A stretch of 64,000 bases of DNA from Mobula birostris (GCF_030028105.1 NC_092379.1:23987821-24051820); one strand, 5' to 3'. Positions 1-64,000 are shown, counted from the first letter of the stretch. Program-made: numbers and translations. Notes: generated by a model not told the origin, from the sequence alone.

Positions 1-1027
1 AGCGTTGGAAAAGTTATTTAAACTGAAACACAGAGAATACAGCGAGAGCGATTGACAGACACCATTAGTTGATGGACATCCCCATCAGAGACAGTGACAG
101 AGAGAGATACTTGTCAGCGGACGAATATCACCCTGTGAGACAGGACAGAATGACTCCTGTTTGTGGACAGATATCCGCCGACAGAAGGACGCTGAGAGAA
201 ACCAGTCATGGAACAGATATTCCCCTGAGGTGGTGTCTAAGAGACATCACTTAGTGGATAGATATCCCGCTGAAAGACAGGGGCAAGGACGCACGTCAGT
301 CATGCCTGGTGCCCCTCTTCGGGACGCGGTCTGAGAGACACAGATCGCCGTAGGGAAATGCATGAAGCCACAAAAAGAATTACCGCAACATCTTCGGTCC
401 TCGCCCATATTAGGAGAATCAATATTATCCACAGATCCTTTGGTGGAAATGTATGTAATATATACGATTGCGTAAAGTTGTTTTTAAGAGAACTGGCAAA
501 TTATATGAACGCCATGTCCTAGGCACAGCTCCCCTCACCAGTGTTAGACAACTCTTTGAACTGCTTGAGCAGGTGAGAGGAACAGCACATTTGATGCAGG
601 GAGATCAGAAGCAGAAACCAATCAGTAAGTGAAGCAGTGGTTGCTGGTAACATGATGCGCCGCAGTAGGTTGGGAGGCAAGCGCTTCTGAAGAGTGGTCA
701 ATATTGAGAGGAAACACACGGGGGAGGGCATCCAATGCGCAGATCAGCAGTCTGGGCAATTTTGTTTACCCACCCTGATAATGGTACCATGGCATCCTCA
801 CTCAAATATAATCTACTCTGATAGAACAGCTAATCAAATTAAAGCTCAGCCCTACCAAGGTGATTTGCCGTCACTCAGCAGCTTTCATTCCTTTACGACC
901 AACCAGAGTAGATTCTGCAGATAATGAATAACATTTTGAAATGGATTAATTGTTGTCATGGAATGATGATGAGACCCAAATAGTATATAATACCCGCTCT
1001 GAAACAGCAACGACGTCCAAAGAGATA
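1..1027 (-). other. Upstream flank of an IgW-type V unit, paralogous to about 45230-46280 and about 63000-63170
   Basis: Shared blocks, e.g. ATTTAAACTGAAACACAGAGAAT (near base 16) vs 63011 and 45250, and continuous similarity of 340-1027 to about 45590-46280. Homology resumes at about 3520-3720 vs 46330-46560 after the insertions. Confidence 0.8.
60..345. repeat. Degenerate tandem array, unit about 46 bp (CAGTGGACAGATATCCCGCTGAGAGACAGG...)
   Basis: GTGGAC-like cores at about 72, 117, 163, 208 and 254, spaced 45-46 bp apart. Confidence 0.75.
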
Positions 1028-1040
1028 AGGCACTCTGTGA

Positions 1041-2244
1041 CAGCAACACACACACATAATGCTGGTGAACGCAGCAGGTCAGACAGCATATATAGGAAGA
1101 GGTACAGTGAACGTTTCGGGCTGGGACTAATCGTCACGACTAACGGAAAGAAGAGATAGTAAGAGATTTGAAAGACCGGGGGGGGGGTGTTAGATCCGAA
1201 ATGATACGAGAACACAGGAGGGGAGGGGTGGATCTATGAACTGGAGAAGGTAGAGGGTCATGGGCCGAGAAGCCTGGGGAGAAAGAAAGGGAGGAGGGGA
1301 GGCCGGAGGTTGGAGAGCAGGCAACGAATTATATTGAGAGGGACAGAGGGAGAAAAAAAAAACAGAGAGAGAGGAAAAAACGGAAAATAAACAATATATA
1401 AGATAAATAAATAAGGGATGGGGTGTGAAGGGGAGGTGGGGCATTAGCGGAAGTTAGAGAAATCAATATTCATACCATCAGGTTGGAGGCTACCCAAACG
1501 GAATATAAGGTGTTGTTCCTCCAACCTGAGTGTGCCTTCATCTTGACGGTAGAGGAGGCCATGGATAGACATGTACGAATGGAATGGGACGTGGAATTAA
1601 AATGTGTGGCCATTGGGAGATCCTGCTTTCTCTGGCGGACAGAGCGTAGATGTTCAGCGAAACAGTCTCCCAGCCTGCGTCGGGTCTCGCCAATATATAG
1701 AAGGCCGCACCGGGAGCACCGGACGCAGTGTATCACCCCAGCCAACTCGCAGTTGAAGTGTCACCTCACCTGGAAGGACTGTCTGGGGCCCTAAATGGTG
1801 GTGAGGGAGGTTGTGTGAGGGCATCTGTGGCACTTGTTCCGCTCACAAGGATAAGCGCCGGGAGGGAGATCGGTGGGAAGGGATGGGGGGGGGGGGGTAC
1901 GAATGGACAAGGAAGTCGCGTAGGGAGCGATCCCTGCGGAAAGCGAGGGGGAAGGGGCGGGGAGGCAGTGGACGGAAAGATGCGCTTGATGGTGCGATAC
2001 AAAGAAACATAGAAACATAGAATTATATGTTGGACCCGGAGGCTGGTGGGGTGGTAGGGTAGGACAAGGGGAACCTTATTACTAGTGGGGCGGCGGGAGG
2101 ATGTGGTGGGAGAAGATGTGCGTGAAATGGGGGAGATGCGTTTGAGAGCAGATTTGATGGTGGAGGAAGGGAAGTCTCTTTCTTTAAAAAAGGAAGACAT
2201 CTCCTTCGATCTGGAATGAAAAGCCTCATCCTGAGACCAAGCTC
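1041..2244 (-). mobile_element. Penelope-like element, 5'-truncated (GIY-YIG endonuclease plus 3' pseudo-LTR)
   Basis: ORF 1470-1745 contains GLLYIGETRRRLGDCFAEH (GIY-YIG). TSD AGGCA[C/T]TCTGTGA at 1028-1040 and 2245-2257; a single copy is present in the paralogous flank near 46274. Confidence 0.9.
1106..1141 (-). ncRNA. Degenerate hammerhead ribozyme remnant
   Basis: Minus strand reads AGTC-GTGACGA...GAAACGTT; the CUGANGA core and the cleavage triplet are both mutated. Confidence 0.5.
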
Positions 2245-2339
2245 AGGCATTCTGTGATTTTGGCTGAACGATCAAGGTTGGGCAGATAGTGGTGAATTTT
2301 CCACAACTTTGATGTCCACCTGACAATTCCATAAAACCC

Positions 2340-3510
2340 TAAGACCATAAGAGAAAGGAGCAGAAGTCGGCCATTCGGCCCATCGAGTCTGCTCCGCCAT
2401 TTTATCATGAGCTGATCCATTCTCCCATTTAGTCCCACACCCCGCCTTCTCACCATAATCTTTGATGCTCTGGCTACTCAGATACCCATCAATCTCTGCC
2501 TTAAATACACCTAATCACTTGGCCTCCACTGCTGCCCGTGGCAACAAATTCCATAGATTCACCACCCTCTGACTAGAACACACTTCTTCGCATTTCTGTT
2601 CGGTATGGGCGCCCTTCAACCCTTAAGTCATGCCCTCTCGTACCAGACTCCCCTATCAGAAGAAACAACTTTGCCACATCCACTCTGTCCATGCCGTTCG
2701 ACATTCGAAATGTTTCTATGAGGTCTCCCCTCATTCTTCCAAACTCCAAGGAGTACAGTCCAAGAGCAAACAAACGTTCCTGATATGTTAACCCTCTCAT
2801 TCCCGGAATCATTCTAGTGAATCTTCTCTGTACCCTCTCCAACGTCAGCGCATCCTTTCTTAAATAAGGAGACCAAAACTGCCCACGGTACTCCAAGTGA
2901 GGTCTCACCAGCGCCTTACAGAGTCTCAACATCACATCCCTGCTCCTATTCTCTATTCCTCTAGGAATGAATGCCAACATTGCATTCGCCTTCTTCAGTA
3001 CTGACTCAACCTGGAGGTTAACTTTAAGGGTATCCTGTACGAGGACTCCCAAGTCCCGTTGAATCTCCGAAGTTTGAATTATTTCCCCATTTAAATAATA
3101 GTCCGCCCGTTTATTTGTTCTGCCAAAGTGCATAACCATACACTTTCCAACATTGTACTTCATTTGCCACTTCTCTGCCCATTCTTCCAATTTATCAAAG
3201 TCTCTCTGCAAACTCTCTGTTTCCTCAGCGCTGCCGGCCCCTCCACCTACCTTCGTATCGTCAGCAAACTTAGCCACAATGCCATGTATTCCATAAGCCA
3301 AATCGTTGATGTACAATGAAAAAGAAGCGGCCCCAACACGGACCACTGTGGAACACCACTGGTAACCGGCAGCCAACCAGAATAGGATCCCTTTATTCCC
3401 ACTCTCTGTTTCCTGCCAATCAGCCAACGCGCTATCCACGTATGTAACTTTCTCGTAATTCCATGGGCTCTTATCTTGTTAAGTAGCCTCATGTGTGGCA
3501 TCAATTCAAC
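2340..3510 (-). mobile_element. CR1-type LINE, 3' RT fragment
   Basis: ORFs 3247-3504 and 2573-3439 contain GVPQWSVLGPLLF and KFADDTK; CTTATGGTCTT tail near 2340. Confidence 0.9.
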
Positions 3511-3719
3511 AACATATTTCAGGAATCAAAATGCCGAACATTACTTCTCCTCCATAAGGACGACAACGTTGTAGTAAGTTGTGTAGGCTTGCCCGCATCA
3601 ATGACCCGGAAAACTATGTTGGCTGGAGTCAAGACATTGCCTTCTGGCTCTTGACAGAGGGTCACCGATGACAAACACGTAAAAGGGTAGAGGTCATACT
3701 GAGAGTAATCTACTAATCC

Positions 3720-6700
3720 TGTAGGTTGTTCGGGAGTTCTCTGACATTGAGTCCGCCTCTGTGATTCAGTAGGGAAGGGGAGAGAAGAAGCGCACTGAGG
3801 TAATGAGATTTTCCAGGAAAGGGACGGACAGGTGGTTTTATCGGTGAGAACGAGAATCCCAGATGCTAAGTTGCCTCCCGGGTACCAGGTTCCAGGGCAT
3901 CTCCGATCGAATCCTCAGCATTCTTAAGTGGGAGCGTGAACAGCCAGAGTTCATTGTTCACCCAGGTACCAATGACATAAGTAGGACGAGTGACCAGGAT
4001 TTCCATATGGAATTCAGGGCGTTAGGTGCTAACTTAAAGGGCAGGACAACTACGGTTGTGATCTCAGGAGTTTCACCCATGGCACATGCTAGTGAGGCCA
4101 AAAATAGGAAGATTTTGCAGTTTCACGCGTGGGTAAGGAAATATTGTAGGATAAAGGGCATAATAGTTTTGGATCATTGAGCCCCCTTCCAGCAAAGATG
4201 GGTTTTCTACAGTAGGGACGGTTTGTACCTTAACTGAAGGGGGACGTATATCCTAGCGGGAAGGTTTGTGAAGGCTGCAGGGTGGGGTTTAGACTAGGGT
4301 TGCAGGGAGATGGGAACCAGAGTGCCAGACTAGTTAGAGGAGAGGTTTGGAGTAGAGCTCAGACAAAAACAAGAATCGAAAGGCTGAGCAAGGTGCGACT
4401 CGTGTCCTGAGCAGCGCATATCTCTTTGGAAAAAGTACCGTAGGAAAGGTGAATAAGCCCAGAGCATGGATGAACAAACGCAATAATGGCGTTGTAGCAA
4501 TTTGTGAGACTTGGTTGCACGATGGAAAGGACTTGCAGGTCAATATTCTGGTCCTCAGTTGATTTGGACATGGCAGATCGAGAGGGATTAAAGGAGCTGT
4601 GGTGTTTTCATTCAGAGAAAATATCACGGTCGTGCTCCGTGATGACAGACCGAGTAACTCTATTAGTGAGGTGTTATGTGTGGAATTGAAAAATAGGAAA
4701 CGTAAAACCATGTTAATGAGGCTATATTAAAAACCATCCAACAGCCTGAGTGAGAGAGAATCAAATATGTAAAGAGATTTCAGACTGGTGCAAGAAACAT
4801 GAGTTTGTTATAGTAGGTGATATTTAACTTTCCACATATTGATGGGAATCCAATACTGTAAAAGGGCTAGAAGTGATAGAGTTTTCCAATATGTTCAGGA
4901 AACTTTCCTTCATCAGTACTGAGAAATTCCAACGAGGAGCCTGGGACACTTGATCTTTTATTAGATAGTGAGAGAAGGCAGGTGACGGAAGTTTGTGTCG
5001 GGTAACACTTTGCATCTATTTACAACAATGCCATTAGTTTGGAAGTATATGTGCAAAAAGATAGGTCTGGCCCGCGGGTTCAGATTCCTAACTGATGGTA
5101 TCAGAAATGATCCGACAAATGCAGATTCGGGTAAACATTATTGTTTTGGCAAATGTGTACTTGGTGAATGGGAGGCTTTTAGAAACGAAAGTTTGAGAGG
5201 ACAAAGCTTGTATGTGCCTGACAGAATAAAAGGTAAACATAGCAAGTGTAGGAACCCTCGGTTCTAACGAGATAATGAGGCACTGGTTAAGAGATAAAAG
5301 GAAGTGCACAGCAGTATAGGCAAGTAGGAACAAATGAGGTGCTTAGGGAGATTAAGAATGCAAGAAAACACTAAGGAAATAAATCAAGAAGGCGAAAAGA
5401 AGGCATGAGGTTGTTCTAGCAGACAAGGTGACGGGGAATCAGAAGGAGTTCTACAGATATGTTACGAGGAAAACGATTAGTAGAGGCAAAATCGGTCCTC
5501 TGGAAGCCAAGAACGTTAATTCATTTGTGTGGAGCCAAAGCATACAGGGGAGTTCTTTAATTAATTCTTCTCATCTGTATTTACTCAAGAGACAGATACA
5601 GAGTCTATAGAAATGATACAAAGCTGCAGCAACTTCATGGACCCTGCGTAGATTAAAGAGGAAGAGGCATTGCTATGTGAGACAAATCAGAGTGGATAAA
5701 TCCCCAGGAATTGACAGTGTGCTCCCGCGGATCCTACGGGAGGCAAGCGTAGAAACTGCTCGGGTTGGAGTAAAGATATTTCAATCATCCTCAGCGACCG
5801 GGAAGTTACCAGACGATTGGAGGATAGTTAATGTTGTTCCGCAGTTTAAAAAAAAAAAGTCTCTAAACATAAACCAGGAAATTATAGCCCCTTCAGTTTG
5901 ATATCATCTGTGGAAAAGTTTTGGGAAGGCATTCACAGGGATCCGATAAATAAGTATTTGGATAGACATAGACTAACAACAATAGTCAGCATGGCTTCCT
6001 GCGTGGTAGTTAATGTCCAACCAATCTTATAGAGTTTAGCGAGGATGTTACCAGAAAAGTAGATGAAAACAAGGCAGTGGATGCTGTCTCCATGAACTTT
6101 AGTCAAGCATTTCACAAGGTCTTGCTTTGGAGCCTAGGCAGGAAGCTTCCAGGATGAAGTAGTAAACTGGATTAGGTATTGACTTTGTGGGAGAAGCACT
6201 AGAATAGTAGTTGAGGATTGACTCTCTGACTGGAGGCCTGTGAAAGATAAAGTGAAGTTGCAAAAGAAGTTTGTAAGGCCTACTTCGCAGTATGTTGTGC
6301 AGTTCTAGTGACTTACCGATCGGGAAGATGTAAGCAAGCTTCAAAGAGTGTAGAGAAAGCTTGCAAGGTCTGGAGGATCTGAATTATAAGGGAAGATTAA
6401 ATATATTAGAACTGTATTCTATAGAATGGTTAAGATTGAGAGAAAAATTGATGGCGGTATACAAAATTATGAGGGATATAGATAGCATAAGCAGTCTTAG
6501 AATAACTACAACCAGAGGTCATGGGTTAAGAGTGAATCGTGAGAGGTTTAAGGCGAAAGTGAGGGGAACCCTCCTCATTCAGAGGGCGATAAAAGTGTGA
6601 AATGCGTTTCCAGCACAAATGGTGCATGGCAGCTCGATATAAACTTTAAGAGAGGCTTAGAAAGTGCATGAATAGTAAGGGTAGGAGGGCTTTTGTTCTG

Positions 6701-6760
6701 ATGAAGTTTGATTGTAGTAAGCAGTCTGAGTGGTTTCGGCATGGACTAGATGATACTATT
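3720..6760 (+). mobile_element. Degraded near-full-length CR1 LINE (ORF1 esterase, then endonuclease and RT remnants)
   Basis: ORF 3863-4180 has HPGTND and VVISG, typical of the SGNH esterase in CR1 ORF1. RT-like remnants continue to 6361-6600. Confidence 0.8.
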
Positions 6761-7164
6761 TCGTATTTTGCCCAACGATTGTTTAGCAGAGTTAAGAGAT
6801 CCAAAGTTCATAAATTCGACCCCACTTCAATCTATATACTAATCAGAATACTACCACTTATCTGACTCGCATATGATTACATGAATTCCGCCTGACAGCA
6901 CTTGTCTTGTCCATCAACAGGGTGTGGCGGCGAATTCTATACAGTCATGCATCTCGAGTATAGGACGTTCCTCTGAATTCACTATGAAGGATAATCTGAT
7001 GTTTCTAAAGTGAATGTGGTTCAGATGCTTTCAAAGCTCTTGTAGTGAGGTGGTGTCATTTCATTTCCCCAGTGTTCAAAACGTGCATAAGCTTGTGTTA
7101 CTCATACAGTTATGAGGAACCGACGGATGTTTTGCTGCGAGCGATGATGTCGGGCTTGCTTTCT

Positions 7165-9270
7165 TAAAACATAGAACATAGAATAATACAGCACAATACA
7201 GGCCCTTCGTCCCACAATGTCCTGCTGACCCTTAAAACCTACCTCCCATATAATCCCGCACCTTAAGTTCCTCCTGTCCAGCATCACTTAAATTTCACTC
7301 GTGTATCTGCTTCCACCACTGACTCAGGCAGTGCATTCCACGCACTATTCACTCTCTGAGTAAAAATAACCTCCCTCTATTATCCCCCTTGAACTTCCCA
7401 CCCCTTACTTTAAAGGCATATCCTCTTGTACTGAGCAGTAGTGCCCTGGAGAAGAGGCGCTGTCTGTTCACTCTATGTATTCCTCTTAATATCTTGTATA
7501 CATCTATCATGTCTCCTCTGATCCTCCTTCTCTCCAAAGAGTAAAGCCCTAGCTCCCTTAATCTCTGATCACAATGCAAACTCTCTCTAAACCAGGCAGC
7601 ATCCTGGTAAATCTCCTCTGTACCCTTTCCATTGCTTCCACATTCTTCCGAGAGTGAGGCGACCAGAACTGGATACAGTCCTCCAAGTGTGGCCAAACCA
7701 GACTTTTATAGAGCTGCATCATTATCACGTGATTCTTAAACTCTATCCCTCGACTTATGAAAGCTAACACCCCATAAGCTTTCTTAACTACCCTACCTAA
7801 CTGTGAAACAACTTTCAGGGATCTACGGACATGTACCCACAGATCCCTCTGCTCCACCACACTACCAATTATCCTGCCATTTACTTTGTACTCTGCCTTG
7901 GCGTCCGTCCTTCCAAACTGTACCACCTCGCTGTTCTCCGGGTTGAACTCCATCTGCCACTTCTCTGCCCACTTCTGCATCGTATCAATGTCTGTCTGCA
8001 ATCTTCGACAATCCTCTGCACTGTCCACAACACCACTAACCTTTGTGTCATCTCCAAACTTGCCAATCTACCCTTCTACCCCCATATCCAGCTCGTTAAT
8101 AAAAATCACGGAAAGCAGAGGTCCCAGAACCGATCCTTGTGGGACACCACTAGTCACAACTCACTAATCCGAAAGTGCTCCCTCCGGCACGAACGTCTGC
8201 TTTCTGAAGGCGAGCCAATTCTGAATCCACCTGGCCAAACTTCCCTGGATCCCATGCCTTCTGACTTTCTGAATAAGTTTACCGCATGGAACCTTGTCAA
8301 ATGCCTGACTAAAATCCATGTAAATCACATCCACTGTACTACCTTCATCTATATGCCTGGTCACCTCCTCAAAGAAATCTATCAGCCGTGTTAGACACGA
8401 TCTGCCCTTCACAAAGCCATGCTGACTGCCCCTGATCAGACCATGATTCTCTAAATGCCTATAAATCCTATCGCTAAGAATTTTTTTTGCAACTGCTTGC
8501 CCACCACAGTCGTAAGGCTCACTGGTCTATAATTACCCGGACTAGCCCTACTATCATTCTTGAACAAAGGGACAACATTCGCCTCCCTCTAATCCTCCGG
8601 TACCATTCCCGTGGACAACGAAGACATGAAGATCCTAGCCAGAGGCTCTGCAATCTCTTCCCTTGCCTCGTGGAGCAGCCTGGAGAATATTCTGTCAGGC
8701 TCCGGGGACTTATCCGTTGTAATGTATTTAACAACTCCAACACCTCCTCTCCCTTAATATCAACATGCTCCAGAACGTCAACCTCACTCATATTGTCCTC
8801 ACCTTCATAAAGTTCCCTCTCGTTGATGAATACCGAAAAGACGTATTCATTGAGGACGTTGCTCACTTCCACAGCCTCCAGGCACATCTTCCCACATTTA
8901 TCTCTAAACGGTCCTATCTTCACTCCTGTTATCCTTTTGTTCTTTACATAATTGAAGAATGCCTTGGGGGTTTCATTTGCCCTACTCGGCAAGGCCCTCT
9001 CATGCCCACTTCTTGCTCTCCTCAGACCCTTCTTAAGCTCCTTTGTTCCTATCCTATATTCGTCAATAGCCTCCTCTGATCCTTGCTTCTTAAACCTCAT
9101 GTATGCTGCCTTTTTCCACCTGACTAGATCCTCCACCTCACTACCCACCCATGGTCGCTTCACTGTACCATTCTTTGTCTTCCTCACCGGGACAAGTTTA
9201 TCTCAAACATCCAGCAAGAGATCCCTAAACATCGACCACATGTCTTTAGTACATTTCCCTGCAAAAACGT
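7165..9270 (-). mobile_element. CR1-type LINE, RT region
   Basis: ORFs 8519-9187, 8164-8412 (DVIYMDFSQAFDKVP), 7558-8028 and 7349-7696; TTCTATG-type tail at about 7170. Confidence 0.9.
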
Positions 9271-10433
9271 TCTATGGAATTCAAGCCCTGCCATAATTGA
9301 TGATTGCTCAGACTTTCATTTTGGATGCATGTGAATAATTCATTTTCGATATTTTCAGCCCTGAAAATATAGACATATCGTTATTTTCAGTGTTAGTTGT
9401 CATAAAATGAATTCCTGTGGATCATCTGGTCCATGACGTATATCGGTCCAAATACCTTTCCTACGTCTCTGTCATTGTCTCTGACAGCTATTTCCATATA
9501 CTCAGCACCGGCTCTGTGAAGCTGTAGCTGAAATATACTTTTTAAATCTCCCCCGCCACCTTAAAATAACACCTTCAACTTTCAGACTTCCACACACCGC
9601 GGAAAGAAGCTGTGACTATTCTGTTCACGAATTCCCCTTATACTACATTGCTGCTGGAGTAGGATCTGCCTGATGAAAGTTTTCGGCCCTAAGCTTCGTC
9701 TATTTGTTCTGAACTTTGTGTGCTTCCAGCATTTGCAGAATCCGTTGTGTCTATTGTAGAGCTGTGAAGTGACATCCCAACGCCCGTGTTAATATCACCG
9801 ACTGATGAAGGAAGCTTTGAAATAGCTCAAACGTTCAAAATAGAACGGAAGTGAGGCAATATGCTGTAACTTAGAAGAGAAGAGCAGAGAGGATCATTGT
9901 ATTTTCGAACACGAAAATAACTGGAGTTGAGTGATACCCCAAGTTTAGAGGGAGATGCATAATCAAGAACAGAAGAGTTCGCTGAATTCTGACAAAAACT
10001 GCATCGAACAAAGAGAAACAATAAAAGCTCGGCCATCATGGCCATGACCTAAAATCTCTCAATCTATCTAAAAATTAATGCCGTCACTACGGCTATAAAG
10101 CGGTCACCTTGAAATACATTAATACCGCTCCCTTATCAGTGTCTACCAAATTTATAAATCCATACTTACCTCAGTCCACGTTCCAGGAAGGGAGATCTAT
10201 TATTTAGGTACACGCAGTTAAATGAGAGCTATCCATATAGTTAAATGACAATATAATGATAGACAAAAATCACGGAAGCAAAAATGCACACATTGCAACC
10301 AATATGGACGCCTTAGTAATACCATTTACCTTCACAAACAACAGGAATTCTGCAGATGCTGGAAATTCAAGCAACACATATGAAAGTTGCTGGTGAACGC
10401 AGCAGGCCAGGCAGCATCTCTAGGAAGAGGTAC

Positions 10434-10469
10434 AGTCGACGTTTCAGGCCGAGACCCTTCGTCAGGACT
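10434..10469 (-). ncRNA. Minimal type I hammerhead ribozyme (intact core)
   Basis: Minus strand: AGTC-CTGACGA-AGG[GTCTCGG]CCT-GAAA-CGTC-GACT. Stem I AGTC/GACT, stem II AGG/CCT, palindromic ACGT stem III, GUC cleavage triplet. Confidence 0.8.
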
Positions 10470-11520
10470 AACTGAAGGAAGGGTTAGTAAGAGATTTGAA
10501 AGTGGGAAGGGGAGGGGTAGATCTAAAATGATAGGAGAAGACAGGAGCTGGAGGGATGGAGCCAAGAGCTGGACAGGTGATTAGCAAAGGGGATATGAGA
10601 GGATCAAGGGACAGGAGGCCCGGGGATAAAGACAAGTGGGGGGGGGGAGACACAGAAGATGGGCAAGGGGTATAGTCAGAGGGACAGACGGAGAAAAAGG
10701 AGAGTGAGAGAAAGAATGTGTGTATAAAAATAAATAACGGATAGGGTACGAGGGGGAGGGGGGGCATTAGCGGAAGTTAGAGAAGTCAATGTTCATGCCA
10801 TCAGGTTGGAGGCTACCCAGACGGAATATAAGATGTTGTTCCTCCAACCTGATTGTGGCTTCATCTTTACAGTAGAGGAGACCGTGGATAGACATGTCAG
10901 AATGGGAATGGGATGTGGAATTAAAATGTGTGGCCACTGGGAGATCCTGCTTTCTCTGGCGGACAGAGCGTAGGTGGTCAGCAAAGCGGTCTCCCAGTCT
11001 GCGCCGGGTCTCGCCAAAATACAGAAGGCCACTTCGGGAGCACCGGACGCAGAATATCACCCCAGCCGACTCACAGGTGAAGTGTCGCCTCACCTGGAAG
11101 GGCTGTCTGGGGCCCTGAATGGTGGTAAGGGAGGAAGTGTAAGGGCATGTGTAGCACTTGTTCCGCTTACAAGGATAAGTGCCAGGAAGGAGATCAGTGG
11201 GGAGGGATGGGGGGGGGGTGGGACGAATGGACAGGGGAGACACGTAGGGAGCGATCCCTGCGGAAAGCAGAGTGGGTGGGGGAGGGAAAGATGTGCTTAG
11301 TGGTTGGATCCCGTTGGAGGTGGAGGAAATTACGGAGAATAATATGTTCGACACGGAGGCTTCTGGGGCGGTAGGTGAGGACCAGAGGAACCCTATTCCT
11401 AGTGGGGTGGCGGAAGGATGGAGTGAGAGCAGATGTGCGTGAAATGGGGGAGATGCGTTTGAGAGCAGAGTTGATAGTGGAGGAACGGAAGCCTCTTTCT
11501 TTAAAAAAGAGGGACATCTC

Positions 11521-11985
11521 TGGCAGGACTTTCATATGAAGAAAGACTGGATGAACTGGCCTGTACTCGTTGGAATTTAGAAGATTGAGTGGGGATCTGA
11601 TTGAAACGTATAAAATCCTAAAGGGATTGGACAGGCTAGATGCAGGAGGATTGTTCCCGATGTTGGAAAGTCCAGAACAAGGGGTCACAGTTTAAGGATA
11701 AAGGGGAAGCCATTTAGGACCGAGATTAGGAAAAAATTCTTCACACAGAAAGTGGTGAATCTGTGGAATTCTCTGCCACAGGAAACAGTTGAGGCCAGTT
11801 CTTTGGCTATATTTAAGAGGGAGTTAGATATGGCCCTTGTGGCTACGGGGATCAGGGGGTATGGAGGGAAGGCTGGGGTGGGGTTCTGAGTTGGATGATC
11901 AGACATTATCATAATAAATGGCGGTGCAGGCTCGAAGGGCCGAATGGCCTACTCCTGCACCTATTTTCTATGTTTCTATGTTTCT
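11521..11985 (+). mobile_element. CR1 3' fragment nested in the Penelope element
   Basis: CR1 C-terminal and 3' UTR sequence ending in (TTTCTATG)n; putative TSD ATCTC at 11516-11520 and 11986-11990. Confidence 0.8.
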
Positions 11986-13039
11986 ATCTCCCTCGTCCTG
12001 GATTGAAAAGCCTCATCCTGAGAGCAGATGCGGCGGAGACGGAGGAATTGATAGAAGGGGATGGTATTTTTGCACGAGACAGGGTGAGAAGAGGAATATT
12101 CCAGATAGCTGTGAGAGTCAGTAGGCTTATAGTAGACATTAGTGGGTAAGCTGTCTCCAGAGATAGAGACAGAAAGATCAACAAAGGTGATAGAGGTGTC
12201 GGAAATGGACCAGGTAAACTTGAGGGCAGGGTGAAAGTTGGAGGCAAAGTTAATAAAGTCAACGAGCTCAGCATGCGTGCTTGAAGCAGCACCAATGCAG
12301 TCGTCGATGTAGCGAAGGAAAAGTGGGGGACAGATACAAGCGTAAGTACGGAACATAGATTGTTCCACAAAACCAACAAAAAGGACCCATAAGGATGCTC
12401 ATAGCTACACCTTTAGTTTGGAGGAAGTGGGAAGAGCTAAAGGAGAAATTATTAAGAGTAAGGCCAAAGGATAAATTATTAAGATTAAGAGACCATTTAC
12501 CTTCCTTCCTTTTGTTTCAACCTTTTCGAATCTTGATTTGACAAGTCTGAAATTTGCTTGAATGTGTGCATTTTCAATTGCGTGATTGCTATAGTGTTAC
12601 AGCAGCCGCCTGCAATAGCGCCCTGACAGCGCGGTAGTGTCCGCTGTTGTGACAGTACCCACACCGTTCCCCTCCCACCTCCCCACCAAAACCTAGCCTC
12701 AGCTCCAGGGGCCTATCCCCGCTGCAAGTTATGGATGAGAGACATGTCCAGGATGTGTCAAATCGGAAAGAACAATGTCCTTCTGGGCCATACCACTTGG
12801 CAGTCAACGACGAACTTACACTGCCTTGCATCTAACGAGTTGCCAGAATGCGCCACACAGAATAGACCAGAGATCCATCCACAAAAGTGCAATAATGGGA
12901 AGGTGAGATTGGAGCAAAAAGGACGTATTCATGAATGATGTTTGTCGGAGACCACTGGAGGGTCTTATAATTGCTTTCTCGACTAAAACGGTTGTCTATG
13001 AGTGCATCCCCACTGAATCAGTCAGAGTCTTCCTCGAAG

Positions 13040-14538
13040 ATTGCAAATTGGCATAGTTCCGGAAGACTGGAAGATTGCAAATGTCATTCCGCTATTTAAG
13101 AAGGGGGCAAGGAAGCAAAAACGAAATTATAGACCTGTTAGCTTGATGTTGGTGGTTGGGAAGTTGTTGGAGTCGATTGTCAAGGATGAGGTTACAGAGT
13201 ACCTGGAGGCATATGACAAGATATGCAGAACTCAGCATGGATTACTTAAAGGAAAATCCTGCCTGAAAAACCTATTACAATTTTTTGAGGAAATTACCAG
13301 TAGGCTAGACCAAGGAGATGCAGTGGATGTTGTATATTTGGATTTTCAGAAGGCATTTGACAAGGTGCCACACATGAGGCTACTTAACAAGATAAGAGCC
13401 CATAGAATTACAGGAAAGTTACATACGTGGATACAGCGTTGGCTGATTGGCAGGAAACAGAGAGTGGGAATGAAGGGATCCTATTCTGGCTGGCTGCCGG
13501 TTACCGGTGGTGTTCCACAGGGATCAGTGTTGGGGCCGCTTCTTTTTACATTGTACATCAACGATTTGGATTATGGAATATATGGCTTTGTGGCTAAGTT
13601 TGCTGACGATACGAAGATAGGTGGAGGGGCCGGTAGTGCTGAGGAAACTGAGAGTCTGCAGAGAGACTTGGATAGATTGGAAGAATGAGCAGAGAAGTGG
13701 CAAATGAAGTATAATGTTGGAAAGTGCATGATTATGCCCTTTGGCAGAAAAAAAAATAAACGAGCAGACTATTATTTAAATGGGGAAAGAATTCAAAGTT
13801 CTGAGATGCAACGGGACGTGGGAGTCCTCGTACAGGATTCCCTTAAAGTTAACCTCCAGGTTGAGTCAGTAGCGAAGAAGGCGAATGCAATGTTGGCATT
13901 AATTTCCAGAGGAATAGAGTATAGGAGCAGGAATGTGATGTTGAGGCTCTTAAGGCGCTGGTGAGACCTCACTTGGAGTACTGTGGGCAGTTTTGGTCTC
14001 CTTATTTAAGAAAGGATGTGCTGACGTTGGAGAGGGTACAGAGAAGATTCACTAGAATGATTCCGGGAATGAGAGAGTTAACATATGAGGAACGTTTGTC
14101 CGCTCTTGGACTGTATTCCTTGGAGTTTAGAAGAATGAGGGGAGACCTCATAGAAGCATTTCGAATGTTAAAAGGCATGGACAGAGTGGATGTGGCAAAG
14201 TTGTTTCCCATGATGGGGGAGTCTAGTACTAGAGGGCATGACTTCAGGATTGAAGGGCGCCCTTTCAGAACAGAAATGCGAAGAAATTTGTTCTAGTCAG
14301 AGGGTGGTGAATCTATGGAATTTGTTGCCACGAGCAGCAGTGGAGGCCAAGTCATTGGGTGTATTTAAGGCAGAGATTGATGGGTATCTGAGTAGCCAGG
14401 GCATCAAAGATTATGGTGTGAAGGCGAGGCAGCGGGACTAAATAGGATAAAATGGATCAGCTCATGATAAAATGGCGGAGCAGACTCGATGGGCCGAATG
14501 GCCTACTTCTGCTCGTTTGTCTTATGGTCTTATGGTCT
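13040..14538 (+). mobile_element. Relatively young CR1 LINE, 5'-truncated RT
   Basis: ORFs 13041-13688 (YLDFQKAFDKVPH, GVPQGSVLGP, FADDTK), 13704-13964 and 13961-14296; (TTATGGTC)n tail. Confidence 0.93.
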
Positions 14539-14939
14539 ATCACAAGCTCTGGATAGACGATGAAATTCTAAATTTGCTGAGGGCCAGATCAGAAGCATTC
14601 AAGTCTGGAAACGAATAATGCAAAAAGCGGTGGACGTATGATGTCCGGAAAGTCATCTCACTGACGAGGTGGGGAACCAGGATTAAACTGGAAACAACGA
14701 GGAATGCTTGACTGCTGTGGCAAGGGCCGAATGCTGTAAACTCGCTCAATGTTAAATCAGGCGATATGGGGGACAGCAGCTCATCGTGTCCAGATGATCT
14801 GAATACCTTCTCAGCAGAACATGGAGGAATCATCGCAAACTTCAATATCTCTTGAAAATTCTTTGATCCCGGTATTTGAAGCTGACGTGCGGTCTACCTC
14901 GGATCCAAGTAAAGCATCTTACCGAACAGGCTACCTCGC

Positions 14940-16400
14940 CCTGCTCAAAGGACATATGCTGACTAAATGTCTGGGTTATTCACTGATATATTTAAACTCT
15001 CCACTCGGCAGTTTGTGGTACTCACCTGCATCAAACAGGTTCAATTATCCAGCGGAACAAGAAGAGCATGGCGATCTACATCTATGGCACTTACATCCAC
15101 GGTGATTAAGTGTTTTGAAAGGCTAGTGATGAAACATATCAGCTTCTGCCTGAGATGCGACTTGGATCCGCTCCAATATGCCGACCGGAACAACAGGTCC
15201 ACAGCATATGCTATATCCTTGGTTCTTACCACAGCCCTGGAACATATGGAGAGCAGACTTCTATACATCAGGATGTTCTTTATTGCCTACACCTCAGCAC
15301 GTTATACCATCATCCTCTCAACACTAAACAATAAGCTTCATGGCCTTGGCCTGAATACTTAGCTTGCAATTGGATTGAGGATTTCCTCATTTGTAGATCC
15401 CAGTCAGTTTTGTTTGGCAACAACATCTCCACGATATCCATCAACGCAGGTGCACCATAGGGCTGTTTGCTTATCCCCGTGCTAACGTTTTAAACCATTG
15501 TTTTGGGCCGCACCAAAGGTGGTGGTGATTCAGCATGCAAGACAGAGATTAAACATTTGGCTGACTGATGTCGTAACAACAACCTGCCACTCAATGTCGG
15601 CAAGACCCAGGAAGTCTTTGTAGACCAGGAGAGGGAAACCAGAGGTCCTTGAACCAGGCCACATCGGAAGAACTGAGGTGGAGAGGGTTAGGAACTTTAA
15701 ATTTCTGGGTGTTACTATTTCAGAGAAACTGTCCTGAACTTAGTAGGTTAATGCAATTACAAAGAAAGCACGGCAGAACCTCTATTTCTTTAGAAGTCTG
15801 TAGAGATTCGACATAACATCAAAAACTTTGACAAAAATCAAAAGATATGTGGTGGAGAGTGTATTGTCTAACCTGGAATGGAACACCAAGCCTTTACCCC
15901 GACAATCCTATATAATGTAATGAATTAGGCCCAGTACATCACAAATAAAGCCCTCACAACCATCGAGCATACCTCCATGAAACGCTGTCGGATGACAGCG
16001 GCATCCATTATCAGAGATCCTCACTAACCCGGCCATGCTACCATCAGGTAGAAGGTACAAAGCTTCAAGACTCGGAACACCATGTTTGAAAATAGTTTCT
16101 ACCCCACAACCATCAGGCTCTTGAACGAAAACGGATAACTACACTCACTTGTCCTTCCATTGAGTTGTTCCCACCACCAATGATATCGCGTTAAGGAATC
16201 TTTATCTTGTTATTTCATCTTCTCTTTACTTAATCCTATTTATTGATAGTAGTTTTTGCACAGTTTGCTGTCTTCTGTAGTATGGCTGATCTTTCAAAGA
16301 TCGTGTTATAGTTAATATTCTGTAGATTTACTGAGTATGCCCGCAGGAACCTGAACCTCAGGGTTGTATGTGGTGGCCGATATGTCCTCTTTGAACTTCT
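14940..16400 (+). mobile_element. Rex1/Babar-like LINE remnant
   Basis: ORF 14967-15362 contains ALTSTVIKCFERLV and LDPLQYA..NRST. Confidence 0.75.
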
Positions 16401-16499
16401 TAAAGCCTCCAGATGCAGTATTCAATGGGGCCACATTTCAGATCCCTAGTCTCAAGGGAAGCCAGATAGACATTTTTTTTTGTTTCACCTAGTTTGAGA

Positions 16500-17521
16500 G
16501 GAGTCACTTTTCAGCGGAATCCATCATACTGCCAGGCCATAAGTTTCTGAGAGCGCAGAGAGAAGCCCTGTCTGTCATCGCTAGGAGAAATTGCTCAGCA
16601 GCAGGTATTCCCACGCCAATGTCTTGATTAGAGAAGGGTAGTGGCTGGAATCCGTTTTGCCATTCAGAAGGAGATACATTAGTGGATGACCAACGGAAGT
16701 TATTATCGGCAGTCTGAGTTGTAAGATGCAAGGCAGTGAAGGATTATCTCCAGTTCCCGATTTGCCTTCTCATTCTGATAGTTAGATAGGGAGTGGAAAT
16801 ATTTCAAAAAGAAAGCCTTCCAAAAGTCGCACTTGACCTTTGGTCGTCGTTAAAGTACTATGTCCCGAAGGAAGATGTGCGCCTGAAAACGAGCTGAACC
16901 ATGCCTATGGCAGACTCACGAGCTGCCAGGAGTTTGGGAAGTGTAATGAAGTTGGCTTTTTTAGAGATCCTGTCCACCGTTACCAGACTGGTATTGTTTC
17001 TATCTGGTGGACGTAAACCCGTGATAAAATCTGTCGTGATGTAACGCAAAGGGCGGTGAGGCACAGAGAGTAGGCTGAACAGACCGGTAGGGCGCTGGCG
17101 TGACGTCTTGTCTGGGCACAGTGTGACAGTCAGAAACGAAGTGATGAACATGATGGGACACAGGCAGCCACCTACCAGGCCTACTCTAGCTAACTTCTCA
17201 CAGCGTCCAATGCAGGTAGCTCCAGTCTCCAAGCCACTAATAGGATTCACCTGCTGCTTGTTGCAGATTCATCACCTTCAGCCAAAGTAACATCAGTCCT
17301 CTTCCACAAACCTTGTTCTCTGATCGAACCAGCCGGCTTGAACCAATTGCCCTAGCTTTACCTTTCCCTTTGTAAAGTTTACCTTCTTGCCTGTTTTGTT
17401 TAGTTTTTGTTCTCTTATTTTGTGGCCCCTCTTGGTTTGCTATTTCCCCTTTTATTATTAAAGTTTACGATTATTGCTAAACCATTTCCGCTGTTCTGCT
17501 TTTTGGTAAGAGCTCCTTTAC
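16500..17521 (-). mobile_element. Gypsy LTR-retrotransposon remnant (integrase fragment plus LTR piece)
   Basis: ORF 16858-17250 contains ITTDFITGL...VTVDRISKKANFITLPKL (rve integrase core). The LTR-like segment at about 17290-17521 ends in TTACA. Confidence 0.8.
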
Positions 17522-18329
17522 ATTTCCTGAAGGATCTGTAAAACATCGATTGACGCAGTATAATATGCTCACCTGACGGAATTCCTGTACCCACATGAGC
17601 ACACGACCCAGAAGCAGCGAGAAAGCACTGTCCATCTGTCTGCCTCTCTCACCCTACTCTCCGCCTCAGTGCAGCAACTCTGCGCCAGTCAACTTTTTCC
17701 ATCTGAGCTCCGGATTCCCGTGTCTGAACGCTTCGATGGATCTCCAACCTAATGCAGCAACTTCCAGCACAAGTGCTTCTTTAGACTTCGATCTCCTCCG
17801 GTATTCGAGCACCTGCCGTCTCTGCATTGCACAGTCGCTTTCATCATTTACCTCCGACTGGGCTAGCTCTGATATTGGCCTCCGCTAAATGGCAGAACAA
17901 AGCCACCATTTGTGATCGAGTGACGGAACGTCTACCCGCGATATGCCCACCGATCCCTCAAGCTTCATTACTCTTGCTCTCTGAATTTTCAAGCGTCTTA
18001 TGCAAAACGCGCCAGATCAGTTCATTACGGACTGCGATATTATGTCGGAACCCTGTGCTCAGCCCACGCTGGAATACAGTGATGCGAGATGCCTTGTGTC
18101 ACCCCGTCTTAGCTGCAAGAATGCAAAACGTCACTGCGTTGTCTCTCACTATTCCTCCCTCTTGGCTCAGGTCCAGGAGTTGGCGGCAGTCTCCACCGTA
18201 CGGGGAGGTCAAGCAGTCTCCTGAACTTGAATTACCGTAAAAACTGGGCTGTAGGAGATCTTCGTTTTCGTAGGACGTTTGACAGGTTGATTTGGAATCT
18301 TACTAAGAGATTCAACATGTAAACCAGTC

Positions 18330-19380
18330 CTTAAGACCATAAGCCCATAAGACACAGGAGCAGAATTAGGCCATGTGCCCAATCGAGTCTGCTACGCTAT
18401 TCAATTATGGCTCATCCTATTTTTAAAATCCCTTCCTCAGCCCCAGTTCCCGGCCCTCACCCAGTTACCTTTCTTTGCCATGTTCAATCAAGAACCTATT
18501 AATCTCTGTCTTAAGACCTGGCCTCCACAGCTGCAGGTGGCCACAAATTTCACATATTCAGCACCCTTTGGCTAAATAAATTTCACTGCATCTGTGTTTT
18601 GAAAAGACGCTGCCCTATCCTGAGGCTATGCACTCTTTTCCTAGACTCTCCCACGATGGGAAACATGCTTTCCATATATAAACTCTCTAGGGCTTTCAAG
18701 AACCGAAAGATGTCAATGAGATTCCCCACTTATTCTTCTGAATTCCAGTCAGTAAAAACCTAGAGCCATCGAACGTTCCACGTTTGATTACCTGTTCATT
18801 CCTGGAATCATCCTTGTGAACCTCCTCTGGACCCTCTCCAATGCCAGCACATCTTTTCTAAGATGATGGGCCAAAACTGTACTCAACACTCACAGTGAGT
18901 TTTCACCAATGTCTTATAAAGCCTCAGCATCACATCCTTGCTCTTGTACTCTACATGTCTTGACATGAATGTTCACATGCCACTTGCCTTCCTCACGACC
19001 GACTCGATCTGCAAGTTAACCTTTAGGGTGTTCTGCACAAGAACGCCGAAGACCGTCTGCATCTCAGATTCCTGGATTTTCTCCCCTTTTATAAAATAGT
19101 CCGCATATTTATTTCTACTACCAAAGTGCATAACTGTGCACTTTCCAACACTGCATTTCATTTGCCACGTTTTTGGCCATTGTCCTAATCTGTCCCAGTC
19201 CTTCCGTATGCTACCTGTTTCTTCAACACTACCTGCCCCTCCGCCAATCTTCGTATCATCTGCAAACTTGACACCAAAACCATCTATCCCATCATCTACA
19301 TCATTTACCTAAAGCATAAAAGTATGTGATCCCAATACTGACCTCTGCGGAACACTACTAGTCACTGGCAGCCAACCAGT
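18330..19380 (-). mobile_element. Degraded CR1 LINE
   Basis: ORF 18973-19161 (KCSVGKCTVMHFG); CR1 tail AAGACCATAAG near 18335. Confidence 0.8.
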
Positions 19381-21019
19381 CGACGTGCAGTATCATTGAA
19401 CAGACATGGCTGGTCACATTGGAAAGTCAGCTTTCACTGGCTAACAAAGCTTCTGCAGCCTTTGTGATCACCGAAAAATCTGCCTGGTGGAGGAATGTTC
19501 GGTTTAGTTCTGGAACAGCAATGACATGGGGGCATAATTGCCTGAGAATGATGAGACTGTAGTAAAGGAGGGGTTGGGGTGCCGGTGCTGCAAGTGGTAC
19601 ATCGTTCTTGAGAGCTGCTGGACAACGGCACTGAGAGCTAACTTACAAGGGGGCGGAGTGGTGGGGGGTGAGGAGGGCGGCTTGCTGAGCTGAGATTTTT
19701 TAACTTCATTTCCACAGGACCAAGAAATTTCAGGGCCGAATTCATCTGTTCTCTCAGCGCTTGGTCCATTTTGAGTTCAGTCTTGCTGAAAGTTATTCAA
19801 TGATGGCTCAAGTGCCGAGGGAGAGACACAGACATACAATGAAAAATATCCTGAGTATTGTTTAGGGAAATAATAAATTAACTAGGTCAATATGTTCGGT
19901 AACTAAAATCTCTCAAACTAACGAAAATCTAAGGACGTCGCTGCGGCTCGAAAGCAGACAGCTAGCGTTAAATTAATGCCGCTAATTTAGCAGTGCCTAT
20001 CTAAATCACTAACCCTCTTTCCCGAAACATGGACGAAGGAAAGCAGAGAGTGTTGTCGTCTCTGCGCTTCGATCAACACCTGACAAGACGTCAACAAAAG
20101 GAAGGGAGTTAAATACAATTGCAAATAAATTGCAATTGGCTTAATGTCTGCACTCTCATGTGCTGATTTCTCTCAGCTCCCCAACTGCGAGGGAAACTTG
20201 GATGGGGCAAAACATAGATCTCTGTTAGGGCGAGGTTAACTGTAATAATTGCTGTTTTCTTTCTCAGTAAAATAATATGCTGGGAATCTCCTTCTCGTCT
20301 GCAGTTCGCAATTTTCTTGCGTTCCTTTATGTTTCCTGTCCTGTCGCAATTTTTCCTTTGCACGTGTGCACCTACCGAACTGCTTTCACTGATCTATCAA
20401 CCGGGTGATGTAACTTATATATGCTCTCCGTGCGAAGTTATGTCTCACTCCATCATAGAAGGATGTTCGGTGACCTGCTCAGCTCTTCCCACTCTCCCTG
20501 AAACTTAAAATTACGTTCTTTCTGACCTTCTCCGTCGTAGCAACGTTACACCGTAAATAAACTTAATCTCCTGTTCCACTCTTCTGTTGTGATGTGCTTA
20601 GTATTTTCTGTATTTGTTTTTTTACCATTGCTAAAGGTCACTACTCCGTTCTATGTCACCAATCTCACCCGTAGACTGAAAATTAACAAAGGGCTGTAAG
20701 TCGCATGTTCGACAGCAGTCTCTTGGAATGGAATCTACTGGTAGGTACCACACGAAAGCAGGCGCTTATGCACATCGAGTCTGCACCAACTATCACTAAC
20801 CATTAACTGTCATCTTATAATAATTCCAGGTGTTGTTTCCCCCGAAATCCTGTCCAGCATCGCATTGTAGATCGTAGCACTCACTCACAAACTAGGGTCA
20901 ACTGACAGTGGCCACTTAATTTATCGACCCGCTCATGTTTATGATATGTGAAAAAACAAGACCAACCCCCTGGAGGAAACTCACGTGGTTACAAATAGAT
21001 CTGGAAAAAAAGGCAAATA

Positions 21020-21255
21020 GAGAACACCTGAGGACAGATGTTGACTAGGTATCTGGATCTGTGACGTAGCGGCTCTACCAGGTGAGTCACTATGCCCCAG
21101 GCAATATTCTGAAACACCTGCCATGAGAAAAAGATTACCAGACCGTGAAAGCCAGCAGACACCACAGAAAAATACAGCTTCCAATCAGGCTCTTACGACA
21201 CCGCCCCCCCCCCCGCAACTCCCACAATAGCTGTGCCGACCATGATGCAAATTTA
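21020..21255. promoter_or_regulatory. Candidate lymphoid enhancer-like motif cluster
   Basis: E-boxes CACCTG 21025, CAGATG 21035, CAGGTG 21079 and CACCTG 21115; CRE half-site TGACGT 21062; AP-1 TGAGTCA 21083; Runx ACCACA 21161; octamer ATGCAAAT 21245. Confidence 0.3.
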
Positions 21256-21462
21256 AACTATACATCTGCTTTCAAGTAGTCTGTGTTCTTCATTTCTCTT
21301 CCTATTTACCTGGATGCATGATAAAAGTCCACTTCTAGAATTACAGCATCCCTACTGACACCCAAGAACATCCATCCGATGTCCTCTAAGAGTGCAGAAA
21401 GGTTATTCGTGCCGGTACTGAGTCCATACATGGGTCCATGGAGAAACTCTGCGTTAGTTACT

Positions 21463-22460
21463 ACCACCTACCACCCCACCAGCCTCCGGGTCCAACATAT
21501 TATTCTCTGTAACTTCCGCCACCTCCAACGGGATCCCACCACTAAGCACATCTTTCCCTCCACCCCTCTCTCTGCATTCCACAGGGATCGCTCCCTACGC
21601 AACTCCCTTGCCCATTCGTCCCCACCATCCCTCCCTACTGATCTCCCTCCTGGCACTTATCCGTGTAATCGGAACAAGTGCTACACATGCTCTTACACTT
21701 CCTCTCTTACCACCATTCAGGGCCCCAAACAGTCCTTCCAGGTGAGGCAACACTTCACCTATGAGTCGACTGGGGTGATATACTGCGTCCGGTGCTCCCG
21801 ATGTGGCCTTTTATATATTGACGAGACCCGACGCAGACTGGGAGACCGCTTTGCTGAACACCTACGCTCTGTCCGCCAGAGAAAGCAGGATCTCCCAGTG
21901 GTCACACATTTTAATTCCAAATCCTATTCCCATTCTGACATTTCCATCCACGGCCTCCTCTACTGTAAAGATAAAGCCGCATTCAGGTTGGAGGAACAAC
22001 ACCTTATATTCCATCTGGGTAGCCTCCAACCTGATGGCCTGAACATCGACTTCTCTAACTTCCGCTAAGGCCCCACCTCCCCCTCGTACCCCATCTGTTG
22101 CTTATTTTTATGCACACATTCTTTCTCTCACTCTCCTTTTTCTCCCTCTGTCCCTCTGAATATACCTCTTGCCCATCCTCTGGATTCCCCCCCCCCTTGT
22201 CTTTCTTCCCGGACCTCCTGTCCCATGATCCTCTCGTATCCCCTTTTGCCTATCACCTGTCCAGCTCTTGGCTCTATTCCTCCCCCTCCTGTCTTCTCCT
22301 ATCATTTTGGATCTCCACCTCCCCCTCCAACTTTCAAATCCCTTACTCACTCTTCCTTCAATTAGTCCTGACGAAGGGTCTCGGCCTGAAACGTCGACTG
22401 CACCTCTTCCTACAGATGCTGCCTGGCCTGCTGCGTTCACCAGCAACTTTGATGTGTGTT
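21463..22460 (+). mobile_element. Penelope-like element, 5'-truncated
   Basis: GIY-YIG ORF within 21379-22068; TSD GCGTTAGTTACT at 21451-21462 and 22461-22472. Confidence 0.92.
22364..22399 (+). ncRNA. Minimal type I hammerhead ribozyme (intact core)
   Basis: AGTC-CTGACGA(22368-22374)-AGGGTCTCGGCCT-GAAA(22388-22391)-CGTC-GACT. Confidence 0.8.
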
Positions 22461-23451
22461 GCGTTAGTTACTTGTTAGGGACCGCTATCTCTCTAGTGGA
22501 AATGATTGCGGTTCCCACACAGTCATCATCATTCCAAACAGAACCTATAACACCACTGTGTAGCAAAATGCCTTCGATACCCAATAGATGACTAAGAGAA
22601 AGGTCTAAAATTATAGACAACACACACATAAATTATCTGTCCTTTAAAGACAAATTGACAGACCATTTCAAATAGTTATTCTTAAAGTTCACACATTTCC
22701 CGATATATACTGGTGATATTAAACACAATCCTGATTCTGATTCTGAATAGAGTGCAGACTGAATTAGATTAGGGAATTTCCATATATAACAGAACGCAAT
22801 GAACTTCCGTCTTCATATAACGCTCATAGCGTAAACAATCCGCATGTTAATAATAAATCTTAACAGCAATAATAAATACTAACAACAACTAATTGCGCAA
22901 AATAGAATGGTGCAACGATTATAGTGCAACAACGACGTTGGGCAAAGATTGTAAGAGTAAAATATAACAAGGGAACCCATGTGATATAGATCTGAGCCAG
23001 TATTAAATTCCCCACTATTTTCTTGCCCTTGAGAAGGTGGTGGCAAGCTTCTTTCCTGAATCGTTGCATTCCTTGTCACGAGATGATATGCATAATGCTG
23101 ATATCGAGAGAGTACCAGACATGAACAACATTTTACCAAGTCAGTAATTTGTAATGCGAGGATGTGGCTCAATTCCAAATGTTAGTGGTTCTCTTTGCTT
23201 TTCCTGACCTTGTCCTTCTACCTGGGGGAGCTGTTGGGTTTACATGGTGCTGTCTAACGACACCTGGTGAGTTGCTGCAGTCCATTTTGTAGACGTATCA
23301 AACGGATGATGTATGCCATTGGTGACTGAGTCAACAGGAGGAAATCTATGGTGGGCGATGGTTAACATTTGGGGAGAGGGTGTGGGTTTAGAGTGATAGG
23401 ATAGTAACTGTACGCCCCTTTTGGTCCCCCTGACAATTTCCTGTGCATAGA

Positions 23452-23489
23452 GGTTTTTCACCAGCTTTGCCGACTATTGTTTGACCATG
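23452..23489 (-). promoter_or_regulatory. Degenerate recombination signal sequence of V1
   Basis: CATGGTC - 22 nt - TGAAAAACC directly after the YYCAAS codons. Confidence 0.55.
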
Positions 23490-23780
23490 CTTGCTGCGCA
23501 GTAATACTCAACACCGTCCTCTACTCCGATGGGATTTATTTGCATGCAAACGTAATTTCCATATGCGCTAGTGTTCTGTCGGTTCTGAAGTACAGGAGCA
23601 TAGTTTGTATGAGAAGAATCGTAGTATTTCACCATCCATTCCAGACCTTTTCCTGGAAGGTGCCGATGCCAGCGCACCACTTATTCATCAATGGTCCCTC
23701 CCGTTATTTCACAGGAGAGGAGCGGAGTACCTCCGAACTCTGAAGAAGCAGAATAGGGCTGTGTCATCATGTGGTCAGAT
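23490..23780 (-). pseudogene. Divergent Ig heavy-like V segment pseudogene (possible TAILV-type)
   Basis: SDHMMTQPYSASSEFGGTPLLSCEITGGTIDE*VVRWHRHLPGKGLEWMVKYYDSSHTNYAP...EDGVEYYCAAS. The conserved Cys, Trp and YYC are present, with an in-frame TAA at 23681-23683. A leader-like remnant lies at about 23909-23950. Confidence 0.85.
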
Positions 23781-24269
23781 CTAATGGTAAGTCGTGATAG
23801 CATCTGATTAAACAAATTCATCGAGCAGTATTCTTTACACATGCAACTTTTTATAAGTCTGAACTCACAGCTCAACTCTATGAATTCCTCCTGAACACTT
23901 TACCTCATACCTTTGACAATATTGCTATGATAAAACAGATTATGCATCATATAAATCTCTCATTATCAGGTATACTTAAATTCACACGTAGTTTTGTTTA
24001 CACCAATAAAACCCCACGTTGTCACTAACGTAGTCTGATCCAAATACAGTCCTGATGCACGTCCTCTTCACTTTTTTCCAAGTATATTCTGATAATAAAG
24101 AGTAGGATTCATAAAAAAAGATGATAGCACTGACTCGGTGGGCACGACCTCGAGGGTAGTAACCTCTGGATTACTTCTACTGTTACTGGATCTGGCGGGG
24201 GGGGGGGGTGCGGTATGGGTTTATGATAGATAAATGCATGTCTGAAAAAGGAAACACAAATATTTTGAT

Positions 24270-25390
24270 CTATCTGGACTCCTTCTGAAGGGTGGGGGTA
24301 GGAGTGTTGAGGGGGAAGTCAATATCCAAATAGACAAATTTTCTCGCGCTATTTTTAACCTAGACTTTACACGTGATCGCATCGTACCAGAGAGGGAAAT
24401 ATAAAGTTGGATATGCTGTAGAATTTAGTGACAGGTTAAATCGGCACGTATAGCAGAAGAAAGATAGGGAACGAGGAACGTTTATTGTAATGGATTGTAT
24501 TTAGTTCAATACAAGTGGCGTGGTAAGTAAGACGGAAGATCTTGGGTGTTGTATAGTTATATACGATTGAAAATTTTATAGCCATGAAGGAAATACGGCT
24601 AAAGGAGGGATATGAAGGTCAACTAGATGATCGACGATACAAAGGCTTTAGGCAGGAGGAGAAAAAAAAGAGAGCGGTATGTTGAATTTTGATTAATAGA
24701 GATGGCCCAGTAATGGAAAGCTATTGAATTACTGATCGATTATCCAGTGAGCCTTTTTGAGTGGTTCTGAGAAATAAGAATGGAGGAATCGCATTATGGA
24801 CTTGGACTCTAGGCCGCCAAATGGTTAATGAGAATTAGAAGAGCAAATATACGGGGGACTGTGAAAAATTATAAGAATAATATGTTATCAAATTCGAGGT
24901 TTCAAACCTCGATGTCACAGGCTATGTCTGCCAAACTGTTAAGTTCTTTTTAAATGGGATATACTTTGCTAAGTACGTTGAGGACATTTTTTTTTTTTAC
25001 TCGGGGAAAACAGAATACCTTACGAGGAAGAGGACAAAGGTTGACTTTCTCTTAGGTAGTAGTGCCGGAGAGGTGACTGATGTCTCAGTGCGGGAGCACT
25101 TTAGGACCGGTGACCATAGGTCGATGAGCTTTCAAATAACTATGTAACGAGATAGAATCGGTCTACATTTTCAAGTTTTAAATTGGACTAAGGCGAATTT
25201 TGAAGCCGCGAGAATGTTGCTTGCAAGGATTGATATGAGTAGTGATTGGAGTAGTTTGACTGCGTGTAAAATGACCACAGGCAAATTAGGAAGCAATCAA
25301 AGAGAGATAGTGAGAGATCAATGTCTCAAGTTCCTAGTGCGATAATGGTAGGAGGACGGTACCCGAAAGGATGAGGGATATTGATGTCCT
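24270..25390 (+). mobile_element. Highly degraded CR1 fragments
   Basis: Nucleotide resemblance to CR1 3' and endonuclease-linker regions seen elsewhere in the window. Confidence 0.5.
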
Positions 25391-26497
25391 CGCGTGGCAA
25401 AAGAAAGAACCATCGGTCAGGAAGAGGCAGCTGCCTTCGGACGAATAGCTGGAACAATATATGGGACGCCGGGATGTAGTGAAGTTGCAATCAAACCTCC
25501 AAAAATAAGACAAGAGGCGGAGCTAAATAGTTATGTCGCCAAGGGCGACTCCATTGCTTGCATCTTCGAAAACAGTTCTATTTCTATTTTTGCCTTTCAG
25601 GTCTCTTTCGAAGACCCTGACCTCGAGTTACACGCTGACTACGGTTCTTTGCGGAAACGGGACCCGCTCTTTGGTTCCACAATCGACTGCTATTCGGCAG
25701 ACCAAAGACTTGGCCTAAGATTTTGGCGAATACTCAGAAGCCGGGATCCTTAGGAACTCAGACGGGAGAGCAAGAGTTGGTGTCGCCACAGGAGACCAAT
25801 GTGTCGTTGAGTGAGTCGGAACATCTGCTGTGTGCCTGGGGACCAGGAATCTTTGCGATCTTCAGGCACAGAGCTCGAAAAAACCGACGTAACATGCGTT
25901 TAACATTGTTAACCAGCGAGTTGTTTCTTATGTCTCCACGCTCGTTTGAAAATGGAGTCACATCTTTCTCCCTTACAAGGAGAGAGAGAACCTGCAGCAT
26001 GTCGAATTATCCGGTAAGTAATGTGGTCTTTCGGGTAACTGCAAGTATGTGTCTTTGCTATTGCTTTGCTCACGCATGAGTGCTGGTAGCGGGTGTGCTT
26101 TATTTTTGCCGGTGGGGCAAGGGGGATTGTTGGCCGCTGCACTTACGCGCGGGAGGGAGGGGTGCTGGGGTGGGGGAGACTTTGGGCTTCTAATATTTAA
26201 CTGTCCTTCATTCTTGGGGCAACTCCACTGCTTTTGTGGATGGTTGCGAAGAAAAAGCATTTCAGGATGGATATTGTATACATTTCTCTGGCATTAAATT
26301 GTACCTTTGAATCTTTGTGGCGAGCGCCTTAGGAGAGGAGCTTAAGGAATCTCAAAACAAATTTACGTCTATTAAAGGCAAACATCGTAACAACAGGGAG
26401 AGCAGGGCTCCTCGGAGACCAAAGGAGGCATAATAATATCGAGCTGCAGTAAATATACAAAGCCGTTAATAAATACTTATTTTCTGATTTACCGCAT

Positions 26498-26890
26498 AGA
26501 AACATAGAAACATAGAAAATAGGTACAGGAGTAGGCCATTCGGCCCTTCGAGCCTGCACTGCCATTCAGTATGATCATGGCTGATCATCCAACTTAGAAC
26601 CTCTGTACCAGCCTTCCCTCCATACCCCCTGATTCCTTTAGCCACAAGGGCCATATCTATCTCCCTCTTAAGTATAGCCAATAAACTGGCCTCAACTGTT
26701 TCCTGTGGCAGAGAATTCCACAGACTCATCCATCTCTGTGTGAAGAAGTTTTTCCTAATCTCGGTCCTAAAAAGGCTTCCCCTTTATCCTCAAACTGTGA
26801 CCCCTCGTTCCAACATCGGGAACAATCTTCCTGCATCTAGCCTGTCCAATCCCTCTACGATTTTGTACATTTCAATAAGATCCCCCCTCA
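26498..26890 (-). mobile_element. CR1 3' end
   Basis: (CATAGAAA)n tail at 26498-26518; sequence near-identical to 11690-11985. Confidence 0.85.
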
Positions 26891-28700
26891 ATCAAAACTC
26901 ACCTTTTTTCCCTCTATTTCGAGGTACCAGACAAGGGTGTCCTCTTAGCCCTTTATTATTTGATATACCATTAGAACCACTAGCAATTGCTATTCGACAG
27001 TCTCCTAGCATTATTGGTATAACTCGTGCGGTAAAGTCTCATAACGTATCACTTTACGCTAATGATATATTTCCAATCCTCAAAAAGCTATCCCAGCAGC
27101 TCTAGATTTATTAGCCCAATTTAGTCTTTTTTTCAGGTTACAAATTAAATCTTAATAAGAATGAACTTTTCCCTATTAATAAGCAAGTTCCCTTATATCA
27201 GAACCTGCCGTTTCGATTGGTTAATAATTATTTTTCATATCTTGGGATTAAAATTACCTGTAAACATAAGGATTTATTTAAGGCTAATTATTTACCCTTA
27301 ATTTACCTTATCACACAACTTTCCTTTAAATGGTCTCCACTTTATTTAACTTTGACTGGTCGTATTAATGCTGTTAAGATGTTTATTCTGCCAAATTTTT
27401 AATATATATTTCAGGCATTACCAACTTTTTTTCCAAAATCCTTTTTTTGATAGACTCTAAAATCTCTTCACTTATTTGGCAAAATAAAAACCCGAGGTTG
27501 GGTAGAATACATCTACAGAAAGCTAAGAGAGATGGAGGCTTGGCATTACCTAACCTTAGATTTTATTACTGGGCTATTAATATTCGACACATGAAATTTT
27601 GGTTACTTGACCAAGATACACTATCCATTCCTAAATGGGTAGTATTGGAATTGCATTCTGTTCAAGGTTATGCACTTGGCTCTATATTAAGATCTTCCCT
27701 TCCCTCCGATTTGTAAAGGTATAAACAGGTTTGCAACCCGATAGTTAAACATCCCTTACGTACTGGATTCAATTCCGAATATTTTTTGATCTTAATCAAT
27801 TTGTGCTGGCGATTCCCATTATTGGCAATATATTTTTTTCTCCCCTCCTCTACGGACCGTGTCTTTCAAATTTGGAAGACTAATGGTACATCACGGTTTT
27901 CTGACTTATTTTCAGATGGCCTCCTTATGTATTTTGAACAGTTCTCTAATAAATACAATTTACCAAGAACACATTTTTTTAAGCTATTTGCACGTTAGAA
28001 ATTTCCTAAATACCATACTCTCTTCCTTTCCGGTCTTAACCCCCACCCCCCACAAATATTTTAGACGCTATCATCAACCTTAACCCGTTTCAGAAAGGTG
28101 TAACGACTACTATTTATAATACTATCATGGCATTTAGGAAAGCTCCATTCGACAAGATTAGGACTGACTGGGAAAGGGAATTGGGTCGTACTATCCTGGC
28201 TGAGGACTGGGCCTATATTTTACAACTTGTTAATACTTTCTCTATCTGTTCCAAACACTCTTTAATTCAATTTAATGTTGTCCATAGAGCACATATCTCT
28301 AAAGATAAATTAGCTCGTTATTATCCTCATGTTAACCCTCTTTGCGATAGATGTCATGGGGAGATAGCTTCCTTGACCCACATGTTTTGGTCTTGTCCTA
28401 CTCTGGAAACTTTTTGGAAAGACATTTTTAATATTATCTCAAATGTTTTGAATAGTGATATTTTCCCCCATCCTATTACTGCTATCTTTGGATTACCTAA
28501 AACTTCTAGTAATTTATCCCCCTCAGCGCGTAGAATGCTTGCATTTCTTACTTTAATAGCGAAAAGATGTATTCTACAACATTGGAAGGAGATTAATGCC
28601 CCAACTACGTCGTTTTGGTTCTCTCAAACGATGCTGTCTAAATTTGGAAAAAAAAAAAATCAGAAGTAATCTTTATGATACTTCAGTTAAATTTGGATAT
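26890..28700 (+). mobile_element. L1-clade LINE, 5'-truncated ORF2
   Basis: RGTRQGCPLSPLLF and VSLYANDI RT motifs; C-terminal CDRC...HMFWSCP zinc knuckle in ORF 28127-28669. Confidence 0.88.
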
Positions 28701-30139
28701 ATATCAATTATCTAATCGGCTATTCTGCTGAGGTAAATTTTCAAACAGCAAAATAAATGCAGAGAAACATGTTAAAGTTTGGGCACTAACTGGGTTCAAC
28801 GATCAGCGTAGTCTCATTTCCAAAAGTGAGATTAGATGTAACAGTGTTACACACAGTTACATCTTGTTATTAATCTTTCGGGGTTCCCCCCATATTTCCA
28901 GTTAACTGGCTGTCCTGCCTACCGATGATAAAGCAGGGACACGTATCGACAGGCTTCACTACGCAGCAGATTCAGAAGTGAAAAGACCCTCCGAAGCGTA
29001 TCCCATAGTCTGTGAGGGCAGCTCACCAGTGATAGGCTCCGCTCCTCTCTAACGTATTAATTTTCAGCACATGGACAAAAAAAAAGGAAGATTTCTGCAT
29101 CTAAGCGGCGTTTGAAGCTAAGCAGTGGGGATGTCAATGTATAGCACGAAGGGATTAATGTACGGCAACTGATTGCATTTCAATTGTTGTACGTATATTA
29201 GCCCCAAAGTGAAATAAGTCAACACAAAAACCTTTCTCTCAAACATATGCCCATATACATAGCCTTTTCAAGTCAGTGATCACGTCGCGAAGAGCTTCAT
29301 ATGTTACTGAATAAAATCAAAATCATATGAGAATCAGTGACAGTAGATGTCCGAAATCGGTGCCAGTGACAAGGCCTGTTCGGGACCAGGGCATCGAATG
29401 GTTGTAAGCTTCACGGCACTTCATATATGCTCCAATGTTCATGGTCGATGCAATCCCCATTTCCAAACTCGCCTCGAATTATTAAATGACCAGAGAGTTA
29501 CCGATTCCAGCACTGGATCCTTATTTGCCCGCTGAGCCCTTACTGTCGAATGGGAGTGAAGAATTCGGACAATTAATAACGCTCCCAGTAATGAAATTTC
29601 TGCCAATTCTGATCTTGCACATCAGAGCTCTTAAACAGAGGAGGAGCCCCGATTTCAGGATTACCCAGCCAAAGGAGAATGCTGTCCTATGCAGAATATA
29701 GTGTGCCTTAAAATAGTTACCGTTTTAATCTCCAGTAACGCAAGGCCATTGATACACAACATCCATTCTTTTGTGATTATTACTCATCAACTAAACACAA
29801 CTACTACTCCCAGTAATTCCGGTTAACAGATTTACACGACCCTTATCAAGTATAACACCACTCTGTTGTCCTGAATTCAAAATTTTCTTTGTGTAACTGC
29901 ACGTTATATTCTACTCCAATGTTCTCTCACGGAAATTGTTCTGCAGCTTTCTCCTCCTTTCACCCATTTCTTGTAAAGCTGAGTACATAACAATCCTGAC
30001 TTATCGGGTACGTCTTCCCTCTCTGCATTTGGTTATTAGTAGGTTACTTAGAAGAGGTTCATTTGTTTGTGTTTTTTTCCCACTCTATCACTGTACCTAT
30101 TCAATCTGTGACAAAAGCACCATTTTCAACAGCTTAGTT

Positions 30140-31800
30140 CAGAATCAGGTTTATTATCATCGGAATATGACATTATCCTGAAGAAACGTTGTATCACTTT
30201 TTTTTTAAATGCATACATTTCTAAATGACAGTAAATTAGGACTGAATGTGTCCTCATAATCTAATCTAATATGACGTGAAGATTGTTAACTCAGCAGCAG
30301 TTCAATGAAATAACTAAACTAGCAGAGAGAATAATATTAATAATAAATAAAATAAAACATAGCAAACAAGTAGATGAATGATGAATTTTGATTAGATTTA
30401 AAAAATGTGCAAAAACAGATATACTGTATACTGAAAAAAGTAAGGTCGTGTCCAAAGCTTCAATGTCCATTTAAGAAACGGATGGCAGAGGGGAAGGGGC
30501 TATTCCTGAATCGCTGAATGCGTGCCTTCTGGCTTCTGTATCTCCTACCTGATCGTACCAGTGAGAAAAGGGCATGCCCAGGGTGTTCGAGGTCCTTACT
30601 AATGGATGCTGCCTTTCTGAGACACCGCTCCCTAAAGATGTCCTGGGTACATTGTTGGCTAGTGCCCAAAATGGAGATGACTAGAATTACAACTTTCTCC
30701 AGCTTCTTTATGTCCTGTGCATTAGCACCTTTACACCAGACAATAATGCAGCCTGTCAGAATGCTCTCCACGGTACAACTATATAAGTGTTTGAGTGCAT
30801 TTGTTGACATGCAAACCCTGTCTTGCCTTCTTTATGATTGCATCGATATGTTGGGACTAGGTTAGATCCTCTGAGATCTAGACACCCAGGAACTTGGAGC
30901 TGCTCACTCTCTCCACTTCTGATCCCTCTGTGAGGATTGTTACGTGTTCCTTCATCTTCCTGAAGTCCACAGTCAGCTCTTTCGTCCTACTGACGTTGAG
31001 TGCCAGGTTGTTGCTGCGGCACCATTTCTGCAGTTGACATATCTCACTCCTGTACGCCCTTTGGTCACCACCTGAGATTTTACCAAAGATAGTTGTATCG
31101 TCAGCAAATTTGAAGACGGTATTTGAACGATGCCTATCTACACAGACTTGTGTATATAGAGAGTAGAACAGTGGGCTAAGCAGACACCCCTGAGGTTCGC
31201 CATTGTTGATCGTCACCGAGGAGGATATGTTATCACTAAACCGCACAGACTGTAGTCTTCCGGTAAGGAAGTTGAGGATATAATTGCAGAGGGAGGTACA
31301 GAGTTTTGCAACTTTTCAATCAGAGTTGTGTGAATGATGGCATTAAATACTGAGCTATAATCGAGGAACAGGATCCTCACATAAGTGGTCTAAAGCCTTC
31401 TGGAGAGCCATTGAAAATGTGTCTGCCGTTGAGCTATTGTGACGATAGGCAAATTGCAATGGGCCCAGGTCTTTTCTGAAGCAGAAGATCAGTCTAGTCA
31501 TAACCAACCTCTCAAAGCATTTCATTTCTCTTGATGTGAGTGCTACCGGGCAATAGTTATTAATGCAGCCCACATTACTCTTCTTGGGCACTGGTATAAT
31601 TGTTGCCACTTTGAAGTAAGTGAGAACTTCTGTCCGTGTCAGTGAGAGACTGAAAATATCTTTGAGTACTCCCGCTAGCTGGTAGTCACACGTTTGCAGA
31701 GCCTTACCATGCACTCCATCGGGACCTTCTGCCTTGCGAGGGTTCACTCTCTTTAAAGACAGTCTAATATCGGCGTCTTGAGACAGAGATCACAGGGTCA
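30140..31800 (-). mobile_element. Rex1/Babar-like LINE, present only in duplication copy A
   Basis: ORFs 31355-31747 (CFERLV, LGPLQFAY), 30878-31246 ([14 protein letters not shown]) and 30460-30810. Confidence 0.85.
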
Positions 31801-32492
31801 TCAGATGCAGCGTTTACCCCATCCCCACCACCCACCCACTCTCCCATTTTAATTTTCATCAAACTTACTTTGTCTCGTTCCACTTCTGAAGACAACTCCT
31901 TGAAATAAAACGATAACGCACGTTTCACTTTTGCCATGGATACGGTCTGACCTCTTGCGGAATTCAAGATTTATTTTTGAAATTCCACAGACTGCATTGT
32001 TTATGAGGAGGGTGTTTCCAGGGGGGTGATAACGACTCAAACATTAAATTCTATTGACAGCGTCCCCTGAACTTAACAGTCTAATCGTTTTGACATGGAG
32101 TGCAGTTAAGTACATAGGACAGCACGGGAAGAACCGATTAACCCCCCCCCCACCCCGCCGCCATACCTGTGGCATCATCATGCTGGTTTTTGGTAGCATA
32201 ACTGCTTACATTCTGCGACCATTCCCCTACATGGTGAATGATCTATCAAATTGTCCCTTAAAAGTTATCATCGCACTCGCTTCCACAATTTCTTTTAAAC
32301 TTCCAGTCACTTTCCACTCTTCTCATATTTTATGTCTCATTTAACACCTTTGGTAACATTGCTGTCATCATAAATCTATGTGCCGAGGATTTAATGTTTC
32401 CAACTTGGTATAAAAACGCTGATTATCTTCCTAATCATTATCTCTCATTTTATACATTTTACCATGTCGGCCATCCGCCACCACTGCTCAAG

Positions 32493-32525
<33 letters not shown>

Positions 32526-32719
32526 CAACAACAACAATAATAACAAAACCTAACTAGTTTGTATAAGCTCCCCTGATAGATCATACACTCCAATACAGAA
32601 AACATGCAGGTCACCTTTTCTCCACCATATCGAAAGCCTTACATCCTACCTAAAACGTGACAACGCGAGCGAGAACGACAGACAATACTGAAAATATGAT
32701 CGAACAATTTTTTTATATA

Positions 32720-34870
32720 TAAGACCATAAGAAAAATGAGCAAAATTAAGCCATTTGGCAGAAATAGTCTGTCCCGCCATTTCATCATGTCTGATCCAAT
32801 TTTCCTGTCCGTCTCAATTTATGCCTTCTCCCCATATCACATCATGCCCTGACGAGTCAAGAATCTATCAGCCTCCACAACTATCTGAGGCAAACAATTC
32901 CACAGATACGCCACTTTCTGACGAATGAAATTTCTCCTCATCTCCGTTCAAAAAGGATGCCTCTCTATTCGGAGGTCTTAGGCTCTCCCACCAGAGGAAA
33001 CAACCTCTTCGCATCCACTCTGTCAAGAGCTGTCACTATTCGATAGGTTTCAATGAGACAACACTGCATTTTTTTGAATTCTCGTGAATAGAGCCCTAGA
33101 GCCATCGAACGATCTTCACATGGCAAGCCATTGAGTACTGGAATCATTCCCGTGAATCTCCATGGACTGCTCTACAGTTTCAGCACATCTTTTCTTTGAT
33201 AAGGGGCCCAAACCTGCTCACAATACTCTAAGTAAGGCCTTACCAGTAATTTATAAAGTTTCAACATTACACCTTTGCCTTTCTACTCTGGTACTCTTGA
33301 AATAAATGCCAACAATACATTTGCCTTCCTCAATACAGACTCAACCTGCAAATTAAATTATAAGAAATCCTGCACAGGGAATCCCAAATCCCTTTGCAAC
33401 ACGTTTTCGGTATTTTCTCTAAATTTAGAAAATTGTCAATCCTTTTTTTTCCTTTCTTCTACCAGAGACTCTACACTTCTCAACACGATATTCCATCTGA
33501 CATTTCTTTTCCGATTCTCCAAATCTGTATAAGTCCGTCTGTAGCCCCTTTGCCCCTCAGTCTACTTGCTCCTCCTCCATCCGTCTTCCTATCGCCTGCA
33601 AACATTTTAACAAGGACATCAATTCCATCATCCAAATCATTGACAATAATGTAATAAGAATCGGTTCCAACACAGACCCTGTGTAACGCTGCTAGTCACC
33701 GGCAGCCAGCACGGAAAGGCTAACTTCATTCTCAGTCTTTTACCCGCTGCCAATAAGCCACTGCTTTATGTATGTTAGAATCTTACATGTAATACCAAGA
33801 GCCCATAGCTCATTAAACTGCCTCCTGTGTGCTCCCTTGCCTAAGGCCTTATGATATTCCAAATTCACAACAGCAGCTGATTTCTCCCGTGTCTATCCTG
33901 TTAGATAATTCTTCAAATAATTCCAACATATTTGTCAGGCAAGATTTTACCTTGAGGAAACCATGCTAACAATGGCCTATATTATCATTGGCCTCCAGGT
34001 ACCCTGAGACCTCAGCCTTAATAAACAACTCCAATATCTTCCCAACCACTGATATCTGACTAACCTTCCTATAGTTTCCTTTCTTCTGTCTTTCTCCCTT
34101 CTTGAAGAGACGAGTGACATTTGCAATTTTCCAGCTTTCCGGAGCCATTCTGGAATCTAATGATTATTGCAGGAGCATTCCTAATGCCTTCACAATCTCT
34201 TTAGTAGCCTCTTTCCGAACTCTGGGGTGTACACCATCTGGTGCAGCTAAACTACCTAACTTTAGACCTTTCAGTTGCCTAAGAACATTCTCTCTAGTTC
34301 TGGTAACTTCACACTTGTCATGCTCCCGACACCTAGAACATTCACCCTACTGCTAGTATCTTGCACAGCGAAGACTAATGCAAAACGCTTATTCAGTCCT
34401 TACACCATTTTATTGTCTCCCATTTACACCTCGCCAGCATTGTTTTCCAGCGGTCTGATATCTAATCTTGTTTTTCTATTACACAATACGTATTAGAAGG
34501 AACCTATGGTATGCTCTTTCATGTTATTGGCTAGCTTACTTTTGTATTCCATTTTCACCTTCTTAGTCACTTTTAGTTACCTTCTGTTGGTAATTGAAAG
34601 CTTGCTAATCATCTAACTTCCCATTAGTTTTTGCCCTATTACATTTCCCCTTTTTGGCTTAGTTGACTTTTACTTACCTGTTAGCCACAGCTGTGTTTTT
34701 TTTCCCCTTTAGAAGTAATTTTCTTCTTTTGGACGTATATCTACTGCCTTCCGAATTGCTTTTAGAAATTCCAGCCACTGCTGCTCTGCTTTCATCACTG
34801 CCTATGTTCTTTTCCAGTAAAACATCAGCCTCATTACTTGCCAACATTTATACTCAATTACATGTATGAT
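32720..34870 (-). mobile_element. Old CR1 remnant shared by both duplication copies
   Basis: CR1 RT-like peptides (33966-34148, 32965-33147); counterpart at 54820-56830. Confidence 0.75.
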
Positions 34871-35880
34871 AACCGTATTTATACTGCACGCGTCCTTTGG
34901 CAACCGCCTCTCAGAGGACTAAAACGTAGCCATAGAGTTTGGGGATTTTGCGTGCCTTAATGACCAGTGGGCTTTTTGCTTTGTCACTGGGAAGGGTCAT
35001 GCCAAACAACTCAAAGGATAGAGGTCTTTTCTCGGCAGTACTAATCTGTTTTCATGTTTTCTCCTGCTCCACATCTCTCTGAATCCACCCTTGTGTCTCT
35101 CTATTGGATAATTGTGCCCGCGGTATCTCCCATTCAGTAACATCACCAGAACAGACTATCGAATTGTTCTCAGCTTGAGGTTTACGGATTCTATTGTGTG
35201 CAGAGTCGCTCCACATTCCCTATTCCACAATAGGATTGTATTTTGAATCTACTTCATTGACTGTGACGTGCTGGGGACACTATGAAGTGTGTTTTGTAAA
35301 TGTTTGAATTTTATCTTGAAACCAGTTTTACTGAATCACCAGTGTCATTGTTAATGTTGGAAAGTACTTGTTAAACAAACTCAGTCGGGGGTGGAGGAGG
35401 GCGGAAAATTGAAGCTATTCGCTCTCAGTGAACTGATAATATTCCGTTCATTTGAATCATAAAGTTTAACTCATGTCCCGTGAGTATGTGATGGGACAGG
35501 TTGGAGCAGCTTCGCTCTGTGTGTAAGCCCTGCTGCTCCTGTCCTGGTTAGGTTGGGACAGTGCAGAGGGACGTTTGTAACAAATCAATTGATGCCTAGA
35601 CACTACACGGAGCTGTAGCCGAATTTAAAACATGCTCTGTATAATCTGGATTGCTTGATGGAATCGCTTTGAGGAACAATTGCCTAGTTTTAAATAATAA
35701 ATACACGTTCCGATGTAGGACGGAACAGAGAGTGAGGCCATTCATCCGTTATTTTCTGCGCGTTAATTCGATTATCTTCAACGTGAAAACAGAGGACAGT
35801 AAACACTGATCCCAATAAGATGTAACTAAACAAATCCATTGTTGTCACTGACAGGGAACAAGATAAGCTGCAACAAAACC

Positions 35881-36043
35881 CTGAACCGATAGGCTGGTCC
35901 TGGACTTATTTCATAATTTACTGGCATAATTTACATATTACTATTTAACTATTTATGGTTCTATTACTATTTATTATTCATGGTGCAACTGCAGCGAAAA
36001 CCAATTTCCCCCGGGATCAATAAAGTATGACTATGACTATGAC
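35881..36043 (+). mobile_element. Short LINE 3' end with (ATGACT)n tail
   Basis: AATAAAG followed by TATGACTATGACTATGACT; absent from the paralogous site near 60360. Confidence 0.6.
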
Positions 36044-36816
36044 TAACCCCAGACCATGGGTTCAGTCAGTTCTGAGTATAATCACCTAGATTTGAACCAA
36101 ATAGTGAGCTCACTCACCATAATCGTTTGGTGTCAAGGCACATTCTGGTTACAAGATCCGACCCCTTTCCCGTGCAGTCTGATCCTGGTCTGTGGACTGT
36201 TCTCTGGTGGGTTGGGGTATACATCCATGTCCTGTTATTGGGCTGGAGAGAAACCCAGCCGGTTCGGGGAGGTCATGCACTTGCGCTAAATTTCTCACTA
36301 ATTTCAGGTGAACCAGAATCAGAATCAGAATCAGGTTTATTATCACCGACATGTGACGGGAAATTATTCACCGCCTTCGCCAACACCGTATATTAATAAA
36401 ATGCAAGCAGGTGAAGATGGATAGAATTCAGAAGATTGACTTATGTGAAATCACTGTCAACGTGGTTCATCCGCCCAGTCGGCAAGATATTCACACCGCC
36501 TTGGGTCTTCACACACCCACTGCAGCGACATAACTTGCATGTCACATCCAAAAATCTCAACACCTGTCAAAGTGATTCCTGAAAGCACCGAGAGCAGCTG
36601 CATCCTGGATTTCCATCCCAAACTCCGAGCTTGGCTCTTCTCGGCGTGTGAGCAAAGGAGACATCTTTAGAGTTTTTCTGTGTGAACACATCGGTTCCCG
36701 GCGTCCCCCGGAAACAGAGTCGAATCGTTATGAGCTTTTCATTGCCTAGAAATGGCCTTTTGGCATAGCAGTCGAGTCAGGCTTCTGTGATTTAACTCTG
36801 CGAGCCAGATCCCCAC

Positions 36817-36859
36817 CGCCGTGGTCGATATCACGGTGCTGCACCGCAGGTAATAAACT
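36817..36859 (-). pseudogene. D-segment remnant
   Basis: Minus strand: AGTTTATTA - 12 nt - CACCGTG - ATATCGAC - CACGGCG. No properly spaced 3' nonamer. Confidence 0.4.
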
Positions 36860-37319
36860 GTCTTTATCCCATCCAGCCCTAAACCAGTTGAAACCCATAG
36901 TCAGCCGGTTGTCTCATTAACCCTCCTGCACCTCACTTCTCTGTCCGGGTGTCCAGGTCGTGAGTCTCAATCGTGGCTATCCTAGTTCTGACATGCAGAA
37001 GATACGATCAAACGGGTTCTTTCACTGGGATTTCACTGACAGCTGTTCCATGCTTGTTCCGTCCCGTTCCAAAGACATCTCAGGTTCTCCACTCGGAATC
37101 CGATTGATATGCATGGGTCCCACTGTAAAGGCCGACGACGGCGTCCGAAAGCCCAATTTAAATAGTTTTGTTTTTTTGTAACCTTTCAGCGAGGCCCGCA
37201 CCTGTCTAGGCTGATCGGTGAGCCCATTCCCACTCACGACGCTTAGCTCGGAGCTGCCTGTGACTTGATCCAGTGAACACCTCGGTGCATCCATCCAGAA
37301 TATCTTCTCAGGCATTGAG

Positions 37320-38560
37320 ATATAGCAGTTAGGAATTTACTGAGGCACGAGAGAGAAGTTCGTCAAAATTGAATGGAAGAGGATACTGGCAGGATTATGG
37401 CAGAAAGCAATGGCTGGAGTTTTTGGAAGGAATATGGAAAACACAGGATGTATACATCCCAAATAGGAAGATACATTCTAAGAGGCTAACAAGAGGTCAA
37501 AACCAATACAAAGGTCAAAGAGTGGCTATAGCATCAAGTAAACATTCGTGGGAAGTTAATAACTTGGCAGATTGAGAAGCTTTTAAATACCAAGAGAAGG
37601 CAACTCAAAAGTCATTAAGAAGTTAAAGATGGAAAACGAAATTTGGATAGCCAATAATATTAGTGAGGATAGCAAAAGTTTATTCAGCTTCATAACATGT
37701 ATTAGAGATGAAAGAATGGATAGTGGACAGCTGGAATAATAGATGCTAGAGAGGTAGTAATGGGAGACAAGGGAATAGCGGACAAACTGAATACTATAGG
37801 TATTTTGCATCAGTCCTCACTGTGTAAGACACTAGCAGTATGGTGGAAGTTCTAAGTGTCAGTGATAATGAAGTCGCCGGGTACCATTGCAACGAAAAAG
37901 GTTATTGAGAAACTGAAAGTTCTGAAGATGGATAGGTTATTTGGACTAGATGGTGTCCACACCAGGGTGTGAAAAAGTGACTAAGCGACTGTGGAGGCAT
38001 TAGAAATGATCTTTTAAAAAAATCACTGGATTCTGGAATGGTTGCAGAAGACAGGAAAATTGAAAATGTCACTCCACTCTTTGAGAATGGACAGTGGCAG
38101 AAGGAAATAAATTAAGGCCAGTTCATCTGACCTCTGTAGTTGGGACATGTTGCAGCCGTTTGTTAAGGGTGTGATTTCCGGATACTTGGAAGCACATGAT
38201 AAAAGAGCTCGTAGGTTGTCAGTATAGTTTCGTCTAGGGAAAACCTTCTTCACCACCGACTCAATGTGAAAGTTAACCTTTCTGGTGTTGTGTACAAGGA
38301 CTCCCAAGACCCTTTGCATCGCAGATTTTTGGGTTTTCTCCCTGTTTACAAAATGGTCTGCACATTTATTTCTACTTGCAAAATGCACAAACATGCATTT
38401 TCCAAAATTGTATTTCATTTGTCTCTCTGTTGCCCGTTCTCTAAATATACCTAAGTCCTTTTGAGGTCTACCTGTTTCCTCAACTCTACCTGCCCCTCCA
38501 TCATCTTCGTATCGTTTGCAAACCTCGAAGTAAAAACCATCTAAATCATTGGCAAACAGC
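37320..38560. mobile_element. CR1 fragments (plus orientation switching to minus near 38240), occupying the expected V position
   Basis: CR1-like peptides in both orientations (37369-37575 plus strand; 38023-38592 minus strand). Confidence 0.7.
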
Positions 38561-38762
38561 ATAAAACCTGCCTGACTAACCTTAATAGGCACTCGCCATG
38601 TTTACTATATCAAACCGCGGGACAAGTTAGTGTAAATCATTCTTGTTTAAAGCCATCAGGCGCTTACTGAGCCAACAGACTTCAATCAGTGCTATAAACT
38701 TTCACCGATCCTATGATTGCTTTTCTTGAGAATAACTTTTACTGGACGGCAGAGTAGTGCAG

Positions 38763-39390
38763 TGTCATAATGGGTGCGCTGGGAGCGGACCCAAATGCAA
38801 GGCACAGACATTAAAGTACTAGACGTGACAAGGAAGCAAGGGGACATGGGAAGAAGGGACGCTGGACATGACACAGGCTCTGGACGAAACAAGGATACAG
38901 GGCCTGTGCTGGAACTTCACCTGGTTAGCGGAACCAGGACATGGAACTTGGAAGAACGAACTAGGGCTTGGGCTCAGTGCCAGAGACTGGACAATGACCC
39001 AGAACCTGGGATTTGACTAGGGCTCGGACTTCAAAACTAGGTGAGGACAAGACGTGAATATAAGATGAGGAGAGGCAACAGGTCTGGACGTGAGACTCAT
39101 GGACGAGAAAGAGAGCTCCTTCCTGGGCTGAGCGAGACACATAGACAAGACGAGAACACAAAGTCATGGCTTGGACAGGACAACGTTTTTGGATCGTGGC
39201 TAGGATTGGACAAGACCCCGAAGACTTGACTTTGTCGAGGTAGAGACAGGAACGCAGAGCATTGGTCAAGGGAGGGACAGGAACGCAGAGCCTTGGTCAA
39301 GGGAGGGACAAGAACGCAGAGCCTTGGTCAAGGGAGAGACAGGAACACAGTGCCTCGGTCAATGGAGAGACAAGAACGCAGAGCATTAGT

Positions 39391-39445
<55 letters not shown>

Positions 39446-39973
39446 CATGGAACACAGAACCGGGACCCCTACTGGAAGCAGGACGTAGGGCCGAAACTCA
39501 TACATAGAACACAAAAACCGGGACCCCTCCCCGGGTACGGGACGTAGGGCCAGGACTCATTACACAGAATGCAGAATAAGACGAGACGGTTCCCAACACT
39601 AGTTAGCGGCATACAGCCAGATCTCCCTAGTGAAGGCATTGACACAGAGACAGTTCAAAACAACTATAGACATTTCCTTACCTTGCTCCGGCAATGAAAC
39701 TTGACAGCAATGCAGGCGAGGCAAGGCTTCAGGCGAGGCAAGGCTTCAGGCGAGGCAACAGAAGGCAGGGGAAGTGAAGGGAAGGGATTCAGACAGAGGG
39801 TATGCACAGGAAGAATCCAGCAGCCAGTGGCTGAATCCTGAAGGTATTTATGAAGCCAGCCCAAACGAGAATCAGCTGCCGCAACATAAACTGGGGAAAA
39901 CTGGAAGACCTGGAATAAGGAACATGGAAAGGACCGTGAACTGGAATGCGGATTTCACGGAACGGAGCATGCA
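38763..39973. mobile_element. Solo LTR-like element (Gypsy-type), inverted relative to 57768-58912
   Basis: Starts TGTCA; shares GGACCCAAATGCAAG.CACAGAC and its distal end with the second copy. Confidence 0.65.
39243..39439. repeat. 31-bp tandem repeat (about 5 units) followed by an (AG)n microsatellite
   Basis: GGTCAA at 39264, 39295, 39326 and 39357; AG run at about 39393-39439. Confidence 0.9.
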
Positions 39974-40979
39974 GCTTATAAGGTTTTTATCCCAGAGTTA
40001 TTACAGTCGGTTTTCGTTCATGACGTCAGGAATGATATGTATCCCTATAGAGAAAAGCTGAGTGTCGCCGAATGCAGAGGGTATGCTTAAGAGCGATTAT
40101 TTCATTTTCCGTTCTTCAAGTGCTGAAATCAATATGTTCAATTCCGCGACAAAGTCAAGCTGGGACCACGGTAGGTCAGAATTTGGTGGTGAAACCGGGT
40201 AAGATTGCAAAAGCACATAAAAGTGCAGATAGCATGGTGCATATGCAATTATCCAATTGTCGACAATATCAAGACCAATGTTGAGAAGCACGTGTAGGGT
40301 CACGAACGATGTCACAAGCAGCTAATATTTCTATAGGCTCATGTCTACACAAGGTCATTTAGAAGTTGGAAGTTGGGAGATGGACCATGAGTGAACAGTC
40401 ACCTTGGAATCCGGAGATATGAAACGCATCGGCGAGTGAATCTGGATTTACCAGGAGTGGAAAATAAAATTTCACCTGTTGCAAAAAGGAGAGGGCTTTA
40501 ATTACATAGGCAGTTTGAAAGGCTGGATTTACTTTCACTGGAGCATTGAAGGTCAAATCAAATGTAAGGGGTTTCTTCTTACATGTTACGGTGTAGGCTA
40601 ATTAAAATGGCTTATTTGTTATGTTATAATTAAAATGGCTTCTTTATTATGGTAACTGCGGAGAAAGTTCTCTCGCTAATAGCTTGTTTGGGTGTTGTTT
40701 GGGTTATATTATTGATAAGAGACGCGAACAAAACAATTGGGATCGATGTTATTGCTTCTAGTGTGTCTGTAAGTTATTAAGATGCGCGGGTTTTGGGGAG
40801 AAGGCGCGATAGACAGTAAGAGAATTAAAGCTTCCTTCGGACGAGTGCCAGCTCTGGAGAAAAAAAGCAGTTCGGAGAAAAGCGACCGAAGGGAAGGGTA
40901 AAATATGAAGTAGTTTTTGGCCAGCGGAGTTTGGTGCAATCTGAGGGAAATGACCCGACACACCAGTTGAACTTCCAGG

Positions 40980-41400
40980 TGTTAGAACAGACGGTGGTGG
41001 ACCTGGGGATGGTAACCTAGGTCGTCAAACGGAATTCCGAGCCGACCCTGCCGTCATGTACTGAGGATTTAATCCAGAGAGACGAAACAATGATCCACCA
41101 TCGAAAGGATCAGCAGGAATTCAAGACATCGATCCAGAAAAGACTGGAAGACTTACAGGTTGGGGAAGACTAAGGAAGCTGTCTGACTAAGGCCAACAGA
41201 GAACCGAGAGCCCAGAGAGGGGAGTTTACTACACTTCCGAGGAGTTAAAGCAATCGAGGACCGATCCCGGGAAAGGGAAGCAGACGCTTGAAAGGAACCT
41301 GAAGAGGACTATCGACAGTTTAAATGAAGTGGAGGAGTCGAAGAAGAAGCTGACGTCTCGACTGGAGGAGGCTGAAGAGACTGCAAATGTAGCCCCTTCC
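40980..41400 (+). pseudogene. Intronless fragment of sarcomeric myosin heavy-chain rod (copy 1)
   Basis: ...RLEDLQVGED*...[33 protein letters not shown] matches the myosin II S2/LMM heptads as I recall them. Confidence 0.7.
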
Positions 41401-43099
41401 CCACCTCCCGACAAGCCTCAGGGTCGCTCAACTCGCTGTCGTCGAGGGAAACATCCTTCGGCCCCGACCCCGTCAGCAAGCTCACAGCACCTTGTCCATT
41501 CTCTCTCTGTCCATCGTGCCTTCTCCCCAAAACCCGCGCATCACAATAACTTACAGACACAATAGAACAAAAATCACATCTATCCCAATTGGTTCGTTCA
41601 CGCTCTTATCAATAATATAACACAAACAACACCCAAATATATCCAAAAAGCCGGGTGGAGCCTGACATAGCTGGAACATTTATTCGCAGACACTACCTCA
41701 GAAACAGACCACTCTTTCCTCTCTCTCCCAACAGTATGGGCAGCCCCGAGTCCCTTCACCAGCTCGTCAGCGCTAGTCTGAAGTCGAACAGAGACCTCAC
41801 CCAACACGCATGCAGTAATAACCAGCAAATAACCGACAGAGACACATATTACTGATTTAATAGGGCAACCACGCATCACACTACTGAATACAATCCCGGA
41901 CAAAAGCGCCCAAATGTAGCCCCACTGGAAAGCCTCAGGGTCGCTCAACTGGCTGTCGTCTAGTGAAACAGCCCTCGGCCCCGCCAAACTGCGTAATTCA
42001 GCTTGTGTGGATGCTGTGATATTTACCGCACCGCGCCAAATAACAGACCACACCACACACAATTAAATGAATTACAATGTGTAGGTATTACTGGAACTAT
42101 ATAATTAATAGAGATAAAATATAAAAGGAAAATAAAAAGCGCCGCACTTATCAAAGTTCAATCTCTTCGTGCACAAACAGCCGAAGTTCTCGTAACAATA
42201 CTCTCTTCACCATTCGATACCCTCTGACCGCCTCGACCTGCCGCCAGGGACCAACCACGGTGGTCGACCAGACGCTCCACACGAGTCTGCCTCCGTCTCC
42301 ACTTCCCTCGCCGAAGACACTGGATCGCGGACTCCTGGTCGGGGTCCGACTCCGTCAGCAAGCTCACAGCACCTTGCCCATTCTCGCTTTGTCCATCTCG
42401 CCTTCTCCCAAAAACCCGCGCATCACAATAACTTACAGACACACTAGAAAGAATAACATCTATCCCAAAATATCGTTCGTTCTCTTATTAATAATATAGC
42501 ACAAACAACACCCAAACAAGCTGCTAGCGAGAGAACTTTCTCAGCAGTTAACATAACAAGGAAGCCATTTTAATTATAACATAACAAAGAAGCCATTTTA
42601 ATTAGCCTACGCAGTAACATAAAAGAAGAAACCTCTTACACTCTCACCCCACCAAATAAAGTCATGTCCTCATGACTTCCAAATAACTCGCCAAACAGTC
42701 ATACAGACACAAAAATCCAATCAGGGTACAAACAGTGACGTTGTTCCCCAAACAGTGGACTTTACGCCCGACCCACGGGCGCTGCATAGACCAACCTATC
42801 TGGGAGGTTCCTAATCCTCCGAGACCTCCATATCCCCTCATCTAAACCCTTAAGGCTCGGACACTACAGTGGTACCTCGGATCAGCTTGCCAAATCTTCT
42901 CTTAATCCCTCACTCATGTCTCCACTGCAACCCGCTTCTTTTCCTTCCTGGTCCTGCTGTAACCTAGGCTGCCCACGGCTAGCCCTTCCCACTACACCTG
43001 ACTCAGTGGGAGAGGAGCCAAAGGTCTGTTCCTCAATCACGGGGAAGTTAGCGAAAGCCGCATATACCACATGACCAGCACATCATCCTTCGAATCCGT

Positions 43100-43590
43100 A
43101 TTCTTCCTTATTCCCTCGATCGGTAGCTGCTGTTTGAGTTTCTCCAAACTAAAGCATTTAGCCGGGGCTGCCTCTGCAGTCTCTTCAACTTCCTGCAGTC
43201 GAGACATCATGTTCTTCTTGGAATACTCCACTTCATTTAAACTGTCGATAGTCATCTCAGGTTCCTTTCAAGCGTCCGCTTCCCTTTTCCGAGATCTGTC
43301 CTCAATTGCTTCACCTCCTCGGAAATGTAGTCAAACTCCCCTCTCTGGGCTCTCCATTTTCTGTTGGCCTAGTTCAGAAAGCTTCCTTTGTCTTCCCCAA
43401 ATTGTAAGTGTTTCAATCTTTTATGGATCGATTTCTTGAGTTTCTGCTGATCCTTTCGAATGTGGGTCATTGTTTCGTCTCTCTGGATTAATACCTCAGT
43501 ACATGACCGCAATGCTCGCTCGGAATTCCGTTTGACGACCTGGGTTTCCATCCCCAGGTCCTCAACCGTCTGTTCCAACACCAGGAAATT
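43100..43590 (-). pseudogene. Intronless fragment of sarcomeric myosin heavy-chain rod (copy 2)
   Basis: [45 protein letters not shown], then a frameshift, then [44 protein letters not shown]. Confidence 0.75.
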
Positions 43591-44013
43591 CAACTGGTAT
43601 GTCGGGTCATTTTTCCCGGATTACACCAAACTCCGCCGGCCAGAAACTACTCCACATTTTACACGTCGTTCGGTCGCTTTTCCCCGAACTACCTCTTTCT
43701 CCAGACCTGGCACTCGTCCAAAGAAATTTTTAATTCTCTCTCTGTCCATCGCGCCTTCTCCCCAAAAACCCGCGCATCACAATAACTTACAGACACACCA
43801 GAAACAATAACATCTACCCCGATTCGTTTGTTCGTTCCCTTATCAATAATATAACCCAAACACCCAAACAAGCTGCTAGAGAGGGAACTTTCTCAGCAGT
43901 TAACATAACAAAGAAGCCACTTTAATTATAACAGTACAACGAAGCTATTTTAATTAGCCTACGCTGTAATATAAAAGAAGAAACCCCTTACAGGAGGGAC
44001 CCAGCTTCTCTCA

Positions 44014-44066
44014 CACCGTGCCACCCAGTATTGTAGTAACAGATATACATCACCATACGATAAACT
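44014..44066 (-). pseudogene. D1-like segment downstream of V2
   Basis: Minus strand: AGTTTATCG - 12 nt - degenerate heptamer - ACTACAATACTGGGTGG - CACGGTG. It lies about 355 bp from the V RSS. The repeat complex begins 21 nt past the 3' heptamer, where the nonamer of a 22/23-RSS would sit. Confidence 0.5.
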
Positions 44067-44421
44067 CCACCCCTCTCACTTATTTCCAGCACAGTCACTC
44101 CTCCGTGAAACCGCACTAGATCAGCAAAGTGCTACTGATCCGTAATGTTTCTCATAGTCCGACCATTTACTGTGACGTGTAGTTGAAGGACTGCTACCGG
44201 ACCAGGTCATTCAGAGACTCCATTCCCTCTCACGGCGTTTGGCTCCGAGCTCCTTTCTGCAGTTTCGCTGAGCCCATACAGCATCTCACTCAGGAATCCC
44301 CGCTGACAATGTGTCTTCCATTGCATGGACGAAAGAACGTGTGCAGGAAGTCTGGAATACAGTTGTAGCCATCACTGCCTGCACATTCCCACATGGCGCT
44401 AAGGGCTGGCACTGTCGCTAG

Positions 44422-44460
44422 GATTTTTGTCGCAGTTCAGATCCGGTCCCTCTCACTGTG
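44422..44460 (-). promoter_or_regulatory. 23-bp-spacer RSS of V2
   Basis: CACAGTG - 23 nt - ACAAAAATC. Confidence 0.95.
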
Positions 44461-44927
44461 TCTCCCGCACAGTAATAGGTGGCCGTGTCGTCCAGTTTGA
44501 AATCATTCATTTCCAGATAAAAATGTTGCTGCTGTACTTGGAAGCGGTGAACCGGCTCTGGACTCCAGGCGCGTAATACTTGCGGTAACCATCTGTTCTA
44601 TACGCTACCAAGTACTCCAGCCCTTTCTCGGAAACCTGTTTCACCCAGCTAATGTAGTAGCTGTTGATCTTGAACCAACTGACTGCACAGGACAGCCTGT
44701 GGGACTGTCCGAGCTTTCCCACGGCTGTATTGGGCTGTGTCAGCACGATGTTGGACCACACGTCTGTCAATAAAAAAAAAAAAAAAGAGCAGACGTTAAT
44801 AAAATATTGCACGGACATAGGTTCAGATATTCTCCGAGAAACTGGCAGTCCAGGTTGGGCGAGAACCCGCGGGACACCTACTTGCCAGACAAGACAGGAG
44901 GAGACAGAGATAAGGAATGACCCCCGT
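44461..44927 (-). pseudogene. IgW-family VH pseudogene (leader exon 44882-44927, intron 44764-44881, V exon 44461-44763)
   Basis: The leader begins ACG instead of ATG (TGVIPYLCLLLSCLANVWS). NIVLTQP...SHRLSCAVS...WVKQVSEKGLEY...YAPGVQSRFTASK is followed by a frameshift in a T-run (about 44519-44523), then YLEMNDFKLDDTATYYCAG. Confidence 0.92.
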
Positions 44928-45279
44928 CGCTCTGAGTTCTGAGCCAGAAGAGGACACTTTTAAGATCGCCACCTTCAGCTCAGGCCGCCTTTGTCCGGAG
45001 TCTCAGAGCGCTGTTTAATTAGGGACGTGGGCTGTGACTGAGAGAGACAGAGCCGCGGAATAAACAGACTCTCACACACTGAAACCAGAGGCGTGGCTTC
45101 CTGTTCCCACCACCCGCAGAGAATTCAGTTCCCCAAAATATGTTTGTCGCTATAGAAGAGAAAGGGCAGTGGTACAGACCAGATCTGAAATGAAGATCTG
45201 TCACACTGTTTTCAATTCATCAATTTCACTGTTCAATAGAATGTGTAAACGGAAACACAGAGAATCGCGGGAGGAGCGA

Positions 45280-45600
45280 AGGGCAGGCACCAGTACGTGG
45301 ACAGGTATTCCCGTGAGAGACAGGGACTGAGAGATATCAGTCTGTGAGACAGGAAGTGAGAGATAACTGTCAGTGGAAACATATCACGCTGGGCGACAGG
45401 GGCAGAGTGACACCAATCAGTGGACAGATATCTCCCTGAGATAAAGACTAATATAGACTAGTCAGTGCAGACCTATCTCCTGAGCGATCGGAACTGAGAA
45501 ACACCAATATGTGGATGGATATCCCGCTGAGAGTCATGGACTTCGGCACAAAAGTCAATGGACAGATGATCTCCTGAGGGACGCGGTCGGAGAGGATCCA
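45280..45600. repeat. About 46-bp tandem array upstream of V2
   Basis: GTGGACAGATA-like cores at about 45297, 45373, 45420, 45465, 45511 and 45557. Confidence 0.75.
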
Positions 45601-48600
45601 GGGTAGGAAAATGCATTAAGCAGCAATTGAGTGATCACACAATCTTCTGTCTGCAGCAATACAAGGATAATCAGTATTAAACGAAAATCCCTGGGTGGAA
45701 ATGTTTGTAATGTATACTGATGAGGAATGTTCTTGTTAAGAGGCTTAACAAATTAATTTGAACTCCAAGTTCTGGGCACATCACGCTTCACCACTGTTAG
45801 AAGACTCTCTGAACTGCCTTCGCCGGTGAGAGGAAAGAACATTTGATGCAGGGAGATCAGGAGCAGAGCAGAAACAGTTGTTTCTGGTCACACTGTACTC
45901 CTCAGCAGATTAGGAGACAAGGGCTGCAGAACGGGTTGATATTGAAAGAAAAGTCACCGGGGTGAACATCCAAGGCGCAGACCAGTAGACTGGATAAGGT
46001 TGTTTACACAACCCGATGACGGCGGTTCTGCGTGTACTAAATTTTGCATCCTCATTCAAATATAAACTGCTGTGATAGAATTACTAATGAGACCTAAGAT
46101 CACCCCTTCCAAGGTGATTTACAGTCGCTTAGCATCTTTCATGACTTTAGGACAAGCCAGAGCAAGTTCTGCAGAGAATGAAGAAATTTTTTGAAGTGGA
46201 GTCATTGTTGACAAGGAGGGAAGGTGTTACAAAATCCAACCTCTCTGAAGTAGTAATAACGTATAAATAGATCAGGCATTCTGCAGTGTTGGTTCAGGGG
46301 TCAATGTTGGAACAGATAGTGGTAACCTTTACAATCGTTTTCTGTAGCCATGGCAGGAATTAAAATGGCGAACATTGTTTCTTTCCTCCAAAGGGACGAC
46401 AACCCTGTCGTAGTGTCTGGAATATTACGTGCCTCAATGACCTAAAGATCTACGTATCTGGAGTCAGGACATTATGCTTTGGGTCTTTGCAGGATCATCC
46501 ATGTCAAACAGGTCAAAGGATAGAGGGCAGATTAAGAGTGGTCACTGCGCAGTGGTAAGAACCCCGACTGGTCAAAAATTATTCGGGAAACAGCAATGAA
46601 AGATCCTTGTTCAACGTATCTGTGAGCGACGGTGTTTCTGAGTCTCCTTATCGGATTTGCATGACTGACAGTGTTGAGAACCGCGAGGAAGCTACGGGTA
46701 CCATGAACGAAGCTATGAACATCGCCATGATAAATATCAAAATTGGTTTTCATAATGTACGAACTTGTCTGGCCTAGCATCCCTTCGATATGAGGCGGAA
46801 GTGAGGGCTCTGAACCACACCTGGAGCACAATAGTGAAGATGATGGAGGCAGACACTAAGTAGCCCAACGATACCAATGTGCCTGCCTTTGATCGTAGAC
46901 TTCCCGCTTGCATTTGCCGGTACAAATGCAATACCTTACCCTTCTGCAGATTAAAACCTGACCTCTAATTTCTCTGCCCAAGTGGTCTGTATCCAGCTGA
47001 GTCCACTTGGCAACATTTTTCGTCAGCCAAACCCTACAATATGTGTGTCTTCTGCAAACCTAATTAACCTAATCACTACACTTTGCCTTCCATAGCCAAG
47101 CCAACTTTACATCCAATTTATGAAGTCTCCATGGAACCCACGTGTCATAATCTTCTAGGTCAGTCTAACACCATGGATCTTGTCGGATTTATTATAGGAC
47201 ATGTAGACAGAATTCACTGCTCCAACCACACCACACATCTTCCTTATCCTTCAAAAAACATATTTCTTTTCAAAGGCATGCTCTCCTGTGCATAAAACCC
47301 TTCTGGCCAACATTAATCGGGCATACCGACTGTGTCAAACAGTGAGGCAAGATGTATCTTTCATGTATAATTACAGCAGGCACCTGTTGAGGTAATTGGC
47401 ATCGATCAGTGCTATAAGCAGTCGCCGATCCTATGATTACTTTTGTTGAGAATAAAATTCCTTGGACGGCAGCGTAGCACAATCTGTAACGTGGTTATCT
47501 CAGAGATCCAACGGGCGGCTTTCATTCATGACATCGGGTGTTGTCTGTGTGCACAGTTTCCTCGTTCTCTTTGTGATTTCCTGTTTTTGAGCCGGGTGAT
47601 CCGGATTACGCCAGATTCAAATAGCAATTTTAGCTCATTTGCTTTGGCTAACTGAAGCTGAAATAAAGTACTTCAATGCATACAAAGCCATGGTGCTGTG
47701 AAGTGGCGGATTCAATTTCATTGGTAGGGCGTTTAGTCCTAAAGCAGCACAGCTATTTCTTATATGTGATTGATTCTGAATTATAGAATGCAGATGTTGT
47801 AAGACTGAAAAAAAATATTTAAGGTGATTGAAAGCCAGCAGAATCTGGAGACACCACAGTACAAATAATGATTCACTGCGGTAAGTGAGATACTTGCATT
47901 ACCATTATCAGCGGTACAGTGCCGGATGGCAAACTCTGTGCTTTATTTATTATTATTTTCAAAGGAAAATCATGGAATAACAGAAAAGTGCATGTTTTAA
48001 CTAAGTTAATATGAGGATTCGGGGTTATCCTGATGCAACTTGAAGACATGATAAAGCACTATTCAATATCAAATCACACACCCGATTTAAAGAAAACTCA
48101 CTTACTTGGCACAACTGTCAGCTGAGTCCTGGCTCCAAATATTAGCTTCCTTCTGCGAAGTAAGAATGAGTTATTGAAAAATTTGCTAATTGACTAGAGA
48201 CCCCCATTAAAACATTGACATTAACGGCCTTTTGTGCTGTTTTCAAATCGCGGTCTGTCAGTTAATTTTAAATCTTTGCACTAATTGATAAAGCAAGTGT
48301 CAGCTGAAATTCTGTAACTTTGCAGCAAAGGGAGGGCTGTATTCGTATGGTAGCCGAAATTGACTTCAAACATAAACATAGGGATTTGAAACTTACAGAC
48401 AAGTCTGCCATCGCAGTACCAATGCCAAATGTGGTCTTAACAGTCGTGTGCAAGTAAATCATACAACAGCTGTCCTTCCAGAACACCCCAGTGAAGCAAA
48501 GGGACATTAAAAATAAAATCAAATCTGCATGTACTAGAAATCCAAGCAACACACAAAAATCTGGAGGAACTTAGCAGGCTAGGCAGCATCGATAGAAAAG

Positions 48601-50573
48601 TATGCAGTCATGCTTACGGGTCGATTCTCTTTGCAAATTGTTTCACAAATTTTCGAATTAAATACCAACTGTCATTTCCTTGCTCACTTTCTCAATGTAC
48701 CGCTTAAGGTAACCTAAGAGAATCTTCTTCACTCCTCACTACTGCACGAATTAGGGCATCACCTGTGACGGTGCCAGCTTTCCTTTCAAACAGGTATATT
48801 GGAGAACCAGATACAGAACTACGCTGAACAGAACTGATTACATGATTCCCAAGATATATAAAACCAATCACAGCTTCAACTTACTTCCATCGAGGAAACG
48901 CTTTATCAGTTTGCTATTTCACTTTGGATTCTTTGTTATGACCATAAGGCTTCGTTAACTTCATGTGGGCACCGGCCATCACTTTGCCCTCCTCATTCCA
49001 ATTGGTCACATCCACAAAAATCTAATATGACTTTTGAGGCATGAACTCCGAAAAAAAAAGATCATGCTTACTATTTAGATAACTCTATCCTGGGGGAAAA
49101 TGACTGTAGTTAGTTACAATATCAACCCTCCAGCAATAAGGCAAACCCTTAGCCTCCTATAATCTCAGCAGAAATAAAAACCTCATCCTATGCAACCCTT
49201 CTTATCACTGAAACACAACCCCTCCCTTTCCCCACATGTATTAGCAGCACCATTTCCAGCTTACTGTGTTTTGCATTAAACACACATTAGCAGTCCGACA
49301 GATTTTCCATATGTCCACAGAAATCCCTCAATTTCAGCAACTACGTTCTATTTCCTATGTATTGCAACTATGTGCTTCATCTTCAGTGCAATTTTTCTCG
49401 CCGAAATCCCACATACTATATATATGGTATGTTTGTCATTTGGAACTTGAACCCAGTCGAGGTGGTAGAATCAGTTGCAACGAATTATTTTCAGGGACGT
49501 TCAGTCAAAGGCTTGATGCAAGCCATCGCAAAAACGCTGTCCTTACTGCGGCAAATGGTATTCGTGCAGATGGGTCAGTTTATTGGAATGCACACGGGCA
49601 GTCGAAGGCTGATTTCCCTGCTATAGACGACTATGACTTGTCAGCTCTGTCCATAGTCATTCACTCCTAGTGTGGGCAAATGGTGCACGGGCCACGGTTT
49701 GAAAGGCGCCTGAGTGGGAAACGGAGTGGGCTTTTGATATTGATGCGACTGCTGTTGCTGTTCACTAGAATTTGTTGGCCGAATATATTTCTGTAGTGTT
49801 GTAGGAATATGGGAGGAAACCTGAAAGTACCATCAATTGTGAAATTTGGCATTGAATTTCAGACCAATGACTTATAATTAATTGCTCTGCACTGTTGTTG
49901 ACAGTGCCCTTCAGCACAACCTTTGTTGTGATTACTGATTTTAACATTCACGATGTGGCATTCACACTACCACTCCCATCCACTTTGACCAAATCAGCAT
50001 ATGCAGGCAATATAATACCATTGAACATCGTATTGTTTTACTCACTCGATTGTACGGTCAATTGAGTCCTATCATATAATATTTTCTGTGCATACACCAC
50101 ATTAACCCACCACTTAAAAGCCTACACCAAGATACCAAATGGCCACATTATAGGAACTATCTCCTTAATAATATACCAGAAGTAGTTCCTCCAATACCAG
50201 ACCACACCCCAAGTAGCTCCTCCAATACCACACCACAGGTTTCTTCTTTCTTTGATGAAATGCAACTTACAAATGCCTGTTTTTCATCGTAAGAAATTCT
50301 TCAATGTGAACGATTGTTTTAGTACACTTCATCCTAATTCAAGTGAGAACCAGAGTGGCAAATTCGACCCAAATGAGGCAAACTGCTACTGTTAGATCCG
50401 CCCCACCCTCTTCTGCGTAATTTGGAATGTCTCCCTCAAGGGAGCCACATCAATTTAACAGAAGTAGTATTAGTCGTAAAACAGGAATTCTGCAGATGCT
50501 GGAAATTCAAGCAACACACATCAAAGTTGCTGGTGAACGCAACAGGCCAGGCAGCATCTGTAGGAAGAGGTGC

Positions 50574-50609
50574 AGTCGACGTTTCAGGCCGAGACCCTTC
50601 GTCAGGACT
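50574..50609 (-). ncRNA. Minimal hammerhead ribozyme (intact core)
   Basis: Same sequence as 10434-10469. Confidence 0.8.
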
Positions 50610-51811
50610 AACTGAAGGAAGAGTGAGTAAGGGATTTGAAAGTTGGAGGGGGAGAGGGAGATCCAAAATGATAGGAGAAGACAGGAGGGGGAGGGATAGA
50701 GCCAAGAGCTGGACAGGTGATAGACAAAAGGGGATACGAGAGGATCATGGGACAGGAGGTCCGGGAAGAAAGACAAGGGGTTGGGGGGACCCAGAGGATG
50801 GGCAAGAGGTATATTCAGAGGGACAGAGGGAGAAAAAGGAGAGCGAGAGAAAGAATGTGTGCATAAAAATAAGTAACAGATGGGGTACGAGGGGGAGGTG
50901 GGGCCTTAGCGGAAGTTAGAGAAGTCGATGTTCATACCATCAGGTTGGAGGCTACCCAGACGGAATATAAGGTGTTGTTCCTCCCACAACTAAGCACATC
51001 TTTCCCTCCCCCCCCCTCTGCATTCCGCAGGGATCGCTTCCTACGCAACTCCCTTGTCCATTCGTCCCCCCCATCCCTCCCCACTGATCTCCCTCCTGGA
51101 ACTTATCCGTGTAAGCCGAACAAGTGCTACACATGCCCTTACACTTCCCTCCTTACCACCATTCAGGGCCCCAAACAGTCCTTCCAGGTGAGGCAACACT
51201 TCACCTGTGAGTCGACTGGGGTGATATACTGCGTCCGGTGCTCCCGATGTGGCCTTTTGTATATTGACGAGACCCGACGCAGACTGGGAGACCGCTTTGC
51301 TGAACATCTACGGTCTGTCCGCCAGAGAAAACAGGATCTCCCAGTGGCCACACATTTTAATTCCACATCCCATTACTATTCTGACATGTCTATCCACGGC
51401 CTTCTCTACTGTAAGGATGAAACCACACTCACGTTGGAGGAACAACACCTTATATTCCGTCTGGGTAGCCTCCAACCTGATGGTATGAACATTGACTTCT
51501 CTAACTTCCGCTAAGTCCCCACCTCCCCCTCGTACCCTATCTGTTATTTATTTTTATGCACACATTCTTTCCCTAACTCTCCTTTTTGTCCCTCTGTCCC
51601 TCTGAATATACCTCTTGCCCATCCTCTGGGTCCCCCGCCCCCACTTGTCCTTCTTCCCGGACCTCCTGTTCCATGACCCTCTCTTATCCCCTTTTGCCTA
51701 TCACCTGTCCAGCTCTTGGCTCTATCCCTCCCCCTCCTGTCTTCTCCTATCATTTTGGATCTTCCCCTCCCCCTCCAACTTTCAAATCCCTTACTCACTC
51801 TTCCTTCAGTT

Positions 51812-51847
51812 AGTCCTGACGAAGGGTCTCGGCCTGAAACTTCGACT
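51812..51847 (+). ncRNA. Hammerhead ribozyme copy with disrupted stem III
   Basis: AGTC-CTGACGA-...-GAAACTTC-GACT; the ACGT palindrome is changed to ACTT. Confidence 0.65.
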
Positions 51848-54819
51848 GCACCTCTTCCTACAGATGTTGCCTGGCCTGCTGCGTTCACCAGCAACTTTGA
51901 TGCGTGTTGCTAGTATTAGTCCTAGTCGCAGCAGTAATAATCATAATAACCAAAGGAATATTCCGAAAGTTCCGAGCAACTGATAATTGAGTGTGCTGCC
52001 ATGTCCGTACCTCGGATTTTAACAGCCTGAAGTAAGAAAAAAGGCATTGTTTGCAGAATGATCGTCATTTTGAAAGCTCTTCCAAGGAATTATTCTTCCA
52101 AATTCTCCAGTATATTACGGAATTATATTACTCAGTAGCTAGTATAATACTCTAAAAATTGGTGTGTATTTATATGAACTGGCTAGATGCAATTGTACCA
52201 GCTTTGTATCATTGAAATCAAAGTTATGGATAACAAAAGATGATTATAACTTGCACAGATTGTACTTATAAGCTATAGCTTACTTTTGTCAAGTCCATCC
52301 GAGGACCGAAAAGTAGAGAAAGCAAAAGAAGACCTATCGATGAAGGTTTGAGAGTTCATGTGACTATAATCCAATTTCAACGAAGCCTGGAGGGAGACAC
52401 GTATGTCTCACACACGCATTGTTAAGTTGGTGAAGAGTTGCTAAATTGCTCCGAATGGTTCTGCTTGCTGGTCAGTGGAACACTGCTCATCAGCACATTG
52501 AGGAATGTACACATTCTACAACATTCCTTGAAGCACCGTCACTTGAAATACTGGAGACTGAAGTGCAGTACTCGACTGACCATCACAGTTCTTATCGCTT
52601 TCCTAACCAATTTGATGTATGCCAATTATCTAATCAGTTATTCTCCTTATAGGAAAATAAGAGAAGCGTAGCATGTTAAAGTTTGACCACCTACTTGGTT
52701 CAATGATCAGAGTAGTTGCATTTCCAAGAATAAGCTTAGTTTCCATCGTGTTACAGTTATATCTTGTTACAAAATCTTTCGGGATTCACTCCACATTCCC
52801 CGATAGCTGGCTGTCTTGTCTTCCAATGATATAGCCGGTCAGGAAAGCACGATTGCCTCAACCAGTGAGCAACCCATGTAATAGGATCAAAGCTTCGATA
52901 TTCGGTGGTTGATAAAGAACAGAAAATGGTCCTTAAATGCAGCGGAAATTTCCTGGCTGCCAATGCCGCTTGATATTAACCGATCTGCCGTTAGGACGAG
53001 GTGCTGCGGCTGAGAAGTTAATGTTTGGTCGCGGATGGCATTGCAGATTCTGTGTCTGCCACACACTTTGTTATACGGCAATACAAAAACTTTCTCCTTG
53101 ATGTTACCCGCAGGGACACGTGAGGAAATGCCCCACCGCACAGTGGATTTGAAAAGAGAGAGAGAAAAATATAACTTAACGAAGCGTATCACATGAACTG
53201 TGAACACAGTTGATCAGTGATAGGAACAGCTTCTCTCCAACGGAATAATTTTTAGAATTCACAAAACAGGCTACATGCATTCATCAGGGAACAGGTCAGA
53301 ACGAGCACAAGGATAATAGAAAAAAAACCACAAGACTTCCGCATCTAAGCAACATTTGAAGCTGAACAGTGGGGATGTCAATGTATTGCAACTCGGAGGT
53401 TAATATGCGGCAGCTGATGGCATTTCATATACTGTGTGTATCGTAGTCCCACAGTGAAATAAGTCAATACAAAAATCTTTCTCTCAGTCACTTAGCCATA
53501 CACATAACGCTTTCAATGCAGTGACCACGTCCGGAAGAGTTTCGTGTGAGTGTTACTGAATGAAATAAAAACTGTATGAACAACAGTGCCAGTAGACGCC
53601 CAGAATCGGTGTCACTGACAAGACCTTTAAGAGGGTCCGGCATCGAATTGCTGTAGGCATCACAGCGCTTCATGAATACTCCAATATTCATGGTCGATTC
53701 ATCCCCCATTTCTGAAAACTTTTCGATTCATTAAATGTCCGGCGAGTTAACGAATTCAGCCCTGGATACCTAATTGCCTACTAAACCCTTGTAATCGAAT
53801 GGGACAGCAAATTTGCAAAATCAACAATGTTCCCAGTAATGGAATTTCTGATAATTCCAATCCTCCAAGTCGGAGCCCGAACTTCGACTCGTTTTCGAGA
53901 ATATCCTGCCAAAGAAGAATGGTAGCCTATGCAGAATACTGTCTGCCTTAAAATAGTTACTGTTCTTATCTCAAGTGATACTCGTTGATTCATACACGAC
54001 ATCCATTCATTAGTGATTATTCCTCATGAACTAAACACAATAACTACTCACAGTAATTCTGATTAACAGATTTATACGATCCTCATCAAACACAACACCG
54101 CCGCGCTATCCTGAATTCGAAGTTTTCTTTGCGGAATGCACGATATATTCTACTCCAACGTCTGCTCCCGAAAGTTTTCCGCGGTTTTCTCCCCTTTTCA
54201 CCCTGTTCTCGGAAAGTTGAGCTCACAGCAATCTTGGCTTACCGTGCATGTCTTCCATCTCTGCATTTGGTTGTTGGAAGATAATTTTAAATAAGTTTTA
54301 TTTGTTCGTATTTTTCCTCTTTAACTGTAGATATTCACTCTGCGACAAGAGAATCATTTTTGCAGCTTATTTCTACGGTCAATCGGGCTTGTCACCCCAC
54401 TTCTGATTGTCTCTGAAATCTCGCCATCGTGTTCACTTCCACAACTTCTCTTACATTTCCAGTCCCTTTCCACTCTCCGCAATTGAATGTCTCGTGTAAC
54501 ACTTTTGGTATCCTTCCTCTAATCATAAACCTATATGACCGAGGATATCACAGTTTCACCTTGGCATGAAAACGCTGACTATCTTCCCTGTCATTATCCC
54601 TCATTTCACGAATTCTACCAGGTTGGCCATCAGCCTCCAGTACTTAAGATAAAGAAATCCTAGTTTGTGTAAACTCCCACCATACACTCCAATTCAGATA
54701 ACATACCGGTGACCTTTTCTGCGCCATATCAAAAGCTTATCATCCTGCCTAACATGTGATGACGAGACGAGAACGACTCACAATATTCAAAATGCGCTCA
54801 AGACACAATTTTATATGAA

Positions 54820-56830
54820 AGACCATAATATAAGGTTAGAATTCGGCCATTTGGCGCAAATAGTCTGCGCCGCCATTTCATCATGGCAGGTCCAATTTTC
54901 CTCTGAGCCCCAATCTGCTGCCTTCTCCTCATATCACTTTATGCCCTGACCAATCAAGAATCCATCAATCTCTGCCTTAAATATAGTTAAAAATGATTTT
55001 GCCCTTTATTCTGACGCTGTGCACTCTGATTTTAGACTCTCCCAACAGAGGAAACATCGTCTTCACCACGATTCACCATTCACCATTCGATAGATTTCAA
55101 TAAGGCCACCCCTCATTATTCTGAATTCCAGTGAATATAGGTCCAGAGCCATCTAAGGGTCTTCACATGGAAAGCCATTCCATTCTGGAATAATTTTCGC
55201 CAGTTGCCTTTGATTCCTCTACAGTTTCAGTAGATCCTTTGGAAGATAAGGGGCTGAAGCCTGCTCACAATACTCTACGAGTGGCCTCACCAGTGATATA
55301 TAAAGTTTCAATATTATATCCTTGCTTTTATATTCTGGTGCACTTGAAATGAATGCCAACATAATATTTGTCTTCCTCACCAAAGAATCAATCTGCAAAT
55401 TAAAAGGTACGGAATCTTGCACAGGGAATCGCAAGTCCCATTGCAGCTCGTTGGTTTGTATTTCCTTTACATTTAGAAAATAGTCAATCATTTATTTTCT
55501 TCCACCGAAGTGCATGAACATACAGCTTCTAACGCTATATTCCATCTGTCATTTCATTGCCGATTATTTTAATCTGTCTAATTCCTTCTGTAGCCCCTCT
55601 AGTTTCTCAAACTACCTGTTCCTGCAAATCATTGACATATACATGTCACCTAAAATAATTCGGTTCTAAGTCAGGTGCCCGTAGAACATCATTAGTCACC
55701 GGCAAGTGGCAGGGAGCCAGAAAAGACTCACTTTTTTCCCACTCTTTTATATATGCTGGAATCTTTGTTGGTAATACCATAGGCCCCAGTTTGTTCAGCA
55801 GCCTCATGTACAGCATATTGTCAAAAGTCTTCTGAAAATGCAAGTTCACAACATCAAATGGTTCTCTTTGTCTCTCCTGCTTGATAATTCTTCAGATACT
55901 TTCAGAAGATTTGTCAGACAAGATTTACCCTTTTACGAAGCCATGCGGGCAAAGACTTATTTATCATGTGCCTCCAAGTATCCTGAGACTTCATCCTTAA
56001 TAATCGAATCCAACATCTTCCGAACCACTGTGGTCAGACTAACGAGCCTATAGGTTACTTCCTCTTCTTCTCTCCATTCTCGAAGCTATTTGAATATTTC
56101 CCGTCTTCTGGTACAATCCCGGAATCTAATGATTCTTGAAAGATCATTGCTAATGTCTCCACGACCTCTGCAACAACCTCCTTCAGAGCCCTGGGGTGTA
56201 AGCCATCTGGTCCAAATAATCTACCTACCTTCAGACCTTTCAGCTTCCCAAGAACATTCTCTCTAGTTATGGTAACTTCACACATTTCATGCTCCCTGAA
56301 ACCTAGAACTTCCACCATACTGCTAGTGCTTTCCACAGCGAAGACTAATGCAAAATCATTAAATAGTTTGTCCGCAATTTCTTTGTTTTCAATTACTACT
56401 TTTCCAGCATTGCTTTCCTGTAGTCCTATATCCACTCTTGCCTCTCTATTACACAATACTTACCTGTAGAAACGTATCCTCCTTCGTATTATTGGCTTGC
56501 TTACTTTCGTATTCCATTTTTACCTGCTTAGTGACTTTTTAGTTGTTTTCTGCTGGTATTTGAAAGCTTTACAATCCTGTGACTTCCCGGTATTTTTTGT
56601 TCTATTGCTTGCCCCTACTTGACTTTATGTTGGCTTTGACTTCTCTTGTTAGTTACAGTTGTGTCATCTTTCCTTTAGAACATTTCTTCCTCTTTGGCAT
56701 GTAGATATCCTCTGCCTTCGGAATTGTTTTTAGAAATTCCAGGCACGGCTGCTCTGCCGTTTTCCCTGCCAGTGTTATTTTCCAATCAAATATCATCAAC
56801 ATTACTTGCCAGCATTTATACACAACTACA
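54820..56830 (-). mobile_element. Old CR1 remnant
   Basis: ORFs 56055-56456 (GPDGLHPRALKE), 55646-55849 and 55219-55491. Confidence 0.8.
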
Positions 56831-57767
56831 TGCACGATAACTGGCTATATATTGTTGGCGTCCTTTGGCACATTTCTTCCCAGAGACTAAAACGTAGCCA
56901 TAGGGCCCGGAGGTGTTGCGTGCCTTAATGAATGGTGAGCAGTGTGATTTGACTTTTGGAAGGGTCATTCATGCCAAACAGGTCAAAGGGTAGAGGCCAC
57001 ACTGAGAGTAGTCTACCGGTCCTCTAGGTTCGCTGGCTCTGATCAGCACAAACAGTCAGTACTAGCAAAAAAAAAAAAAAAACAAAAACAAAAAAAAAAA
57101 ACAAAACAAAAATCCCCACCATGACGTAATACACTGCTGAAGTACTTGCTGGGCTCGGAAAAGGCCTGGGATGTTCTGGAGTTATAGAAGTCCATGAAAA
57201 TAAAATTGGTTACATCAAAGTAATTTCAGTAAATTAAAAAAAAAAAATAGAAACAGCGGAGTTGCCAGTATTCAGACTAATAGAGTTTGGTGGAAGTCCA
57301 CTAATGTGAAACATTAACTCTCTTCTTCACCCCACAGATGTTCTCTTAGATTCTCATTGTTGGCAGTGCAGAAAGAACAATAATATTAGTCGGCGAAGTT
57401 TTCAGCTAGATATCTCTTACATCCCGTGCCCAGTAGGTGTTAAGTATGATTCTGTCTGGATCAGTGTTCCTCTGGTTCTTACAAAGCCACCCATCAAACT
57501 GACAGCAGGTTTCTGGGGTGAAGAGTAGAGCTGGAGCATGGTAGATCTGTCGAGTACTGCTGTGGTAGAGGGTGGGATTGGAGATCGGTGGATTACGTGG
57601 CTGCTTTTGTGGAGAGGAGAACTGGAGCTGGTTGCGTCAACACACAGTAAATTTATAATGAAAAAAATACACAGTTGTTTGTAGAAAATTATCGATGGTG
57701 AATCAGCAGGTGGGGTGAAAATCGGTCTGAGTTTAGTCTGCATTGTAATAAATTGACAGAACAGCGG

Positions 57768-58912
57768 TGTCAAGGTCCGGTCTCTGAAGTCCGCATCATG
57801 GTTCACGGACAGGTCCATCGATACTTATTCCAGGTTTTCCGGTTTTCCCTTCTGTTGGGTGCCTAAATTGAAGCACATGATTCTTATTTTGGGCTGACTA
57901 CATAAACAGCTCCTGGGTTTAGCTTCATGCTCGACAGTTCCCACCCCTTCCCCTTCCTTCTGAAACCCCGTCTGCAACCTTCGCCTGAAGCCTCGCCTGT
58001 AACGCCATCAGGTTCAGCAGCCGGGGCAAGCTTGGGACCTTGCTGTGTCTAGATAAGGAACTGTCTGTCGTTGTCTGGAACTGTCTGTTTGTGTTCTCGC
58101 CTTCGCTTAGTAGGTCCGGCCGTTGCCGCTACCTAGTGTTGTGAACCGTCTCTTCGTGTTCAGCACTCTGGGTAGAGTCCCGGGCCCAAGTCCAGTTCCC
58201 AAGGAGGGGTACTGGCTCTGTGTTCCATGTACGAGTACGGGCCCTAAGTCCTGTTCCCAAGGAGGGGCCCCAGCTCTATGTTCCATGTCCCTGTGTTCCT
58301 GTCTCTCAAGTCCAAGGCTCCGTGTTCCCGTGCTATAGACCAAGGATCTGTGTTCCTGTCCTCCCCAAGACCAAGGCTCTGTGTTATGCGTTCCTGTCGT
58401 CCCGAGTCCAAGGTTACAAGGTTCCTGTAGTCCCAAGTCCAAGGCTCTGCTGTTCCTGAGTACCAATTCAGGGCTTCGTGTTCTCGTCCTGCCCATGTGC
58501 TTCGTCCGGTAGTAGGGTTCCCTCGTCCTGTGCTGGGGTACCCTCGTCCTGTCCAGGAGTCTCACGTCCAGTCCTGTTGCTAGTCCTCGTTCTGTAGCCA
58601 GGTCTTCTCCTCGCCTGGATCCAGGGTCCGAGGCACTAGCCAGGACCAAGGTTCCGGGTCCCTTTCCAGTCTCTGGCTCGGAGTCCTTGTCCAGCTTCCA
58701 GGTTCCTAGTTCCTCGTCGAGGTGCTGCTTTACTTGTCTAGTCGCAGCCCAGGCCTTGTATCCTAGCCTCGTCCAGGGCCTGTGTCTTGTCCAGCGTCGT
58801 TTCTTCCCCACGTCCCTTGGTTTCCTGACACACCTAGTCCTATTCCTTGTACTTCAGTGTCTGTGTCTTGCATTTGGGTCCTCCACCAGCGCCCCCCCCC
58901 CCGCCCCATGAC
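57768..58912. mobile_element. Solo LTR-like element (Gypsy-type)
   Basis: TGTCA...TGACA termini; internal degenerate tandem repeats; related to 38763-39973. Confidence 0.7.
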
Positions 58913-61900
58913 AACTGGATTGTATGGACAACAGCTGGGTAATAGGAGGGAGGAGAAAATGGCGGCCCGACGCAGAGCACGCGGCCGTTCCGAATGAATG
59001 TCCATTATGTGTAACTAGGGGGCCGTACACAATCCGGATTTGATGGAGACAGGCGTGAGAGGCGCAGAGGAACATCTGGAGTAACTTCTGGAGTAACTTC
59101 TGAAATGCCTGCTTCGCTGCCGCTGCTACTGTGTGATCGATAATCTCTGGAGACGAAGGCCCCAAATCCTCGGCTTTGCGTATCCCCCGTTGCCAGGGTT
59201 GGGGTCGAAGTGCTCGGCAGAGATGGTGCTCAGTTCTCGGTGTCGAAGAAGTGGTCGGAGGCTCGGAGTCGGACCGTGGTCGGATGCTTCTGGGATACTG
59301 CATTCGCAAGTTGGAGGCGATGGAGGTTTACTAAATGCATGAATTACTAAATGGCAATAAAAAGGGACTGCATGCCCCCATAATTATAATCAAAATAGTA
59401 CTTATACATCATCTGGAATCTGAGCGTTACCGGTAATGTCATTTGTGTTGTCATGCAGAAGGTATTTGGCGACAAACAGATTGATGGTCGAGGAGTCAAA
59501 AACAGGCTCGAAGATTCAGCTTGAGAAATCTTCTTCCTTTTCAGACATCACTAAACATCAGTAAAATTGAATGTGCATCATTTGTAATGACTCGATTTTA
59601 AGAACATACACATTATTAAGATGGTGTACATCTGGCAACAGATCCAAATCATTTGCAGATCATTATTAAATGAATTAAAACTTGACAGTTTCGTTAGTGT
59701 GAGATCCGTGGAATGTCCATCCTTCTCACTGCGCTACTCATCTATTTTCGTGTACTGCCTCGTTTCCCATCTCTCTGAATCCAACCTTGTGTATGTCCAT
59801 TGGAAAATGTGTCCGTATTGTCCTTGGTCAATATTTCTCCCTCAGTAACATCACCAGAACAGACTCTTTGATTGTTCTCACCTTGAACTTTCTGGATCCT
59901 GTTGTGTGCAGAGAGGTTTCACATTCCTGACACTACAACAGTTGCAATTATGTCATTGTCTGTGAGTTGCTGGGGAAACCATGAAATGTGTTATGAAAAT
60001 GTCAGCACTTACCTCAAAACCACTTTTACTGAATCACCAGTAACGCTGTTCATGTAGGAAAACACTTGTTAAACAAACCCAGGCGGGGATGAAGGAGGGC
60101 AACAAATTAGAGGGGCTAATCGTGGGATATCGCCTATACGTTTGCTGTATGTTGGTACAGACCCTACATTATGGGACTGATTCGTACTGATGCCCTGCGG
60201 ATGTTGAACCATCAGCCATTCCCTCAGAATATGTCTTAATCCGATCATCTTCAACGTGAATGCAGCGGAACGTAACCCCTGATCCCAATGACTTGACACA
60301 GAAAAAAACAAATCATTGCTGTCACTCACACGTAGCACGTTAAACTGCAATGAAACGCTTAGCCCCTGACGGTAGATTTAGTCGGTGCTGAGTAGCATGA
60401 CCCAGCTTTCAGTCAAACAGTGAACTCACTGAGCAAAACCGTCTGGTGTCAAGGCACAGTCTGGTGACAAGATCCGACCCCATTCCCCTGCAACCTGTTC
60501 CCGGTCTGTGGACAGTTCACTGATGGGGTAGGATAGGTCCCGTTGTACCGTTACTGGGCTCCAGAGAAATCCAGCTAGTTTGTGGAGGTTCATGTACTTT
60601 TTCTAAATATATCACTGATTTCAGGTGATTCACTGCATTCGCCAACACCGAAAATTAATAAAATACTAACGGGTGAGGATAGATTTCAGAAGTTGGACTT
60701 ACCGGAAATCACTGTCAACGTGGTTCATCCGCTCCGTTTGGCCAGGTATTCACACCGCTCTTTGTCGTCAATTAGCCAATGCAGTAACTTCACTTGCCGG
60801 TTACTGTCAAGAAGTTCTGAAATGGTCCAATTGCGGAGTGAGAAACACTGAAGTCGATCGATACTTCATAGACTTTAATGCGAACAGCGTTAAACGGGAA
60901 AGAAAACAATAAACGCTAGGCCAAACTGGGCTGTTAACTAAAACACTCAATTGAAAAACGAAGCCTACCGTGCAGCTGAAAAGCACAACTGACAATAAAC
61001 AAATGCCGGTAGTCTTCAGTCAGTCTTCACTCGACAGTCCAATTTTTCAGGCAAGGCAGAATGCAAAACAGGCAGTGATGCGTTACTGTGTCCAAGACTT
61101 AACAAGTACCATGACGGAACGAATGGAGTTAAATACTATCGCAATGAAATAATTAGCTGACACATGCATATTCACGAGTGCAATTGCCGACTCTGCTGCG
61201 CTGCCGAATCCTTGGTTTTGACAGTCACATGCAATAATCTCAACACCTGTCAGCATGATCCCTGTCCGAACCGCGAATAGCAGCATCCTCGATTTCCATC
61301 CCAGACTCTGAGCTTGGCTCTTCCTGGAGTGTGGATTAAAGAGGCATCTTCAGAGTTTTCCTGTCGGAGGACACCAATTTCTGTCGACCCACAGAAACAG
61401 AGTCTAAGCTTTATGAACTTTTAATTGCCCAGCATAGCAGTCTAGTCAGGCTTCTGTGATTTGGCTCTGGTGAGCAACAGTGCGGATGCCATGTAGACTG
61501 ACGGCGCTGCTGGTTTGTCGGGACCAGATTCTGTTCACACCCCCCCCCCCCAATATCGTCGTCCAATCATCGAACATTACCACAGCTTGCAAATCGCCTT
61601 TAACCCATCCAGCCTGAAAATAGTTGAATCCTCGAGTCAGCCGGCGGTCTCAAGAACCCTCCCAGCCCTCACTTCCGTGCCCCGGTGTTCCACCCAGTGA
61701 GACTCGATATCGGCCATCCCAGTCCTTACATGGAGTGTATCTGATCGAACGGGATCTTTCACTGGGCATCCATTGATCCTCGCTGGGAGCCACTTTTCCT
61801 CGGTTGTTCTGTTCGCTTCCAAACAGATCTCCAGTGGTACCTTTACCTGCTCCTAGATTATCCACTCGGAATCTGATTGATGTGTCCCAGTTTAAAGGCC

Positions 61901-62207
61901 GGCGTAGGCGCCCGAAGAGACCAATTTAAATAGTTTTATTGTTACGCAGCATTTGGGTGAAGGCCCGGAACCTGACGAAGTGAGGGTGGGGAGGGTTCCT
62001 GAGTCCGCTGACGAAGTATATAGGTGACGCTATCCACAAAGAAGCTTGTCTCCGAGCTGCCGTGTGACGCCATCCTCTGAAAGCCTCGGTCAAGCCATTC
62101 AGCACTTCCTGTCTCACAACATATTTTCCCTCGTGTGGACGCCCGAACCTGCCAGATGGACAGTAATCAAGCTGTGGCGATCTGTCTTGCCCTTTCCGTT
62201 TTCGGTG

Positions 62208-62246
62208 GGTTTTTGTCCCGGTGCAGTCGCATTCTCTCTCACCGTG
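62208..62246 (-). promoter_or_regulatory. 23-bp-spacer RSS of V3
   Basis: CACGGTG - 23 nt - ACAAAAACC. Confidence 0.95.
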
Positions 62247-62697
62247 TATCGCACAGTAATATGTGCCTGTGTCGCGCAGTGTCAGGTCGTTCATTTGCAG
62301 ATCAAAACTGCCTCTGTCCTTGGAAGCGGTGAACCGTATCTCGATTTCAGGCGCGTAATACTTATTACTTTCACTATAATAACGTACCAACGTTTCCAGC
62401 CCTTTTCCAGAGGCCTGTTTCACCCAGTACGTGTGGAGGTTGTTGATATTGACACCACTGACTTCACAGGACAGTCTGTGCGACTCTCCGAGCTTTACGA
62501 CGGCTGAGTCGGGTTGCTTCAGCTGGATGTCGGACCGCACGTCTGGCAAGAAATACAGAGCAGCGATTAATGAAATGACCCGGAGGCATAGGCTCCAAAG
62601 GCTTAGAAAAGCCGGCTACCCCGGTTGTGCGACGGGCCGCGGGACACATACCTGCAAGACAGAACAAGAGGAGACAGATATAAAGGACGATACCCAT
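62247..62697 (-). CDS. Potentially functional IgW-family VH segment (leader exon 62652-62697, intron 62543-62651, V exon 62247-62542)
   Basis: The spliced frame is open for 114 codons: MGIVLYICLLLFCLA-DVRS-DIQLKQPDSAVVKLGESHRLSCEVSGVNINNLHTYWVKQASGKGLETLVRYYSESNKYYAPEIEIRFTASKDRGSFDLQMNDLTLRDTGTYYCAI. GT-AG phase-1 intron, conserved Cys/Trp/Cys, adjacent RSS. The leader resembles chondrichthyan IgW leaders. Confidence 0.92.
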
Positions 62698-63049
62698 CGT
62701 TCTGAGCACTGAGTCGGACTTAAACACTTTTGAGATCGGTGCTTCAGCTCAGGCTGGATTTAACGCGAATCGAAGTGAGCGCTGATTACGTAGATACATT
62801 GACTGCGAGTGAGAGAGGATGTCGCAGGATGAACACGTTCTCAGCAACTGAAACCAAAGAGGCAGCTTCCTGTCCCCTCCTCCGCGGAGATTTCAATTCC
62901 CCAAAAGATGTTCGCCTGTGTACAGGAGACGGGTTATCGGCAGTGACCAGAAAAGTATTGAAGATCTGTCGCTCTCTGTTCAAATGATCAACTTGAGCAT
63001 GGGAGAATTTATTTAAACTGAAACACAAAGAATGCCAGCGGTAAAGAAA

Positions 63050-63170
63050 TGAGAGGCACCGTCAGGTGGCAAATATCCCGCTGAGAGACAGAGAGTGAGA
63101 AGCACCAGTCAGTGGACAGATAGTACCCTGAGGCAGGGGCTGAAAGACGCTAGTCAGGAAATATACAGAT
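63050..63170. repeat. Truncated 46-bp tandem array upstream of V3
   Basis: Cores at about 63066 and 63112; interrupted by CR1. Confidence 0.65.
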
Positions 63171-63249
63171 GAGTAAGAGAGGAGTTGGCCAGAATTAAAT
63201 GGAAAAGAACACAAGCAGGGATGACGGCAGAGCAGCAATGACTAGATTT

Positions 63250-64000
63250 GCTGGAAGCAGTTCGGAAGGCACAGAACATACACACCCCGAACAGGAATAG
63301 TCTTTCTGAAGGCAAGATGACGCATCCGTGGTTAACAAAACGTCAAAGCCAACATGAAAGACAAAATGGGAGCATATCATGAAACAATCTTTAGAGGGAA
63401 GTTTACAGATTGGGAAGATTTTAAATACAAAAAGAAGGCAACTAAAAAGTCATTAAGAAGGTAAAGATGTAATACCAAATTGAAAATGTCACTCCACTCT
63501 ACGAGAGCGGAGAAAGGCAGAAGAAAGTAGATTATGGCCATTTAGTCCATAATGTTGGAACCGATTGTTCAGGGTGTGATTTCAGAGTACTTGGAAGCAC
63601 GTGCTAGAATAGGTCGCTGGTGGCATGCTTTCATTAAGGGGTATCATTGCCTGACAAATCTGTTGGAATGTTTGAAAAATAACACACAGGATAGACAGAG
63701 GAAAACCGTTTGATGTTGTGTACATAGAATTTTAGAAGGCCTATGACAAGATGCTACACATAGGCTGCTTATCAAGGTACAAGCCCGTGGTATTACAGGA
63801 GATATTTAAGTATGGACAAAACAGTATCATGTTAACAGGAGGCAAAGTGTCGGAATAAAGGGTGCCTTTTCTGGATGGCTGCCGGTGATTAGTGATGTTC
63901 CACAGGGGTCTGCGTTGGGATCGATACTTTTCAGGTCAAATACCAATGACGTGGATGGCCTTGTCGCAAGGTTTGTAGACGACAAGAAGGTAAGTGGATG
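63250..64000 (+). mobile_element. Degraded CR1 RT fragment
   Basis: Resembles the other CR1 copies (CCTGACAAATCTGTTGG, TTCCACAGGGGTC, TTTGTAGACGAC). Confidence 0.75.

Follow-up and report, generated by a model that had tools for sequence, protein, structure and literature searches.

The window, here the whole 64,000-nucleotide stretch of ray DNA that was analysed, probably holds VH cassettes in an old tandem array that lies inside the ray TCR alpha/delta locus and would supply one V segment, V3, to TCR delta-type chains. Three V segments of VH type, D segments and TCR-type J relics were located on the minus strand (Table 1). The sequence-only reading of this DNA had proposed an antibody V array in a TCR delta locus. 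VH-type V segments, tandem cassettes with no usable J or C, and TCR J relics speak for that proposal, and the position within the locus is presumed. The array likely belongs to the class of VH genes found in TCR delta loci.

Table 1. Features located in the window (positions counted from its first letter)
Feature	Position	Strand	Description and source
V3	62208..62697	minus	Intact VH-type V gene; sequence, RSS scan, Pfam, PDB, RNA contig
V3 leader exon	62697-62652	minus	Encodes MGIVLYICLLLFCLA
V3 intron	62651-62543	minus	109 nt, GT..AG
V3 V exon	62542-62247	minus	Open frame; Cys23, Trp41 and YYC present
V3 23-RSS	62246-62208	minus	CACGGTG-23-ACAAAAACC
D_B	53398..53477	minus	D segment with 12/23 RSS; RSS scan
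Possible second D relic	53040..53091	minus	AGTTTTTGT-12-CAAAGTG, short coding part, CACAGAA
J_B	52695..52790 (J-like stretch 52752-52696)	minus	J relic of apparent TCR alpha/delta type; reads ..TKLILGNATTLIIEP, then GT donor
J_C	48104..48200 (J-like stretch 48163-48107)	minus	J relic of apparent TCR alpha/delta type; reads ..RKLIFGARTQLTVVP, then GTAAGT donor
V2	44422..44927	minus	VH-type V pseudogene; tblastn, RSS scan, sequence
Downstream body of V2 cassette	28690..37175	minus	Collinear with 52609-61943
D_A	29180..29240	minus	Decayed copy of D_B; GGTTTTTGT-12-CACTTTG
J_A	28791..28885 (J-like stretch 28848-28792)	minus	J relic of apparent TCR alpha/delta type; reads ..SNLTFGNETTLIVEP, then GT donor
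V1	23452..23790 (about)	minus	Divergent VH-like V pseudogene; tblastn
V2 upstream-flank homologue	88..1037	minus	Matches 45346-46283

V3 was the only intact V segment among the three in the window; V2 and V1 were pseudogenes. V3 had the features of a VH-type gene, with a split leader, a phase-1 intron and a 3' RSS with a 23-bp spacer. The open-frame scan recovered the C..W..YYC pattern with the conserved V-set residues Cys23, Trp41 and Cys104, and the Pfam V-set model matched V3 with an E-value of 4.4e-16 (59.5 bits; cut-off 26). V3 returned 8965 matches in the PDB. Among the best 60 of these, all 60 were antibody constructs, and the best-scoring stretch shown for every one of them was a VH domain. 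In one scDb from the PDB, V3 scored 67 and 54 bits against the VH domains and 22 and 18 bits against the VL domains. VL and TCR V domains were more distant from V3 than antibody VH was. The sequence-only reading called the V segments IgW-type; the motifs GESHRLSC and RFTASKD may be IgW-like. The octamer search found no Ig octamer in promoter position near or upstream of V3 or V2, and the three octamers in the whole window did not exceed the chance expectation.

The three co-oriented minus-strand V segments described from the sequence alone, with spacings of 17.8 and 20.9 kb, were recovered by tblastn and in the sequence. All three were real and of VH type, but two of them were dead, V2 being frame-broken and V1 interrupted by a TAA. 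V2 had 59% aa identity to V3, and its lesions were a leader ATG changed to ACG and a 2-nt insertion in FR3 that shifted the frame. V1 had 37% aa identity to V3, a TAA in CDR1, a decayed RSS and no recognisable leader; it is a separate, different V sited between cassettes. The 23-RSS was kept on V3 and V2 and decayed on V1. On V2 (44460-44422; CACAGTG-23-ACAAAAATC) the heptamer was perfect and the nonamer matched at 8/9 positions. With V3 and V1 as tblastn queries, no fourth V was found in the 64-kb window.

V3 was compared with public RNA runs from the source species, here organism A, and from a closely related species, organism B. The share of V3 words found in the RNA libraries was 0.47 and 0.19 for organism A and 0.10 and 0.09 for organism B; V2 words were nearly absent from the RNA runs (share at most 0.09). 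One contig (X5; 389 nt, no mismatches) joined the leader at 62652 to the V exon at 62542 over the GT..AG intron, left the genome at 62248, one base ahead of the heptamer, and continued for 52 nt unlike the genome. A further contig (X10) matched to 62243 and then had 30 letters unlike the genome, and two contigs from organism B (X11 and X12) ended at 62246-62248, one of them with the same leader-V splice. The V3 intron and the flanks at 61319-62137 and 62840-63073 were essentially uncovered (depth at most about 1). Since contigs from four runs departed from the genome exactly at the V/RSS border, V3 is rearranged there; it is transcribed and spliced, and its RNA is not sterile read-through. The contigs were short unitigs, and an identical V3 paralogue is a possible source of them. 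The organism B copy of V3 had five base differences and an open frame; the changes were P10L, I68R and D80Y, and two in the leader, of which one was conservative and the other silent.

The RNA tails had no match beyond 10 nt in the window when compared with it for use of D_B, J_B or J_C; the partners of V3 lie outside the window. In the X5 tail, 30 of the 52 letters are shown, in sense orientation (GAGACGGGGGCTCTGACTCGGGGGAAGCTT), and one frame ends in ..LTRGKL (GGG AAG CTT). This ..GKL end resembles a TCR J, as before IFG, and is neither J_B nor J_C. Should the 30 letters shown adjoin V, the X5 junction would be out of frame and contain a TGA; should they be the distal 30, it would be in frame. 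The ..GCGATACACG.. of X10 could be the end of V3 plus heptamer letters, or a fragment of D_B. No V3 contig from the RNA runs reached a constant region. A search for these V segments joined to TCR delta J-C in RNA had been proposed from the sequence alone; the reads yielded a rearranged V3 with a TCR-like tail, but no contig that reaches C. Transcription, splicing and rearrangement of V3 speak for chimeric chains of antibody V and TCR delta, with which that reading compared the array; no joint of V3 to C-delta was seen.

D_B was the only strict 12-RSS element in the window. Its 12-RSS (53477-53450) read GATTTTTGT-12-CACTGTG, its coding part of 13 nt at 53449-53437 read GGACTACGATACA, and its 23-RSS read CACAGTA-23-ATATTAACC. 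D_B is a well-kept D with 12/23 polarity. The second D-like element was weaker than D_B, lay about 390 bp downstream of it and was deleted from the paralogous (V2) cassette. D_A had lost its 3' heptamer. A D-like remnant was also observed about 400 bp downstream of V2.

A search of the window for J segments with strict FGxG/WGxG motifs, in which RSSs were scored, returned nothing credible, and the sequence-only reading had reported no J. That report did not hold: three J-like segments with phase-1 GT donors were present at 52.7, 48.1 and 28.8 kb. J_B was found by reading the sequence downstream of D, and the others were found by a looser motif scan. J_B lay about 330 bp beyond the second D-like element, and J_A was its paralogue. 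The phase-1 GT donor was kept at J_B, J_C and J_A. One residue of the FGXG motif was broken in each (LGNA in J_B, FGAR in J_C and FGNE in J_A), and the strict criterion missed the J segments for that reason. The 5' RSS was decayed in all three, with a heptamer no longer ending in GTG. The three J segments are relics, given the broken FGXG residue and the loss of the GTG end of the 5' heptamer.

A profile of the three in-window J peptides was searched against 177,635 distinct PDB sequences. Each of the best 60 matches was to a TCR chain, alpha or delta, and fell in its J region, and none was to an antibody despite the abundance of antibodies in the PDB; the E-values were marginal (0.01-0.4), and the argument is carried by the uniformity of the matches. 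The top match was a human V-delta-1 delta chain (LTRADKLIFGKGTRVTVEP), and human TRDJ1 CDR3s usually end in TDKLIF according to the literature. Those J peptides that were queried singly against the PDB had no match. From this comparison the J relics appear to be of TCR alpha/delta type and not of JH type. Neither the strict nor the looser scan found a WGxG (JH-type) J in the window.

The absence of a constant exon, also claimed from the sequence alone, was confirmed: no open Ig C-type exon turned up anywhere in the window when all open frames were scanned for Ig-domain patterns. None of the 71 minus-strand frames of at least 42 aa after the J segments held an Ig constant domain, a length at which shorter relics may escape. 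The sequence-only reading had named IgW J and CH exons between the V segments as evidence against itself; no WGxG J and no C exon was found there.

Sensitive self-comparison of the window showed that 52609-61943, in the V3 cassette, was collinear with 28690-37175 at 68-77% identity, and that 62207-63119 was collinear with 44421-45352. The collinear blocks were 264 bp apart in the V3 cassette and about 7.2 kb apart in the V2 cassette (37176-44420). The extra DNA was made up of two 830-bp repeats in inverted orientation along with a LINE fragment and simple repeats. What had been described as a V-less paralogous unit is therefore the 3' half of the V2 cassette, parted from V2 by insertions of about 7.2 kb. 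Because of this, one repeat consists of V...(about 8.7 kb)...D-(D)-J, and the cassettes are V-D-(D)-J relics instead of the V(-D) units described before. The V2 upstream flank (45346-46539) recurred at 88-1037 and at 3520-3706. The homology at 88-1037 agrees with the earlier mention of the flank of another V beyond base 1, and fits a further V just beyond that base.

Tandem duplication, possibly in this lineage, had also been suggested. The cassettes are in tandem, but the duplication is old and not a recent expansion of this lineage, since the cassettes are 68-77% identical and V3 is common to the second species. Repeated V-D-J scaffolds with a TCR-type J carry the V segments, which suggests that the array grew by duplication of a VH-D-J(TCR) unit and not by the import of whole antibody clusters.

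On the reading considered probable, each cassette would formerly have been a V...D-(D)-J unit with a J of TCR alpha/delta kind. Most elements in the window have since decayed, namely two V, one copy of D and all three J, and LINE and other insertions stretch the V spacing to 17-21 kb. V3 has retained its open frame, leader, splice sites and a 23-RSS taken as working. In lymphocytes, RAG would use deletional joining in the minus direction to bring V3 to D and J outside the window, and D_B at 53.4 kb may also take part in V3 rearrangement. The V3 transcript would then be spliced to a constant region, most likely that of TCR delta, and the resulting chain would combine an antibody-type V domain with the constant region of a TCR. 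The V-D distance of 8.7 kb speaks against this reading, being unlike both the classic Ig minicluster and the typical TCR delta layout.

The window may be viewed instead as an orphon graveyard of dead IgW or IgM miniclusters, in which V3 RNA would be sterile, or joined to an antibody cluster elsewhere, and the locus would have no TCR role. Such a graveyard agrees with the death of two of the three V, one D copy and all J, with the lack of a C exon in the window, with the D-like remnant near V2, which lies at an Ig-cluster distance, and with the absence of a constant region partner of V3 from the contigs. It is unlikely, however: the J relics are of TCR alpha/delta type and not WGxG JH type, V3 RNA in four runs breaks off from the genome sequence at the RSS border and is hence not sterile read-through, and the X5 tail with its GKL is TCR J-like. 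The open V3 frame in the second species and the lack of an Ig octamer near V3 or V2 also weigh against a graveyard. A service of V3 to TCR alpha, or to alpha and delta together and not to delta alone, was judged quite improbable. The J profile matched alpha and delta J regions alike, and V genes of TCR alpha/delta loci can be shared by the two chains. A D with 12/23 polarity lies within the cassette, however, which counts against the alpha chain. In other vertebrates, moreover, VH-type V in TCR loci were reported with delta, and alpha was argued to be shielded (PMC12227049).

A doubly rearranging arrangement of the NAR-TCR or TCR-mu type would have VH-D-J rearrange within the cassette and the J donor feed the next, leader-independent V, which would itself join a TCR delta D-J-C, giving a chain with two V domains. 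V2, downstream of J_B, lacks a leader ATG, and V1, downstream of J_A, is leaderless, as such an arrangement would have it. The phase-1 GT donor kept by the J relics is compatible with a phase-1 V-exon acceptor, but this compatibility is general to exons of the Ig superfamily and hence carries no weight. With all J motifs broken, the RSS heptamers dead and V2 and V1 frame-broken, this arrangement was considered extremely doubtful. V3 was moreover expressed with its own spliced leader, its junction tail was neither J_B nor J_C, and no J-to-V joint was present in the RNA, where V3 was the segment compared with the reads. It is also very unlikely, if slightly less so, that the cassettes derive from autonomous VH-D-J units with a TCR delta-type J, and that intact neighbours may still work as such. 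In one version each J donor would splice to the next V exon, giving a VH-based receptor with two V domains, analogous to NAR-TCR and TCR-mu; in the other, the units would be remnants of a TCR delta of cluster type that employed VH ahead of the translocon form. If true, either version would offer a ray-side view of the exchange of parts between antibody and TCR delta.

VH genes linked to or within the TCR alpha/delta locus have been described in elephant shark and nurse shark, VH-to-TCR delta rearrangement is established in sharks, and linkage of IgH and TCR alpha/delta has been reported for Atlantic stingray (PMC12227049). In the nurse shark TCR alpha/delta locus, IgH V and TAILV segments give VH-TCR delta chains, according to the summary of Deiss 2019 and Criscitiello 2010 in PMC12227049. 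As far as that summary describes the nurse shark segments, V3 resembles them in being of VH type, in having a 23-RSS while lacking its own Ig J and C, in a presumed position among TCR elements, and in being expressed rearranged with a TCR-like J start. Relative to the same summary, the present V segments differ in belonging to a ray and in lying on repeated V...D-(D)-J cassettes with TCR-type J relics; most members in the ray window are dead, and the C-delta joint was unseen in the contigs. As in the linkage of IgM, IgW and IgNAR with TCR in sharks and stingray, antibody-type and TCR-type segments occupy one region with V exons interspersed (PMC12227049). Unlike that linkage, in which intact V(D)JC miniclusters lie near the TCR locus, no C exon was found in the ray window and its J are of TCR type (PMC12227049).

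The cassettes resemble the chondrichthyan IgH minicluster (V-D1-D2-J-C) in their VH with 23-RSS, 12/23 D, second D-like element at about 390 bp, J at about 330 bp and tandem units. They differ from it in the V-D distance (8.7 kb here vs a few hundred bp) and in that no CH exons were found. The minicluster J has WGxG..VTVSS, whereas the ray J is of FG type and ends in ..VEP or ..VVP. A classic IgH minicluster was tested for its defining JH and CH parts and was excluded; no WGxG JH and no CH exons were found downstream of V within the unit.

VH-delta genes of birds, frogs, coelacanth and monotremes likewise combine an antibody-type V with TCR delta, a combination that is presumed here. The second TCR delta cluster of birds (VH-delta-D-J-C) is also a small VH-D-J unit with a TCR-type J. 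The VH-delta systems have a single cluster or few genes and a live C-delta, whereas the ray has many cassettes without C. NAR-TCR of sharks and rays and TCR-mu of marsupials and monotremes share with the ray window a tandem V-D-J with a J donor ahead of another V; unlike in those receptors, no J-to-V splicing was seen here, and V3 carries and uses its own leader.

Antibody-type V genes that serve TCR delta show how permeable the boundary between B-cell and T-cell receptors was in early vertebrates. The use of VH by TCR delta is documented in sharks and far less so in rays, and the present locus adds a probable case from a ray, in which reads directly document splicing and rearrangement of one such V. 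VH within the TCR alpha/delta locus has already been published (PMC12227049); the kind of arrangement is thus known from sharks, the ray locus is probably a further example of it, and current views are left standing. The occurrence of the V segments on V-D-(D)-J scaffolds with a TCR-type J may be a novel detail.

The ORF of a repeated 1-kb element and the ORF of the insertion at 41.6-42.1 kb matched no Pfam family. The window was free of N runs, and retroelement ORFs were plentiful on both strands.

In the intact VH-type gene V3 and in the VH-type pseudogene V2, two short conserved blocks, GCCTGAGCTGAAG and CGATCTnAAAAGTGT, were located immediately upstream of the leader (Table) and are candidate promoter elements of the V3/V2 family; no Ig octamer was found in either upstream interval (62700-62790 and 44930-44990).

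The V3 copy of organism B, a close relative of the source species, carried Y in place of D80 and R in place of I68 in its RNA contigs. Both changes returned FR3 to its usual residues (..RFTASKD..FYLQMN), which suggests that the V3 allele of the source species is the derived one. A contig from the public RNA run X10 (depth 66) overlapped V3 only in the FR2 core (62348-62381) and continued beyond it as ..PGQGFEWLV..; it derives from another VH family, which is transcribed elsewhere in the genome and at a higher level.

Downstream of V2, the D-like remnant could represent either an Ig-type D that has decayed or a fragment of a V end. V and D1 are separated by about 400 bp in shark Ig clusters, as are the V2 RSS and this remnant. 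The remnant was truncated at ~43992 by inserted DNA. The inverted repeat pair was a component of the 7.2-kb insertion that parts V2 from the remaining cassette (the V-to-J repeat unit of the old array), and enclosed internal repeats of 130-260 bp and an ORF (41601-42062) for which the Pfam search gave no match.

Features by window position
Feature	Position	Strand	Remarks
Conserved blocks GCCTGAGCTGAAG and CGATCTnAAAAGTGT	62700-62790, 44930-44990	minus	common to V3 and V2
Organism B differences within V3	62303, 62338, 62512		organism B RNA contigs
D-like remnant	44020-44040	minus	TACTACAATACTGGGTGG then CACGGTG; ~400 bp downstream of V2 RSS
Inverted repeat pair	40563-41396 and 43164-43992		~830 bp each; 86% identical
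GA-rich microsatellite	39230-39510		within V2-cassette inserted DNA; translates as (ER)n
~1-kb repeat family	1042-2203, 10340-11520, 21465-22462, 50480-51911	both

The ~1-kb repeat family had at least five copies in the window, and their pairwise identity of 85-97% indicates that it was recently active. No Pfam family was matched by its ORF at E <= 0.01; the ORF contained ..CVRCSRCGLLYIGETRRRLGDRFAEHLRSV.., which we take to resemble the GIY-YIG nuclease motif known from Penelope-like retroelements.
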